This document shows positions 1 to 64,000 of a DNA stretch of 64,000 bases, piece by piece (position 1 is the stretch's first letter; each line of letters opens with the position of its first letter). The notes beneath the pieces were generated by a model. The model did not search any database, was not told where the DNA came from, and saw only the letters and a program-made list of their open reading frames with translations. The stretch is taken from positions 32,001 to 96,000 of the IMG/VR virus record IMGVR_UViG_3300029288_000076. One strand, written 5' to 3'. Source of the DNA: a virus (lineage: Duplodnaviria; Caudoviricetes). Both the position numbers and the translations under genes were made by a program.

Positions 1-338
1 ATGACCCACACGTCGAAAAATTGCAGCCCGCGACGTGGGTGGTCAATCTTTTCAACACTAACAACACGTCCGCTATCAATCAAGGTAACACCATACTTGT
101 TTACTCCATTACTTACGAGAAAATCAATTCCAATTGTGTTTATATTTGGAAGTAACATCACAGAAAATCCTGTTTGCCAAACTTCACCACGAGCGTCAAC
201 AATTCTTTTTTGCGTCCCGGTAATAAAACACTGCTGAGAAAAAATTGCTGTACTTGCCATTGTGCGGTCGCCATATTGGTCAACACTTCCAACAGCAAGG
301 ATGTCTATGCGGTGCAAAAACTTTTTAGGTAAGTCCAT
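1..338 (-). CDS. Probable head-closure/head-tail joining protein, running off the window edge
   Basis: Not in the ORF track. ATG at 338 reads MDLPKKFLHRIDILAVGSVDQYGDRT...GRVVSVEKIDHPRRGLQFFDVWV. The DxYG turn and beta-rich layout are typical of SPP1 gp16-like proteins, and it lies downstream of the adaptor. Confidence 0.55.
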   Translation of the reverse strand, partial: MDLPKKFLHRIDILAVGSVDQYGDRTMASTAIFSQQCFITGTQKRIVDARGEVWQTGFSVMLLPNINTIGIDFLVSNGVNKYGVTLIDSGRVVSVEKIDHPRRGLQFFDVWV

Positions 339-340
339 AA

Positions 341-1177
341 TTAATGTATTCCTAAAGTATTTTCATGCCAATGTTCAAAGATCATATTGTTTTTCTTAGC
401 ATGATTTTTATATGCTTTCATTCTAGCTTTTACTCTTTTATCTTTTAATTGGTACTTTGGTTTGACTTCAATTAATTTTTGACTCAAGTCTTTGTATGTT
501 ACAAGAATATCTGGAACTGTATACTTGATCATACCTTCATATAAATATTTAATTTTAAATGGTTCTGCTTTATAAAATAATACTGAATCATCTTTTTCTA
601 ATAAAATGTAAGCTTTCAGTTCATAACTTGAACGATATAATATATTTTGAAAATCATTTTTTACAGAAAAGAAATAACCAATTTTAAAATGTTTATTTAA
701 ATGAACATTGTTTTTTAAATACCATTCTGCAGTGCTTTTGCTCATCTTTTCTTTTGATTCTTTAGAATGGTGAAAACCTCTTGTTCCTTTATGACTTAAA
801 CGCAATTTTTCTTTCTGCTCCTCTGTAAATTTATATCCAGTACTACCTATATGCGATGTAATAAGTTTTTGTCTATGTTCCTCTGATAATGGTTTACCTT
901 TAAACCTTTTACTTACAGATTCTCTAAATTCATCTGTAACTGATAGACCTATATGAGCTTTACTAATTTTTTGTTTAGTTTCATCTGTATGTGTATACCA
1001 ACTTCTAGAAGCTACTATTTTGTCAATTGTCTCTTGGGTATGATGATAACCTTTTCTAGAAGCTTTTCTTTTTTCTATTGTTTCCTGAGATGGAGAAGGT
1101 CTTTTTATTCCAGTGATAGCTTTCCTTATCTTATCTTTTGTTTCCGGAGTTTGTTTAAATCCTGCAGGTCTACTCAT
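341..1177 (-). CDS. NUMOD3-repeat homing endonuclease with C-terminal TnsA-like PD-(D/E)XK nuclease domain
   Basis: NUMOD3-like repeats (HTQETIDKI, HTDETKQKIS, SEEHRQKL, HSKESKEKMS), then YRSSYE...EP..I.Y...PDILV...IEVKP. Confidence 0.8.
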   Translation of the reverse strand: MSRPAGFKQTPETKDKIRKAITGIKRPSPSQETIEKRKASRKGYHHTQETIDKIVASRSWYTHTDETKQKISKAHIGLSVTDEFRESVSKRFKGKPLSEEHRQKLITSHIGSTGYKFTEEQKEKLRLSHKGTRGFHHSKESKEKMSKSTAEWYLKNNVHLNKHFKIGYFFSVKNDFQNILYRSSYELKAYILLEKDDSVLFYKAEPFKIKYLYEGMIKYTVPDILVTYKDLSQKLIEVKPKYQLKDKRVKARMKAYKNHAKKNNMIFEHWHENTLGIH

Positions 1178-1180
1178 GCC

Positions 1181-1852
1181 CTAATCCAAAGCTTTCATCT
1201 GTTTAAGATGACTAAATAAATCTTCTATATTACTATTAACAGCTTTACTTTTTAATGGCGACGTTTCGGGTACTCTTACTATTTCTTCAGCAATTGATCT
1301 CATCGCCCTAGTAGTAAGGAGCATCCCACGTTTTACATTATAACCATTTACATGATTGTCAAAAACTATATCAGATGATTTTATTTTTGTATCCAAGCTG
1401 TTTAGTTCTTTCAATACTCTATATGAATTATCAATAAACTTTTTATCATTATTAGTTTCATATTGTGGTATATCTCTTACATATTCTTTAAGATATTTTT
1501 TAATTAAATGAGCTTCTTCTGGTATATGACCAAAATCACTTATATCCCAATCATTATTTCTTGCCACTTTAATTAAGGAACCAAATATACAATGAAGACT
1601 TTCTTGTATAGAACTAACGCCAGCGTTGTATTCTGTTTTATTATGATATCCAGCATTAGTTCCTATAGTATCAAACATGCTTTTTCTTAAAGCTAATAAT
1701 TTATCATTTGACTTTGCTTTCTTAACTTTCTCTTTTAATATAGATCCAGCCTTAGTTAATCTAACTTTTTGAAGTTTAGACGACTTATCAGGATTAGGGT
1801 CCTTAAAAGGTGGACTTGGTTCTTTATGCGGTCTTGGTCCTGGAAATGTCAT
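1181..1852 (-). CDS. KEPSPPFKDPNPDK-leader protein 1, C-terminal domain unknown
   Basis: N-terminal 23 aa nearly identical to those of 4305..5087 and 18845..19492. Confidence 0.75.
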   Translation of the reverse strand: MTFPGPRPHKEPSPPFKDPNPDKSSKLQKVRLTKAGSILKEKVKKAKSNDKLLALRKSMFDTIGTNAGYHNKTEYNAGVSSIQESLHCIFGSLIKVARNNDWDISDFGHIPEEAHLIKKYLKEYVRDIPQYETNNDKKFIDNSYRVLKELNSLDTKIKSSDIVFDNHVNGYNVKRGMLLTTRAMRSIAEEIVRVPETSPLKSKAVNSNIEDLFSHLKQMKALD

Positions 1853-2314
1853 CTACTTTCTATCCTTCATAGCATCTTGAGTTTTCAAGCTTAGTTCATT
1901 ATAAGATTTATATAATTCGTTTACTCTATCTTTTTTACCAAGTCCGCTTTCAACTGCCATTTCCCATTGGAGCCTTTTAAGCTCGAGCTGATTTTTTGTT
2001 ATCTCTCTCTGTTTTTTAACTTCATCACGCTGGTCTGGTGGACCAGCTTTATTAGCCTTTTTGTCAGGCTGTTCAATGATCTTTATTCCAGACCCGGAGC
2101 CACCAAGAATTTTATTAGTACTCTTGGTAGGCTCTTTCTTTTTAACACTTTTTGCAACGGTTTTGTTTTTCAAATCTGTTTTCTTAACAACAGGTTTTGC
2201 TTTTTTAATTTGCTTAGTATCAACCTGTTTAATTTTACCTTTAGATCTAAGATCCTTAATAACAGCTTTTTGTTTCTTAAGATTCCTACCAGTTTTTGGT
2301 TTGGAGTTTTTCAT
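1853..2314 (-). CDS. Lys-rich basic protein, candidate internal virion protein
   Basis: Very high Lys content, GGSGSG linker, in the head module. Confidence 0.5.
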   Translation of the reverse strand: MKNSKPKTGRNLKKQKAVIKDLRSKGKIKQVDTKQIKKAKPVVKKTDLKNKTVAKSVKKKEPTKSTNKILGGSGSGIKIIEQPDKKANKAGPPDQRDEVKKQREITKNQLELKRLQWEMAVESGLGKKDRVNELYKSYNELSLKTQDAMKDRK

Positions 2315-2320
2315 AATTTA

Positions 2321-2587
2321 TTACCTTGGATTTATTTTATTTTTTTGATATTTATGTTCAGCTGGATTCCAAATTAAAGGTTGAGGTTTTTTACCAGGAG
2401 ATTTAGCTATTCTTACTAATTTTCTACGAGGATCATTATGGAGCATATTTTTTAATTCTTCTGGAGAATGAATGCTTTCGCCAACTTTAGGTTTGTATTT
2501 TTTAGTTCTTTTAGTAGTAGGCTCCTTCATGCCCTTCCCATTACCCGTACTACCTTTTGGCCATCTCCCAGATCCTGGTCCTCCCAT
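2321..2587 (-). CDS. Basic protein with MGGPGSGRWPKG N-terminus
   Basis: GGPGSG start, a motif I recall from phage head-associated proteins; Lys-rich. Confidence 0.5.
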   Translation of the reverse strand: MGGPGSGRWPKGSTGNGKGMKEPTTKRTKKYKPKVGESIHSPEELKNMLHNDPRRKLVRIAKSPGKKPQPLIWNPAEHKYQKNKINPR

Positions 2588-2600
2588 TGTTATTATCCCC

Positions 2601-2780
2601 TTATCCTTGAACCTTAAACCAAAATTTTTCCAAAGCCCAATACGATGCTCCTACACCACAACTTCCAATCACCCCCATAACTCCAGCAGCAATTCCAAGA
2701 TGCAATATAATTGTAGCACCTACACAAATAGCAGACCATAATGCAGAAAGACTCACGGTTAAAATCAATACTTTTTTCAT
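2601..2780 (-). CDS. Small two-TM membrane protein, possible holin
   Basis: Likely start MKKVLILTV at 2780; two hydrophobic segments. Confidence 0.35.
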   Translation of the reverse strand: MKKVLILTVSLSALWSAICVGATIILHLGIAAGVMGVIGSCGVGASYWALEKFWFKVQG

Positions 2781-2902
2781 TTTCTTACGTTTCTCCTTTT
2801 CTTTTAAAAATAATTGTTCAACTTTATTTACATAACAAATAAAGTACCAGTTAGGTTTACTTCTTGCTTTAAGAGAATTTGCATCTACATCGCCGTCCAA
2901 TT

Positions 2903-3100
2903 TTATTTAGATTTCTTCTTCTGAATCATGGCCAAGAACTTTTCTTTTGCTGCTACCTGTTTAGGTGACATTTTCTTAGAAGCTTTCTTTTTAGTTGTTG
3001 CTTTTTTCTTCTTAGATGTTCCTGCAGGTGGAAACTTATCATCAGGAAATTCAGGTTCAATTTTGTCTATTACTGGAACTTTAGTACTCTTTTTTGCCAT
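2903..3100 (-). CDS. Lys-rich histone-H1-like peptide
   Basis: SKKKKATTKKKASKK tract; AGGAG SD upstream. Confidence 0.55.
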   Translation of the reverse strand: MAKKSTKVPVIDKIEPEFPDDKFPPAGTSKKKKATTKKKASKKMSPKQVAAKEKFLAMIQKKKSK

Positions 3101-3145
3101 TTTAATTTCTCCTTTTTAGTTAAATATTGCTTTATATATTTAGCC

Positions 3146-3301
3146 TTAAATTACCTTTCCGGTATAGAATCTTGTCTTCTGCTTTTTAATATTTTGAGCG
3201 GGAGCCTTCTTAGCTTTAGGAACTTTTGCTGTAATTGTCTTCACTGTTTTTGGTTTAACTATTCTACCGCCAGTAGACTTTTTAGGGACACCTGTTTTCA
3301 T
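3146..3301 (-). CDS. Lys-rich 51-aa peptide (below ORF-track cutoff)
   Basis: MKTGVPKKSTGGRIVKPKTVKTITAKVPKAKKAPAQNIKKQKTRFYTGKVI; starts 4 nt after the adaptor stop. Confidence 0.5.
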   Translation of the reverse strand: MKTGVPKKSTGGRIVKPKTVKTITAKVPKAKKAPAQNIKKQKTRFYTGKVI

Positions 3302-3304
3302 TAT

Positions 3305-3865
3305 TTAACCTCGTTCTAAAGTTGGACCACTTCCAGTATAATCTTTTAAAAGTTCCATAGCTTCTTGACAAAGTCTACTTGCAACAGTTTTATATGAAAA
3401 AGATTCTGAAAGTTTTCCCCCAAGAGATTCCGAATAACTAGAGATTCCTCTACGTTGATTCTGAATATGCTCGTCTGGTTCTGCACTAAGAGACCCTATT
3501 AAATATGCTGCTTGCTGACAAGCAGCGGCTCTTACAGCTAGTCGCTGAAGTTCTTCCTCTTGAGATAATGTTCCTTGAGCAGTAACTGAAAGAGACCAAG
3601 GCCATGAAGAATTTCCACCTATCTTACTTGATCGTGGAAAAGCTAACGCTTGATAATCATATTTTTTATTTCCATGCCAGTGAAAAGCATCAATAGCTTT
3701 TGCAGCTCTTAATAACGATACTTCTTGATCAACAGTCGCAGCTGTGGCCCAAGCTAATCTAATACTAGAACCAAGCACGTTAGTTGCTATGTAAGATGAA
3801 GCATCAGTGACATCAATATATGCTGTAGCTCCAGATGAAGACCATGTAGCATCTATAGCTGTCAT
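3305..3865 (-). CDS. DnaT-like head-tail adaptor/connector protein
   Basis: AYIDVTDASSY...LLRAAKAID...G.K...QALAFPR pattern; C-terminal SYSESLGGKLSESF. Confidence 0.7.
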   Translation of the reverse strand: MTAIDATWSSSGATAYIDVTDASSYIATNVLGSSIRLAWATAATVDQEVSLLRAAKAIDAFHWHGNKKYDYQALAFPRSSKIGGNSSWPWSLSVTAQGTLSQEEELQRLAVRAAACQQAAYLIGSLSAEPDEHIQNQRRGISSYSESLGGKLSESFSYKTVASRLCQEAMELLKDYTGSGPTLERG

Positions 3866-3925
3866 AATTATTTGCCTTTTTCACCTTTAAGTTTCTTCTT
3901 AGAACCTTTTGATTTGCATCCCATC

Positions 3926-4120
3926 TTATTTCTTTACTCCTTTTTTCTTGCTTTTCTTCGAAAGTCCAGCCTCCGACAACGCGATGGCGATTGCCTGCTT
4001 TTGATTTGTCACAACTGGACCTTTTTTACCAGATTTTAATTCCCCAGCTTTCCATTCATTCATGACTTTAGCAACTTTCTTCTGCTTTTTAGTTTTTTCT
4101 TTAGATTTCTTATCAGGCAT
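3926..4120 (-). CDS. DUF6496-like small basic protein
   Basis: KVMNEWKAGELKSG...VTNQKQAIAIALSEAG. Confidence 0.7.
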   Translation of the reverse strand: MPDKKSKEKTKKQKKVAKVMNEWKAGELKSGKKGPVVTNQKQAIAIALSEAGLSKKSKKKGVKK

Positions 4121-4122
4121 TT

Positions 4123-4311
4123 TTATTTTACTCCTTTTCTAACTTTGTTAAACATTATTCCGTTATCGTTTTTATATGATTGTTTAGAATGATCAATGTC
4201 CATATCTTTAATGACTTTTGGTATTCCTTTTGGATAAGCTTTGCAAGTCCAATCACCATAGAAAAACATGCATTTATAACAAATAGGTTCTTTAATTACT
4301 TTCATTACCAA
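4123..4311 (-). CDS. Small CxxC-CKAYPxGIP-H protein (paralogue A)
   Basis: CYKC...CKAYPKGIP...DH...NGIMF; overlaps the stop of the HEXXH gene. Confidence 0.7.
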   Translation of the reverse strand: MVMKVIKEPICYKCMFFYGDWTCKAYPKGIPKVIKDMDIDHSKQSYKNDNGIMFNKVRKGVK

Positions 4312-5087
4312 TTACCTTTTTTCATTAAATCAAGCATTCTTATCATTTTAGGATTAAGTTCGCTTTTAGAAGAACTATTATAAATAGCAAAGTTTTCTGC
4401 TATACATTCAGCCAAATTATATTTTGCTCTATCTGTAATAGCATATTCTTTATAATTTTCTAAATTTCTATCATATTTACCAACACTTTTATCTATTCCA
4501 AGGTAAGTATTTATTCTATCAAAAAATCTATCATTAAAATGTAAATGATGACCCATTTCATGTAATACAGCAGCTTTTGTTTGCGAATATTTGTCTGAAG
4601 GAAAACAAAACATAGAATGAATTCCTCCACTTCCTAATTTACCATTATGATAATTTATATAAAAATTTCTCATTTTATCATTCTTTAAATTAATACCCTT
4701 ATTTGATTTTATTTCTTGATTAGTTCCTATAGCTATTCTGCCAATGTAATCTTCTTCTTCCGATGGTAAATAGGCAGCAAAGTGTCCATTATCAAATCTC
4801 ACTTCTAATAATTTGTATTTCATATGAAATTCTTTCATAGAATCATAAATAGTATTGTTAACTATTTCTATTTGCTTAGAATCATTACATGTACTATAAT
4901 CAACTTGTTTACAAATAGTTTTTTTAGCAAACTCTTCAAGTTTAATTTTATCAATTTTAGTTTTTGCTTTATTTTTTATTCTTTTACCTATTGTAGTGAG
5001 CTTTCTATTGTTAAGTTCTTTATCAGGATTCGGATCCTTAAAAGGTGGTGAAGGTTCTTTTCTTGGACGTGGTCCTGGAAAGCTCAT
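4305..5087 (-). CDS. KEPSPPFKDPNPDK-leader protein 2, zincin-like metallopeptidase
   Basis: Shared leader; HEMGHHLH plus downstream ECIAENF third-ligand motif. Confidence 0.75.
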   Translation of the reverse strand: MSFPGPRPRKEPSPPFKDPNPDKELNNRKLTTIGKRIKNKAKTKIDKIKLEEFAKKTICKQVDYSTCNDSKQIEIVNNTIYDSMKEFHMKYKLLEVRFDNGHFAAYLPSEEEDYIGRIAIGTNQEIKSNKGINLKNDKMRNFYINYHNGKLGSGGIHSMFCFPSDKYSQTKAAVLHEMGHHLHFNDRFFDRINTYLGIDKSVGKYDRNLENYKEYAITDRAKYNLAECIAENFAIYNSSSKSELNPKMIRMLDLMKKGNW

Positions 5088-5091
5088 CTAA

Positions 5092-5322
5092 TTATTCTCC
5101 ATATCTAGCAAGATCTAAATTCTCAAAAGTCTCATAATCTATACACTGCTCTACATCAAATTCATAATTACAGCCATTACATTTATGAAGACAAATTTCA
5201 CATACTATAGGCTTTGTAAGCCATTCACTAGAATATGTCCACTCACCTATTGGAACGATATTATTTGAGTTGCATTCTGGGCATAATGCTTCTTCTTCAT
5301 CTAAAACTACTTTTCTTTTCAT
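5092..5322 (-). CDS. Zn-ribbon protein
   Basis: CPEC...CEIC/CNGC. Confidence 0.5.
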   Translation of the reverse strand: MKRKVVLDEEEALCPECNSNNIVPIGEWTYSSEWLTKPIVCEICLHKCNGCNYEFDVEQCIDYETFENLDLARYGE

Positions 5323-5350
5323 TTTCTTTCCCTTTTAAATATTTTGAATT

Positions 5351-5370
5351 TAATTAAATATAAAGAAAAA
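5351..5370 (-). promoter_or_regulatory. Putative late promoter motif TCTTTATAT (copy 1)
   Basis: Minus-strand TTTCTTTATATTTAATTAAA, identical to the copy at 19511-19530. Confidence 0.55.
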
Positions 5371-6081
5371 TCAGGCACTTATAAGTTTTTAAAAAAAATG
5401 GACAACCCCTATTTGTGAGTTGCCCAATGTACATGGAGGTAAAGAATGAGAAGAGAAAGTGCATTGTTAATCTTTAAGCCAGAAGAAATTTCCTAAGAAT
5501 AGAATATCAAACTCCCATTCACATTCATCTTTGCAAATATAGAAAAGTGAATATGAATTACCTTTAATATCAAAAGTAATAAGGTCCAAAACAAAGAAAT
5601 TTTTCCAAACATCAAATGAAAATAAATCAAAACCAAATACATGATCCATTTTTAATCCCCCATAAAAATTAGTTTTTCAACAGGCTCCAACTAATATGCT
5701 CAGTATGATCTAAATCATAAGGAGCGTGCTCTCCAGGCTGATAAACAGTACACCTCCAAATAGCCCCACAACTTCTACATTTATAATCAATTTCTTTAGT
5801 ACCGCTTTGATGAATAATTTTGTTTCCTGTGGGGATCAAAGACTCAATACTATTTTTGCAAGTTGGGCAACTCATTATTTCACCTCTTTATTTACTAAAA
5901 TTTTATACAAATTATAACAAATAGCTATACCAGTAAAAGAAATAAAACAAATAGCACTATTTGATAATGAGTCAAAAGCGCTTTTAAAATGAAAAGGAAA
6001 ATCAAGTATAGAAGATAAAATAAGAATAGAAAAAACAAATTTATTAAAATGAAAATAGCTGCTATCGTACACCGTTTCATA

Positions 6082-6690
6082 TTAATATAACCATTTTGGT
6101 TTCATAAAATCTTTGTTAAAATTCCATAAAATCATTGGATTAATAGTTCTATTATTTATTTTTACTCCATAATGAACATGATTTCCAGTACTACGTCCAG
6201 TACTTCCCATTTCGCCTATTATTTGATTTTTCTTTATTTCATCTCCAACATTAACTAATCTTTTTCTCATGTGACCATAGATAGTTGTATAATACCCATG
6301 ATTAATCTCTATGTACTCACCATAGCCTCTTTTTGATTCTGAATAAACTACTATCCCAGGAGCTGTTGCTCGTATAATAGTTCCAGCTTTATTTGCTATG
6401 TCATAACCATCGTGAAACTCAGGCCACGGTTTTTTCCTATACCCATAACCACTTGTAAAATAACCTTCACAAGGATAATCAGTTGGTATTAGTTTGGCAA
6501 ATTCTATAGCTGCTAACTGATATTCAATAAAATATGATGTATTTCTATTTCTAATGTTGTAGAATTTATTAGCTTCTTCTTCTAAAGTATAACCAAAACT
6601 ATTTTCCACCCATACCGCCAGAAACATTATTAGTATCACCGCTAAAGTGTATTTTACCATTGTTTTCATAGAAATAATTATCACTCCCAA
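6082..6690 (-). CDS. M23 family peptidoglycan endopeptidase with N-terminal TM/signal
   Basis: HDGYD, YGHM, GSTGRSTGNHVHY. Confidence 0.9.
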   Translation of the reverse strand: MGVIIISMKTMVKYTLAVILIMFLAVWVENSFGYTLEEEANKFYNIRNRNTSYFIEYQLAAIEFAKLIPTDYPCEGYFTSGYGYRKKPWPEFHDGYDIANKAGTIIRATAPGIVVYSESKRGYGEYIEINHGYYTTIYGHMRKRLVNVGDEIKKNQIIGEMGSTGRSTGNHVHYGVKINNRTINPMILWNFNKDFMKPKWLY

Positions 6691-7258
6691 CAGACTTCAA
6701 TAATTCAGAAGTCAAAAGGATCATAGTATAAATTTCTGTTTCTTTTACCTTGATCATTTTCTTTAAGTTTTCAATTTCAAGATCTTTTACTTTTATAATT
6801 GATTCTAGTTCAAATTTTTCTTGTTCTAATTTAGAAACCCTATCTTGCAGTCTAATTTTTTCAGTATCATTTTCTAATTCGGCCTTTCTCGTTTCATAAG
6901 CTATATTAACTTTAGTTGTATAATATCTATCTGTATCTGCTTTAAAAAAAATATATGGCATTATGATATACAAAAATGCCCATGTTAAAAGTAAAAGAAC
7001 AAAAATAGTAAGACCGAACCAGGTCCATTTTTGAGGATATGTATTAAAATGGTTCTTAAGTTTCTTCTTATAAGATAAAAAACATTTCTTTATCTTAGTT
7101 ATCAAAGGAACTTTTTTGGTATCAATTACTTTATCTTTTACTATGGTTTCTGTAGATATTTCTTTAGTTTTAACAGTTTTATTCAAAATAGGTTTAGTCT
7201 CCTTTTTCTCAATAATCGGAGTATTCTCAATTTTATTTTTGGGTCTGCCTCTAGGCAT
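6599..7258 (-). CDS. Membrane protein: AT-hook-like N-terminus, TM helix, coiled coil
   Basis: MPRGRPK start; WTWFGLTIFVLLLLTWAFLYII; heptad-rich C-terminus. Confidence 0.5.
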   Translation of the reverse strand: MPRGRPKNKIENTPIIEKKETKPILNKTVKTKEISTETIVKDKVIDTKKVPLITKIKKCFLSYKKKLKNHFNTYPQKWTWFGLTIFVLLLLTWAFLYIIMPYIFFKADTDRYYTTKVNIAYETRKAELENDTEKIRLQDRVSKLEQEKFELESIIKVKDLEIENLKKMIKVKETEIYTMILLTSELLKSVGSDNYFYENNGKIHFSGDTNNVSGGMGGK

Positions 7259-7262
7259 AATA

Positions 7263-7649
7263 TCACTCCATATTTGCTTCTTCTTTAGACAAATAATCTT
7301 GTATTATTTGTAACCACTTTTTGAATGTTCGTACCTTAATAGTCATTGATTCCCTATCTGGCCCAGTATTGATTCTTGTTGAAAGCATACCTGATAGTAC
7401 ATCCGCAAGCATATCTTGACGTAGTTTAAGAAATTCTTCATCTATTTTAATATGTTTCTTTTGTTTTTCTTTTTTAACTTCTTTTTCAGGAACTATAGAC
7501 GTTTCTATTGTAATTTCTGCAGGAAGTTCTGTTACAACTGGATTATCTACTGAGAGAACATCTTCATTCTCTATCTTAATAGTTTGCTTCCCCAAAATAT
7601 TGTCAATAGCATCTGCTCCTGTTTCTACTTTTTTAGGTGGTCGTCCCAT
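7263..7649 (-). CDS. Hypothetical protein with GRPPKK N-terminus
   Basis: ORF track; GGAGG SD upstream. Confidence 0.5.
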   Translation of the reverse strand: MGRPPKKVETGADAIDNILGKQTIKIENEDVLSVDNPVVTELPAEITIETSIVPEKEVKKEKQKKHIKIDEEFLKLRQDMLADVLSGMLSTRINTGPDRESMTIKVRTFKKWLQIIQDYLSKEEANME

Positions 7650-8603
7650 TCTTACTTTTCCTCCTTCTTAAAATCTTTTGGATTGATTTTGTATTTAGGT
7701 TTTATTTCTGTTTTAGAAACTTTAGGCTTTACTCTATTCTTTCTTTTTATGGTTCTTTGTATACTACTCATTTTTAAACCTCAACTACAATGTCGTACTT
7801 ATTATCTTTATCTGTTGGATTATAATTATATGGTCTTCCAAATCCTACAACAACTTTTGTTAAGCAATTTGGACAGGCATACATGTCACCAGACATATCA
7901 TAAATACTAACTTTTTGTTTTTTATCAAAGAATCTGACTACAAAACCATTCTTTTCACAAGTCATCTCCTTATCACACATTACACATATTGGCCGTTGCA
8001 TAATTAAACCTATAATATATATTATATTTTAAAAAATAGATTTTAGGATCTTGTACTTATCCACCACTCCCATCTTCAAAAGAAATATAGTCAGTTCTAC
8101 ATTTTATAGAACAACACCAAACATGTGTTATCTTATCATAATAACCTTTAACGTCATTTGGAAATTCTTTATAACACACTCCACAAATATTAGTTTTTGG
8201 AAACAAAATTTCAATAGCATCATTAATTGCAGATTGATAACTCATTTTTGAAATAATATCTTCAGCTTTAAAGTTATCAAATTCTTTAAATATAGAATGT
8301 CTTTCTTCTTTCTTTTTAGTCATTAAATCAAGAAAAGTTTTCTTATCTATCATCTGCTACTCCTTGAATGAAATACTTCTTCTGAGGGGTCATGGTTAGA
8401 AAGACCTGCCTGTTCAAAATGAGGAATAGATAACTTATCATTAGATCTCTGATGCGTTATTGGTTGAAATATTTTTCTATACTTAGAAGCCATTCTTGTA
8501 GTAGGCTCTTTCTTATTTAACTCACACCAATCAAGAAAGTGTTTGTTAGTTTTGGCAAATTTGGCATTAGACATTCTCTTTTCGGTAATAATTTCTTTCT
8601 CTT

Positions 8604-9830
8604 TCATTTAATTAGCTCCTTATACAAATCTATTAATCTCCCAATCTGGTTCTCCATAGATAACAAATTTCTAACTTTCATTAAGTTAGATCTTTTTTCT
8701 AAGTATTCTTCATAGGCATAATTTCTAATATCATTAATATCTTTTAAAGTAAAACCAATATCATATTGGTCAATTATCTTTCCAACTTCGCTATTTTTAT
8801 TTCCTATACTTGGAACTCCAGCAGCAACTGCATCAAAAAGCTTGTTAAATATTCCCCACTTAATCTGGCGACAAATAATTCCACCAGGATCTGGGTAAAA
8901 AGCTAAACTGAAATGAAACTTTGTCATCTCTTTTATTAGTGAGAAGTATTCAACAAATCCACCGTATTTAACATCAAGATTTTTATAATACTCAACTGCT
9001 TCTTTAACATCAGGAATATAAAAAGTCAATGGTAAATGTTTATCTTGAAAAGACTTAGCAACGGAAGTCATATCTCTATAAGGAAGAGCTTGAGCCGTTT
9101 GTGAATTAGGATGAACAGCTGAACCTTGGAAAATATAACTAAGAGTATACTCTTTTTCTATAGCATGCCATTCTCCACGAGTTCCTATATTAGTTATATA
9201 ATCATATGGCTTAATAGGACCTTCGTCAATATAAAAACACTGTGGCATTGCTGACATTAATGAAATAGATTTTTCAGATTCATAAGCATCATCAAAACAT
9301 TCTTTAATTGGATTGCTAACGTGTATAAAAGCATCTGAACATTGAACTGCTTTTATTTCATCATCTACTATTCTTCCGGTCCTAATTAGTTCTGAATCAT
9401 GGACATCAAACACAACTTTAATATTCCAATCACTTGAAAATTCTTTTCTAACTTCATCGGCATACCACCCAAGATAATAAGGCTCGTTATGCCAATGAAG
9501 AATTACTTTTTTATTTTGCTGACCCAAAATAAGAGTTTTTAAAATACGTTTTAATTGTGACACTTCAAAATAGGGGATGTACATTTCAAGATGTGGCATT
9601 ATAGAAGCAACAATTCCTTGAAATGTATAGTAGCCGACAATAATTACTTTGTATCCTTTATAGAGCAGAGGAATAGCTTCTTTGATTACTCTTGAACAAC
9701 AATGATAACTAATCATTATAACTAATGGTAGATCGGGATTTGTTTCAAATTCCCTTGGCCTAATTTTTGTTGGATCAAGAGGATGAAGAATAGGAACTGA
9801 AAAATCAGCATTAGGATTAATTTCTACCAT
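8604..9830 (-). CDS. GT-B (GT4-like) glycosyltransferase
   Basis: HWHNEP, VVFDVHD, AFIHVS, NKLFDAVAAGVPSIG. Confidence 0.75.
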   Translation of the reverse strand: MVEINPNADFSVPILHPLDPTKIRPREFETNPDLPLVIMISYHCCSRVIKEAIPLLYKGYKVIIVGYYTFQGIVASIMPHLEMYIPYFEVSQLKRILKTLILGQQNKKVILHWHNEPYYLGWYADEVRKEFSSDWNIKVVFDVHDSELIRTGRIVDDEIKAVQCSDAFIHVSNPIKECFDDAYESEKSISLMSAMPQCFYIDEGPIKPYDYITNIGTRGEWHAIEKEYTLSYIFQGSAVHPNSQTAQALPYRDMTSVAKSFQDKHLPLTFYIPDVKEAVEYYKNLDVKYGGFVEYFSLIKEMTKFHFSLAFYPDPGGIICRQIKWGIFNKLFDAVAAGVPSIGNKNSEVGKIIDQYDIGFTLKDINDIRNYAYEEYLEKRSNLMKVRNLLSMENQIGRLIDLYKELIK

Positions 9831-11694
9831 TTAGTCTTTTAAACCTTCTTCTATTTTATAACAAAATGAGTTGAATCGTTCTTCTAATTTAGAAATATGC
9901 GGGGAGACATAATTTTGTATTTTATAAGCTAAACACATTTTAATAAGAAATTCTTTCCATTCTTTATCAGTAATATCAGACATTTTTAAACTTACTTATA
10001 AGTTGTTTGATATGACTATCAGCAATAATAACTAATACTTCAAAGTCACTTATCTGAATATCAACATCTATTTTATTGTAATTATGGCAATCAGAAATCT
10101 TATCTTTCATTTTGAAGAGAAAATTTTCAAGTTTCTCAATGTCTTCTTGTTTAAATTTAGTCATTATTTTTTAAACCAATTTTTAATATCTTTGAAAATA
10201 TCAATAACAAATTCTTTAAGAGAATAATTAACTTTTATCTGACTATCAAGAGTCATCTTCTGTAGGCTTTTACTCATACTAAAAAAAGCTCTTGCCATGC
10301 ATAAAAGTATTTTAACATCTTTAACTTTAAGCGTTATATCTTCATGATTATGTACTTCATAAGTTATTAAAAGTGTATCAAGTTTATCTAACCATTTACT
10401 AGAAATATTAATAGTATTGTTAATAGTATTGTTAATATCATTCAAAGATTCTTTATTTATAATTTTTTTCATAGTTTTTAAACCTAATAAACCGTTATTA
10501 TTTGTAAGACTACAAATTCTAATTTTTTACCGATCATTCCATAAGCTTTTATCTTTTTATTAATATAAAAATTTAAAGGTGCTTTTGAAAGTACAACAAA
10601 GTTCTCTTTTGTTATATACCAATAACTTTTATCTATTTCTGTTTGTGTTCGGAATAATCCACCAGTTATTTCATCTTTTTCTTCAATTAATTGTTTATCA
10701 ATTGTAAAAACAATATATACTTTTTTAGAAAAATTCCAATAATAAGGACAATCTATAGATGGAGAAAAATTTGGAATATCTTCTGGCAATATAGTTAGTG
10801 GTTTATATTCTTCTATGCAAGCTGTCGTAAATATAATTAATATTAACAAAAACACCAAATATTTTAATTTTGACATTTTACTCTCCAAAAATGAAGTTGT
10901 TGACATTTCCATCTATACACCAATCAACTTTAGCTTTTTCAAATTCTCCAAGTCCTTCATACCAAGTAACAAATTCTTGAATTTCTTCATTACAATCATT
11001 ACAAACTTGCTTTCCTCTAACAACACGCTTAAAAGGTTTTTCAGAAGACAAACCGCAAAACTGACAGCGAGATTTAATATTAGCCATTTTCAACCTCATA
11101 CTTAAATTTTGTAAAAAACTCTTCTTTAGTCGTATTAACTTTCTTCTCTAACAATACTTCTAGCTCAACGTTATCAATATATTTTAAAAATGTTATTTTT
11201 GAAAACCACATGTCTGCTGGATCTTGGCAATAATCTATTTCAGTAATAATATAAAGAGCTTTCTTTCCAGATTGCATATCTAAAATTAATCCATCTTTTT
11301 CATTGGGTCTAGGATATGTATAAGCAGATACTGTATAAGTTCCATCTTTATTATCAGAAAAGATTCTAATTGAATTACCATAAGAAGAGTTGTTTACAAA
11401 AATATTAAAATTTTTTCTAAGTTTTTTCTTAAAAATTTTCATAATTAAACATCATCATAAACTTTCAGACCTACAAAAGGATTTCTTTTATCTAAAAGCA
11501 ATTCGTATACGTAACTATCTCTATCTTTTCTCCATATTTTAACTGCTTCTATTTTCGCTTCCCTTTTAGTGAAAGCTTCTATTTCTAGTACATCACATCC
11601 ATATTCATATCTTGGCCAATAATCAATATACTCAGCAACATATTGATGCTCAGGTGAAACTACGTAGTACTTTTTAAGAGCCCTTTCTTTCATA

Positions 11695-13104
11695 CTAAAA
11701 TCCTTGATAATCTTCAATCCATTTTTCAGAAACCCAATCAATTAGCTTATCTTGTTCATATGAAGAAGGACCTAATTTTCTTTCTACTGCATCTATATAG
11801 CAACTAAATTTTCCATCTTTAATTTCATAACACCATTCTGGAATATTATATTCGTCTAATTTGTCTTTATTTTCTGCCGCCAAGGCAGTGTCAATAGCAA
11901 TTGTTGGGAGTTTATTTTCATCATTAAAATCACTTATAATTTTCAACCAATCAAATTTAAATGGTTTAAAGTTACAACCCCTTCCTACTCCTTTAGCACC
12001 CAAAAGTGTTAATTTAATCCCTTCACTTTTACAAGCATTTAATAAAAATTTAAAGTTATATTCATCTACAATTCCAACGATATGCTGCAAAGAAATTTTA
12101 AGTGAGTTTTTAAAATATTTATCTTTTGCAACTGATTTTAGTATTTCTGCCACATCTATAACATCAGTAACTTTAATAGCGGAAAACGCTACTCCGCCCA
12201 GCATACTCCAAATTTTATGATTTGATGGATGTTCTTTAAGCCATTTTATATTTTTAGTTGAAAAATTTGGAATCATGTGATTATAATAGATATCTTCTAC
12301 GATTTCATCAAAATCAGGGTGAAATGTTGGTTCACCACCACCTATAGCAATCTCAAATATTTTTGCTTTTGAAAGCTTATATAAAATATCATATATGTCT
12401 TTTTTCTTGGCATGTTTTCCGTTTTGAGAAGAGCTTTGATAACAAAAATCACATTCATAAGGGCAATAATCAGTAATTTTTAAATCAACAAGCTCAGGTG
12501 TAGAAGCTTTTATATAATTTTCTTCAAGATTATCAAAAGAAAATCTTATTTTTGCTCCAGTTTTTCTATTAAAAAGAACCCAAAATTTACCATCCTTTTT
12601 AGCAACTAATCTATGATCATACCAATCATTAAAAAGAGGATTTATATTTTTATAACCATTTTCTATTAATTGATGCATTCCATCATTATCATTTCCTCCA
12701 AGAATAGCTACATTTTCCATTGAAATAAAATTTTTTAGATCTTTTATAAACTCTATATTAACTCCTTTTTCTTCCCAATCATATGGAATAGACCAAACAG
12801 ATTGGTGATCAACTCCTTCCCAATAACTATCTTCATCAGAGTCTGAAATAATAGTATTCCCAATTAATTGCTTGATAATAGTTTTTGCTGTTTCTTTACC
12901 GAATCTACGTTCTAATTCTGAATATAGGTTTTGGGCTAAATATTTCATTTTTGATTCTAAATCAATTAATGTAAATGATTCCCAGCCAAATGAACCATAC
13001 ATAGGATCATTTTTGATCTTATTTTTATTTTTGTTAAAGAAGATTATGGAATGAGAAGAGCTACTATTTGTAGCAAAACCTAATCTGATACTTTGTATTT
13101 TCAT
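11695..13104 (-). CDS. Radical SAM protein with N-terminal RLGFATNSSSS domain
   Basis: CPYECDFC (CxxxCxxC) and IAIGGGEPT. Confidence 0.85.
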   Translation of the reverse strand: MKIQSIRLGFATNSSSSHSIIFFNKNKNKIKNDPMYGSFGWESFTLIDLESKMKYLAQNLYSELERRFGKETAKTIIKQLIGNTIISDSDEDSYWEGVDHQSVWSIPYDWEEKGVNIEFIKDLKNFISMENVAILGGNDNDGMHQLIENGYKNINPLFNDWYDHRLVAKKDGKFWVLFNRKTGAKIRFSFDNLEENYIKASTPELVDLKITDYCPYECDFCYQSSSQNGKHAKKKDIYDILYKLSKAKIFEIAIGGGEPTFHPDFDEIVEDIYYNHMIPNFSTKNIKWLKEHPSNHKIWSMLGGVAFSAIKVTDVIDVAEILKSVAKDKYFKNSLKISLQHIVGIVDEYNFKFLLNACKSEGIKLTLLGAKGVGRGCNFKPFKFDWLKIISDFNDENKLPTIAIDTALAAENKDKLDEYNIPEWCYEIKDGKFSCYIDAVERKLGPSSYEQDKLIDWVSEKWIEDYQGF

Positions 13105-13123
13105 TACAAAATCCTATTAAATA

Positions 13124-13633
13124 TTAAATATACCATTTTTTATCATACATTTTTTGTTCCCTTTCGCGTGCTTGTTCTTTAAGATATCTCTGATATTTTC
13201 TGTCTAAAATTGGGTTAATTGATTTATTAAATTCTATTTCATAAGCATAATGGTCTTTGACAACTTTTGGATTTAAAATTATTTTATCACAATGTTTTCT
13301 ATAAAAATCTTCGGTTGACATAAAGATTAACTTAGAATTATTAGGGAATTGAATTTTACTATCTTTAAATGAATAATTTGTTTCTTTTATTTTAAAAAAC
13401 CATAATAATTTTCTTACTTTTCCTACTTCAAACATTTGTAAAGCCACTTCATAAAAATGTTTTGCAGCTTCGTGATTGTGAGTTAAGTAGAAACATTGTT
13501 TATTTTTATTTTTCAAACAATATTCAATACACTCTAAAATAGCTTTAGTACTTTTTCCTAGTGTGCGCTCATTATAGATAAAAACTTTTTTAGTAGTAAA
13601 GAAGCTTTTAATTTTCTTGAATAATCTTACCAT
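13124..13633 (-). CDS. Small P-loop-like protein resembling a terminase ATPase N-terminal fragment
   Basis: ERTLGKST Walker-A-like motif; IQFPNNSKLIFMS. Confidence 0.4.
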   Translation of the reverse strand: MVRLFKKIKSFFTTKKVFIYNERTLGKSTKAILECIEYCLKNKNKQCFYLTHNHEAAKHFYEVALQMFEVGKVRKLLWFFKIKETNYSFKDSKIQFPNNSKLIFMSTEDFYRKHCDKIILNPKVVKDHYAYEIEFNKSINPILDRKYQRYLKEQAREREQKMYDKKWYI

Positions 13634-13721
13634 TTTTCATTCTCTAAATAAATTTGTTATACAAAGTCAAAAATTATCTTATCTTCTTATAATATTATAT
13701 TTTATAAAAATGATCTTACAA

Positions 13722-13764
13722 ATAAAAAAATAAAGGCTATAGAAATTATTTTTCTATAGCCTTT
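13722..13764 (-). terminator. Intrinsic terminator after the capsid/decoration operon
   Basis: 14-bp perfect inverted repeat 13732-13745/13751-13764, followed by a U tract on the minus strand. Confidence 0.8.
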
Positions 13765-13800
13765 TAATTTTTACATCATCCTAATCTTTATAATTAGGAT

Positions 13801-14175
13801 TTATGAGCCAACTGTGCCAGCGGCAATCCAGCTAATAGTTATAGCTGTTGAGCCCGCCACTAGCGTAGGATCTGAACCTGAATAGTTTTGCCATGCATAA
13901 ATTCTAACAACTCCTCCAGAATGGCTGCCATAACTAAACGTATATGGCTCATCTCCGGGAGCATCGGTTCTTATAAGAGATGCATGAATATGGACCAGCG
14001 ATGTAATATCAGTTGTAACATCAAGTGATCCAGTAACTCCAACTGTTCCGGTTCCCCAAGCAAAAACTCCATTAAAAGTAGTAGCCTGGGTAAAGTTATT
14101 TAACCCTATTTCGTTAGCAATGGGACACATTCCACTGATTCTATCAAAATCTTCAGCAGTAACTTTTGTTGGCAT
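13801..14175 (-). CDS. Capsid decoration protein (paralogue 2)
   Basis: Ala/Gly/Thr-rich beta protein downstream of the MCP; ends ISWIAAGTVGS. Confidence 0.6.
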   Translation of the reverse strand: MPTKVTAEDFDRISGMCPIANEIGLNNFTQATTFNGVFAWGTGTVGVTGSLDVTTDITSLVHIHASLIRTDAPGDEPYTFSYGSHSGGVVRIYAWQNYSGSDPTLVAGSTAITISWIAAGTVGS

Positions 14176-14184
14176 ATTTATCTC

Positions 14185-14562
14185 CTATGAGCCAACCGTT
14201 CCTATGGCTAACCACGATATATCAATTGAAGCTGTACCGGCAATAAGTGTAGGATCTGAACCTGACGTATTACACCATGCATAGATTCTAACAACGCCAG
14301 CAGTATGGGTTCCATAACTAAAGGTATATGGACCATCACCAGGACTAGTTGATTTAATCAGAGAAGCCTCTATGTGAATGAGAGAAGTGATTCCAGTTGT
14401 AACATCAAGTGATCCAGTTGTCCCAAGTACTCCCGCTCCCCAAGCTACTAATCCATTAAAAGTCGTGGCCTGAGTAAAGTTTCCTAATCCTACTTCGTTA
14501 GCAATAGGGCACATCGCATTGGCTTTACCTCGCGTTTCAGCGGTTATTTTAGTTGCAGCCAT
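14185..14562 (-). CDS. Capsid decoration protein (paralogue 1)
   Basis: Directly after the MCP; highly similar to 13801..14175. Confidence 0.6.
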   Translation of the reverse strand: MAATKITAETRGKANAMCPIANEVGLGNFTQATTFNGLVAWGAGVLGTTGSLDVTTGITSLIHIEASLIKSTSPGDGPYTFSYGTHTAGVVRIYAWCNTSGSDPTLIAGTASIDISWLAIGTVGS

Positions 14563-14589
14563 TTTTAATCCTCCTTAGCCCTATTGTTA

Positions 14590-15723
14590 TTACCCATAAA
14601 TCCTTGCCATTGTAGAAGCTCCGCGAACCTCAGCGGTATACTCACCAATAATAGAACCAGCTTTGTAGTCACCAGTTTTGGCTTTTTCTTGGAAGTGGAA
14701 GCTTCTGTTGCGGAGAGGCACAGGTTTAACCCTATTAGAGGCAATCAAGAACAAGTTAGAAGCAGGCATCCACCTATTGAGTACAATACGAATAGGATTG
14801 CTCATGAAAGTAGAGGCATATTCCCAAACTTGCTTCTCATATTTGGTTTCGCTATTCACAACTCTGATATGAGTTTCTTGCCAACCATCGATAATCCTTT
14901 TATATGCGGCATCGCAAACAAGAACATCAATATCATCAGCACCAGCAGACCAACAAGCATTAATAGCAGAATCAAGAAGAGATGTGGTAAGAGTAGCTCC
15001 GGATCCAACAGTGTAAATGTTTGTGGAAATAAGAGAAATCAGACCATTCATAACACGAGGAACAGTAGAACTTCCGATAGTGCCAACAGCAGTAGAGTAC
15101 TTACCAAGAATCATAGCAGACTCAAGATCAATCATCGCCTCTTTGGTCTTTTTGAGTTTTTCGTACTCGAAAGCATCGGCATACCCAATAGCATTAACAG
15201 CTCTCATAGTTTCAGAAACACTAAAGTCGCGTTTAAATATCTGCACATAGTTTCCAGTTCTGCTTGGATTTCTCTGAGTAGCTTGTTCAATGTCGGAACC
15301 TTCAAGAGCAGCCATACCAACAACATAGAGCGTATTACCCGCACCGAGCGAGCTAGCAGTAGTACCTTGAGACGCTCTCTTAACAGTCAAGGTATTAGTA
15401 GAAGTAGACACAATAATCATGTACTCATTAGTCACTGAAGACATGAGCACATCTCCCCACTGCAGGAACCCAGCCTCACTCCCTCTAATTGAGAAAGAAT
15501 AGGTTGTAGAAGCATCAGACGTAATGGCGGTAGAGTTAATAACACTATGAGGCATATATTTGTCCTCAAGCCATTCATGATAAGTCTGTGTTGCAGCAGC
15601 AGCGGGAATTCCTAAGAGATCGAGCAATGGCACAACAGAAGGCGAGAGCATAGTAATAGTATCGCTAACGTCCTCATAGACACCATCATATCGATCATAC
15701 TGAGCAAGACCTGTAAAAGACAT
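14590..15723 (-). CDS. Major capsid protein (DUF5309/SU10-like HK97 fold)
   Basis: EDVSDTI..LSP...P, HEWLED, NYVQIF, AKTGD..GSIIGEYT; located after the scaffold. Confidence 0.9.
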   Translation of the reverse strand: MSFTGLAQYDRYDGVYEDVSDTITMLSPSVVPLLDLLGIPAAAATQTYHEWLEDKYMPHSVINSTAITSDASTTYSFSIRGSEAGFLQWGDVLMSSVTNEYMIIVSTSTNTLTVKRASQGTTASSLGAGNTLYVVGMAALEGSDIEQATQRNPSRTGNYVQIFKRDFSVSETMRAVNAIGYADAFEYEKLKKTKEAMIDLESAMILGKYSTAVGTIGSSTVPRVMNGLISLISTNIYTVGSGATLTTSLLDSAINACWSAGADDIDVLVCDAAYKRIIDGWQETHIRVVNSETKYEKQVWEYASTFMSNPIRIVLNRWMPASNLFLIASNRVKPVPLRNRSFHFQEKAKTGDYKAGSIIGEYTAEVRGASTMARIYG

Positions 15724-15742
15724 ATTTAAAAGAACCTCCTTT

Positions 15743-16642
15743 TTACTTTATGGCTCCAGAAGCTTTAGCGGCTTTTTCTGCATCTTGTAAAAGTTTTCTT
15801 GCTTTCATATACTCAAGTTGTGACATATCATTATTAGGATTGATGCCAGCTTCCTCTTTAGCTTTTTCAAAGTTCTTTCTAAGCGTATTAAGACGGTCAA
15901 CTTCTTTAGAAACCGCACCTTTCCCACCTGATCCAGCACCTGGAGTATACGAAACGAAAAACTCTTCTTTTAGCGTATTTATAATACCGTCTCTAAGATC
16001 GATATCTGCACCGCTGTCAAACTTTCTAAAGAGCCATTTACGATCAATTTCATCATATACAACATGTTTACGTAACAATTCAGCCGATTCCTCCATGAGG
16101 TGCGGCTTTACATTAGCAGAGACAAGAGCTTGGTTAAGAATATCAGACTTTTTAGTTTCAAAAACTTCTTGTTTAGCCTCTTCGGTTTGCTTTTCAAGAT
16201 CAATTACTCTCTTTTCATAATCCGTGAGGCGTTTTTCATAACGTAGTTTCATGGTGTTTCTTGCAGCTTCGACAGCATCTTTAATGTCTTTCTTTTTCTT
16301 CGGGATTGTTTTAGACTTATCTTCATCTTCCAAATCTTCATCCTCCTCTCCAATATCTTCATCCTCGAAGAATTCCTCTTCAGCAGTGTCATCAACTATG
16401 ATACCATAAAGATCATCATTCTTTTCTTTAACACTAGCAAGCGTTTTAGCCATTTCATCAAGTTTGTCGCGCAAAAGTTTATTTTCTTCTTTTGTTTCGC
16501 GCTTGTCTTTGGCAATCATGCGATTAACGTCTTCATCAGTGTACTTCGGAACTTTTGTGGGATCTTCTTGAGAAGCTTGACAATGCTCACAAACAGTACT
16601 GTCATCTGCAATTTCCTTTCCACACTTGATACAATTCTTCAT
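15743..16642 (-). CDS. Capsid scaffolding protein with N-terminal zinc ribbon
   Basis: CIKC/CEHC, YTDEDVNRMI, acidic coiled coil, GAGSGG; directly upstream of the MCP. Confidence 0.75.
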   Translation of the reverse strand: MKNCIKCGKEIADDSTVCEHCQASQEDPTKVPKYTDEDVNRMIAKDKRETKEENKLLRDKLDEMAKTLASVKEKNDDLYGIIVDDTAEEEFFEDEDIGEEDEDLEDEDKSKTIPKKKKDIKDAVEAARNTMKLRYEKRLTDYEKRVIDLEKQTEEAKQEVFETKKSDILNQALVSANVKPHLMEESAELLRKHVVYDEIDRKWLFRKFDSGADIDLRDGIINTLKEEFFVSYTPGAGSGGKGAVSKEVDRLNTLRKNFEKAKEEAGINPNNDMSQLEYMKARKLLQDAEKAAKASGAIK

Positions 16643-16780
16643 AAACTCTAACTCCTTTCCCAGTTATTAAGGATCTGGCAACCTATAAAACCCCCGATAA
16701 ACCTTCGGGCAGGTCAAATTTGTCCCTGGGGTCTTCTCCCAGCAGGCTATTAAGAACTAAAATAGTAAAAGTTTTATTAT

Positions 16781-16800
16781 TTTTATTATAATATAAAGAG
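16781..16800 (-). promoter_or_regulatory. Putative late promoter (copy 2), upstream of scaffold/MCP
   Basis: Minus-strand CTCTTTATATTATAATAAAA. Confidence 0.5.
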
Positions 16801-16832
16801 ATTAAATAAAAATATAAGTATAGAAAAATTCA

Positions 16833-17096
16833 TTACCAAATCTTTTTTGGACGACCTTTCTTATTAGTTTCTTCGCGCTCATCTGCAACTTCATAAGAAG
16901 TTTTTTCATCAAAAGAAACAGTATAAGATTTCTTTTCCTCAAAGACATACGGCCTATCAGACTGCATCCATGGAGTATCATGAATAAGATCTCCATCTGC
17001 AATTGGCTTAGGTATTCCATCTGGATAAGCTTTGCAAAAAGTATCTTTTTTGTACCATTTGCACTTTTTACAATAATTTTCAATCCCTTCTTGCAT
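16833..17096 (-). CDS. Small CxxC-CKAYPxGIP-H protein (paralogue B)
   Basis: Likely ATG at 17096 with AGGAG SD; CKKC...CKAYPDGIP...IH. Confidence 0.7.
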   Translation of the reverse strand: MQEGIENYCKKCKWYKKDTFCKAYPDGIPKPIADGDLIHDTPWMQSDRPYVFEEKKSYTVSFDEKTSYEVADEREETNKKGRPKKIW

Positions 17097-17106
17097 AATA
17101 AAACTC

Positions 17107-18777
17107 CTATTCGTTATAATATTTTGATAAATCTTCTTCAGTTGGTTCTTCATTCCAACCTTGATCTTGCGGATTTATTTCATTTCCTTCTTCATCAAGA
17201 TTACTCATATCCCAAGGGCTTTGAATTGCTTGACCAGGTTTTGCTTGAGCTTCATCTATTTCTTCTTCAATAGTCTTCATAGCATCTGGATCAACATCTG
17301 GGAGCATCTTCTTAACAACACCTTTTTCAATATTTTTAATTGCAGTTTCAGAAGTTAACGCTTCTCTGGCAGAAAGTAATATATTTAATTCATCAGTTAA
17401 ATTATAAATATCGAAATCGTCAGGATAGCTAATAGATCCTTTCCACGGTGTATTTGCCCATAAACCTACAAATCTGCAAAGAGCATCCTCGCAATCTTGA
17501 AGAGCATCAGCCTTAGCTGAAATAGCATTATTAGTCTCATTAAATATACGTGCCAATGCTATGCCTGATGGACTTGTTTGTTCTTCAACGGCAACTCCAC
17601 CCTTAAGCTTTACTATCTTTAATATAGTGTCTTTTTCATCTTTTATATTTGCCCTGAGATTAGCTGCAGGTTCAGAAGTTGGAGCCATAAATTCAGGTGG
17701 TCCTGCTCCTTCAACTGGAGTATAAGCTAATACATTTCCTTCAGACAATGTAAATGTGTTTGGCATGTCCGGCCAAGCTGCTATTCTTAGAATATTAAGT
17801 GCTTTATTGTGAAGCTCTTCGTCCAATAGACTTGTCCAACGTAAAATAGCTTTACAAACACCAGCAATATCTTGGACTAGAGCAATACCTATGTCTTGAT
17901 ATTTAAAAGAACTTTTATTTTTTAATCTATAAACTGGAACAATACCAAGATTATGAGCTCCTCCACCAACTTTAATTACATCTTTTGATTTAGGATCAAT
18001 TTTGTGCTTTACCCATTCTTTCTTCGTCCATGTCACATAATAATAAGACTCATCAGTAATTTCTTCTGGTTCAAGTTTATATGGGTCTTCAAAATCTTCT
18101 ATATACTCTCTAAAACGTAACCATATAAATTCACCATTGGCATCCATTGACCAGTTAATACAATTTTCAGGAGTATATGCAATGGCATATGATTTCGCTT
18201 CCATACCATCAGCTATTTGTTCTGCAGAAGGTCTATCAACTAATATATCTACATACCCAAATATTTGACGAAGTTTGTCAGCATCAATCATGAACTTCTT
18301 TATTGGACGTTTCTTGCCATCGCTATTTTCCCAAAATTCATCAAAGACGTTTCTTTGACCAACATTAAGAACTTCTTTTACTTTTTTAACTGTTTTTTCT
18401 ACAACACCTTTTGCTTCTGTTTTTGATTGTCGAGTAATTGGTTTGCGGAAAATAAATTCAGTAAATAGATCAACAATAGGAGCGACAAGGTTTACATAAT
18501 AAGCTCTAGCTCTACGCTTTCTAATAGCATCATCAGATTCGCGAGTATGCTGAAGAATATAAGACATCACATCTATACCTTCATATAGATTTATATATTC
18601 ATCCCACATAGGTTTGAATTTGCTATACATCCAATGGCGCGCAGTAAGCTGCTCAACGGTTGGAACTATATTTAGAATAGAATCAGGAGGAGCATCTCCT
18701 GGCTCATACATAGTCTGCGGTTGCGGAGTAGCAACTTTATTAATAGGAAAGTTTTTAGGGTCGAATGTTTCTGTCAC
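17107..18777 (-). CDS. Portal protein (SPP1 gp6-like)
   Basis: RRARAYYVNL...IFRKP, HNLGIVPV, SGIAL, ISYPDDF, acidic tail. Confidence 0.9.
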   Translation of the reverse strand: MTETFDPKNFPINKVATPQPQTMYEPGDAPPDSILNIVPTVEQLTARHWMYSKFKPMWDEYINLYEGIDVMSYILQHTRESDDAIRKRRARAYYVNLVAPIVDLFTEFIFRKPITRQSKTEAKGVVEKTVKKVKEVLNVGQRNVFDEFWENSDGKKRPIKKFMIDADKLRQIFGYVDILVDRPSAEQIADGMEAKSYAIAYTPENCINWSMDANGEFIWLRFREYIEDFEDPYKLEPEEITDESYYYVTWTKKEWVKHKIDPKSKDVIKVGGGAHNLGIVPVYRLKNKSSFKYQDIGIALVQDIAGVCKAILRWTSLLDEELHNKALNILRIAAWPDMPNTFTLSEGNVLAYTPVEGAGPPEFMAPTSEPAANLRANIKDEKDTILKIVKLKGGVAVEEQTSPSGIALARIFNETNNAISAKADALQDCEDALCRFVGLWANTPWKGSISYPDDFDIYNLTDELNILLSAREALTSETAIKNIEKGVVKKMLPDVDPDAMKTIEEEIDEAQAKPGQAIQSPWDMSNLDEEGNEINPQDQGWNEEPTEEDLSKYYNE

Positions 18778-18810
18778 ATATTTACCTGTTAGAAAAAATT
18801 TTATAATTTA

Positions 18811-18828
18811 TTATTATATAAAGAGAAA
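18811..18828 (-). promoter_or_regulatory. Putative late promoter (copy 3), upstream of portal
   Basis: Minus-strand TTTCTCTTTATATAATAA. Confidence 0.5.
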
Positions 18829-18844
18829 TTCTTTGATTATAAGT

Positions 18845-19492
18845 TTAATCAACAACTCTACATTCAATAATATCTTTTTTAATTTTATCGTAATCAACGA
18901 TTTTGAATTTTGTATTTCTTGGGAGTAAAACTTCTGCTTCATTTTTAAAAGAAGATATAGAAGATATATCACAACCTTTTTGACCTTTTTTTACATATAT
19001 TTTCATTAAAATTCCATTGCCATAAAAATAGTTTTTCATAAAAGATCTTCTAAATTTCTCAAAGTTATTGCTAGTAGACACAAAAGCTTTATCTGTAAAA
19101 GTAGGTGTGAGAGTTTTATAAAAATTTGATTTTTCACTTCCTGAAAAGCGTATTAATCTATACAGAGTGGCATCTGATTTAAGTTTTCTTGATGTTATTT
19201 TGTCTAGACCGAACTTAATTTTTTCATATATTGGGTCTAATATTTTTCCTTCTCTTAAAAGTTCATTTATGTTTAATCCAGGACCACCCATATATGAAGA
19301 TACAGCTTTTTTCTCTTCATCATTAAAAACTGTTTTTTCTTTAACTTTCTTCCTTAAACTTTCTCCAATTTTTGTTAACTTAACTATTTTCTTTCCTGAT
19401 TTTAAAGCAGAAACAGCCTTAGCTTTATCTGGATTTGGATCCTTAAAAGGTGGACTAGGTTCTTTACGTTCTCTTGGGCCTTTCCAGCTCAT
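18845..19492 (-). CDS. KEPSPPFKDPNPDK-leader protein 3, R-S-E class (VIP2/Alt-like) ADP-ribosyltransferase
   Basis: Shared leader; LYR, FVSTS and EAEVLLPRNTKF catalytic motifs; YMG...NINELLR helix. Confidence 0.9.
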   Translation of the reverse strand: MSWKGPRERKEPSPPFKDPNPDKAKAVSALKSGKKIVKLTKIGESLRKKVKEKTVFNDEEKKAVSSYMGGPGLNINELLREGKILDPIYEKIKFGLDKITSRKLKSDATLYRLIRFSGSEKSNFYKTLTPTFTDKAFVSTSNNFEKFRRSFMKNYFYGNGILMKIYVKKGQKGCDISSISSFKNEAEVLLPRNTKFKIVDYDKIKKDIIECRVVD

Positions 19493-19510
19493 TTATTATT
19501 CCTTTACAAG

Positions 19511-19530
19511 TTTAATTAAATATAAAGAAA
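19511..19530 (-). promoter_or_regulatory. Putative late promoter (copy 4), upstream of the ART gene
   Basis: Minus-strand TTTCTTTATATTTAATTAAA. Confidence 0.55.
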
Positions 19531-19595
19531 AATTGACTTGTTATAAGTCTATTTTGCTAGTTTTAAAATATAATAATATAAGGAGGATTTTAGAA

Positions 19596-19814
19596 ATGAC
19601 TAAAGATCAAGAAGTTTTGAGATTATGTTGTGAGTTTCTAATGATCATTTACTATAGAACTCCAGTAGAAAAAAGAGAAGAAGTTTTAATTAAACAATGC
19701 AAAACTATAGCTGACTTGTGCGGGATGAGATTGCCAAATAAATATAAATTCACAAGAGAAGAATTAGATAAGATAAAAGGATTAGGAATTGAAGAAAAAA
19801 GTATTCTAAATTAA
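19596..19814 (+). CDS. Hypothetical 72-aa protein divergent from the ART gene
   Basis: AGGAGG SD, ATG at 19596; the longer track ORF is a shadow. Confidence 0.55.
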   Translation: MTKDQEVLRLCCEFLMIIYYRTPVEKREEVLIKQCKTIADLCGMRLPNKYKFTREELDKIKGLGIEEKSILN

Positions 19815-19883
19815 AAAAGCATATAATAAAATTTTTATATAATAAATAGTAATTTTAATTAAAAAATTATAATATTAAAAAGG

Positions 19884-19912
19884 TTTATTTCTTCATTTAA
19901 CTTATATATAAT
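19884..19912 (+). promoter_or_regulatory. Early sigma70-like promoter P1
   Basis: TTTATT-17-TATAAT within the conserved TTATATATAAT motif repeated at 24.8, 28.25 and 33.5 kb. Confidence 0.7.
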
Positions 19913-19926
19913 TATAATCACAATAA

Positions 19927-19960
19927 GGAAGAAGATAGTCTTCCAAAGTTCTTTGAAAAC
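19927..19960 (+). promoter_or_regulatory. boxB-like hairpin plus boxA (rrn-type antitermination signal)
   Basis: GGAAGA/TCTTCC hairpin at 19927-19944, then GTTCTTTGAAAAC at 19948-19960. Confidence 0.65.
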
Positions 19961-20059
19961 ACTAGCAAAAGATAAAACGAACCGAGAAAGTCTTTATCTT
20001 GTATGCTAAGTAAATAAGAAATTAGAAGTGGACTTTTCTCAATCCTTAGGAGGAACAAA

Positions 20060-20407
20060 ATGAAATGCTATAACTGCCAAAAGGAAATTCACAAAACATC
20101 TATCTCAGTTCCTGTTCACCACTCAGATGATCCTTATGAAGAATTTTGTATTCCTTGTGCAAGGGAAGCGGGAGTAGATGAAGCTGATATAATTGCAGCA
20201 TCTGATAGCCTTCACACAAGAGAAGAAATTCTTCAGATTGTAGAAGAAACGGGAATAAAGCTGACGTGAGATTGGTGCAAGTGCGTTCCCAGCAAGAATC
20301 CTGTAGATGATTTTCTTTTCTATGCTGGCGATGATGAATGCACATGTGGAGTTAAAAAACATCACATTCATTGCTCCAAATGTGGAAAGGTCACGCAAGT
20401 TGGTTAA
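20060..20407 (+). CDS. Cys/His-rich zinc-binding protein interrupted by an in-frame TGA (20267-20269)
   Basis: 69 aa, TGA, then 45 more in-frame codons (DWCKC...CTCGVKKHHIHCSKCG) with no start of their own. Confidence 0.55.
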
Positions 20408-20437
20408 CTTTTAAATCTCAACTTTTAGGAGAGAGAG

Positions 20438-20557
20438 ATGGAACATGAATATCATGTATGTCTAAAATGCTTTGATGAAATCACACCAAAAGATTATGAA
20501 ACGTTCTTCATCGTGGAACCTGACCATTGTGATTTCTATGGTTGGCATAAAGATTAA
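20438..20557 (+). CDS. 39-aa CxxC peptide
   Basis: AGGAG SD; MEHEYHVCLKC... Confidence 0.45.
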   Translation: MEHEYHVCLKCFDEITPKDYETFFIVEPDHCDFYGWHKD

Positions 20558-20609
20558 AGATGTTGACCACCTCAATCCAATAAGGGTTGAGGAAAGTTCA
20601 CTTCTAATA

Positions 20610-20880
20610 GAGAAACAGTTTCCTTCAACTCTTACAAGGAGAAAGGAAAATGTCTGATAGAACACCAAACATGAGGTGGATTGATATTACTAAGAGGCCT
20701 AACTGTTGTGCTACTTGTAGATTTAGACAAGAAGAGAATTTTGTTGGAAGACTTGATCCCAAATATATTTGCGAATATGATCCTCAAGAACCCATCTTTG
20801 CATTTACTATTTGTGATCATTTTGAAAGAAAGTAATATCAACCTCTTCAACCTGCTAAGGATTGAAGGAAACTGTTTCTC
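20610..20880 (+). repeat. Long-range inverted repeat 2 (25 bp, 1 mismatch)
   Basis: 20610-20634 pairs with 20856-20880. Confidence 0.9.
20650..20835 (+). CDS. Small Cys-rich protein
   Basis: CCATC...C...C; SD upstream; enclosed by stem 2. Confidence 0.6.
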   Translation: MSDRTPNMRWIDITKRPNCCATCRFRQEENFVGRLDPKYICEYDPQEPIFAFTICDHFERK

Positions 20881-20882
20881 AA

Positions 20883-21237
20883 AGATAAGAATTTTGTAGA
20901 GCCTTCATAACAACTCCTCTGAGAAATCAAGAGCTGGTAACTCTTAGAAAATGCTGTTGAAGGTTCAACAGTGTAAGTATCAAACAAAGGACGGACACCA
21001 ACACAACACTCGCTGACAAAATATCGTGAAAAGGTTACAATGTTGTGATGTAACTTAACAAAAGGTAAATTGGTCATTTGAAATCTATCTTACCAAAGAT
21101 AAGAAAAGTTGATTCATAACCAGTTTCAACTAAGTAAAATGATAAATCAATCTCCTATTCGACGAGTGAACAAATTGAAAAAGAATCAGATATGTTGTGT
21201 TTCTGATTGTTATGAAGGTTCTGTAAAGTTCTTATCT
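20883..21237 (+). ncRNA. Unrecognised 355-nt structured ncRNA
   Basis: 31-bp terminal helix (20883-20913/21207-21237, 4 G-U), many internal hairpins, no plus-strand ORF in the track. Confidence 0.7.
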
Positions 21238-21238
21238 G

Positions 21239-21508
21239 TTCTCCTTTTAGTTGAACTCTTTTCAATGGAGGAAATTTAAAATGTCAAGACATACTCTTGC
21301 AGAGATCAAGGAAAAAGCACAAGAAATTCGCGATGAAATGAGAAAGATTGAGGTTGGTACAAGGAAGAATTGTTCTGCTGAAGATGCATCAAAATATATC
21401 AAAACTATCGGCGAAAGATTTGATGATCTTCTTGCTTTCATTCTCGGTGACGAAAACAGCTAATAAGTTAAAGGAACTCTCGTAAAGAGAGTTCCACTAA
21501 AAGGAGAA
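21239..21508 (+). repeat. Long-range inverted repeat 4 (24 bp)
   Basis: 21239-21262 pairs with 21485-21508. Confidence 0.85.
21281..21463 (+). CDS. Small helical hypothetical protein
   Basis: GGAGG SD, ATG at 21281; enclosed by stem 4. Confidence 0.6.
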   Translation: MSRHTLAEIKEKAQEIRDEMRKIEVGTRKNCSAEDASKYIKTIGERFDDLLAFILGDENS

Positions 21509-21515
21509 ACTTTGT

Positions 21516-21647
21516 GGGTTGGTGGTGTAACGGTAGCACGGGTGAAGGGAAGCAATAATGAAAGTATTTGTCTCTGGCCAGATAAATATAAGTAGTTATT
21601 GTGGATCGGAACCAGGTATCAGGTTCGAGTCCTGGTCCAACCGGCCA
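21516..21647 (+). ncRNA. tRNA-like RNA with a ~70-nt extended anticodon arm and encoded CCA
   Basis: Acceptor GGTTGG/CCAACC, D arm GTGT-AACGGTA-GCAC, T loop TTCGAGT, 3' GCCA. Confidence 0.75.
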
Positions 21648-22108
21648 ATTAATTAAGGAGAATCAAATGTATATTAATTTAAATATTTTTGACATTATTC
21701 AAGTAATTGGAATAATTGTTATTATTATAGTCATGCTTATAGCTATTATAATTTTTAAATAGGTGATTAAAAATGTCTCTTACTAAAAAAGAAATTCAAA
21801 CAGGAATAGAAATTCTTGAAAAGTTAATTGGTCCTGGTAATTATTATGAATTCAATCAAGTAGTTAATTCTGTAGATACTATCGAAGCAATAGAAACTAC
21901 ACTTTCTTATTTGCAACTTCTTAGAGATGAGGAGGAATAAAAATGGAAAACTTATTTGGCACACAAACTGAACTTGTAATCGTTGCTTGTGGAAATCTCT
22001 TTTTGATCTTCATTCTCGTTATCAAAGCCGTCGTCAACGATTATCATGTTAATGAACTCAAAGAAAGAATTGAAAAGTTAGAAGATAAAAAGGCTAAGGA
22101 GGAATAAA

Positions 22109-22315
22109 ATGACCAAAATACAGAAAATTCAGAAGTATCGTAGAGAAATTGATCAGATCAAAGATCAGATCAATGAGATCAGAACTCAGGTCCCTATTGA
22201 GCATCCTCTCATGATCGAACTCAAGAAAAAACTCAATCGAGTCAAACATAATCTTGCTCGACTTGAAAGAGAGGAAGTTGAAGGAACCGTTGGCCTTCAG
22301 AGTTTGTTTACATAA
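22109..22315 (+). CDS. Small coiled-coil protein
   Basis: AGGAGG SD; heptad pattern. Confidence 0.55.
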   Translation: MTKIQKIQKYRREIDQIKDQINEIRTQVPIEHPLMIELKKKLNRVKHNLARLEREEVEGTVGLQSLFT

Positions 22316-22328
22316 ATTTGATGAAAAT

Positions 22329-22446
22329 AGAGATAAAATAGGATTAAGCAATTGGTTATAAGCAAGGTACGGAACTAGAGGAGCGGAAGCAAAGATACTA
22401 GGAATGTTTCTTGATACTAACTTAGGTTGCACCCTATTTTATCTCT
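22329..22446 (+). ncRNA. Candidate structured RNA, ~118 nt
   Basis: 14-bp perfect closing helix 22329-22342/22433-22446. Confidence 0.55.
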
Positions 22447-22453
22447 CGCTTAT

Positions 22454-22630
22454 GAGCATGGAAAGGTGTGGAAACTAAGTAACAAGGTTGGTATCTTGCG
22501 AAAGGAAGAAAGGGCATGAAAGCCTACAGTAATCTAGGAGATGAGGACTCTTGTAAACCATACAAGACTTGCTCGCTGATGATTCGGGTGCTAAGACAGA
22601 TAAATCAAATACTTTCCCCTTTCCATGCTC
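22454..22630 (+). ncRNA. Candidate structured RNA, ~177 nt
   Basis: 13-bp closing helix 22454-22466/22618-22630, extended by GGAAA/TTTCC; internal hairpins. Confidence 0.55.
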
Positions 22631-22884
22631 TCTTTATACTTTAGGAGAAACAAATGCTACAATACAAAGTCGTAATTCGTAGTTATCGTTATTCACCTAT
22701 GACAGTAAGCGAAGAGCTTTTAGCAACATTCAAGTATTTTAATGAAGCTGCTAAATATGCCAACGACTATTTCGAAGAGCATATCAAATTAAACTTTACT
22801 AAAAACGTCACCATCTCAATCAGAGATACTCTCAAAGGTGAAGGAGCTCCTGATTGTTTAGTTCTTAAACTTACGTAGACACCA

Positions 22885-22959
22885 AAGTGGGAGGAAATGA
22901 TAATTAAGTGAAAGTTAATAATACAGTTAGTAACTTAATCGAACAGAGTACTCCCACTT
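22885..22959 (+). ncRNA. Candidate 75-nt hairpin RNA with two GAA/AGUA motifs
   Basis: AAGTGGGAG/CTCCCACTT and ATTAAGT/ACTTAAT helices. Confidence 0.5.
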
Positions 22960-23689
22960 CCAATTTCAAAATATAATATGGAAATATATTATGAATTTTT
23001 ATCAAAAATTAGACCAAGTAATCGAAGATAATACTAAACACTATTGTATTCTATGTAAAGAAATAAACTATCAGAAAAATATGCATTATGAAAAAAGACT
23101 TAAAATTTCGAATATTGGAAGAGGAATACATAATTTGTATTTAGATGATATTGAAGGTTGGATATGTAATATTCACCCAAATAGTTTTTTTATTATAGAA
23201 AAAGATTAAAATAATATAAGGAGAAAAAGAAATGAAACATAACACCAATGATCATGACGCTGAAACTGCTAAGTGTGAAATTGAATGGACAATAACAGCA
23301 ACTTGTCCAAACTGCGATACTGAAATTAAGAAAACAGCCGCTTGGTTTCCTTGGGCAGATGAGATAATTATTTGTCCAGAGTGCAAGATACATGTAACAT
23401 GTATATTTAGGAGATAAAAAATGTATATTGTAATGTCAAGAGGCGAGCACCTTGAAATTGCTTTCTATCTTTTTAACAAAAATTCCCTCATGATCGATTG
23501 GATTAATGCTCATAAGAAACTGCATCCAACTAGGAAAGTTATTTCTGTTGACTATAATCCAACTACAAGAGAAATGTTTAAAGACGGAAAGCTACAAGGA
23601 AAGATCTCTACTAATGTCTTTATCAATGACAGGATTGGAGAGACTTACAACAACTTTGCTCTTGGGACTTAAATCAAGGAGAAAAAGAA

Positions 23690-24034
23690 ATGAGTTATGA
23701 TGTTGAATTAAGAGACAAAGAAGCTAATCTTTGCAAAGTCCCACGATTTGATGAAGGTGGAATCAGAATCATTAATCTTGAAGACGGCTCCAGTGGGACA
23801 GAATTTGCTGAACTCAACGTGACTTACAACTATACTAAGTTCTTTAACTTTAGAAGTCTTAATGGAAGAAAAGCTAATGATACTATTAAAGAACTTTCAG
23901 TAGCAGTTGAGCTACTTGGAACTATTCAAGATGAAAACTATTGGGCTAAGACGTCTGGCAATGCGGGTTATGCCTGTGACATTCTTCTTGGGTGGGCTCG
24001 ACTTCACCCAGAAGCTATTTGGGATGTGAATTAA
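23690..24034 (+). CDS. Conserved phage hypothetical protein
   Basis: MSYDV...NVTYNY...YW....GN...A..HP pattern. Confidence 0.55.
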   Translation: MSYDVELRDKEANLCKVPRFDEGGIRIINLEDGSSGTEFAELNVTYNYTKFFNFRSLNGRKANDTIKELSVAVELLGTIQDENYWAKTSGNAGYACDILLGWARLHPEAIWDVN

Positions 24035-24046
24035 AAAAGGATAAAA

Positions 24047-24238
24047 ATGATATTTTCAGTAAATATTTTCAAAGCTGAAAGAGAAGGTTCTATAGCAATA
24101 GTAAATGAAACTGCTTCTTTCAGCACTCTTGACGATGCTCTCTAGTATCTTTTCTCTAAAACAGAAAAAATAATAAAAAGCAAAGAAGCAAGAAACTTTC
24201 GCGGGATTGAAATTGTTGATACAAAAGTTGAAGTATAA
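24047..24238 (+). pseudogene. Small ORF interrupted by an in-frame TAG (24143-24145)
   Basis: MIFSVNIF...STLDDAL*YLFSKTEK...VEV; fills the intergenic gap. Confidence 0.4.
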
Positions 24239-24792
24239 TAAACACGGAGGTAAAAAATGGATGTTTTAACTTTATTTATTCTTTGTGCTATATCTGCTAT
24301 CGGAGGTTGTGTTTTAGGATGGTGGCTAAAAGAAAATAATAGTTTCAAAAAAGAAATGCAGGAACTCGATGAATCTATAGCATATGGCTGGAAAAAAATT
24401 AAACAATTTGAAATCATGACCGCTGAAGAATGGGCTCCTTATTGCAGACTCAATTGGTATAGCCAGTTTCTTAATTGCTACTATACTGTTATAGATTAAT
24501 TGGAGGAAGAAATGGAAGTTGAACTTACTTACAAGGGCTTTGCAGGACATGATGTTGACATCTATGATAAAGACACAGGAGAAAAGATCGGTTATGTCCA
24601 GTACTCTATTGATTGGCAAACAGGTGAAAGGTATATCTCCTTTTCTGGAGGTGATGATTTCAAAGAGTATACTGCTGTATTTGCTCCAAAAGAAGAAGAG
24701 TAGTTTCAAACGAGTAGCTCTTGAGAAATTGAGAGCTACTACTTGAACCTATTTAGATTAAGAAATTATAATATTGAAACTTAATTTTTTAG

Positions 24793-24821
24793 TTTTTATT
24801 TTGTAATAACTTATATATAAT
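24793..24821 (+). promoter_or_regulatory. Early promoter P2
   Basis: TTTATTT...CTTATATATAATATAA. Confidence 0.6.
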
Positions 24822-24828
24822 ATAAATC

Positions 24829-25056
24829 ATGGAAAAAGAAATTCACATTTTCATGGTAGAACTTACCAAAGAAGAAATTCAAAAACTTGAACAAGAAGCT
24901 ATTAAATATGGATCCGAAGCTGATTATGTTATGAATCTTATAAGAAAAGGTCTATATAAAAAAGTAACTCATTGCCCAGTATGTGGTTTTGAAGTATTAA
25001 AGATACGAAGAAAAAGATTTTGTACTAATCCAGAATGTAAATGGTCTATAGACTAA
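24829..25056 (+). CDS. Ribbon-helix-helix-like DNA-binding protein with C-terminal Zn ribbon
   Basis: FMVELTKEE...ADYVMNLI; CPVC/CTNPEC. Confidence 0.45.
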   Translation: MEKEIHIFMVELTKEEIQKLEQEAIKYGSEADYVMNLIRKGLYKKVTHCPVCGFEVLKIRRKRFCTNPECKWSID

Positions 25057-25059
25057 ATC

Positions 25060-26427
25060 ATGAACCTTGAAACAATAAAAAATAACCACCTAAATAAACT
25101 CACAGACAATGGCTTTGAAGCTTATATCGTTGGCGGAGCAGTTAGGGATATATTATCTAACATCACTCCATCAGATTTTGATATAGCCACAAACGCATCT
25201 CCTGATGATATAACAATCATTTTCAGAGATTCTAATATTGACTTTGTTGGAAAATCATTTGGTGTTTCTATTGTTGATGGACTAGAAATAGCTACTTATC
25301 GTAAAGATAAGTATAATGGTTTTGATAGCAATGATATTGAAATTACTAGAGTCAAAACAATAGAAGAAGATCTAGCTCGTCGAGACTTTACCATTAATGC
25401 AATGGCAATGGATAACAATGGAAATGTTATTGATCCATTTAATGGACAGCAAGACTTAAAAAACAAGATAATTAGATTTGTTGGTGATCCGATAGATAGA
25501 ATTATTGAAGACCCAAATAGGATTATTAGAGCTTGTAGATTTCTTGCAAAAGTCAACGGAACATTTGATGAAAGATCTTTAACAGAAATGAAAAATTATA
25601 TCAATGAATATGGAATCTCTCATATTGCACCTGAGAGAATTAGAATAGAAATATTAAAAGCAATGGAAATCAAAAAAGCATCTAGATTTTTTGAAGCATT
25701 GTATGAAAGTAAAATTCTTGCTTTAATATTTCCTGAGCTTTATAAGTGCTGCGATCATGAACATGGAAATCATCATGAAGAAGATATTTTCAATCACATG
25801 ATGTTAACTGGAGATTCTATAACTACAAAAAATCCACTTTTAAAATTAGCAGGATATTTACATGATATAGGAAAACCTCAATCTTTTGATCACATTAAAA
25901 AAACATTCTATAGTCATCATAGATTTGGAGAAGAAATAGTTATTGGTAATCTTATTGATCTAAAATTTTCCAATAATGAAATTGAATATATAGCAACAAT
26001 AATTAGAACTCATATGATGCAAACTCCAAAAAACCACAAGCATATAAGAAGAACAATAAAGAGGTTTGTTGACAGAAAAGTAGATTATCGCGATTGGCTT
26101 AGAATTAAAATAGCAGATAGGAATGGTAGAATAAGTAATAAATCTTCTTATGCAATATCAGAACTTAAATCTATTTTAAGAAACTTTATAAACTTTAAAG
26201 ATAACATATACGAAGTTATAAAACTTCCTGTTAATGGAAATGATGTGATGAATATATTACATCTAGAACAAAGTAAAGAAGTTGGAAATGTTTTAAAAAA
26301 TTTACTTGACTATGTGATTGAACATGGTGACATAGTTAATAATAGAGACCATTTACTTGAAAAGATTACAAAAGAGGGTAGCAAACTTGTTTCTTATACT
26401 AAACCAACAGATTTACCAAGGGAGTAA
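25060..26427 (+). CDS. cca: Class II CCA-adding tRNA nucleotidyltransferase with HD domain
   Basis: VGGAVRD...DFDIAT, DLARRDFTINAMA, EDPNRIIR, LHDIGK. Confidence 0.9.
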   Translation: MNLETIKNNHLNKLTDNGFEAYIVGGAVRDILSNITPSDFDIATNASPDDITIIFRDSNIDFVGKSFGVSIVDGLEIATYRKDKYNGFDSNDIEITRVKTIEEDLARRDFTINAMAMDNNGNVIDPFNGQQDLKNKIIRFVGDPIDRIIEDPNRIIRACRFLAKVNGTFDERSLTEMKNYINEYGISHIAPERIRIEILKAMEIKKASRFFEALYESKILALIFPELYKCCDHEHGNHHEEDIFNHMMLTGDSITTKNPLLKLAGYLHDIGKPQSFDHIKKTFYSHHRFGEEIVIGNLIDLKFSNNEIEYIATIIRTHMMQTPKNHKHIRRTIKRFVDRKVDYRDWLRIKIADRNGRISNKSSYAISELKSILRNFINFKDNIYEVIKLPVNGNDVMNILHLEQSKEVGNVLKNLLDYVIEHGDIVNNRDHLLEKITKEGSKLVSYTKPTDLPRE

Positions 26428-26431
26428 TAAG

Positions 26432-26890
26432 ATGGAAAGAATATTTAATAAAGAAGATTTAATTCCTGTAAAAGAAGAACGCAGAATGATGAACAATAAT
26501 CGCCGTATGCAATACCTACAAAATTTGAGTGATAGTAAACAAAAAGCTATTTTGCAGGTTAGAAACACTAAAACAGGAAAACAAAAATACGTTCATACAT
26601 ACTCATTGTTCCATTTCCATAAATTCTTGCCTAACGAGATTATGAAAGACTTACAAGCATTTGACTTGTTTACTATAAAAGATGATGCTCAAAATATATT
26701 TATAGCTGTACCAAGTTCTACAACTACAACGACAACTGCTGTACTTTCTTTTGTTAAAAGAAATAAAGGAGCTTATAATTTAAATCACTCTACATTTTTT
26801 AAAAACTATCCAGATAAAACACTTTTCTTTGTAACTTATGATAAAAATAATAATTGGTTTGTATTTGAAAAGATTGAGGAAGAAAAATGA
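26432..26890 (+). CDS. Hypothetical protein, paralogue of 32956..33378
   Basis: KEDLIP..E.RR N-terminus and FF...P..T.F...YD....W.VFEKI C-terminus. Confidence 0.6.
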   Translation: MERIFNKEDLIPVKEERRMMNNNRRMQYLQNLSDSKQKAILQVRNTKTGKQKYVHTYSLFHFHKFLPNEIMKDLQAFDLFTIKDDAQNIFIAVPSSTTTTTTAVLSFVKRNKGAYNLNHSTFFKNYPDKTLFFVTYDKNNNWFVFEKIEEEK

Positions 26891-27126
26891 ACTTGTCACC
26901 CCATACTATTTACTAGTAGAGAAGTAAATGAAAAAAATATTTAACTCAGAAAGAGAACTATTTTTACAAAAAGAAGAAGTTTACAAAATAGAAGATCCTT
27001 ATTCTTGTTGTAACAAAACTGAAGCTCTTGAATATTGTCCCATATGCTATCATCTAAAATCTCAAGTTGAAAAAATTACAAATCTTCAATTCCTTCTTAA
27101 AATTATTGAAAGAGATAGAAAGAAAA

Positions 27127-28008
27127 ATGAACTTAATACAAAATCTTAAATCTCAAAAGTTAATTCAACCACCTGAGTTCTTGGCAGATAATATTCAGTA
27201 TCTTGTCCACATGGGTTCGTTTGCCTACGGAGCATCTACTGAAAGCTCTGACATTGATATTTATGGCTGGTGTATTCCACCTAAAGAAGATATCTTTCCT
27301 CATCTTCGTGGAGAAATTTTTGGTTTTGGTAGACAAAAGAAACGATTTGAACAGTGGCAGCAGCATCACATCAAAACTCAAGACGGAAATAAAGAATACG
27401 ACTTTTCAGTTTATTCTATCATCAAGTATTTTCAATTGGTAATGGAAAATAATCCTAATATGATTGATAGTCTTTTTGTTCCTCAACGGTGTATTCTGCA
27501 TTGTACACAGGTAGGAGATCTTGTCCGCGAAAATAGGAAACTATTCTTGCATAAAGGAGTATGGCCCAAGTTCAAGGGATATAGTTTTTCACAAAAATCT
27601 AAGATGATTAATAAAAATCCAGAAGGAGAACGAAAAAAGATTATTGACGAGTTTGGTTATGATGTTAAGTTTGCTCTTCACCTTGTTCGTCTACTTAATG
27701 AAGTAGAACAGATTATGATTGAAGGTGACCTTGATATTGAACGAAATGCAGAGCAGCTCAAATCAATCAGACGTGGTGAATGGACTTTAGAACAAGTTAT
27801 AGAATACTTCAATACTAAAGAACGAAACCTTGAAACCCTATATACTTCTAGCACATTAAGATGGGGACCAGATGAAAAAGTTATCAAGGAACTTTTGCTT
27901 AAGTGTCTTGAACATCATTATGGATCACTTGATAAATGTATTGTAAAAGAAACTACAGTTGCTGAAGTAATTGATGCTATTCAAGAAACTATTAACAGGT
28001 TTAGATAA
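27127..28008 (+). CDS. Pol-beta superfamily nucleotidyltransferase (PF10127/RlaP-like)
   Basis: GSFAYG...SDIDIYG, NNPNMID, GYDVKFALHLVRLL, LKSIRRG; likely start 27127. Confidence 0.85.
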   Translation: MNLIQNLKSQKLIQPPEFLADNIQYLVHMGSFAYGASTESSDIDIYGWCIPPKEDIFPHLRGEIFGFGRQKKRFEQWQQHHIKTQDGNKEYDFSVYSIIKYFQLVMENNPNMIDSLFVPQRCILHCTQVGDLVRENRKLFLHKGVWPKFKGYSFSQKSKMINKNPEGERKKIIDEFGYDVKFALHLVRLLNEVEQIMIEGDLDIERNAEQLKSIRRGEWTLEQVIEYFNTKERNLETLYTSSTLRWGPDEKVIKELLLKCLEHHYGSLDKCIVKETTVAEVIDAIQETINRFR

Positions 28009-28244
28009 GAGGCAAATTATGTCTACCAAATGGAGAGATAATGTTAACAAAATTAGTGAAGCAAGAAATACTATCGCTAATGTTTTAAACGAACTTCAAC
28101 CAGATTTAAAAGATATGTATGCCGATAATCTTATCGAGGTAATAAACACTCTAGGCGTATTTATTGATGCTTTTTATATGAATGACCTAATGAAATAATT
28201 AGTTTTTAATTAAGAAACTTTAATTTAAAAAGTTAAAAAATAAG

Positions 28245-28272
28245 TTTATTTTCTTTTAAAGTTATATATAAT
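28245..28272 (+). promoter_or_regulatory. Early promoter P3
   Basis: TTTATT-16-TATAAT within GTTATATATAATATAAC. Confidence 0.65.
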
Positions 28273-28496
28273 ATAACTTATGTAGAGGAATAAAAATGGT
28301 AGAGCAGCTGTCAGAACTTGAACAATATAAGAAAAAATTAAAGGAATTTTTAGAAAAACAATTAGAAATATGGAAAAGCGTTTATGAAATGGCTGGACCA
28401 ACTACGAAATCTTTTTATGCTGGGAGAGTAACAGAAATAGAACAACTACTTAAAACGGGAATTGATACTTTTAAATCTTTGTAGAGAGGTAAAACT

Positions 28497-29264
28497 ATGC
28501 CTAATTATCCAGTAGCTGAAAGCAAAATCCGTCTCGTTGACGGGAAAACTATTCAAGGTTACAAAGCTACTTTTAATCCTGAAGATGGATTCGCTTATGG
28601 CATCGTTAGAAACAGATACAAAGTAGTGTCTCATCAGGGTGCTATCGATATCGTTTCTGAGGCCATTAAGTTGAATCCTGAATTCGGTGAAGGTGATCTT
28701 AAGACCATTTTCACCGATGATGGTCGCAAGATGAAAGCCACCTTTACCTTCAGCGAAATTGATCATAACATTGGTGATAAAGGTGACATTCTCCATCCTA
28801 CCGTAACACTCTTCAACAGCTACGACGCATCGTGGCCCCTTAGTCTCCTTTTCGGGGCGTTCAGAGTTGTTTGCTCCAACGGGATGATAGTGGGTGAAAA
28901 ATTCATGCAGTTCAAGCGTAAACACACTCTGATGCTCGATCCCAAGTCTGTTATTGATCATCTCTCTGAAGGCATGGAAAAATTTTCTATGCAAACTAAC
29001 CTTTGGCAGGAGTGGGTTGAAAGAACCCTTGCTGCTTCTGAAACAGAAAGAATGCTCAATGAACTTCACTTTGGCAAGAAAGAAACCAAAGCTCTTGAAC
29101 AAGAAATTGAGGTGAGTTCTAACTTAACTCTCGATGCTATGAGGAAGCAAGCTGCTTCAAAGTGGTTGCTCTATGCTCTTGTCACTCAGTTTGTTACTCA
29201 TAAAATCAAAAGCGAAACGCGCAGAGTTGATCTTGAAAAGAGAATTGCTAAAGTTTTTTATTAG
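28497..29264 (+). CDS. DUF932/DUF945 family protein
   Basis: RYKVVSH, NSYDAS, GAFRVVCSNG, KHT. Confidence 0.85.
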   Translation: MPNYPVAESKIRLVDGKTIQGYKATFNPEDGFAYGIVRNRYKVVSHQGAIDIVSEAIKLNPEFGEGDLKTIFTDDGRKMKATFTFSEIDHNIGDKGDILHPTVTLFNSYDASWPLSLLFGAFRVVCSNGMIVGEKFMQFKRKHTLMLDPKSVIDHLSEGMEKFSMQTNLWQEWVERTLAASETERMLNELHFGKKETKALEQEIEVSSNLTLDAMRKQAASKWLLYALVTQFVTHKIKSETRRVDLEKRIAKVFY

Positions 29265-29540
29265 GATGAAAACAGTGGAAAACGCAAGAGAAAAAGCTGA
29301 AGCGAAACTTCAGCACTTGGAAATTCTGAGTAGTGCCTACATGAAGGGATCAGGTGCAGATTATGTCCTCGGAAAACTCGGCGATAAATACGTCATAGGA
29401 TGGGGACTCTATGACGGAATGAATGAGCACGAAGTACGTGCTCATTCGTATCACAAGACGTGGTACGAAAATGAGGAAGATGCCTGCGATGCGTGGCTCG
29501 TTAAGGAAGCTGAGTGCAAAGCATCCGAATCAAATACTTA

Positions 29541-29592
29541 AGTAAGTTCTTAGGATGCATTATTTATATGATGCATCCAATAGAACTTATTT
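29541..29592 (+). terminator. Long hairpin, terminator or processing site
   Basis: AAGTTCT..GGATGCAT/ATGCATCC..AGAACTT followed by ATTT. Confidence 0.55.
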
Positions 29593-29605
29593 ATAGGAGT
29601 AGGAA

Positions 29606-30100
29606 ATGGATTGGTTATCTTCTTTCTTAAGCTTTAGCCCTGCTATTATTTTCTTAATAGCAATTTTGCTTTACATTACTAAATTACCACAAAAGGTCGA
29701 AAATATATACTATTCCATAAAATTTAAAAGAAAAATCAAAGAACTAAATTCAAATTATTTTAATTTGAAAACTAGTCTTTTGCCTAAATGTATAGTTGTA
29801 GATTCTGATCTTGAATTTGCAGATTTCGATTGCCTACTTAATAAAATAAGGATAAATGTAGATAATTTAAAGATCTTTACTGAAATAGAAAACTATAAAC
29901 ATTTTGATATAAATAAAGTATTGATTCATGAAATGATTCACTGGTATCTTTGGCAAATAGGCGATAAAAGTTTACATAATCCTATGTACTTAAGGCTTTA
30001 TAAAGATGCTAAGTATAAAGATGAGAAATTTCATGGTATTGAATTCAAAACTATAGCAAAATTACTAAATTCTGAAACTTATTTAGATGAAATGAAATAG
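29606..30100 (+). CDS. SprT-like metalloprotease with N-terminal TM
   Basis: LIHEMIH...FHG.EF. Confidence 0.65.
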   Translation: MDWLSSFLSFSPAIIFLIAILLYITKLPQKVENIYYSIKFKRKIKELNSNYFNLKTSLLPKCIVVDSDLEFADFDCLLNKIRINVDNLKIFTEIENYKHFDINKVLIHEMIHWYLWQIGDKSLHNPMYLRLYKDAKYKDEKFHGIEFKTIAKLLNSETYLDEMK

Positions 30101-30696
30101 GAGATTAAAAATGCACAAAGAATGTTTACAATGTTGGAACTTTAATATTCATCTTTGTGAAGGGTCAGATGATTCTGATGATCTAATTTGTGGCGGCTTT
30201 ATACCAATACCGGACGATCTTGATATTGAAAAAGAATAACTTAATAAAAGGAGAATGAAAATGTTTTGGAAAAATTATAGCAATACTTTTAGATCAACTC
30301 GTCAAGCTGAAATAGAAGATTTAAAAAAAAGAATTAAAAAATTAGAAGAAGAGGATAAAACACCTAGTGGTTTTGTTATTGCAAATAATAAATTTGTAAA
30401 AGAACAAATTGAGTCGGCAATAAGACGTTATAATTCAGGACAAGGTGATATTATCATTTATAACAACGCTGAACAAGGAAGAGTTATTGTAGCTTCAAAA
30501 ACAGATAATGACTCAATCTATATTGTAATTTATGATACTTGGGAAAAAGAAAGTAAATTTTTAGAGGTATGTATTGATGCTTCTGATAAGTGTCGTGTTG
30601 GTAGGCGACTCAGAGAAACTTTCGGCTTTTAATAACTCTATCGAGATCCAGTTCAAAAGAGCAGATTCAATTAGATTTATTTAATAAGGAATTAAA

Positions 30697-31998
30697 GTGG
30701 AAACAAACTTAAATCAGTTTTTTAATAAGCTTGCAAACAATTCTTCCAGGAATTATAAACTAGAACAATTGAAACTCGAGAAAGATAATGAACTTTTAAA
30801 ACAAGTAATTTTTCTTACTCTCGACCCATTTACTCAATTCTATATCAGAAAGATTCCTGATTATACTCCTTCTACCAGCAGTAGTAGAGGTCTTAGAGCC
30901 GCTTTAAAAGATTTAGATGCTTTATCTAATCGTGATAAAACTGGTAATGAAGGAATAGAACACTTAAGATCAATTCTTTCTTCTCTTTCGCATGACGATA
31001 GTGAAGTTATAAAACGCATTATTGCCAAAGACCTTAAATGTGGAGTTCAATCTGCTACTGTAAACGCTGTATGGGAAGGTATTGTAAAAGAATATCCTGT
31101 TATGTTAGCATCTGGATATAATAAAAAGTTAGTTGATACTATTCAATTTCCAGCAATTGCACAATTAAAAATGGACGGCATGAGATTTAATGCAATTATT
31201 GAGAATAATAAAGTAAGTTTTAAAAGCAGAAATGGGAAAGAACTTGATTTACTTGGCAATCTTGAATCAGATTTTCTTGCCTTAGCCAATGGAAAGAATT
31301 GTATTTTTGATGGAGAATTATCTATTAGAAATAAAGGAGAATTTGAAAATCGCCAAACAGGAAATGGTATCCTTGCTAAAGCAATTAAGGGAACAATGAG
31401 TGAAGCTGAGGCAAAGTTAGTTCACGCTACTATATGGGATTATATTCCTTATAAGAACTTCATCGATGGGCTCTACAATGTATCGTATATTAATAGATTT
31501 ACTGAGTTAAAAAGACTTAAAAATAGAATGTTCACTAATAGAATATCTTTAGTAGAATCTGCTATAGTAAAAAATATTGAATCAGTTAAAGATTTATTTG
31601 AATCATATCTTGCAAAAGGAGAAGAGGGGCTTATATTAAAATCGTTATACGCTCCTTGGGAGAATAAAAGATCAAAGCATCAAATCAAATTCAAAGGTGA
31701 ACTTGAATGCGAGTTGCGGATCGTTGGTATTGAAAACGGCACTGGTAAATATGATGGAATACTTGGAGCCATTGAATGTGAATCTGAAGATAAGATTGTA
31801 AAAGTAAGTGTTGGCTCTGGATTTACAGACGCTCAAAGAAAAGAATATATGAAAGAAAACTTGATTGGCAAAATAGTAACTGTAAAGTATAATACCCGTA
31901 TTGAAAATGTAAAAGGTGAACAGTCATTGTTTTTACCAATCTTTATTGAAATACGAGAAGACAAAAACATTGCTAATACAAACAAAGAAATTAAATAG
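30697..31998 (+). CDS. lig: ATP-dependent DNA ligase (T4-like)
   Basis: KMDGMR, FDGEL, EEGLILK, VSVGSGFTD, LFLPIF..IREDK. Confidence 0.95.
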   Translation: METNLNQFFNKLANNSSRNYKLEQLKLEKDNELLKQVIFLTLDPFTQFYIRKIPDYTPSTSSSRGLRAALKDLDALSNRDKTGNEGIEHLRSILSSLSHDDSEVIKRIIAKDLKCGVQSATVNAVWEGIVKEYPVMLASGYNKKLVDTIQFPAIAQLKMDGMRFNAIIENNKVSFKSRNGKELDLLGNLESDFLALANGKNCIFDGELSIRNKGEFENRQTGNGILAKAIKGTMSEAEAKLVHATIWDYIPYKNFIDGLYNVSYINRFTELKRLKNRMFTNRISLVESAIVKNIESVKDLFESYLAKGEEGLILKSLYAPWENKRSKHQIKFKGELECELRIVGIENGTGKYDGILGAIECESEDKIVKVSVGSGFTDAQRKEYMKENLIGKIVTVKYNTRIENVKGEQSLFLPIFIEIREDKNIANTNKEIK

Positions 31999-32046
31999 GT
32001 TTAATAAGTACTTCTTAAAATATAATATAACAAAAGGAAACTAAAA

Positions 32047-32748
32047 ATGAGAAAAGATAATCTTGGTAATAGAATGAAAGAAAATTATGAAAATCGCTAT
32101 AGGATGAAACTTCAACGCCGTACACCGGTAATTATTCGACTTGACGGTAAAGCTTTTCATACTTTAACAAGAAAATGTATTAAGCCATTTGATGAACATT
32201 TCTCAGAAAGTATGCTAATTACTGCAAAATATCTATGCTCTGAGATTCAAGGATGCAAATGTGCTTATATTCAGTCTGATGAGATTTCATTGCTCTTAAC
32301 TGATTTTGATACATTTGAAACAGAAGCATGGTTTGATTATAATATTCAAAAGATAACTTCTGTTTCTGCAGCAACTGCATCTATAATCTTTTCTAATTCA
32401 TTCTTTGATAAATGGGGTATTGCCGTATTTGATAGCAGAGCATTTAATATTCCAAAAGAAGAAGTTCATAATTACTTCTTATGGAGACAACTTGATTGGG
32501 TTAGAAATTCTATTCAAATGCTTGCTCAAGCTAATTTTTCTCATAAAGAACTCCATGGTAAGAATAGCTCTGATATGCACGAAATGCTTCATACTAAAAA
32601 TATTAATTGGACATATTTACAACCTAAATGGAAAAATGGAGTCTTTATTATTAAAAGACAAATTGAAGGCTGGGCAGTGGTTGATGATATAAATTTGAAA
32701 GAAAAGAAAAATGTCTTTGATAGATTTCTCTATGAGGTACAGGAGTAG
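32047..32748 (+). CDS. thg1: tRNA(His) guanylyltransferase / Thg1-like protein
   Basis: RLDGKAFH, YIQSDEISL, FDSRAF, YFLWRQ.D..RNS. Confidence 0.95.
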   Translation: MRKDNLGNRMKENYENRYRMKLQRRTPVIIRLDGKAFHTLTRKCIKPFDEHFSESMLITAKYLCSEIQGCKCAYIQSDEISLLLTDFDTFETEAWFDYNIQKITSVSAATASIIFSNSFFDKWGIAVFDSRAFNIPKEEVHNYFLWRQLDWVRNSIQMLAQANFSHKELHGKNSSDMHEMLHTKNINWTYLQPKWKNGVFIIKRQIEGWAVVDDINLKEKKNVFDRFLYEVQE

Positions 32749-32955
32749 TAAAATGGAAAACAAAAAGTGTATTATCTGTGGTAATAAAATTCCCTATTTG
32801 AACTACATGAATTATAATAAGATTTCAAAAAGAAATTATTACCATGTTGGTTGTGTATTAGAATATGAAGATAAAAATAAATTTGAAAGACTATTTCTAA
32901 AGCTTGTTTACAAAGTAAAAGTTTTCTTTATTTCTATTAAAAGGGGATTTAAAAA

Positions 32956-33378
32956 ATGAAAAAAATTACAAAAGAAGATCTTATTCCTATTGAAGAACGC
33001 CGAGCGCCTTATCTGCCTGGATGTAGATATGCTAAATTTGGAGGACCAATTCTGAGAGTTGAGAATTCTAAGCACACATGTTCAACTGGAAAAGTATCAA
33101 AAAAGGCTCAAGCATTTGTTTATAACAAAGAAATGTGGCCAGAAGATTATACGAAAGACGGAGCTATCTTTGAAGCCTTTAAAATAAGAGGTCTTAATGA
33201 CGGAGCATTTGTGCTGTCTCCCACAAACACAATGACTCCATCCACCCTTCAAATGTCTCTACAAGGAAAGCAGACATTTCTTCTTTTTAAGCAGTTCTTT
33301 GAGAAGATCCCTCATGGAACAGTCTTCAAGGGTCAATACGATGAAAATGAAGGATGGATTGTATTTGAGAAAATTTAA
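32956..33378 (+). CDS. Hypothetical protein, paralogue of 26432..26890
   Basis: Shared N- and C-terminal motifs. Confidence 0.6.
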   Translation: MKKITKEDLIPIEERRAPYLPGCRYAKFGGPILRVENSKHTCSTGKVSKKAQAFVYNKEMWPEDYTKDGAIFEAFKIRGLNDGAFVLSPTNTMTPSTLQMSLQGKQTFLLFKQFFEKIPHGTVFKGQYDENEGWIVFEKI

Positions 33379-33381
33379 GTA

Positions 33382-33486
33382 GCTTTATAGAAAGCATTTT
33401 GCTTTAGGTTTAACCTAGCAACTATCGGAGTTAGTATTTTAAGAATAATCACCTTGATATAAAGTGAAATGCTTTTTATTAAAGTC
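33382..33486 (+). ncRNA. Candidate structured RNA or processing stem, ~105 nt
   Basis: 33388-33406 pairs with 33460-33478 using G-U pairs. Confidence 0.45.
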
Positions 33487-33520
33487 ATTTGAAGATTAAA
33501 AATTTATAATATTAAAATAG

Positions 33521-33549
33521 TTTATTTCTTCTTTAAAGTTATATATAAT
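33521..33549 (+). promoter_or_regulatory. Early promoter P4
   Basis: TTTATT-17-TATAAT; near-identical to P3. Confidence 0.7.
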
Positions 33550-34274
33550 ATAACTAAAGATAAAGAAATAGGAGAAATAAATGTTCACCCTTTACAAAAG
33601 AACTTTCGTTTTCTATCCTGAAAAAAGAGAAACTTTCAAGGTAGAATCGTCTGAAGATTTTTGGATGCTTGCGGAAAAAATGGAAAAACTCAATAACAAA
33701 TCTGATGAGTTCTTTTACTTTATTATTGAAGAAGATAAAGTAAATGAAGAAACTCTTCCTGCAGAAGTTGTTGAGAAACTCGCCGAAGTCAAAAAAGTAG
33801 AAGAGCGCAATCACAAAAATGGCAAGATCACCGAAGCTTGGCTCAACAACATGATCGGTGAAGTAAAGTACCAGGTCATGAATGTGATCATGAAAAAGAA
33901 GTTTGACATGATCAAGATCAACAACGAAATCTTCGTCGTCAAAACAAATCATAGAGGAATTGAGCGAAACAAGAAAATGAAAATGGAAACACTCATCAGA
34001 GATTACAGACTTTTGAGTGCTTAGGAGAGAAAAATGGTAAGATATGGACAATGGTCTTCATTTAAAGATATGTCAAATGAAGAAGCAGTTGAAGAAATAA
34101 AAGATATTGAAGGTCGTATAAGAGAATATAAAAGATGTGCACAAAACTATTTAAAGTATATAAGCTTTAATAGTCCTATGGTGTCTTTAAATCTTGAACA
34201 AATTCTTAACTCAGATATCAAGCATCTTGTTGATGAAATAAAACGATTAAGAAAATTAAAATAAAGGGGATAAA

Positions 34275-34862
34275 ATGCTTAACATTCCAGCCAACAAAAT
34301 AGGTGATTGGTCTGTAGACCATTACGAAGTCACTAAAGAAGAAGCTTCTTTCTATAATATGAGAGCTGCAATGAATAGAGATATGTGGGGAAGAATTAAA
34401 CCCGGAACATATACTCGACTTATTAGAAAAAATACTGTTGTAATGTCTGATACTCCTTCTGAGCTTTATGCTCTCAATAGACTTAATCATTGTCCTAGAA
34501 AAAAGCTGCTTATAACTGGATTAGGTCTTGGTTGTGCTGTAAGAAATGCATTTGCTGAAAGCTGTAATACTAAGCCTTCTGAAAAAGTTGTAGTAATTGA
34601 AAAATCTCTTGAAGTGATTGAACTTGTAGGAAAACAATTATTAGAAGAATATAAAGATCGGCTCTTTATTATTAACGGTGATGCCTTTGAGATTAGATTT
34701 AAAAAAGATATTATCTTTGATTTTGGTTGGCATGATATCTGGGATACAATATGTGCTGATCATTGGCCCGAGATAAAAAAGCTAAAAGCTAGATTTAGAA
34801 TAAACTGTAAGGCACAAGCTGCTTGGATGGATTGGAAAATGAAAATGGAGTACATAAAATGA
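34275..34862 (+). CDS. Spermidine-synthase-like class I SAM-binding protein
   Basis: LITGLGLG, VVIEKS, INGDAF, FDFGWHDIW. Confidence 0.75.
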   Translation: MLNIPANKIGDWSVDHYEVTKEEASFYNMRAAMNRDMWGRIKPGTYTRLIRKNTVVMSDTPSELYALNRLNHCPRKKLLITGLGLGCAVRNAFAESCNTKPSEKVVVIEKSLEVIELVGKQLLEEYKDRLFIINGDAFEIRFKKDIIFDFGWHDIWDTICADHWPEIKKLKARFRINCKAQAAWMDWKMKMEYIK

Positions 34863-35475
34863 TCAACAAACCTACAATTGGAATGATAGTAAAAGTAAAT
34901 GATGAATGTAATAGCCCTGAAAAGTATAAAGGTTCTATTGGGACTATAGTTGAAGTAAGTGAAAGTGGTTATTTCAAAATAGAATTGAATGATAATTCTA
35001 AGATTACTCAGATTCATGAACCAACATGCGTAGATGAAATTACTTTTGAGTTTATTTCAATTCATAAATTAGGTGCCTGGACTGGGCTGTTAATTAATGA
35101 TATTATAGACTACCAAACATCTCGTAGAGGACATTTTTATGAACTACAAATAACTCGTGAAACAGGTAAAACAGAAACTATCACAATGTATGATAAAGAT
35201 GCATTGCATAATGCTATACAGCAACTTGACACTGCCTTTATAGGACCAACAATTCTTGTAGAACGAAATGAATGGCACCAACCTCCTTCTTTAAAAGGAT
35301 TGCGTGGGAAGATATCAGAACGTTCTGGAGTACTTGTGTTTACTTCTCCAGATAAACTTGAAGTAGGAGACAGAATTAAGATCGATAGTATTTATTACTA
35401 CATATTTAACATGATCCATAATACAAACGGAAGAACAGATTATTATTTAAATGAAAAATATTAAGGAAAATAATA

Positions 35476-38400
35476 ATGACTAATGAAGAAAAAATCTTAA
35501 GAGAAATTGCAGAACTCACTTCTAAATATGTCAATAAATATGGTTATGCAGTTTCAAAAGAAAAGAGCACTGATAAATACGTATATGTTCTTCTAGGTTA
35601 CACTCAAGCACTTGTTGAATTAAGAACTAAACTAGAAGAGAAATATGGAATTGAAATTCCAGCAGAATACTTTCCGGAGTAGAAAATGCCTAAGAAGCTT
35701 ACTCTTGACAAAGAAGCAACAAGAATTTTAAGAGAAGAAATGCTTTACGTAGATCCTAACGAAAAGAGATGTAAAGATTGTAGAGGAAGTATTCACCATA
35801 ATATAGGGTGTGTTACTATCCTTGTTTGCTATTATGCTATTCAGGTAAATAAAAAATTTCAAAGTCATCATACTACTATGACTCCGTTGTTTCAAGTAGA
35901 TCCAAATGGCACTTGTAAAGATTTTGCTAAAAAAGGAAAATATGAAGAATAAGAAATGAAAAAGACATCTAAATACTATTCGCAGTTAGCACAAAAAATA
36001 GGCGGAATAATGATTGCTGCCGGGCTTAAAGGATTTGTTGCTCCTTATGCTATACAAAGAACAAGAGCTGGGCACTGGCAGCGTGCGCTCGGAGCGTGGT
36101 CGTTTGTACTTGTTGATTTCTACGACAGAGAGGTTGTTGGATCGCAATATAGCGCCACGACAATAGTAAAGCATTATCCGTTACCTGGCGCTTACATATC
36201 AATAGAATATGGCAAATATGTTATTGATGTAGAATTAAAAATAACTTAAAAATATTAAAATAAAATTCTAATCTTCAGAGTTTTAAACTATTATTGCAAA
36301 GAAGAAAAACTAATATTTTAAAAGTTATAGAAGAACTAGAAAAATATATAAAGGAGGCCTTCAATCATGATTCAGATAACAGAAGAAGAATACAAATACT
36401 GCTCTGAGATGAAAGAACAATTACCAAAACTTGAAAAAGAACTCATTCTAAAAAAAGAAGCGTTAGAAATTGAAAAGGAAAATATTATTGAAAAGAACGA
36501 AGTAATCTCAAAATTATTTGAAGCCTTAAGATTAGAAACAGAAAAACGAAAAATGTGCTGGGAAACAATAAAAAATGTCAAAAAATCAAACAGTTCTGCA
36601 GAAGTTTCTGAAATTATTTCTAATCATGAAAAGAAATATAAAAAGCAGTTTGGTTTAGAAACTTTTGATAAGGAGTAAAAAATGAAAGTAACTATTATAT
36701 ATATTGTTTTTTCTTTTGGTTGTTTTTTCTGTGGCTACTTCGCGTATTCAGAAAAAATCTTATATTTTAGTCTTGTTCTTATCCCAACCTGTATATCTTC
36801 ATATCTATTAGGAAGATATATAGGAAAACTTGAGAACACAATAAAAGAACAAGCTGAACTTATCAAAAACTTATTTCAAAATAGAGGATAATTAAAATGA
36901 AAGCTTTTAAAGCAAGCGAACATTATGATGAAATGCAGTTGACTGATGAATTATCTTTGTTACAAATGCTAGACGGCTGGTACTTTTTCAATTTTAGAAC
37001 AAAAGAATCTTCTTTCCTGACGTATAAAAATCCTGAAAATGCCCTTGAAGATTTTAGCAATGGCAAAGTAATTTTTAAAAAGGAAGTATAAAATGATTAT
37101 CAAAGATGAAAATAAAATGTTTTGCGGTTCTTATGACGTTGCCCTCATTATGCACGATATAACTAAAAACACTTACCACGCTACTTTTTTCGAAGAGCAT
37201 CCTATGCCAGGTCCCATAGACCCTAATCCTACTTTTATTCGACTCAAAAGCAAAATGCATCACACAATTGGATCACCTACTTTTGAAGGTGCTCTTGTTC
37301 ATCTTGAAGAACTAACTAAACAACTTAATATTAAGGAAAAGAACATTTTCAGAAAAGCTTTTACTTGGGATGGGCGATTAGGTATAACTGTTTTAGCAAA
37401 CGTTTTAGAAGATAGAACCATAGAAATAGCTTGGCCATTTACTTATGAAAAGGTAGAAAAATGACTATAGTAAATCACATAATGGCCAATATTGAAATTT
37501 ACTCAGATATTATAATAGCTGCTGTTGGCTTCTTAATGGGAATAATTATTGGAATGGAAATACAAGAGAAGTTTCCTAATAAGGAGAAATAAAAATGCTT
37601 CCCTCAAACAAAAAAGAAGATTACTTTACTAGAAAGCTTTCTTTTCTTCAGTCTTTTGTAAAGAATAGAATGCCTCCTGATCAAGAAAAGATAAAAGACT
37701 ATATTCTTGAAGAAATAGAAACTTTTTATCGCTCAACGATAAGGTAGAAAAATGAAAACTTTTTATGTTACTATCAAATCAGATTTTAATTATGGTAATA
37801 ATTTTGATGAAAGACCATTTTGTCTATTTCAAGCAACGAATAAAGAAGAAGCTTTAAAGTTACTCAATCACAAATATGTTTGTGAATTCGATGAAAAATT
37901 TGAAGCAGTTGAAATTCCTGTAACATTTAATGACCCTAATTTAAAATTTATTGAGTTGAATTAAAATGAATACAATACTTAAAAAGAAATGGATCTATCT
38001 AAAACTATTCTTACAATGGGAAGAAGCTCAAACAATAGAAGATATAGCTAATAAACACTGTATTCTATGTAAAAGTGTTAGTGATTATTGTTTGGCTTGC
38101 AAACAATTATACGGAAAAGATCTTGGATTCTGTGATAACAATATCTATTCAAGATATTGCAATGTATTTTATGGAAACCATAGTCGGTTTTCAGTTATGC
38201 ATAATCCTCTTTCTGATCGGCAAAAAAACTTTCTTGCATTTAGAAAAGCATTACTGAAAAGATTACTTTATCTTATCTTTATTAGTTGGAAGTAAAATGC
38301 GAAAAGAATATGAAATTAAAATTTATCAGAAGTGTAAGCATTGTAACGGACGAAAAATCGTAAGAGATTATGTCCCTAATAATTCTGTGTTTTCTATGGG

Positions 38401-40843
38401 GTCTAGAGCTTGGGATCATGAATGTGATGCTTGCAATGGAACTGGTAAAGTATTAATAGATTTAAAAGAATTAGATAATATAAGCAAATTTGAAAAGCTT
38501 CTTTGTAATGAAAAATAAAATGAAATTATTTAATAATTTGTTATTTATTATTTGTTTTTTGCTATTTGGCACATGCATTTTCTTTTTAACGTTATTTACG
38601 ATAGTAGAATTTAGAAGTATACCTGCAGTAATTTGGATGTCTATAGCTACAATTTTTGCAATTTACACTATATTTCTGACAGGTTCGTCGATAGACTATT
38701 TTAAAAGGAATAGAAAATGATAGGATACTATATTAGCATTTCTTTAGAATGGCCAATCTTTTATTATATAGTTAAAAAGTCTGGCAAAAATAACTCACTA
38801 CAAAAATATGATCTAGATCCATATCAAAGAAAGATAATAGAAGATGGAGATTGGATGATTGCTATGAGTTTCTATTGTATTAGAATTGCAATAGGAAGAA
38901 AGGTTTAGGATATTATAATATGAAAATATTTAGATTACATGAATTTTTCTGGTCATTTCCATTTTCTATGAATGAAGGAAATCCTGAAATAAGAAAGTGG
39001 GAAATTGATTCATTGAGTAATGAATTTACTAGGTTATATACAGCTAGCAGAGGACCTTATGGTAAATATTATGGTATTGGATTTTATGCTATTTGGTTTC
39101 CAGAAAAAATTATAAACAAAGGCAAACACCATGGATATTAAACTATTGGCTTGTTGTACTATTTTTGTTATTTCTTTTGCTGGATTTCTAGGATTTGCTC
39201 TTGCTTTAATTCTAATAAGAGTAAAATGCGGGAAAAATAGATAGGATGAAAGCTTAATGACTTTAACAATTAAGGAAAAGAAAGTGCTTAAAGATATTAT
39301 TTATGATTTAAATGCTTTAAGCAAGCGAATGTGCCTTCTTAACCCAAATGATTATGAACTTAAAGGCTTAGGCGCTGACGTAGCAGCAATAGGATTACAA
39401 CTAGAAGATAAATTAGAGGAGATATAATATGACTTATAACATCTATAATCTACAAACTTGTAAGTTACTTTATTCTTTTAAGGCTAAAAATAACAGCGAA
39501 GCTATAAAAATAGCAGATGAACAAATAAAACTCTTGTTTGAGGAGAAGTAAAATGAAATATAAAAATGATTATAAGGAAACAATAGAATATCTTACTGCA
39601 ATAAGCGTCTCTTCTTTGTTCACTGGAATAATTTTCTATTCATTAGGCATCTACAACCAAATAGTTATTTTGAAATTTCTGGGTAATTTAATTCTTGGAG
39701 TTCCTATAGGAATAATTATTGGTACTTTTGTAAACAGAAACAAATGGAAGGTGTAAAATGGGAAAGCAACTTATAAATGTTCGTGTTACTGCTAGTCAAC
39801 AGGGTATAGACGCTTATTACAATATACCAGTTGACAAAGGCGTTTACGTTCAGGTTGACAATGCTTATGTTGGCGTAAGAGTCTATGTTCATGAAAATGA
39901 TGAAGGAAAAGTAAAAGTTAGAGTTGAAAGATCTGGCGGCTGGTACGGTGGTGGATATAAAACAATCTTAGAAGAAATTGATGAAGAACCTAATTTGAAG
40001 GAGAAGAAAAATGTTAACACTTAACATTTACAATGTCGATGAAAACACCACGAAACTTTCTTGGAAGGAGGAGTGTAGTTCTTGTAAAGGAACTGGCCTT
40101 TATGTAGGAATGGCAGAACATAATGGAGCTGCTATTCAATGTTATAACTGTAAAGGAAAAGGAGAAAAAGAAATAGTTATTTACATTAAATCTTTTACTG
40201 GAAGAAAGACACATTCTAAACCTATCAAAAGAGTATTTGAGAATAATCCAGGAATCTTCATTGGAGAAAATGAAGATCTAAAACTGGAAGATTTTGGTGG
40301 TCTTAGTTATGATGAATGGAATAATAGACAACATAAGAGTTTGCCTTTCCCTAAAGGCTTAGAAGACAGAAAACATATTTGCCCCTCTTGGTGGTTTATG
40401 TTAGGGGTTGGTCCACACAGCACTTTTTGCAAGTGGGATCACGGAGCTGGTAGAACTTATAGTAGCTGCCCTTATTTTGAAACTAAAGATATGTGTTGGA
40501 AAGCTTATGATGAAGAACAAATTGAAAAGGAGAAGTAAAAATGATTAAGAAACTATTTGAAAAGGTAATTAATTACTTTAAGGAGTTTTCTATGAAGAAA
40601 GAAGTTAAAGAAGTATCACAAAAAGATGTAATCAAATTCATGGCTGATTGGACAAAGAAGTTTGAAAATGTTAAGAAAAGCAAAGATGGCTGGAGCACAC
40701 TATACCCAATCCTTTCTTTCAAGGGAGACGAGATTAGAATCAATCTTTACAACGCTCCGACTATTGATGTAGATATTAATAATATAGAGCAGATTGTTCT
40801 TTGTAGGAACTTCCTGGACGCTGTTATTAAAAAGTTTAGTTAG
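35476..40843 (+). other. Tightly packed small early ORFs, including DnaJ-type CxxCxGxG zinc-finger proteins (38297..38518, 40011..40538)
   Basis: Consecutive ORFs with stop-AAAATG coupling; CKHCNG/CDACNGTG and CSSCKGTG/CYNCKGKG. Confidence 0.6.
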
Positions 40844-41598
40844 GAATAAAAAATGCTTAATGAACTTCTTCAAAATGTTTCTTGGTTTAACCCAGATGAG
40901 ATAGCTTCTATTTCTAAATCAATAGAATTAATATTAGAAATAGATAAGGAAATTATTGATGATATAATCTATTCAGAATTAGAAAATACACTGTAAATTT
41001 TTCTTTTAAAAGCCTTTCAGCTATCTTGAAAGGCTTTTTCTTTTTTTAATTTATCAACCACTTCTTGAAAGAAATCAATCATTAAATCAATATCATCTAC
41101 TTCTACATAAATGCAATCGCCTTCTACTTCATCAGAAACCACTAACCAAAAAATATTTTCCTTATCTTTTACTAAAGATAAATCAGCTAATTGTGTATCA
41201 GATTCATATTTAACAATAACTTCATCACTTTCAATTTCTTCATAGTTACGCCACATAATTAGTCCTCCTAAAACTTTATTGTAGTCATTTCTTTAATAGC
41301 ATCTTTAGGTTTCACTTTTTTCTTCTTTATTTTAGAAATTGCATTTGCACAATGCTCAATCACTTCTGTTCTTAAAGGAAACTCAAGATTATAAAATTTA
41401 TCAAAAATTCTTTCATATCTTTCTTCGCCTATTGTCCTTCTTTTTAATTGACTTAAATAATATAAAGCAATAAAAGTATGGTAACAAAGATATTTAAAGT
41501 AATGTTTCCAAGTAACATATTTGTTCTTCAGCATTGGCTTAATTTGACCATGTTGAGAAGTGTTAAAAAACACTCTAACAAAAACCATTTTCATAGTT

Positions 41599-42147
41599 TT
41601 ACTCCTTTTCAAAATGTAAGAAATCACACGGAAATAAAATATCTGCTTTTTTTGTTTTAAAAGTTATCATATAAACATGATTAGAACTAAAAAGTTTTTT
41701 AATTAGTTTCTCGTCTTCAATTAAATGTAAAGCAACTAGTCTATTTGTTCCATCAACAACAAGATTTAAATGTCTTTTTAAATCATAACAAACTAAAATT
41801 TCTATAGGCTTAGAAAAACTTTCTTTTTCTTTCCAAGAAGATAAGAAGTTATTTACCTTAGTTGGCTTAGAGATAATTTCTTCTTTCAAGTTACTTATAT
41901 AGTTTTTAACAAGCCAGGTATTCTTAGAATTCCACCACTTTTCTTCTTTATTCTTAGGCCAAAGCAAACGATAATTTTGTGTAATTTTTATAAAATCAGA
42001 ATAAGAAAACATTTCTAAAATGCATTCTCCAGTTATATCTAACGAAAGTAAATCATAACCCCTTTCTCTAACCATTAAATCAACAATATTATTAGGACCT
42101 ATAAACGGTAATCTGCTAAGGAATAACTCAGGATTTACTTTTATCAT
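41599..42147 (-). CDS. ParB/Srx-fold-like protein
   Basis: PIEILV...LVVDGTNRLVAL resembles the DGxxR motif. Confidence 0.4.
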   Translation of the reverse strand: MIKVNPELFLSRLPFIGPNNIVDLMVRERGYDLLSLDITGECILEMFSYSDFIKITQNYRLLWPKNKEEKWWNSKNTWLVKNYISNLKEEIISKPTKVNNFLSSWKEKESFSKPIEILVCYDLKRHLNLVVDGTNRLVALHLIEDEKLIKKLFSSNHVYMITFKTKKADILFPCDFLHFEKE

Positions 42148-42370
42148 ACTCTTTCCAACCTATTTTAATAAATGCTTCTATCCATAAAAATTTTAATCCT
42201 ACTCTAATATGACTATACATCCACCGGCTACAAAACACTTCCTTTAATTTATTTTGATAATGTATTTTAATAGTTGGAATAAGAAACCACTCATCTGTAA
42301 TTTCACCTTGCAAAACAATGTAGCTACCTAATCTAAAAAGTTTTATAGCATAATCCATTTTTATATCCTT

Positions 42371-43927
42371 TTAAATATTTCCATAACCCATCCACACTTT
42401 AGGCGGACCTCCTGTCAACCAGCTATATACAGCATATCTGCAAACGTCTGGTGAATGATCATTCAATTTTAATGGGTTACCTTCCTTTGATGGCTTACCG
42501 TCTAACAACTGAGGCCATGCATATAACTTCATTTCTCTGATCATATTAGGAACTTTACTTTTAAAGAAATACATCTTAGACCTACCGTCTCTAACTTCCA
42601 ATAAGCCATTCACTTTATCGATGCCCATGCGTATATCTTTCTTAGCAGTAAGCGTTATTATTCTATTAGGTGGTGCTTCTAGTTCTTTTCTATCCTGAGC
42701 ATCATGATCTGAAAAACAATATTCCCCAAACTTATAACGTGGAGATGCTTTAATATGCATAGCATGGTTAGCTAAAAGATCACCTTGAGTACTATAATAT
42801 TCCCAAAACCAAAACCAATACCCATCTGGACTTATAGCTGCTTTGGCATAGACAAATGGATGACCAGGACTTGAACCAAAATCTATAGCAGATACTATAG
42901 TCCAATCATCTGGTATTTCAAACTCCTTCTCAGGTGGTATCTCATGGATCTGAGGGTTCCAGCAGCTATATACTAATACCTCACCAGATGGAATTTCATT
43001 TAGCCATTCTGAACGCCATACATGATCATCGTGCTCTAGTACTTTTGCTATAAAATCCTGTATCTTATAAAAACCATTACTTTGATGAGCAAGTCCATTA
43101 CATCTAAAAAACGCTGGACAATCTCCGTAATCTTTATCTCCTACACATTCCCTTTCACAGCGCTCTACAGCAGTAAATATATTCCATTGATACACTGCTA
43201 TATTCTTTTCGTCAGCTTCATTGAGAAGCCTATTCATGGGTCCATCTGCGTGTTGCCTTGTAGAAGTAAATATATTTTGACCTAATATTCTACCATCTGC
43301 AGAAGACATGGCCATAGCAACACCAGTCTGTAAAACATTCCAGTCCATTTCATCAATTTCGTCTATGATATTTTTATTAGGGTGACCAGAACGCAGACCT
43401 TTTTTACTTCCAGTAATAACATGATACCAAGATTTATTTTTATGATGAATCTCGTTTTTTGTAGGATCTGAAGAAAGACCTTCGGCTAGAACTTCATTAT
43501 CATTATATATTGATGTAAAGTAGAAATGACCCCGTGTTGCCTGATCACGAGTTGCTCCAGCATGAGTAGTTTCGCAACCTGGTTTAAATTCAAAATTTAA
43601 ATGGTCAAGGATTGAAGAATCAAATGTTTTGCCACCAGATCTATTAGCAAACATAAGACCTGAAGATACTCGCTCAAAGAACAAATCACAAATTGCAGTA
43701 AAAGGTGCTTGATGCTCTGGTAAAGATGGGTGGACTTCTCTAGGGATTTTTATACCAAGAACTAACCAAATATAATCATATAATTCATCATCAGTCTTTG
43801 GAGGATGCTCCAGGAAGTGTCTGGTGAAATCGAGAACGTACCTTTTTTCTGTTTCTGAAAGCTTTCGGCGATTGTTTTCATATTCAGCGCGAAGTTTCTT
43901 ATTGAGTTCTAGTTGATGTTGGTCCAT
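42371..43927 (-). CDS. terL: Terminase large subunit
   Basis: ANRSGGKT Walker A, IIDEIDE Walker B, AIDFG and NDHSPDVCRY nuclease motifs. Confidence 0.9.
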   Translation of the reverse strand: MDQHQLELNKKLRAEYENNRRKLSETEKRYVLDFTRHFLEHPPKTDDELYDYIWLVLGIKIPREVHPSLPEHQAPFTAICDLFFERVSSGLMFANRSGGKTFDSSILDHLNFEFKPGCETTHAGATRDQATRGHFYFTSIYNDNEVLAEGLSSDPTKNEIHHKNKSWYHVITGSKKGLRSGHPNKNIIDEIDEMDWNVLQTGVAMAMSSADGRILGQNIFTSTRQHADGPMNRLLNEADEKNIAVYQWNIFTAVERCERECVGDKDYGDCPAFFRCNGLAHQSNGFYKIQDFIAKVLEHDDHVWRSEWLNEIPSGEVLVYSCWNPQIHEIPPEKEFEIPDDWTIVSAIDFGSSPGHPFVYAKAAISPDGYWFWFWEYYSTQGDLLANHAMHIKASPRYKFGEYCFSDHDAQDRKELEAPPNRIITLTAKKDIRMGIDKVNGLLEVRDGRSKMYFFKSKVPNMIREMKLYAWPQLLDGKPSKEGNPLKLNDHSPDVCRYAVYSWLTGGPPKVWMGYGNI

Positions 43928-45047
43928 AAATTAGAGACTATATTCAACCTCCTCAATTCTAACTCCAACAAAATCATATTCTCTATTAATATCGTTAGAA
44001 TAAGTAGCTATTTTTGTCCATTCTTGTATTTTACGACAAATATGCATATACGCATCATTTTTGTATTTGAAAGAAGCTACAATTTCTTCTTTAATTTCAA
44101 TTTCTGGAGAAAACCAATTCACAATTACATTGTACTTCACTTTTGTTTCCTTTTATATTTTCTTATAATCTTTTTCTTTACAAAAAATAGGTCCACAACA
44201 TCCTATTTCAGGTATAGAAAACTTTTTCTTTTTTGCTAAAGAAGAAACAAATAAATTTAATCCAGTATCTGATTCTATTCCGGTCCCATTACAAAATGGG
44301 CATCTAATATTTATTCCATCTTTATTTATCTGTATTTTTGCTCCACCACAACCAGGACAAGGCGGTCTATAACCCCATATTGATGAATTAGTCATTTCCA
44401 AACCTCTAGTACCTTAAAAATAATTTCTAAAACTTTCTTATGATCTTCAACCCACTGTTTACCTTCAGCTTTTTCTAATTTAGAAAAGTAATCTTCTATA
44501 TCATGTTTGTAAATAGGTTTTGATTGGATACTTAAATTAGCAACTACCTTCTGTTTTTCATAATCATTTTCTTTCTTTTTAAAATAATCAAATACTTTCA
44601 TCATCAATCTCCTCAAATATTGGACATTCAAAAACAGGAGTCGTTAAATTATTTTTAACACAGTTTTTAAAAGTATCTTCTGCAATAGCACAATTTGTAA
44701 CTTCTCCAGGAATAAACGCTGCACATCTGAAACACAAACACATATCTCTATGCTTGCCTTTAAGATCTTCGTCTACAAAAACATCAACACCATGGTAATT
44801 ATACATAACTATTTTACCCATTTAAATCTCCTTAAAAATATTCTAAATACTTCAGCAGGATAAATTGAAAGCGTGAAATAGATACATAAGAAGCCTATAA
44901 ATAGTAACCATTCTCCATAGTCTACTTCAATAGCAAGGCTTGGAATAAAATTCCAGCACTTAAGATCATATCCTATTGAAACCCAACCATGACTATCATC
45001 TATGTCTTTAAAAAAGTCTATTTCTCTAGAATATTGAGAATAAAATA

Positions 45048-45500
45048 TCATTTCTGTTCAGCCTCCTGCTCTACGGCTTTCTTATTAAATAAGTCGGCCT
45101 CTTCTTTTCTTCTCCTAACAAGACCTGTAAGTTTTTGACCTTTAGCGTCTTTAACATAGAGTTTCATTCTCAGACTAACTTTTTTGTAGTCACCTATATT
45201 TAAATCTTCTAAAATATTTTTAAGGCTTCCAGCTCCGCAATTGAATGTGAAGCTAACAAGTGCATCAAACTGATTTTGGTTAATAGATACCTTAACTCCG
45301 CTATTAACAGCCCTCTCAGCCCATGCTACATCAATCAAAAGAAAGTTTTCTGCTTGCTGTTCATCAATAGAATCAGTTGGCTGAACATTATCAGTATGAC
45401 CATAACCAATGGTCCAAATGCCTCCAGTATCTTGATAAGCATCTAATCTTAATCCTTCAAATGACTTGATAAGAGCAAGACCTACTTTTGAAAGTCTCAT
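45048..45500 (-). CDS. GH24 lysozyme (endolysin)
   Basis: FEGLRLDAYQD..G.WTIGYGHT, QNQFDALVSFTFN, GLVRRR. Confidence 0.95.
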   Translation of the reverse strand: MRLSKVGLALIKSFEGLRLDAYQDTGGIWTIGYGHTDNVQPTDSIDEQQAENFLLIDVAWAERAVNSGVKVSINQNQFDALVSFTFNCGAGSLKNILEDLNIGDYKKVSLRMKLYVKDAKGQKLTGLVRRRKEEADLFNKKAVEQEAEQK

Positions 45501-46072
45501 AATTATTTTTCCTTTTTAGTCTTAATAGAATAGCAAAAACCACAGCTTCTATGCTCTGGGTAAGAGTAGACACGTCCACAATGTTTGCACATTGATTGGT
45601 CTTTAAATGAATCAAGAGTATCCCAATTCGGTGAAGGTCGTTTACCCTTTTTATCTGTCCTTCCTCCTTTTACCGATATCATTCTTTTTCTTCTCCTTTG
45701 CAACAAATAACTTCAGAAGTATCAAAAGCTTCCTGCAAGAGTGTATAGTCATTGCTAAAGAAATAAAGAAAATTATTTTCTAAAATAGAAATAACTTTGT
45801 CTTTTTCTATTCCTAAATTAATTAGTGTAGACCAAGAATCAAAAAGTTTATCAGTAAGAAAATTATCATCTTCAAGTATGTGCTGAAACCAGTGAACAAT
45901 AAAATCTAAAGATTTTTCTTTAGGAATACAAAGATCCATTAAAGCTATAAAAACACTTTCAAATCTCTTTTCTACGGTTAGCTCTTTCAATTTAATCATT
46001 CTAAACACCTCGTTTTAATTTTAAATAGGAATGTCTCTGTTTGAAAATTCTATTCTTTTCATTTTTTCTCCT

Positions 46073-46294
46073 TTAAAGCAAATATCTGATTATACCTAGA
46101 GCATTAGTCACGGTAAAAACAAAGTTAATAGTAAATAATGACCAGTCTTTACGCACAAAAGCAATACAAGCCCATGTTGTGGAACTAACCCAAAATAAAA
46201 CAAATCCCCATCCACTAAATTGTAAATTTAGAGCTAAAACTAAAGCACCAAGCATACCAGCAATTGTACCAAACCAACCTAAATTTTTTATCAT
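46073..46294 (-). CDS. Small three-TM membrane protein (PnuC-repeat-like)
   Basis: Three hydrophobic helices; W.G....GA. Confidence 0.45.
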   Translation of the reverse strand: MIKNLGWFGTIAGMLGALVLALNLQFSGWGFVLFWVSSTTWACIAFVRKDWSLFTINFVFTVTNALGIIRYLL

Positions 46295-49200
46295 ATACTT
46301 CTTTTACAGTCCTGAATATTTTTTCATATTACTTCTCCTTTTTCTTCTCAATCATTTTCTTAACACTTTTCTTCACAGTTGCTTTCTTACCAGTTTTAGG
46401 TTCAATAATTTGAATATCTCCTTCCTTCCACACAAACCTGTCAAGGTTCTTGTCTTTTGCTTTTACCATTTTACATTTCCTCCTTGTTAAACTCTGATAT
46501 AATAACTATCAGTTTTTAGTGCTTCAATCTCAATGAAATTATCCATAATCTCAACAAAAGCTCTGTAAAATGCTTGATCGCTAGAATTAGGAACTTTTTC
46601 AACTTTAGATTTAAATTCTTTGAGATTCTCTCTTAGCATGAATAGCTTAGCATCCATTTACTTTCCTCCTTAAAGTTCTTTTAGATTTAAAAGACTTTTC
46701 TTATTAGTTCTATTATGAAAAGCTTCATCTTTTTCTCTTTGCTTTTCTTCATCCTCTTTATCTAATTCTCTAACCCAATCTTCATTTGCCATCCATTTCC
46801 TATATTCTTCTGGGTCAACATCTAAAAGTTTTTTAATATAATTTTTAAACTTTTCTTCGTCTAAAATATTAGCGCATTTAGTCCCTAACCATTCATTAAA
46901 ATTTTCTCCTGTAGATGTCTTAATTTCATATTGTTGAACACTTGGAATACACATACAAGTTTTTATAGAAGGTGGTGGGCATACTCCGTGCCAAACACCA
47001 GGACTATAAATTGGCGCTCCACAATGTGGGCAAGACCCCACAATTTGATCATACATGTTTTCTATCACTCCTATTCCAAATTTTAATCATGTCTGAAATA
47101 ATATAGACCCTATTTTTGAAAAAATACTTTTTGGGATATTTAGAACTTTAACCAAAAAAGTTAAAAACAATAAGTAGAATATTTCATAATCTATTTTTTT
47201 ATTCTCATTTTACTTTTTCTCATCAACTGATTTTGCCCAAACACTTCTTAACTGATCTTCAAGATAGTTAATAGTGTCTATTACGTCTTGCGGATGACAG
47301 CTAATCCATTCTCCTCTAAAAACTTCATTTTTAAATTTCGAATACTCTAAAGGAGCCATTCTTTTGTTTAAATCAAGAAATACCACTTACTTCTCCTTAA
47401 ATATTTCTTTTATACTTGTCAAGTTAGTATCAATATGACACGAGATTAATAGAACCATTGGTAAGAGCAATGTCTAATTTAGCTTGTTCGTTTTCCCTTT
47501 TAGCAAAGTCTTCAGCAAACTGCTTTTGAAATATTGACCAAAGCTCTTTTGTAATCTCATAAGTAAAATATCTATCACCTATAAAGTCTTTACAATACTC
47601 GTATGGTTCATTCCACACAGAGCCACTTGTTTCAGTTACTTTTGATTTAGTAACCCAACCTCTATTTTCACAATGGTCACAAATATAGTTTAATGAAACA
47701 GTAAACATTATTTATCCTTTTTATTAATCTTACTAACATAATATACTTCTCTTAGAAAAACAAAAATAAAAAAAGCAAAAACTCCTGCAATAAGCCCTAA
47801 CGCAAAATAATCAGTATTGAAATTCATTGTTTTTAATATTCCTCCTTGTCCCAATTATTAAAGTAAATTGAATCAGCAGTTGAGCCATTATACTCTTTAA
47901 TAGTTATATCTTTTACATCTTCTGCCTTTACAACAAGCAATCTTTCAGTATTTGGGTTTGCAATAGTAAAAAAATTTAATCCACAAACCCTTTTTGCTTC
48001 TTCAAAAGCTTTATCAAAATCATCTGCTTCAACTTCAACAGAAGCCCATGCTGTTATTTTCATGACGTTGAATTTCATATCTTTATACTATAGGCATTAA
48101 AAAACAACCATTCAAACTTAAATCTATAAGGTTCTTTAAAAGTAACTTTTGGGAACCAACAAAAAGGAAATATATGAAAATACTCCCAATGATAAATAGT
48201 AAAATCAAAAGTTTTAAAATGAAAATATCTAAAATAACAACGATATTTAGCAGTAACCAAGTTTTTCATATTCTAATAATCTCCAAATGGATTATCCTCT
48301 AAATCTCTTTTAATATCTTCAAGCACTCCTATTTGTCTTTCTGTTGGCTCTTTTCCATCTTCAATCCATTTATAGATACTTCTAGCAAAATCAAATTGAC
48401 TATCTTTACATGCAGGTGCAGATTGTATAAAATCAATAAGATCTAAAATGTAATTAATATCTTTCATTCTTCATCCAAGCAATTTTCTTCTACAATAACA
48501 AAATCTTCTTCTTTGATTTTATTTTTACAATTAGCAATCGAGTTAGGAAATTTTAATATTTTAATAGGATAAGAATATTTTTTTTCAAGGATTCCTCTTT
48601 GACAATAGAATTCGTTTTCTTCTATTAAGCTCTTAGCAAGAGCAAAACACCCTATACAATTATGATTCATTTTCTTCCTCAATACAATTAATAATTTGTT
48701 CCTGTAATAATTCAAAATCGTCATTAGATAATTCAATTCCATTATCTTGTAATTCTTTAAATGTTCTATTACTAATGTAATCTAAAGCACCAAAAGACCA
48801 TGGAGAAACCATTTTGTCATCCCATCTAAAGTAAGCAGTTAGAACATTATTAATGACGTTTTGATAAGTATGCTTTATTTCTACCGGAAGTAATTTTAAT
48901 GCTTCAAATTCATTTGGTGAAAATTCTAAGTGATTGTAAAAATCTCTATTTAACTTCCCACTTATATTAACTGCATCTGGATAAAATTCAACTTCAATTG
49001 GCTGTAAGTTTTCTGGTAAAGTTTTGTCATATATTCTATATCTACCAAAACAGTTAGTAGGTTGAAAAAGCATTTGAACTATTCTAAAAAACCTTGTTTC
49101 AATAACTTTATTAGAATCAATTTCTTGACAAGGGCCAAATTCATTTTTATCAGTAAAATCTATTCCTGGAATATTTTTACTCATTGTATTATCTCCACTA

Positions 49201-49669
49201 AAGTGACTTGTAAAACGACCACAATTATTACAAAACATTATTCTCATTTCTAAATAAAATTCTTCATTCCCGTAAAAATAATTACTTTCAGCTTTACAAA
49301 CTTCACAGATATAATTCACTTTTTTATTTCTTTCCAATTAAAATTCTTTCTTGACATTCCATGAACATAAGCCAAAGAAGACATAGTAGAAATATCTTTA
49401 TCCCATTGTTCTACGTCTTTCTCATCTTCTAAAACTAAAATTTTATCATCAAATTCAAGAATCACTTTTATAAGCTTACTCATCATTTTTTCTCCTCTTC
49501 GCAATGACAATATAGCTCACTAGCATCTTCTTTCTTAATTTGTTTATTACACCTTGAACAGACTTCTAACTTATTTCTACTAATGATCTCTTCAGTTGTT
49601 TGTTTAAGTAAGTCCATTACACCTTGAGGGATTTTGTCAGTAGTTATTCTGATTGTTTTGAAATCATCT

Positions 49670-50263
49670 TCACTCATGTTCTATTTTCTCCTTATTGTAT
49701 CTTCGATCAACTATTATTGGAGTTTCTCCTTTTAAATCATGCTCTTTATCGATATGCCAACTTACTTCCACTTGATCATTAGAAGAAAAATCACAATAAT
49801 AACATTTATAATCTTTTAACCCATCTTTTTTAATTTTTGATAGTAAATCTTCCTCAGTAGATACAATAGTTTTTTCTTTAAATACAATAATATCATCATA
49901 AGGATCTAAATGGTGTTCTTGACTTATATGTAAAATCATATCATCTTCAACAAGACAATAGAAATCGCAATAAGAACACCAATAGTGACTTGATCGTATA
50001 TAATCATCTTTCATTCTTAGCTCAGGAGTAATTTCCTTCTTATTTTCTTCTTGAATATCCCAAAATTCTAATAGTCTTTCAATAAAAAACTTTGCTTTTA
50101 AAAGATCTTCTCTACCATTTTTAAAAAGAAATCTTGTTATATATTTAATTATAACTCCAATATGATAAGAATATTTGCCCCAGAAAGGAGCCCAAGCATT
50201 TATATAATCATTTGGTTCAAAACCAGCTTTAGCATACCATGAGTCATCTGTATATTTAATCAA
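49670..50263 (-). CDS. DUF3310-like domain fused to two C2H2 zinc fingers
   Basis: EPNDYI...GVIIKYITR...KNGREDLLKA; two CxxC-12-H-4-H units. Confidence 0.7.
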   Translation of the reverse strand: MIKYTDDSWYAKAGFEPNDYINAWAPFWGKYSYHIGVIIKYITRFLFKNGREDLLKAKFFIERLLEFWDIQEENKKEITPELRMKDDYIRSSHYWCSYCDFYCLVEDDMILHISQEHHLDPYDDIIVFKEKTIVSTEEDLLSKIKKDGLKDYKCYYCDFSSNDQVEVSWHIDKEHDLKGETPIIVDRRYNKEKIEHE

Positions 50264-53200
50264 TACTAATACCTTTTATTTTACATAGAGCTTTTAAACA
50301 AGCCATCTTGGGATCATCTTCTCTAAATTCTATCCTCTTTTTATTACCATTATCGTGAAAATCATCGTCACTGTAATAGCTGATACCATATGGAGCATCG
50401 GCATAAAAAGAAATGAACATCCCCATCGCGGGTTTTTCTTCCTTTAGCTTTCGCACCAGCCATTCTAAGTCGGGGAGGAGGATACAATCTCCTGAGATTT
50501 GCCACCACGAAACCTCATCTACCGTGCGGTTCGATATATCGTCGTTGTCAAGTTCTGAAATCTTTTCTCCAACAATTAATTGAATTATGTTCTTAGATTT
50601 AACGTAAACCAGCATCCTCACCCTCGGCTCGAGCATCTCCTGTATCTCCAGCTTACTGGCAAGGGTGATAAACTCATCGGTTAATTTACTCATAGTTAAT
50701 CAATGAAGGTGTTATTAGCTATCCCTCCCGTCCTTGGTCCCGTCTTTATAACCGTCATTATATGACTGGCCTCTCCCCTCACGTAATCCTTGTGCGTAAC
50801 CCAACTTAAAATTCAATTCAACTCTCTCCTGCCAGTGTCGCGCCGTCTCGATAAGATCGAAAGTGTCTTTATACTGTAACTGTATCTTGCTTTTAGCTTC
50901 TTGTTCGATCTCCTTGATCTGGTCACTCGTCAATATCATACTATTCTCCTTCCTATCACTTCACCAAATTTTCTCACACCCTCAACAACATAAGTTTTCC
51001 CGCGCCAGACCACGGCATCGCCAAGATTGGGAGTCACAGCCATTGTTTCTCCTAGAAAGAAATATAACGATATTTCAATGTTCCTGTCGTCAATGTCGGC
51101 AACCCAAGGTTTGCCATTCCATGTAATCTGCGCATCTGTGTATTTCTTCTCTATCAATTCTCAAATCTCACCAGATATAGTTTTGGTTGCATTTCTGGCC
51201 ATTCTACTTTTATAACATGAGTATATAAACTATTTTCTTGAATAAATCTTAACTTCCAAACTTGCCAAACAGGACTCTCATTATTTATTCTGAGTATAAC
51301 GTCTTCTGGATTTTCTTCTCCAATAGGCATATACTGAACATCATAAGCAACTATTTTACCATTTTCTTCAATATGCTCTACAAAAGAAAGAATTTGCTCA
51401 AGTCTGATAATTTGTTTTCTTTTCATTCCTAATGGCATATTAATTTACCTGTATATTATAATAGACAATTCAAACCATAGCCATTCTAAAGCTATAGTAA
51501 CATTAGTTTTAGTAAACTTAGGTAGCCAATAAAAATAATCAAACCAAATATCAAATTGAAAAGTTATTCTATTCATCATTTATCTCATGATCTATATCTT
51601 CTTTTATTTTATTCAAATCATCTAAATCAAAATTCTTTTCTTCAGCTATATTTACCCAACTTATTGGTCTTCCATCTTGACAAGCAGGACAAATATTGGG
51701 CGGTAATTCATCTTTTCTAAGAATCTTGATATAATCACAAATATAACAATGATATTGTCTAATAACCTCTACTTTGCCCATTATCTTTTCCTATCAGTAT
51801 TTTTAATACATTGTTCTATATGATCATCAATTACTTTTCTTGTAACAGATTCCAAACCACAATACGTACAAGCAAATTTGTTGATTACTATTGGCTTATC
51901 TTCATTTATATCCCAAAACATCTCTTTAATTTGATCTATAAACTTTGTTAACTGTTTTTTAGTAAGATCCCCTTTTCTTTGTACTTCAATTTCACCATTT
52001 TCATAAAAGAAAGCACTACAAATTTTATCTTGAGAATCAGATTCTTTCATATTTGTTTTCATACAAGAAATTATTCTTCTTCATCACCACAGCAGCTATC
52101 AATATAGTCTTCAAATAAAGCATCGTATAGCGTTTCAATTGTAGTATAAGGACTATTTATTGTTCCATCTTTAATAACGCTAACTATCAAATTAAAACCT
52201 TCTGCTAAAGTCTTAAATTCTTTTGGAGTTAAAGATCTTTTCTTTTTACAAAACCACATATTGTTTCTCCTTTAAAAACATAAAATTAAAATTGTTCCCC
52301 AAAATACAAGCCCAAAACAAAAGCCTATAAAAAGAGCTGCCCAACAGCAAATATCTTTTGATCCTTCTATAAAAGCTTCATAAAGCATTTATAATATATT
52401 ATATTTTAAAAACATGATTATATAAAATCATAACACCGTATTCATAATTTTTCTAACTTTAACCTTGCTTAAATCATGCCATATAAGATTGGTAGCAATA
52501 TAATTTTGCCAGCAAAAAGAACATTTAAATACGTGAACATCTACAAGACACAATAAAGGACACCCATTATTTAAAGTATCACAATTTGGACAAGGAACCT
52601 TCATTTCTTTAGCTCTACAACTCTTTTTATTATCCCATCTACGGTCAAATCTTTAAATCTTGAATCAGAAACATTTTCTAATTTTTTAACTAAAGTTATA
52701 AGTAAACAGATATTTGACCAATTATCTACTGCCTGACAAATAATCTCTTTAAGCATTTCATTTTCTTTGTTTCCTTCTCTACTCATCTTCTAAACATTCT
52801 CCCCAACAAGAAGAGCAGTAAGAACAAAAAATACCATTAGAAGCAAGATGAAATAAAAGACCACCGCATTTGGAGCAAGAATAAGTTAAAACAATTTTTA
52901 AAGTTTCACCATTTTTTGCTACAAAATTTTTATTAAAATCTATAATCTTTTTATCTTCCATTTATGCTCCTTTAATGTTAAATATTAGAATAGTTATTCT
53001 ACAGCCTAGCAAATAACTTCTTTTAATATCTCATTTTCTTTCTCTATACATAATCAATTTTAATCCTTGTAGACCCACAAGAAGAACAGCTTATCGTTTC
53101 ATCATCAGTTATATGAATAAATTTACTGCCACATTCTGCGCACCAAGCTTTAGCACACTTTTTCTTTTCTATCTCTCTAACTTTACTTTCAAAATCAATA

Positions 53201-55351
53201 ACATTTTTGCCTATATTTTTATTCTTCATCTATAACCTTTTCTTTGATAATACAAGAAATAGGAATCATTTGTAAGTTCCTATATTGCTCATTTTTTAAA
53301 TCAACAGATTGAGCTATAGAAATAAATTTATCCTTTCTATCTACCTCTATTCCAATACTGGTAACAATAAGTAAATCTTCTTTATCAAGCTCTCCCTTAT
53401 TCCACCAACCATTAAAAGAAGTAAGCGCTGTAGCATCATGCCACTCAATATAAAGAAGCCTGCCTACTTTCGGTTTAAGTTTTTCTATAAGGTCTACGAA
53501 TCCTGAATTAGTAGTTTCATTACTTCTTTCAATTCTTCTAGGATTACCACCTGTCATATTTCCTCCTTAGTTTTAACTATACCAAATAGAATTCGTAAAA
53601 AGAAAAAGCCAAAATCAAAAGATACACCACTACCATATTCATAGTTGATTTTCAAATATGGTATAATATAAAAGTTATAATCTTCAAAGTAGCTACACTT
53701 ATAGAATTTGTATTTAATCATTTTTTAGAACCTTTTCACTTATTTTAGACAAAAATGCTGTCCCGCCTTCTTTTTTATTAGATCTAGGCATAATTCCTAC
53801 ACCTTTCCCATTATTCATACCAACCTTAAGAATTGTTCCAGTTATAATCTCGTGTGAGCCTTTGCTGTCTATGTAACTACCATAATTAATTTTACTTTCA
53901 AAAACAGCATCACTTCCTATAATAGCAAATCTTCCATCTTCAAGAAGAAGATTTATAGCTTTTTTAATATTTTTATCTTTAATCATTTCTTCACCTCTAC
54001 TTCTATTTGTATTTTATTATCTATCAGCTCATTATAATGAAATGGCCATAGAATAGTTTTAATCATTTTAGAATTTATAAAAAATAATTCGTGTTCGTGC
54101 TTTTTAGACCATTCTTTAGAAACCATTATAGATCTGTCAACAGTAAAGGTTTTATTCTTTAAATCTAGTCTACAGGCTAACCACTCAAGACAATCATTAT
54201 TCATCGGCTACTTTCTCTTGTCTCCAAATTTTAGCTGCATCTTTCTTAGTTGGAGCACAATTCCGGCATAAAAAATATTGATCTATGTCAACAGCAATTC
54301 CATAACCAATAGCATATTCTTCATACACTTTGAGTAACCAATAAGGTTCCCATTTAAATTCCTTATTACACATGCCACATTCTTGCCACCGTAAAGCCCA
54401 ACGCCATTTTGTTGCTTTTAAATACTCATCTCTTTTTTTTAATTGTTTTTCTCTATACATTTTCTACCACCATAAATACTGAAAACATTTATAAAACAAT
54501 TCCATACCCTCTCTATAAGTTTCAAAATTTTCTAAATCAATTCCGCCATTACTAACTAAAATTTCAAAGCTACAAATTATCTTATTTAATACTTCATCCC
54601 ATTCTTCGCTGGTCATTGATCCAGGATAAGCAATAGTAACTTCTTTAAATCTTTTTAATCTTGGCAAAACAAATCTTGCTATTGTTAAATCTAAATTCCA
54701 AGTTTCACTGTCATCAAATCCAATTGTTTTTCTTTGCTTAGAAAATTTCTTTTCTCTTTTATCATCTTTACTTATAACAGAAAAGCAGATATTTGGAACA
54801 TTAATATATTTTATATCTATGTTGCTCATTTTCTTAGTCATTTTTTGTAACATCAATTGATGATATTAATTTATCAAAATCTATTTTTACTTTTATTTTA
54901 TCAGAACTGAATATAAAAAGCCTATCCTCAAACATTTTAGCAAACTCTTTTGAAACCGGAACTGTCGCTTTAGAATCAACAAGCTTATGATTTTTATGGT
55001 CTATCTGATAAATTTTCCACTCCTCAATTTGATCATCTGTATGAGTGAATTTAATTTGAGCCATTTTGTTTTTCCTTTAATATAAATAATTGTTGAAAAT
55101 ATTTAACAACTCTATCATTTCGTGTGTGGACTGGTCAAATCATTCATCAGTAATATAATTTAATCTTAAATATTTAAGATTAGTCATTCACAAACTTTTT
55201 ACCATGACTTATATCTAAATGAACTTTCATAAATTCAAAATTATAGATAATACTACAAAATTTACATTGATATTGTATTGATGGTTTAAAAATCTCATTA
55301 AGTATAAATTCTTTTATAGCTTCTTTAGAAATAGTTTTGACAAATCCTCCG

Positions 55352-56059
55352 TTACTCATTCACAAATCTCTTTACTAGATCTGTTTCTATATAAGAAATA
55401 GTTGCTTGAGTTTTACCTAAAAAATCTGCTATGTCTATTTGTTTTATATTACTATCAACGAGGTTCCTAAAAAAGAAAACTACTTTTTGATCTTGATTAT
55501 AAAGAGAAAAGCAACTTGTAGAAAATGAATCAAATTGACTTAAGAAAGGATTTCTAAAATCTAAATAAGCCCCATATTTATTTAATTTACGTGACAAAGA
55601 ATTCATAGCTCCAATAGATGAAAACTCAAAATCGTCTAACTCTTCAGGTAATAAATCAATACAATTATCTTGATATGATTCCTCATAAACCCTATTTTCT
55701 GGTAAAGCTTTGTTAAAAGTTACATATGAATATCTATAATGGCTTATCTCTCTCTTAATAAAATTTCCAAGACAATTAGAAAGTCTCATTCCATAATACT
55801 TTGTAAAGTTATCGTTAAGTGTATAATCGTAGAGTTTTACAGCATGGTCAAGTTCTAGATAACTTTGACTTAAAAGGTCATCAAAAAAGTCAAAACCAAT
55901 ATGCTTATTATATTTTAGGATAAGTGAATCTATAACCTTATGAGTATAAGGCATAAGAATTGAAAAAAGATCATGTAAACAAGACGTATCATTTGTCTGT
56001 TTATAAGATCCAATTATCATTAACACTACTTGTCTAAATTCTTCATAATCTTGATTCAT
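55352..56059 (-). CDS. Phage sigma-70-like factor
   Basis: DDLLSQSYLELDHAVKLYD...FTKY (region 2); QIDIADFLGKTQATIS HTH (region 4). Confidence 0.75.
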   Translation of the reverse strand: MNQDYEEFRQVVLMIIGSYKQTNDTSCLHDLFSILMPYTHKVIDSLILKYNKHIGFDFFDDLLSQSYLELDHAVKLYDYTLNDNFTKYYGMRLSNCLGNFIKREISHYRYSYVTFNKALPENRVYEESYQDNCIDLLPEELDDFEFSSIGAMNSLSRKLNKYGAYLDFRNPFLSQFDSFSTSCFSLYNQDQKVVFFFRNLVDSNIKQIDIADFLGKTQATISYIETDLVKRFVNE

Positions 56060-57554
56060 TTAGTTAATGTTGATTCCTCTTTAGCAATAAAAAACTTACA
56101 AGTTCCAAGTTGAACATTCACTTCTTCCCAAGGAAAAGTTAGATCACAATAATCAAAATATCTATCATTAAAACCGCAACAAGGTCTACAATGTTGGCGC
56201 TTACCACACGCATTTTTAAACTTAGGTAATAGATAATGATAATTATTTTTTGCTAATGTATTCATTTAATCCAACTTTTCTATTTCTTTCTCGCATTTCC
56301 TTATAATTCGTAAAATTTTATCAGCACTTTTATTGATTTGATTTTTTAATACTTCATTTTTAATCAAATTAAGAGCACTAATAGACAACTTTGCTTTTGC
56401 TCTCTCCCATTGTAAATCATCTTCCATACCATACATTATTTCATTTCCTCTTCTGTTAAGGACCTTATAAATTCAACATCAGTAGATGTTGACAAATTAA
56501 CAATATCGGCATCATCGTTGCTACCAACTATTCTACAAAATGAATAAGCTCCATCAATATGGAAAAATCTAAATGTATCTACGACTCTATTAGGATCATC
56601 TTTATGTCTTAACACTGATCTATTAGATAGTTTTATCAAACTATTTCTTGGAACTTCATAAAGTTTCATCTCTTTCTATCCGTAATAAAATCATTAAGTT
56701 GTTTATCTATTCTATTAATTCTCTTTACATTACATTCAAAACACCAATGAGGACTCCAAGCAGTTCCAGCTAGATTGTTACAACCTTCTTCGCAACATTT
56801 TTTGCCAGTGTGATATTTAGAACTGTTACCTACATGATTTGGATCATTGTAACCACCAATCATTTTAAATCACCATAATCACAATCAGGAAATATTAGAA
56901 ACCATGTAAAAACTATTTCATTCCACAAATTCTTAAAATCTTTTTTCAATCCTTCCTTCAATTCTTTAAGCCACTTTTTCATTTCTTTTCCTTTTTGTCA
57001 TAAATACCATCTAATAATAAAAAACTTATCTATCGTTTTTTTCATCTTCTTCAAACTTAGTCATTAGTTCATTAGCTTCTCTTTCAAGTCTATTCTCATC
57101 AGTTTCATCATCAGTAATTATATTATATAATTCATTAATGTATTTTTCTTTATTTTTATCATATTTTGACCAATTACCTAAAACAGTCTTAAAATAGCTT
57201 CTAATAGCTTTGGCATCTCTTCTTCTAGCATAAAGATGATACTCTTTCTTTGTTGGCAATATATTTAGAATGCTCCCAAAGCCTTTCCAAAAACTATTCA
57301 TTGTTTATTCTTCTTTATTTCTTCTAAAATTAAATTCCCTACTAAGCTAATATGGTTTACAACTTTTACTAAAGTAACTTGATCTGGATAAGCATAATAA
57401 GATGATCCGAATGTAGTAAAACATAGATCACAACACCAGACTTCTTGTCCTTTTCTCTTAGAAGGAGCTTCAATCAAATATTTATTTAATTTTGTAGTTT
57501 CAAAATTACAACAATCGCAATAACTTTCTTCTGGATTATCCTCAAAATATGGCA

Positions 57555-57755
57555 TCATCCTTTCTCCACTGTAGGTTTGCGTCTGTAAGTCCAGCCACCA
57601 CCTTTTAAATGAAAATTGTTTTGAGATATAATCTTAACCATTTTGATATTACAATTTGGACAAATAGGATCTCCCTCAGCATAGTCTAAATTTGATCTAA
57701 AAAGCTTCTCTTTTTTATGATGACATTTAGGACAGTCATACTCATAAATTGGCAT
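57555..57755 (-). CDS. FmdB family zinc-ribbon protein
   Basis: MPIYEYDCPKC...CPNC...IS...F.LKGGGW. Confidence 0.85.
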   Translation of the reverse strand: MPIYEYDCPKCHHKKEKLFRSNLDYAEGDPICPNCNIKMVKIISQNNFHLKGGGWTYRRKPTVEKG

Positions 57756-58106
57756 AAATCAAATTACCTCTTTATATAGTCCTTTAACATTTTTCTTTAA
57801 GATCATTTACAATATTAACAGGTTATTCAAACTAGCTCGTGTTTCTACTCTTCGCTTAAATATTCAGGCTCTTTTCCTGGATTTAATAACTTCCAAAGCT
57901 CAGTCCATATTCTAACCCCAACGAAAACTTCTAAATCACTTTTAGCCCAAGGAAATTGACCCTTGTACGCTTCTAGAATAGTACTTGAAAAATCCCACGG
58001 CTCATCTTCATCAACAATTGGAAAGCCAATATCTTCTTCTTCCCATAAATAAACTAATTCATTTTCTTCAATGTAAGACATAATATCCTTATATAGCTTT
58101 TGAGAA

Positions 58107-58523
58107 TTACTTTCCATTTATTTTCTCCTTTACAAGATTAATAAGATCTTGAACAGTTTCGATTCTTTCGGCTTCTTTATCTGATATTTTAATATTAAAT
58201 TCTTCTTCAGCATCTATAATAAAATTCACAAGATCAAGTGAATCAGCCCAAAGATCCTCAACAAGATAATCTTCATCTTTTATTTCTTTATGAGAATATG
58301 ATTTTAGCACACCAGTTATAATAGAATTAACTTTTTCTTTTATAATTAGTTCATCCATTTTCTTCTCACTAATTACATCTTCTTTTTTAGTGCAAGTACT
58401 TTTCTTTTGATTAGATAGCAATTCTTTATCTAGTCCAGCTTCTTTTCGTATACCGCTTGGCCATTGATTTACTTCATTTTGTGCCTTTTCAAGTTGTTCG
58501 TGATACCATACAAATTTACTCAT
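58107..58523 (-). CDS. acpP: Acyl carrier protein with N-terminal extension
   Basis: DLWADSLDLV...EEEFNIKISD..AERIETVQD; phosphopantetheine Ser in DSL. Confidence 0.85.
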   Translation of the reverse strand: MSKFVWYHEQLEKAQNEVNQWPSGIRKEAGLDKELLSNQKKSTCTKKEDVISEKKMDELIIKEKVNSIITGVLKSYSHKEIKDEDYLVEDLWADSLDLVNFIIDAEEEFNIKISDKEAERIETVQDLINLVKEKINGK

Positions 58524-58600
58524 TACTTTATCTTTATATATTATATTTTAAAAATTCAGTTATAAAAGAGGAGGGGCATTCACCACTCCTATAATAAAAA

Positions 58601-60085
58601 CTACGGCATTGGAACAATAACATGATCAACAACAATTACAGGAACAACTTCTGGTTCAACGCAACCTTTTCCAAATTTGATTCCAATAAACAAATCAGTA
58701 GCCCAATAGTTAGGATGAATGGTTACAAGACCAGTTTTAATGTCCTGACCTCCAGTATAAGAAGCATCAACACCAATAACAAATCTCTTATACTCATAAT
58801 TCAACCCAACATAAGCCCTGCCTCTTCCTAAAATATATCCCTGATCTGTGTCAGAATATCCAGTATCAGAATAGATTGCTCCATCAAATACAAATGATTT
58901 AGGATGAACTACAATAAAAACATTGTAGTATCCTGGAAGCCACTGAGCCCCAACAACTCCGCTAAAACCTTTCCCAAAGTCTTTTACATATTCAAGTCCA
59001 ACAGGAATAGAAATGATATAGAAATCATAATCTACATCTCCTGCAACTCCAAAAGAAGTTTCAGTAAATGAAGTTGTTTTCCAGTCATCGTAATAACCTT
59101 TGTGAACTTCATCATAAGGTGGCGTGTCCCAATAGCCAGCATGATATTCATCCCAAGCTGGGTGCTCACAATAACCGTCATGGTATTCGTCCCAGGGTGG
59201 TGTATCCCAATAACCTTCTTTCCATTCCCAATGGCCGCAATGCCAACCTATACCAGGATGATGCACAATCTTTGCTGGGTGATGAATCACTTTTGCTTCA
59301 TGATACTCATCCCATGCTGGGGTCCAGCATATCTCTTCACAATTATTATTTCCAGCTGGGTGACAATTACTTTGATGCCAATGACTTCGTGTTCTTGGAC
59401 GACCTTGATCAAAATGACCAGTTTCACAATTAGAAGCTTCATGATGTTCTGTCCATGCTGGAATAGTTTCATCCCAAGCAGGAATAGTTTCATCATAAGG
59501 TGGGACATCACAGTAACCTTCGTGCCATACCTTTACTTTGTCATGCCAACCTACGCCTGGATGATGTTCGGTCCAGCCTTCATGACACCCAGTAGCTTTA
59601 TGATGCTCAGTCCATCCACAGTGCCAACCTATACCAGGATGATGTTCAACCCATTCTGGATTCCACTTTCGATTCTTTTCTGTAGTGGTTTCATTAATAT
59701 TTTGGTTGGTTCTGAATCCTCCATAACCACTTTCAAACTGAACACCTAAAGTAGCATACAAACCTGGAATATAACAATCCCAAGGACTAGAAGCAACCTC
59801 AATAGCAACGACAGGATTCCAATTAAAATCCTTACTTGTAACTACAGTATTATTAATATCAAGCGTTTTAATAACTTGATATTCTTCTCCTGCAAGAACA
59901 GTTACAAGATGCTGTTGAAGTTTAGCAAATCCAGGAGGAGCCTTGACATCAGCGTTTTTATAGTTGAAAATGTAACCTGCCCTGGATCGAAAAATTGTTT
60001 CTCCTGCAAATGACGATGTAATCATAAACAGAAGTACGAGCAAAATGCTCAAGAAAACCGTGAATTGAATTTTCTTCATGTTCAC
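58601..60085 (-). CDS. Outer-membrane beta-barrel protein with a His/Trp/Cys-rich repeat insertion
   Basis: Signal peptide ending SSFA; amphipathic strands; LFIGIKF barrel terminus; internal repeats. Confidence 0.7.
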   Translation of the reverse strand: MNMKKIQFTVFLSILLVLLFMITSSFAGETIFRSRAGYIFNYKNADVKAPPGFAKLQQHLVTVLAGEEYQVIKTLDINNTVVTSKDFNWNPVVAIEVASSPWDCYIPGLYATLGVQFESGYGGFRTNQNINETTTEKNRKWNPEWVEHHPGIGWHCGWTEHHKATGCHEGWTEHHPGVGWHDKVKVWHEGYCDVPPYDETIPAWDETIPAWTEHHEASNCETGHFDQGRPRTRSHWHQSNCHPAGNNNCEEICWTPAWDEYHEAKVIHHPAKIVHHPGIGWHCGHWEWKEGYWDTPPWDEYHDGYCEHPAWDEYHAGYWDTPPYDEVHKGYYDDWKTTSFTETSFGVAGDVDYDFYIISIPVGLEYVKDFGKGFSGVVGAQWLPGYYNVFIVVHPKSFVFDGAIYSDTGYSDTDQGYILGRGRAYVGLNYEYKRFVIGVDASYTGGQDIKTGLVTIHPNYWATDLFIGIKFGKGCVEPEVVPVIVVDHVIVPMP

Positions 60086-62506
60086 TCCTTTAAAAAGTTA
60101 ATAGAAAATAGTTAATAGAAAATAGTTAATAATAGCAACCTCTACAACAAAACATATAAAAGCAACTATAAGTAACCAATTTACTATATAATTTAAAATT
60201 GTGTTCACCTCCCTTTAATCTTTAATAAAATCTGTTCCTGGCTAAAAAGAATATTTCTTTCCTTAAATGTAATTTTGATGATTCAAGTCCTATTCCTCTA
60301 ACAATCCAAGAAACAGATAGTTGAATATACCAATCAATTGCAATAACTCTATACCAACAACAATTAAAACTTCCGGTAAATCTATTCCAAAATTCGTTTT
60401 TGTGTTCTATCCAAAACCCATTATAAATACAAGGTAGCCATTTATTTAATCTTAGATATCTATTAGCAAAATATCTATTTCTAGTCATTCTTATCATTTA
60501 TCTCTTTTATATGTCTTTAAAAAGTTAAGTAGTAATCAGCACGCATATAACAGCAATAAGTGCACACACTGCTTGTATTAACACACATATTAATTGAAAT
60601 GATAGAACTGTCATTTAGAATGCTCCTTACACCAACGCTTTGCTTTTTCTTTCTCTGCAAGTTCAAGCCACTCTATTTGAGGATATAATTTACCTTCTTG
60701 ACACCATTTTACAAACGCAATAAGCTGATTATCATCTAGAATTCCTATAAGCGCGGCTATAGCAGAATCTACTGTAAACTTTAACGAATCTAAATCTTCT
60801 TTTTTAGAAAATTTATAGTAAGTTGGTTCTAGTTCCTTATTTTGAAGTATAGTTTTAAGATGACAAACTTCAGCCTCTAATTTTGTAATGCGTTCTTCTT
60901 TTGACATATTATTCCTCTCTGAAAAATAATTTTGTTTTTTAACTTCTTTTTGAAAGTTATGTTCCCATTCCATTCTATATATTTTTTCATAAATAATTTT
61001 ATTTAGAGTATCCATGTTGTATCCATAGTTATTAAATATAATATTATTTGTCTAATAAACTTCAATTAGTATAACCTGCTCTTTTTAAAAATCCTTTAAT
61101 ATCTTTTTTCCATACCCAAGGAATAATAACTTCTATATTATAACCAGCAAAACCAAGCGTTCTCCACAATTGTACATTAATGCATCCATCAGATAAGTGA
61201 ACATTTTTACGTAAAGTTTTGCTATGCCCCATTATTCTTTATAAAAATTAAATAGTTTCGTCAATTACTCTTTTAATATTTTCTAAAGTAGTACTCATAA
61301 ACCAAATTGTTGGTCTACTTTTCTCTCGCGCTTCATCTTTTAAGACGTCTACCATAGCGTTAGTAGGGAGCATTTCTTTAATTTCACGAAGAGCTTTTTG
61401 ATATTTTGTAATTTGATCAAGATCAGACATTGGTTCTCCTTAAAATTATTTCTCTTTCCTTCTTATATTTTTAATATAAGAACTAACAACATCTCTTATT
61501 TCATTATCAGTATACTCAAGCCTCTTCAGCAACAATACAAAATCTTTTACTATTTTTCCTTCGGGGCTTGCTGATTCAAATTCCTCTACATCCTTAAAAC
61601 TTATTAAAGCTCTTTCTGCCTTTTGAGCAGCTTCATTTTTACTATCCACTATTTGCTTCCTTATTAAAACCAATCATCTAAAAAGTCAATAATCTCTTCA
61701 TCAGTTAAGTGCCTTTTAGAAAAACTATTACAAGCATCAACAAACACTTTTACTTTTTCTTGCTTTTTAGCTTTCTTATTTTCAAAGTATTTATCCATAA
61801 AATGCCAACCCATTCTCCAAGAATTCCAAAGTTTTCGTGCTTTAGCTCTTGAATTTGGATTCTTGTCTAAAGCTTTTCCAATATCCCTAGCGTCTTTACC
61901 TAAAATAAAATTAGAATACTCAGGTGTTTCTGCTATAAGATTTCCTTCTTCATCTCTATATTCTTTCATTTTAAATAATCCTTAAAAGTCAACAGACATC
62001 TAAATTCATTATGATATGCTTTCCAAAACTTCTCTTGCATAAATGGACTTGTTAAATCATCAAAAAAGTTATCTATTTTATATTGGATTAAATAATACTT
62101 AACAGCACTTGGAATACAAATATCTGCAAGTTTAAAGCCCTTAATGGACATTTTATTGTTAATCAATAAATCTAGAATATTAGTACTCCATCCAACAAAA
62201 GCACTATACCCCTCAACAATAAAATGGGGATCTTTCTCAGTCGTCGTAAAACTACACTCATCCAAATTATCATAAAATTTTAATTCATAAAATAATTCCC
62301 ACATCATAGATAATTTTTCTATTTCTTCACAAGCATCAAGGAGACTCTTTTTATATTTTGTAATGATATAACTATAAGCTTCTGCTTTATGTGCCTTTTT
62401 AAAATTAAGTAGAAATCTTGCAAAAGCAATATAGAAAACAATAAATATAAAAAAGCAAAGTAATATTTCTAACATCGTCTTTATCTTATATATTTTTCAT
62501 TAGTCA

Positions 62507-62725
62507 TTATTTATTCATAAGTTTTTCAACAGCAATAAAAGATTTATCCTTTGACTTTTCTTCTCGCAACATTGGATAAAATTCTTTTTCTAATAAAGCT
62601 TTTACTTTTTTGGAACCTATTTGAGATTCTACCAGTCACATTAATTCTTCAACAACTTCATAAGCATCACCCATATTTTCTATAAGTGACCAGCCATGTT
62701 TTACATGATTATAACTTCCAGCCAT
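62507..62725 (-). pseudogene. Small ORF interrupted by an in-frame TGA (62636-62638)
   Basis: MAGSYNHV...IENMGDAYEVVEELM*LVESQIG...KLMNK; GAGG SD; fills the gap. Confidence 0.5.
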
Positions 62726-64000
62726 ATTAGATCCTCACATTATATATTTTTGAAAAAATTGAACATCCATATTACTTAAAGCTCTTTGATCATATTTAAT
62801 AATATCTTCTATAATCATTGGTTCTTGTTTCAATATAAAGCAAATCATATCAGCTATTGGCTCAGATCTACCACCAGACATGGTATAATAAAATTTACCT
62901 TCGTCATTAAACATATACATAATTAAAGATGGATTGTTTTGACTTCTGATAAGTTTATTAAGAATTTTTATAAGAAATATTATAACTTTAGTTTTCATAT
63001 TTTGTTTGTTAATTTCATGTTTCATTTCAGTTATCTAGTTAATAGCCATATAGTCAAATAAACCCACTCAAACATTATGATGATGAAACAAATCTTAATA
63101 ATAAGACACCAACTCTTCATTTCTCCACTTCTATTGGAAAAGACGAGTATCTCACCCTTTCATGTCTATATGCAATGAATGTTTTATTGCACTCGTCGCA
63201 TTGGATTTCAGTATCATCATTTCCATATTCAAAATACTCGTATGATTCTTCTACTATATATCCACAATATGGACAAACAATTTCTTCGGTATACTTACAG
63301 TCTATTTCGCTCACTTCTCCACCTCGTTGATGATCTTGCAGATCGCTTCGTAATGGTCTATAGTCTGCGCGACGCTCACGGTCTTACCAGAACATGGGAT
63401 GTGTGGACGTATCCTATCCACCACTCCAAGGAGCATATTAACATCATCGGCAATTAAGGGAAGGTGAATATCTATGAGATAATAGGCTACCCTATCGGTA
63501 TCATCATCATAATATTCCTCCCTCTGATCCATCATGTGTTTAACCCTCTTTCTTATCTCTTCTATCATGGCTTGTTCTCGTCAAGAATGGCGGTAGCCCT
63601 ACGTTCACGTGCCAGTTTTTCGACCTCATCTAATATTGTCCTACCTAACTCATAACTAATCGCATCATGATCTTCCGATGGAATCATATCAAGTATCTTG
63701 TCCTCCCGCTTGTAAGCTTCGCTAAGATTGAGTTCGTACAGATATAGAGTATTGAATAGGAAATCAAGATCGATGTTATTGTAATCTTCCTTCTCGTATT
63801 CCTTGTCTATGTATTTCCTGTTCAACCTCATCACTTCCTCACTTAACCTCATCATTCCCTCCGTTATATTTTTTTATAATCACTATCTCTACAGAAAATG
63901 AATTTTGGTTTGGTTGGGGAATCAAATGCTGATTCTGGTATAGAAAGACGCTTTCTTTTCACTTTTGGTTTTGTTTCTATACTATCGACTATTTCACTTA

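Follow-up and report, generated by a model that had tools for sequence, protein, structure and literature searches.

The N-terminal module shared by a set of otherwise dissimilar enzymes, whose genes lie on the virion arm of an uncultured phage, is probably a tag by which effectors destined for injection are loaded into the virion, as judged from sequence comparisons. The DNA analysed (64,000 nt, hereafter the window) is part of a 186-kb virus record, and a six-frame scan of the window located the leader motif exactly three times and nowhere else, namely in P0001, P0002 and P0003 (Table 1). These three open reading frames are real and each carry both the leader and a second shared block, as stated in a preliminary description of this DNA; they lie on the minus strand, and two of them begin 1–5 nt past the stop codon of the preceding gene. 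The same description took the family to consist of three genes restricted to the head module; however, the 186-kb record holds 15 genes with the leader and two more with a variant leader, and they are not limited to head genes. All 17 are located on the minus-strand virion arm, within genome positions 0–51.5 kb (none in the other 135 kb), where they are spread over approximately 50 kb, are intermixed with tail genes and adjoin the tape-measure and tail-terminator genes. Glycosyltransferase, metallophosphatase and TnpB genes also lie among the members, and because such non-structural genes and tail genes are interspersed with them, location alone does not prove virion association. A late-promoter motif formerly attributed to two of the genes was rejected, since its best 14-mer matches were no better than those of shuffled controls.

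The three proteins of the window start with M-(S/T)-(F/W)-x-G-P-R-x-x followed by the invariant 14-mer KEPSPPFKDPNPDK, and their second block reads (K/R)-L-T-x-x-G-x-x-(L/I)-(K/R)-x-K-x-K. Across the family, block 1 comprises approximately 23 Pro-rich residues with the core G-P-R ... E-P-S-P-P-(F/Y), and block 2 is a basic, helix-prone segment (K-L-T-K-x-G-x-x-L-K-K-K) that represents the element most widely common to all tag subtypes. Together they constitute a bipartite module of about 45–55 aa, modelled as a coil and then a helix, whose net charge of +7 to +13 is given little weight because Lys is abundant throughout the proteome of this AT-rich phage. The motif begins at residue 2–5 in every tagged protein of this phage. 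Among the three genes of the window, six of the 14 codons of the core differ while the amino acids are unchanged, both AGY and TCN types of Ser codon are used in the leaders, and the core, when pooled over 12 genome copies, displays a pS of 0.64 against a pN of 0.07, with no pair at pS = 0. The tag is thus under strong purifying selection at the peptide level, in line with the earlier claim, and its copies are old. Block-1 identity averages 0.86, compared to 23–40% between related cargo domains. A secretion signal was ruled out, as the leader lacks a hydrophobic segment, and a RiPP-type leader serving a nearby radical-SAM enzyme was set aside since the tagged proteins are full-size enzymes whose genes extend over 50 kb.

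Beyond the leader, most pairs of cargo domains are without detectable similarity, and P0001, P0002 and P0003 are mutually unrelated, as had been reported. The tagged proteins are 172–344 aa long with one cargo domain apiece, and the 17 comprise eight C3-type ADP-ribosyltransferases (ARTs; the gene of one being interrupted by a TnpB element), three DRAT-like ARTs, one weak ART-PolyVal-like protein, three putative HExxH zincins, one GNAT-like protein and one unknown helical protein. The catalytic motifs of the cargo enzymes are intact, the ART loops within this one phage vary as (E/Q/H/L)-x-E, and all eight ADPrib_exo_Tox matches of the genome, together with its DRAT match, fall in tagged genes. 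The assignment made previously for P0003 was borne out, and that of P0002 as a zincin is plausible. P0003 matches Pfam ADPrib_exo_Tox at 7e-20 (71.5 bits, gathering cut-off 23.4), carries the R, S-x-S and (E/Q)-x-E motifs as Y-R, S-T-S and E-A-E, and has C3, SpvB and Vip2 structures as its nearest solved relatives. P0002 shares HEMGH and a conserved downstream Glu with its two paralogues and resembles ATLF-like zincins both in structure and in Atlas feature scores (0.93–0.96, including ATLF-like clusters), while P0002 itself has no Pfam match and no PDB sequence match. Single-sequence AlphaFold2 models were poor (pLDDT 43 for P0001 and 36 for P0007), too low for fold searches.

Table 1. Tagged genes, their leaders and neighbouring genes in the window
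Feature	Position	Strand	Remarks
P0001, 223 aa, tagged, all-helical cargo domain	1181..1852	-	No assigned function; no family match; model pLDDT 43
P0001 leader	1712..1852	-	~47 residues, short-spacer form
P0002, 260 aa, tagged putative HExxH zincin	4305..5087	-	HEMGH and downstream Glu; two tagged paralogues outside the window
P0002 leader	4956..5087	-	~44 residues, short-spacer form
P0003, 215 aa, tagged C3/Vip2-type ADP-ribosyltransferase	18845..19492	-	PF03496; first virion-arm gene, directly upstream of the portal gene
P0003 leader	19331..19492	-	Residues 1–54; Pro-rich block 1, spacer, basic block 2; net charge +11
Head-closure-like / HNH-like protein	341..1177	-	Directly downstream of P0001
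Head-tail adaptor	3305..3865	-	phrog_477, 3.5e-14; between P0002 and P0001
62-aa Cys-rich ORF	4123..4311	-	C-x2-C ... C ... YPKGIP ... DH; overlaps the end of P0002; no Pfam family
Major head protein	14590..15723	-	phrog_1328, 1.5e-64
Scaffold-like protein, 299 aa (by position only)	15743..16642	-	Between portal and capsid genes; N-terminal zinc-ribbon-like motif; no family above threshold
106-aa paralogue of the Cys-rich family	16833..17153	-	Between portal and scaffold-like genes
Portal protein	17107..18777	-	phrog_145, 2e-49; candidate docking site

The head gene set is SPP1-like, consisting of portal, stand-alone MuF, scaffold-like and capsid proteins. The MuF-family gene (Phage_min_cap2, 2.6e-13; 366 aa) lies outside the window at genome positions 19518–20618, among the tagged genes, so that the reported absence of a MuF gene holds within the window and fails genome-wide, and the suggestion of a MuF-independent system is unsupported. 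No tagged protein contains a MuF domain. Five paralogues make up the family of small Cys-rich ORFs, and four of them come straight after tagged genes (4 of the 17); the 62-aa ORF at the end of P0002 may encode an immunity protein or a chaperone. A tag system linked to DUF4417 was ruled out, as the 186-kb genome has no match to PF14386.

In a relative, L013/G001, the backbone genes are 50–83% identical and in the same order, while its approximately 12 tagged genes carry their own homogenised version of the tag (pS 0.36, pN 0.03) and hold other cargo at corresponding slots; at the site of a missing cassette, a leader stub remains. At the level of gene and leader sequence, this comparison shows that tag versions are lineage-specific and that cargo turnover is cassette-like. 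Tagged genes are missing near MuF in more distant relatives that share the backbone, and the tagged set is therefore accessory. Searches further afield returned little: a tblastn search with the leader in 50,697 phage records produced chance matches only, blastn with the head genes found no match, neither of the two yielded a cultured relative, and a MuF search of genome contigs found no relative. In IMG/VR, the leader pattern and a degenerate DNA pattern for W-x-G-P-R ... E-P-x-P-P-(Y/F) occurred only in this genome, and the tag resembles neither T4 nor P1 signals nor solved structures (PDB). A literature search on the G-R-P-G-type motif yielded nothing relevant, and the paper on polyvalent proteins (PMC5512222) does not describe it.

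The sequence evidence supports the view that the leader is a selected, portable module, acting at the peptide level, on interchangeable enzymes of the virion gene arm. In addition, the ART and zincin domains of other phages that are most closely related to this cargo form fusions with portal or MuF head proteins: gp4 of Pseudomonas phage Orisa03 is a portal-ART fusion, P0003 matches PHROG profiles of MuF-type and virion proteins in their C-terminal part, and the zincin of P0002 is structurally similar (TM 0.58–0.66) to the C-terminal part of MuF-family proteins of 509–521 aa. On these comparative grounds, a packaging tag is still the best reading, and the peptide-tagged cargo system proposed previously is retained save for its independence of MuF. 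Accordingly worded as a model, the tag would draw accessory effector enzymes into the virion during its assembly, and from there they would enter the next host along with the DNA; it would replace a covalent portal/MuF link by non-covalent docking on a component of the head interior (MuF, portal, scaffold or packaged DNA), and a single loading route could thus serve 15–17 interchangeable enzymes. Packaging, the receptor, injection and the host targets are elements that we infer. Complex prediction with the leader and MuF alignments (score 0.00, controls not run) speaks neither for nor against binding.

It is known that a few proteins are injected with phage DNA, while the choice of what is loaded is largely obscure in phages other than T4. 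[quoted passage not shown] The T4 proteins enter the head and are injected, as the tagged set here would be. However, the T4 CTS is of approximately 10 residues and unrelated in sequence, in contrast to a bipartite module of 45–55 aa. The set here is also larger (15–17 genes) and ART-dominated, and the head genes resemble those of SPP1, not those of T4. Furthermore, the T4 CTS is removed by the gp21 prohead protease. In the present genome, Peptidase_S78 and ClpP gave no match (both controls positive), nor did S77, whose control was silent; the leader has no conserved (L/I)-x-E-type site, and neither block is followed by an invariant cut site of the acidic or small-residue kind, Glu following block 2 in only 5 of 12 copies. 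With neither a prohead protease nor a conserved cleavage site detected, processing in the T4 style, as envisaged earlier, is unlikely, and the tag, which lies at the extreme N-terminus, is probably kept on the mature enzyme.

The 30 N-terminal residues of P1 DarB send a reporter into capsids (PMC9024508), and this signal, of which more than 9 and at most 30 residues suffice, likewise is N-terminal and carries an anti-defence enzyme (PMC9024508); it differs in serving a single cargo protein, in its need for other Dar proteins and in the absence of sequence similarity to the tag. MuF toxins bear ART and metallopeptidase domains and are followed by small ORFs (PMC5576092; Jamet et al. 2017). With polyvalent proteins they share the cargo repertoire found here (ART, zincin metallopeptidase and ART-PolyVal-like), and like the tagged set they combine a conserved delivery part with polymorphic C-terminal domains, with small ORFs after some toxin genes; the direct homologues of the present cargo are portal/MuF-effector fusions. 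In MuF toxins, however, MuF and toxin form one polypeptide and there is one effector per genome, whereas here MuF (366 aa) has a gene of its own and the many effectors are separate and peptide-tagged ('split'), and polyvalent proteins hold at least two effector domains per polypeptide as opposed to one cargo domain each. By analogy, the system is most likely a tagging variant of the logic of the T4 CTS, P1 DarB and MuF toxins. More tentatively, and with rather less than even confidence, it may be viewed as a 'split polyvalent protein' system, in which a hitherto undescribed bipartite tag of 45–55 aa would stand in for covalent portal/MuF fusion and, protease-free, would bring more than 15 interchangeable enzymes, including no fewer than 11 ARTs whose specificity loops have diversified, into a large particle of siphovirus type, the tag of each lineage being matched to its own receptor.

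The module might instead be an intracellular targeting domain, acting inside either the producing cell or the new host and leading its carriers, for example, to DNA or the nucleoid via the basic helix or to a host hub protein via the Pro-rich block; we consider this unlikely. The strongly basic nature of the tag (+7 to +13 over 55 aa, coil then helix), the wide distribution of block 2 across tag subtypes and the probable persistence of the tag on the mature enzyme are consistent with such a role, but it leaves unexplained the confinement to the virion arm, the portal/MuF fusion of homologous cargo elsewhere and the different homogenised tags of close relatives with presumably similar hosts, and sending ARTs, zincins and a GNAT-like enzyme to a single host site seems less economical. 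Moreover, it is compatible with a packaging tag, as loading might itself proceed through the binding of DNA.

That the module is a pro-region or processing signal, holding the enzymes in an inactive state or marking a cut site until removal by a phage zincin or host protease, appears improbable. Three tagged zincins do belong to the set, zincins have been proposed to process polyvalent proteins in an analogous way (PMC5512222; Iyer et al. 2017), and the foreign protein P0017 contains the block-1 motif twice at internal positions, before separate regions, as would suit a domain-boundary or processing motif. Nevertheless, with the motif at residue 2–5 there is nothing upstream to release, neither block is followed by an invariant cut site, the zincins are themselves tagged and this phage has no polyproteins. 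That the shared N-terminus is a functionless residue of recent duplication or gene conversion among paralogues is barely credible: the clustering of the genes and the paralogy of some cargo domains would fit, but synonymous sites of the leader are near saturation while the peptide is nearly invariant, the leader sits on mutually dissimilar cargo (ART, zincin, helical unknown) and the pattern recurs with a different tag version in the relative. Recent gene conversion was ruled out by the pS and pN values of both genomes.

The clade constitutes a clean natural experiment, with one conserved tag, many cargo types, lineage-specific versions and relatives that lack the system. Should the tag be a loading signal, it would represent a new protease-free packaging route in SPP1-like heads, would explain the unbundling of covalent MuF/portal toxins into a large arsenal, and would provide a compact handle for putting foreign proteins into phage particles; if the split-polyvalent reading is true, the tag and its receptor would form a new, portable protein-packaging module. 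The 11–12 ARTs with their different (E/Q/H/L)-x-E loops, far above the three of T4, suggest a broad, multi-target host takeover or anti-defence activity.

The three genes originally reported in the window (P0001, P0002 and P0003) were confirmed as ORFs, all on the minus strand, and their products share, as proposed, a leader composed of M-(S/T)-(F/W)-x-G-P-R-x-x, an invariant 14-residue stretch and, after a short spacer, a second, basic block (K/R-L-T-x-x-G-x-x-L/I-K/R-x-K-x-K), while no alignment of the proteins is possible past approximately residue 50. The reported variation in codon use was also borne out, as six of the 14 invariant codons vary among the three genes, all changes being synonymous. 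The family of three, although composed of real genes, represents only part of the set: a leader HMM applied to all ORFs of the source record of the window, a 186,386-bp IMG/VR virus record of which the window covers bases 32001-96000, identified 15 leader-bearing genes, and two further genes possess another first block (starting M-G-G-E-G-S-G-W) with an unchanged second block. All 17 tagged genes are minus-strand genes located between positions 2977 and 51492 of the genome, and no tagged gene was detected by the HMM among the ORFs of the remaining 135 kb. The conserved module spans about 54 aa in most copies because an additional conserved spacer separates blocks 1 and 2; of the three genes in the window, P0001 and P0002 have a short spacer.

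The tagged genes are scattered along the whole virion arm (the minus-strand structural gene region), among both tail and head genes, and thus the preliminary description's confinement of the family to the head module does not hold for the genome-wide set. In the order of transcription, the arm comprises P0003, the portal gene, a Cys-rich 106-aa protein, a 299-aa scaffold-like protein and the major head protein, followed by many small genes (including a radical-SAM gene, an M23 peptidase, an adaptor and a head-closure-like gene) and, beyond the window, a MuF-family gene, a tail-terminator-like gene, a 985-aa glycosyltransferase-methyltransferase and a 1154-aa tape-measure protein. Most tagged genes begin no more than a few bases from the preceding stop codon, and the late-promoter motif described as common to two of the three in-window genes was not recovered, the three in-window upstream regions being alike no more than by chance. 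The earlier statement that no MuF gene is present is correct within the window, but a stand-alone MuF-family gene (Phage_min_cap2) occurs elsewhere on the arm, approximately 30 kb away from the portal gene and flanked by two tagged ADP-ribosyltransferases (ARTs). MuF adjoins the portal in the nearest cultured relatives, and the capsid and MuF proteins display 25-31% identity to those of siphoviruses of Bacillota, where MuF is the portal neighbour.

Among the other genes of the arm, the 469-aa radical-SAM protein (Pfam Radical_SAM, 4e-10; phrog_16999, 4e-32) is encoded in the midst of the head genes, and the Peptidase_M23 domain protein (7e-30), whose gene falls between those for head and connector, is a candidate cell-wall hydrolase of the virion. 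Immediately behind the gene for the major head protein come two tandem paralogues of ~125 aa, which matched no family and may be decoration proteins. Additionally, the 985-aa protein in the tail part of the arm, a glycosyltransferase-methyltransferase-glycosyltransferase fusion, is kept in all relatives examined, even those without tagged genes.

Coordinates of tagged genes and other features
Feature	Location	Strand	Remark
P0001	window 1181..1852	-	tagged
P0002	window 4305..5087	-	tagged
P0003	window 18845..19492	-	tagged
MuF-family gene	L010:5518-6618 (genome 19518-20618)	-	
Split variant-leader ART with TnpB-like gene	L010:8163-9979 (genome 22163-23979)	-	TnpB-like: phrog_506, 1e-37
C-terminal fragment of split ART	genome 22193-22378		Pfam profile positions 133-192
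Cys-rich paralogue	window 4123-4311	-	
Cys-rich paralogue	window 16833-17153	-	
Cys-rich paralogue	L009:2792-2974	-	
Cys-rich paralogue	L010:13212-13379	-	
Cys-rich paralogue	L010:15463-15642	-	
Radical-SAM protein	window 11695-13104	-	
Tandem ~125-aa paralogue	window 13801-14175	-	
Tandem ~125-aa paralogue	window 14185-14562	-	
Peptidase_M23 protein	window 6082-6690	-	
985-aa fusion	L009:11208-14165	-	
Small protein, basic N-terminus	window 6599-7258	-	P-R-G-R-P-K
Small protein, basic N-terminus	window 7263-7649	-	G-R-P-P-K-K
Small protein, basic N-terminus	window 2321-2587	-	G-G-P-G-S-G-R-W
Gene with leader stub	L013:11083-11688	+	relative
P0017, 660 aa	L012:88-2070	+	unrelated contig

Analysis of the cargo, i.e. 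the rest of each tagged protein, assigned ADPrib_exo_Tox ARTs to eight tagged genes, seven of which are intact while the eighth is interrupted by a TnpB-like transposase gene, beyond which lies its C-terminal fragment. One tagged gene is DRAT-like according to Pfam, and its R...S...E motifs recur in two paralogues, three encode probable HExxH zincins (P0002 among them), and one variant-leader gene is weakly GNAT-like; P0007, a tagged gene outside the window, yielded an ART-PolyVal match below threshold, and P0001 carries a predicted helical cargo without an assigned family. All ART matches of the genome fall inside tagged genes, and the catalytic residues are preserved in nearly all cargo copies. 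The position two before the catalytic Glu sets target-residue specificity in ARTs (C3-type versus C2/Vip2-type), and it is occupied by E, Q, H or L in the different ART copies. Furthermore, among cultured phages the nearest homologue of the P0003 ART domain forms the C-terminus of Orisa03 gp4, where it is fused to a portal (Phage_portal_3, 1e-80; ADPrib_exo_Tox, 5e-19). PHROG profiles for MuF-type and virion proteins are also matched by P0003, in their C-terminal part, and the probable P0002 zincin is similar to MuF-family proteins of 509-521 aa in their C-terminal part. In other phages, therefore, the same enzymes are physically joined to head-interior proteins.

Five paralogous small proteins of 55-106 aa share the motif C-x2-C ... 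C-x2-(F/Y)-P-(K/D)-G-I-P ... D-H, which looks zinc-binding. Four are encoded directly 3' of tagged genes, namely P0007 and the three probable zincins, and the fifth between the portal and scaffold-like genes. They matched no Pfam family, did not turn up in a 21-kb stretch of a relative, and are candidate immunity proteins or chaperones for loading.

Across 12 canonical copies, the 14-residue core displays a pooled pS of 0.64 against a pN of 0.07, with no copy pair at pS = 0 and with both AGY and TCN codons used for Ser. These values indicate that the copies are old and that purifying selection, not recent gene conversion, maintains the peptide, thereby contradicting the view of the leader as a functionless duplication relic, which we regard as scarcely credible. 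Mean amino-acid identity in block 1 is 0.86; between related cargo domains it is only 23-40%, and for most pairs of cargo no similarity was detectable. On comparative evidence, the best-supported model, which we favour with some reserve, is that the leader would be an address tag by which accessory enzymes are loaded into the virion for injection. The tag would probably stay on the protein, and may dock to MuF, portal or scaffold or, alternatively, may bind DNA via its basic helix. That the leader is instead a domain for targeting after delivery seems rather unlikely, and that it is a pro-region for processing is improbable. The logic of the address-tag model is that of the T4 capsid targeting sequence (CTS), carried by diverse internal proteins (PMC3012670), of the N-terminal signal of P1 DarB (PMC9024508), and of MuF polymorphic toxins (PMC5576092) as well as polyvalent proteins (PMC5512222), although the defining features of these systems, when tested, were found here only in part. 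The tag sequence is unrelated to those of T4 and P1; in contrast to the T4 CTS system, no prohead protease family was detected in the genome (S78 and ClpP searches with positive controls, the S77 control being silent); no covalent MuF fusion occurs; and, unlike polyvalent proteins, each protein carries a single cargo domain. DUF4417 (PF14386) had no match in the 186-kb genome.

A search of 1.8 billion representative proteins with the leader profile returned only 19 matches, most from this genome and the others from a syntenic relative (assembly GCA_024449895.1) and an unrelated protein, P0017; scans of phage-record and IMG/VR collections revealed no further tag carriers. P0017, encoded on a 3-kb metagenome contig, contains two internal copies of the block-1 motif W-x-G-P-R-P-V-G-E-P-x-P-P-Y-R, together with the C-terminal motif G-H-A-G-R-P-G-K-R-G-G-S, which suggests that block 1 may be one of a broader class of short linear motifs found at the boundaries of effector domains. 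Three small virion-arm proteins possess AT-hook-like or Gly-rich basic N-termini, and the G-G-P-G-S-G-R-W start of one is similar both to the variant 'type E' leader and to the G-S-G ... G-R-P-G motif ending P0017.

In L013, a relative from IMG/VR, MuF is 76% identical and backbone genes are 50-83% identical with conserved order. Its approximately 12 tagged genes carry a distinct, internally homogeneous version of the tag (M-S-N-P-G-P-R ... E-P-A-P-P-N-R-K-P), which is likewise under purifying selection (pS 0.36, pN 0.03) and of which one copy is present in the 186-kb genome, and equivalent slots hold different cargo in the two phages. In L013, the conserved gene that comes next after MuF starts with only a six-residue leader stub (S-W-S-G-P-R), fused to it in frame, in the slot which in the 186-kb phage holds the ART adjoining MuF; this stub is what remains of an effector cassette that has been lost. 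Two relatives at a greater distance (MuF 29-33% identical) have an unchanged backbone order and no tagged genes near MuF, indicating that the arsenal is an accessory, lineage-specific insertion set.

Follow-up and report, generated by a model that had tools for sequence, protein, structure and literature searches.

The window analyzed here is a stretch of 64,000 nucleotides (positions 32,001 to 96,000) of the virus record IMGVR_UViG_3300029288_000076 (Duplodnaviria; Caudoviricetes). It carries on its minus strand a gene, P0002, encoding a probable outer-membrane barrel protein that is interrupted by an array of short repeats rich in His, Trp, and Glu. The full record is 186,386 bp long with 30.5% GC, is estimated to be ~90% complete, and also encodes a portal, a major head protein, a large terminase, a DNA ligase, and a CCA-adding enzyme. 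The P0002 gene belongs to an extended series of small minus-strand genes, and its small neighbors are non-structural.

The open reading frame at 58601..60085(-), first annotated as a gene over its whole length, is real and encodes the array-bearing protein, but its start had to be moved. The GTG at 60085 falls within a ribosome-binding site, AAGGAG at 60090-60085, which is positioned 5 nt upstream of an ATG at 60079; the true start is therefore the ATG, giving a product of 492 aa. The GC3 of the gene is 0.24, the same as that of the phage, which rules out recent horizontal transfer, and its higher overall GC comes from the codons for W, H, P, and G. An antisense ORF at 59102-59749(+) is a by-product of the repeat codons. 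The features of the locus are collected in Table 1.

Table 1. Features of the P0002 gene and its product, listed in order of translation (window coordinates).
Feature	Coordinates	Strand	Basis or remark
Gene P0002, 492 aa	58601..60079	(-)	ORF and public gene call (492 aa)
Sec-type signal peptide, ~25 aa, S-F-A cleavage motif	60005..60079	(-)	sequence; P0003 equivalent
Probable barrel, N-terminal part, ~109 aa, 3 or 5 strands and a long first loop	59678..60004	(-)	amphipathic strands, P0003 identity, Atlas alignments
Basal outgoing arm A, 45 aa, His-type 13-mers (P-x-W-x-E-H-H + P-G-x-G-W-H)	59543..59677	(-)	51% identity to P0003
Distal outgoing arm (40 aa), former junction J1 followed by acid-type units that include a 7-7-7 run	59423..59542	(-)	
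Tip, 28 aa, G/P/N/Q/R/S-rich, 2 Cys, the array's only H-x-H	59339..59422	(-)	
Distal returning arm (40 aa), Lys/His-type units in a 7-7-7 run, followed by former junction J2	59219..59338	(-)	
Basal returning arm B, 45 aa, acid-type 13-mers (x-G-Y-W-D-T + P-P-W-D-E-Y-H), then W-K	59078..59218	(-)	67% identity to P0003
Probable barrel, C-terminal part, 135 aa, 5 amphipathic strands, end ...I-G-I-K-F	58673..59077	(-)	P0003 stops at the equivalent Phe
C-terminal extension, 23 aa, past the beta-signal-like Phe	58604..58672	(-)	absent from P0003; holds an 18-nt tandem repeat
Terminator-like hairpin and U-run	58560..58590	(-)	directly after the stop; fold -12 kcal/mol, z -2.1

When 1.84 billion cluster representatives were searched exhaustively with phmmer and 5.8 billion proteins by a word-indexed search, a single true homologue, P0003 (379 aa), was identified among ~15 billion proteins; a third match (P0004) was a spurious low-complexity artefact. 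P0003 is encoded on a 33.7-kb phage contig (42% GC) from a JGI metagenome, and the only genes this contig has in common with the 186-kb phage are the P0003/P0002 pair and a DUF3310 gene. Neither the whole of P0002 nor its parts matched a family in Pfam, PHROGs, or NCBIfam. Sequence searches of the PDB returned nothing or non-significant hydrogenase matches (E 0.14), tblastn found no match to P0002 in 50,697 phage records, and region-limited and profile searches with the C-terminal barrel half recovered no additional relatives. Scans of IMG/VR and metagenome contigs with family patterns gave no match, and back-translated unit motifs matched viral contigs once, by chance and out of frame, within a high-GC tail gene (L003). 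A search of the literature on these repeat motifs and on His-rich repeat loops in outer-membrane proteins (OMPs) found nothing relevant. Between the two homologues, identity is 51% in arm A, 67% in arm B, 43% in the N-terminal barrel part, and 48% in the C-terminal part. The basal arms are thus conserved at least as well as the barrel, and arm B is the best-conserved part of the protein.

Several lines of evidence support the first-pass annotation of P0002 as an outer-membrane barrel. The signal peptide, which is kept in P0003, has a K-K n-region and a 20-aa hydrophobic core ahead of its cleavage motif. A crude scan of face hydrophobicity found about 8 dyad-amphipathic strands in the flanks of the insert, ~3 before it and 5 after it, a split that would place the insert on the extracellular side. 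P0003 ends in ...M-I-G-I-R-F, a terminus that reads as a classical OMP C terminus, and P0002 has ...F-I-G-I-K-F at the same place, followed by 23 more residues.

The ESM Atlas holds a model of the exact P0002 protein (pLDDT 0.66, pTM 0.46). The ten structural neighbors listed for it were OMP barrel families or unnamed clusters, with no other named fold; the named families among them were OMP_b-brl, OmpA_membrane, Opacity, and Surface_Ag_2. TM scores ranged from 0.38 to 0.73 by target and were at least 0.6 for 7 of the 10 listed. The alignments covered 189 to 256 residues spanning ~25-470, so that both flanks took part. Feature-based neighbors (0.91 to 0.93) were led by unnamed clusters of ~300 aa and also included OMP_b-brl, OpcA, omptin, TSA56, and Pom. 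AlphaFold2 (AF2) runs with the two-sequence alignment gave mean pLDDT values of 28.3 for P0002 and 32.6 for P0003, with the signal peptide as the sole confidently modeled helix in both (pLDDT 70 to 87). The OMP_b-brl HMM (PF13505) gave no match at E <= 10 for the whole protein, for either barrel half, or in a six-frame search of the genome, and the Ail/Lom HMM (PF06316) gave none at E <= 10. Because both HMMs were silent, we treat P0002 as having a barrel-like fold rather than as a member of those families, and we regard it as a probable outer-membrane barrel protein.

The array occupies residues 137-336 (GTG numbering; DNA 59078-59677), 200 aa in all, in agreement with the insertion first placed at about 59082-59660. 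Its composition is 14% H, 11% E, 10% W, 9% G, and 9% P, with D+E at 18% and Trp+Tyr at 16%. Identity autocorrelation peaks at lags of 7, 13, and 26, and the units are all variants of a single 13-mer, in which a 7-mer, P-x-W-x-E-x-H, is joined to a 6-mer whose second residue is Gly (x-G-x-x-x-x). The units come in two flavors: type A (W-x-E-H-H / P-G-x-G-W-H) and type B (x-G-Y-W-D-T / P-P-W-D-E-Y-H). The parse proposed from the sequence at first reading (7,6,7,6,7,6,7,6,7,7,7,6, then a tip, then the reversed series) was reproduced exactly, with a tip of 28 aa, and the mirrored series runs one 6-mer further at each end than that parse. An alternating 7/6 array is by itself trivially palindromic in its unit lengths.

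The array adjoins the barrel through a 45-aa arm A and a 45-aa arm B in both proteins. Between these basal arms lie 10 residues in P0003 versus 108 (40+28+40) in P0002, so the whole length difference is central. The earlier statement that His-rich units face acidic units holds at the level of the arms (9 His and 5 D/E in basal arm A, 4 His and 13 D/E in basal arm B) but singles out no register: a scan of His-acid registers peaked near the center and reached a similar density every 6.5 residues, and thus did not discriminate.

Symmetry at the residue level was assessed by scanning every antiparallel fold point for identical facing residues. The best register of the P0002 array is its exact geometric center (i+j=201), where 18 of 98 facing pairs are identical. 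Residue shuffles gave 6.9 +/- 2.5 identical pairs at the center, and 0.4% of them reached 18 at any register; when unit order was shuffled with the units kept intact, none of 500 shuffles reached 18. At its own exact center, the P0003 array has 11 identical pairs out of 49 (expected 4.7 +/- 2.1, P = 0.004), and a register one repeat away scores 12. The mirror symmetry therefore exceeds what 7/6 alternation provides.

In P0002, the identical pairs include E-E (147/326, 160/313, 173/300, and 213/260), P-P (150/323, 176/297, 196/277, and 230/243), W-W (154/319, 180/293, and 187/286), and C-C (167/306 and 220/253); by zone, 10 identical pairs are at the base, 5 in the distal part, and 3 in the tip. 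In the central register, the W-x-E-H-H core lies antiparallel to the W-D-E-Y-H core, which sets W against H, E against E, H against D, and H against W/Y, with P-G opposite P-P. A BLOSUM local alignment of arm 1 with reversed arm 2 was not significant, and the symmetry of the array, as read from its residues, is carried by identical and complementary residue classes rather than by general similarity. Since DNA duplication or inversion cannot yield a peptide palindrome, the symmetry must be kept at the protein level. With only two family members, whose basal arms are homologous, the A:B palindrome counts as one evolutionary observation.

Each half of the P0002 array aligns end to end with the whole A-J-B module of P0003 (z = 12-13), and direct repeats in the DNA of the array are spaced 303 nt apart. 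Judged by these sequence relationships, the long array arose when the A-J-B module was duplicated in tandem, an origin that the first-pass annotation overlooked. Duplication alone gives the unit order A3-B2 / A2-B3, which is mirrored in appearance. After the duplication, exactly two 6-mers were lost from each inner arm, leaving the 7-7-7 runs at mirrored places, and this matched trimming is as expected if the inner arms pair. On this reading, the stalk grew from a 45+10+45 module like that of P0003, which was duplicated in tandem and then trimmed in step in both inner arms, by two 6-mers each.

We propose that P0002 is a phage OMP barrel of ~8 to 10 strands with a surface loop folded back on itself as a pseudo-two-fold, two-armed stalk. 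In an OMP barrel, all strands adjacent in sequence are spatial neighbors. The repeats reach both flanking strands, and since these strands are adjacent in the barrel, the ends of the insert must meet, which a linear solenoid cannot achieve. A peptide palindrome that goes beyond DNA duplication and a barrel loop that must return together make the fold-back stalk the best reading of the data; with a family of two members, we consider it about as likely as not. Export would proceed through the Sec system of the host, and BAM would insert the barrel. One of the extracellular loops of this barrel would be the 200-residue array of 13-residue units, with a His-rich arm leading out and an acid- and Tyr-rich arm leading back. 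The two arms would lie antiparallel about the exact center, pairing W with H, E with E, and H with D; Pro-Pro pairs would also form, as would Trp-Trp pairs in the 6-mers.

The idea of an antiparallel hairpin, already present in the first-pass annotation, is favored indirectly by the centered palindrome, the equal basal arms, the matched losses of 6-mers, and the barrel topology. The accompanying check was that homologues should show paired indels in both arms; the basal arms measure 45/45 in both proteins, the length difference is confined to the center, and each inner arm has lost two 6-mers. Pro at every 6 to 7 residues and an odd period of 13 make a flat, regular two-stranded ribbon doubtful. 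Matched kinks at the Pro-Pro pairs or a strongly twisted ribbon are plausible. If fully extended, the ribbon would measure at most ~30 nm in P0002 and ~16 nm in P0003, values that are upper bounds.

An alternative hypothesis keeps the same barrel and takes the P0002 array as two side-by-side hairpins (A-B' and A'-B), or as a four-stranded meander or a compact domain, reflecting its descent from two tandem A-J-B modules; a single hairpin would then occur only in P0003. The end-to-end alignment of each array half with the P0003 module and the 303-nt spacing of the direct repeats are what this arrangement would leave behind, and in the distal array, the nested and two-hairpin models are about equal in residue-class compatibility. 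At the base, the two models part: nested pairing of A with B gives 24 compatible pairs out of 45, versus at most 11 of 48 for A with B'. The two-hairpin arrangement would also join arms of unequal unit pattern (6,7,6,7,6 against 6,7,7,7,6) and would need a turn at J1, which has the alternating, strand-like sequence K-V-K-V-W-H; the central 28 aa are loop-like. Three pairs of cysteines (described below) fit the nested register only. We therefore consider two separate hairpins unlikely.

A second alternative is that the array has no fixed fold and is a flexible surface loop rich in His, Asp, and Glu, acting as a metal sponge or folding only upon metal binding, in which case its symmetry would be structurally meaningless. 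His-rich capture loops are known from metal transporters and offer a precedent; the content of His (14%) and of acidic residues (18%) is suggestive, and neither AF2 nor the Atlas gave the insert a recognizable fold, the Atlas model of the insert alone having no meaningful neighbor (TM <= 0.32). Against this stand the 16% of Trp and Tyr and the strict 13-residue phasing, both unusual in disordered loops, as well as the conservation of the arms, which at up to 67% identity is the highest in the protein, and the exact-center palindrome, which calls for an explanation at the level of the protein. A loop of this kind seems to us quite unlikely, and we return to the fold-back stalk as the preferred reading.

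If the arms do pair in the central register, cysteines and His/Glu groups could hold them together. The array of P0002 contains 9 Cys, an odd number, and that of P0003 contains none. Three disjoint Cys pairs in P0002 (167/306, 192/283, and 220/253) fall at i+j = 201-203 (P ~0.025 for random placement and 0.046 under a unit-aware null), so the cysteines can be said to lie in register only approximately, and the odd count and their absence from the P0003 array tell against a stricter reading. With nine in one array and zero in the other, the cysteines cannot be a conserved staple, and the disulfide stapling first suggested for the ribbon is not a conserved feature; up to three disulfides might serve as extra staples in P0002 only. 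Wherever two 7-mers face each other, a pair of Glu and a pair of His would be gathered between Trp rings, and these Glu/His clusters are plausible as putative divalent-metal or pH-sensitive clasps.

Taken to its furthest point, the fold-back stalk, anchored in the membrane by the barrel, could be a new protein architecture: a self-complementary palindrome zipped into a rigid two-stranded ribbon by Trp/His stacking and by a Glu2His2 metal clasp at each 13-residue step. Such a ribbon would grow through module duplication at the tip with coordinated trimming of the arms, and the resulting long, metal-dependent spikes on the infected cell might keep off other phages or the phage's own progeny. We regard this elaboration as doubtful.

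The capsid and portal proteins share 21 to 31% identity with those of phages of mixed hosts. A lipobox and a C-terminal membrane anchor give an ORF in another part of the genome the look of a unimolecular spanin, a resemblance without family support; the architecture of this ORF is the only feature that suggests a host with two membranes. It is very unlikely that P0002 is not an OMP at all but a beta-rich protein that is secreted or periplasmic, or else one associated with the virion, carrying a repeat insert. The lack of an OMP HMM match, a capsid whose nearest relatives include phages of Gram-positive bacteria, and the fact that P0002 does not end at the aromatic residue speak for such a protein. 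Against it, every named family among the Atlas structural neighbors listed is an outer-membrane family, five amphipathic strands are clear and lead up to ...IGI(K/R)F, where the P0003 chain ends, and the gene is set among small non-structural genes.

As for function, we speculate that the most likely role of P0002 is remodeling of the infected-cell surface through steric or specific masking of receptors, directed against adsorption or superinfection, as for Lom with LamB. This is a guess by analogy, and so is the order in which we would rank the possible functions: receptor masking ahead of metal capture, with adhesion last.

Large phages commonly encode OMPs. A phage OMP as such is a known type of protein; a palindromic repeat stalk of this type has not been described before, and the insert is very rare, with two examples among the ~15 billion proteins searched. 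The residue-level palindrome about the exact center is a sign of selection for an out-and-back structure with two-fold symmetry. The stalk, if confirmed, would add a repeat fold that is new and extendable module by module, of interest to protein design and surface display, and it would offer a natural example of hairpin arms evolving as a pair. It would also be a concrete candidate for the means, steric or metal-dependent, by which exclusion or adhesion takes place at the infected-cell surface.

Among known systems, P0002 can be compared with short peptide motifs and with larger phage and bacterial proteins. Trp zippers are designed peptides of 12 to 16 residues. The array resembles these beta-hairpins in its cross-strand Trp-Trp pairs, of which there are 3 in P0002 and 4 in P0003. 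The prion octarepeat, P-H-G-G-G-W-G-Q, bears a superficial resemblance to the array unit P-G-x-G-W-H. In the octarepeat, the Gly residues after His bind copper through their amides. In the array, His is followed by Pro (H-P-G-x-G-W-H) and not by Gly-Gly, and because Pro has no amide hydrogen, the copper-binding mode of the octarepeat is excluded by sequence.

The nearest precedent for a thin, out-and-back rod with His-bound metal in a phage protein is the needle at the tip of the T4 long tail fiber, gp37. In its crystal structure, each chain of the needle runs out and back as antiparallel strands. The needle binds seven Fe ions through H-x-H motifs (PMC11705849). It differs from the arrays in being a trimeric, six-stranded part of a virion fiber and in its motif, since the repeats of P0002 and P0003 carry E-H-H, W-H, and E-Y-H. 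A needle of the gp37 type was rejected for P0002, as H-x-H does not recur and is found only at the tip of each array; gp37 and P0002 have no sequence similarity.

Closer to the barrel itself are OMP_b-brl (PF13505), OpcA, Opa, and TSA56, the nearest neighbors of the Atlas model among the matches listed, in which a conserved barrel likewise displays a variable extracellular insert. Their loops are neither tandem repeats nor palindromes, and P0002 falls outside these families by sequence. Lom and the Ail/OmpX/Lom family (PF06316), which are 8-stranded OMPs, resemble P0002 as small barrels, phage-borne in the case of Lom, that have a signal peptide, a last strand of the form ...G-x-x-R/K-F, and functional surface loops. 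P0002 differs from them in the missing HMM match, in its larger barrel part (~240 aa), and in an array of 100 to 200 aa (counting P0003) that is palindromic and has no counterpart there.

A recent preprint surveyed beta-barrel OMPs in huge phages and found 1,603 of them in 1,303 genomes, the 8-stranded class being the commonest, with OmpA-, OmpX-, S-layer-associated, and TonB-receptor types represented (bioRxiv 10.64898/2026.10.24.761521). Its authors propose that phage OMPs remodel the receptor landscape and cite work in which Lom of phage lambda binds LamB and thereby blocks superinfection. P0002 is likewise a beta-barrel OMP candidate of a large uncultured phage (186 kb). The part of the survey drawn on here mentions no His/Trp repeat stalk, and the P0002 family, with its two members and no Pfam domain, stands apart from the OMP types described there.

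The gene directly downstream of the OMP gene encodes a 138-aa protein. Its C-terminal half gave a match to PF00550 (E = 5e-6), the phosphopantetheine-attachment domain of acyl carrier proteins (ACPs), and contains a D-S-L-D site. The OMP gene is thus adjoined by a predicted phage-encoded ACP gene. The run of small genes that lies downstream also encodes several Cys-rich mini-proteins. An ORF at 55352-56059 had only a marginal match to a sigma-factor-like PHROG (E = 0.001).

Besides the OMP gene, the only gene common to both OMP-carrying contigs is a DUF3310 gene (66% identity over 70 aa), which in the homologue's contig lies upstream of the OMP gene at a distance of one gene and in the window phage is about 8 kb from it.

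At its C terminus, the window protein extends beyond the terminal Phe of the barrel in a 23-aa tail that is absent from the homologue, and the segment encoding it contains an 18-nt tandem duplication. The extension could be a periplasmic tail, or it could reflect recent read-through after a stop codon was lost. Directly upstream, the OMP gene is preceded by two very small ORFs, both strongly hydrophobic; in the approximately 33-aa ORF, a 14-nt unit is repeated in tandem at the 3' end (60092-60131; 2.9 copies).

Features of the OMP-carrying phage contigs (L001, the homologue's contig; G000:C1, the whole 186-kb phage genome; L004, a stretch of G000:C1 outside the window)
Feature	Coordinates	Strand	Remarks
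DUF3310 gene	L001:2728-3213; window 50048-50257		Common to both OMP-carrying phage contigs
Downstream small-gene run	Window 57555-57755 and neighbors	-	Includes Zn-ribbon protein (PF09723, E = 1e-10)
138-aa protein gene	Window 58107-58523	-	First gene downstream of OMP gene
23-aa tail	Window 58604-58672	-	Val/Pro/Ile rich
~33-aa hydrophobic ORF	About 60100-60200	-	Preceded by GGGAGGTG ribosome-binding site; no canonical start codon
29-aa hydrophobic ORF	Window 60527-60613	-	Cys rich; ATG overlaps preceding gene's stop
367-aa ORF	G000:C1:176826-177929 (L004:1327-2430)	+	Weak match to phage tubulin PhuZ, phrog_4733
132-aa ORF	G000:C1:178522-178920 (L004:3023-3421)	-	N-terminal lipobox (L-T-A-C); C-terminal hydrophobic anchor

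Elsewhere in the phage genome, the match of the 367-aa ORF to phage tubulin was weak (E = 2.6e-6). A 795-aa tail-fiber gene is followed by the 132-aa ORF, which had no match in PHROG and which overlaps another ORF of 86 aa that carries a membrane helix at its N terminus. The architecture of the 132-aa ORF, a lipobox combined with a C-terminal anchor, is that of a unimolecular spanin, which, if real, would imply a host with an outer membrane.
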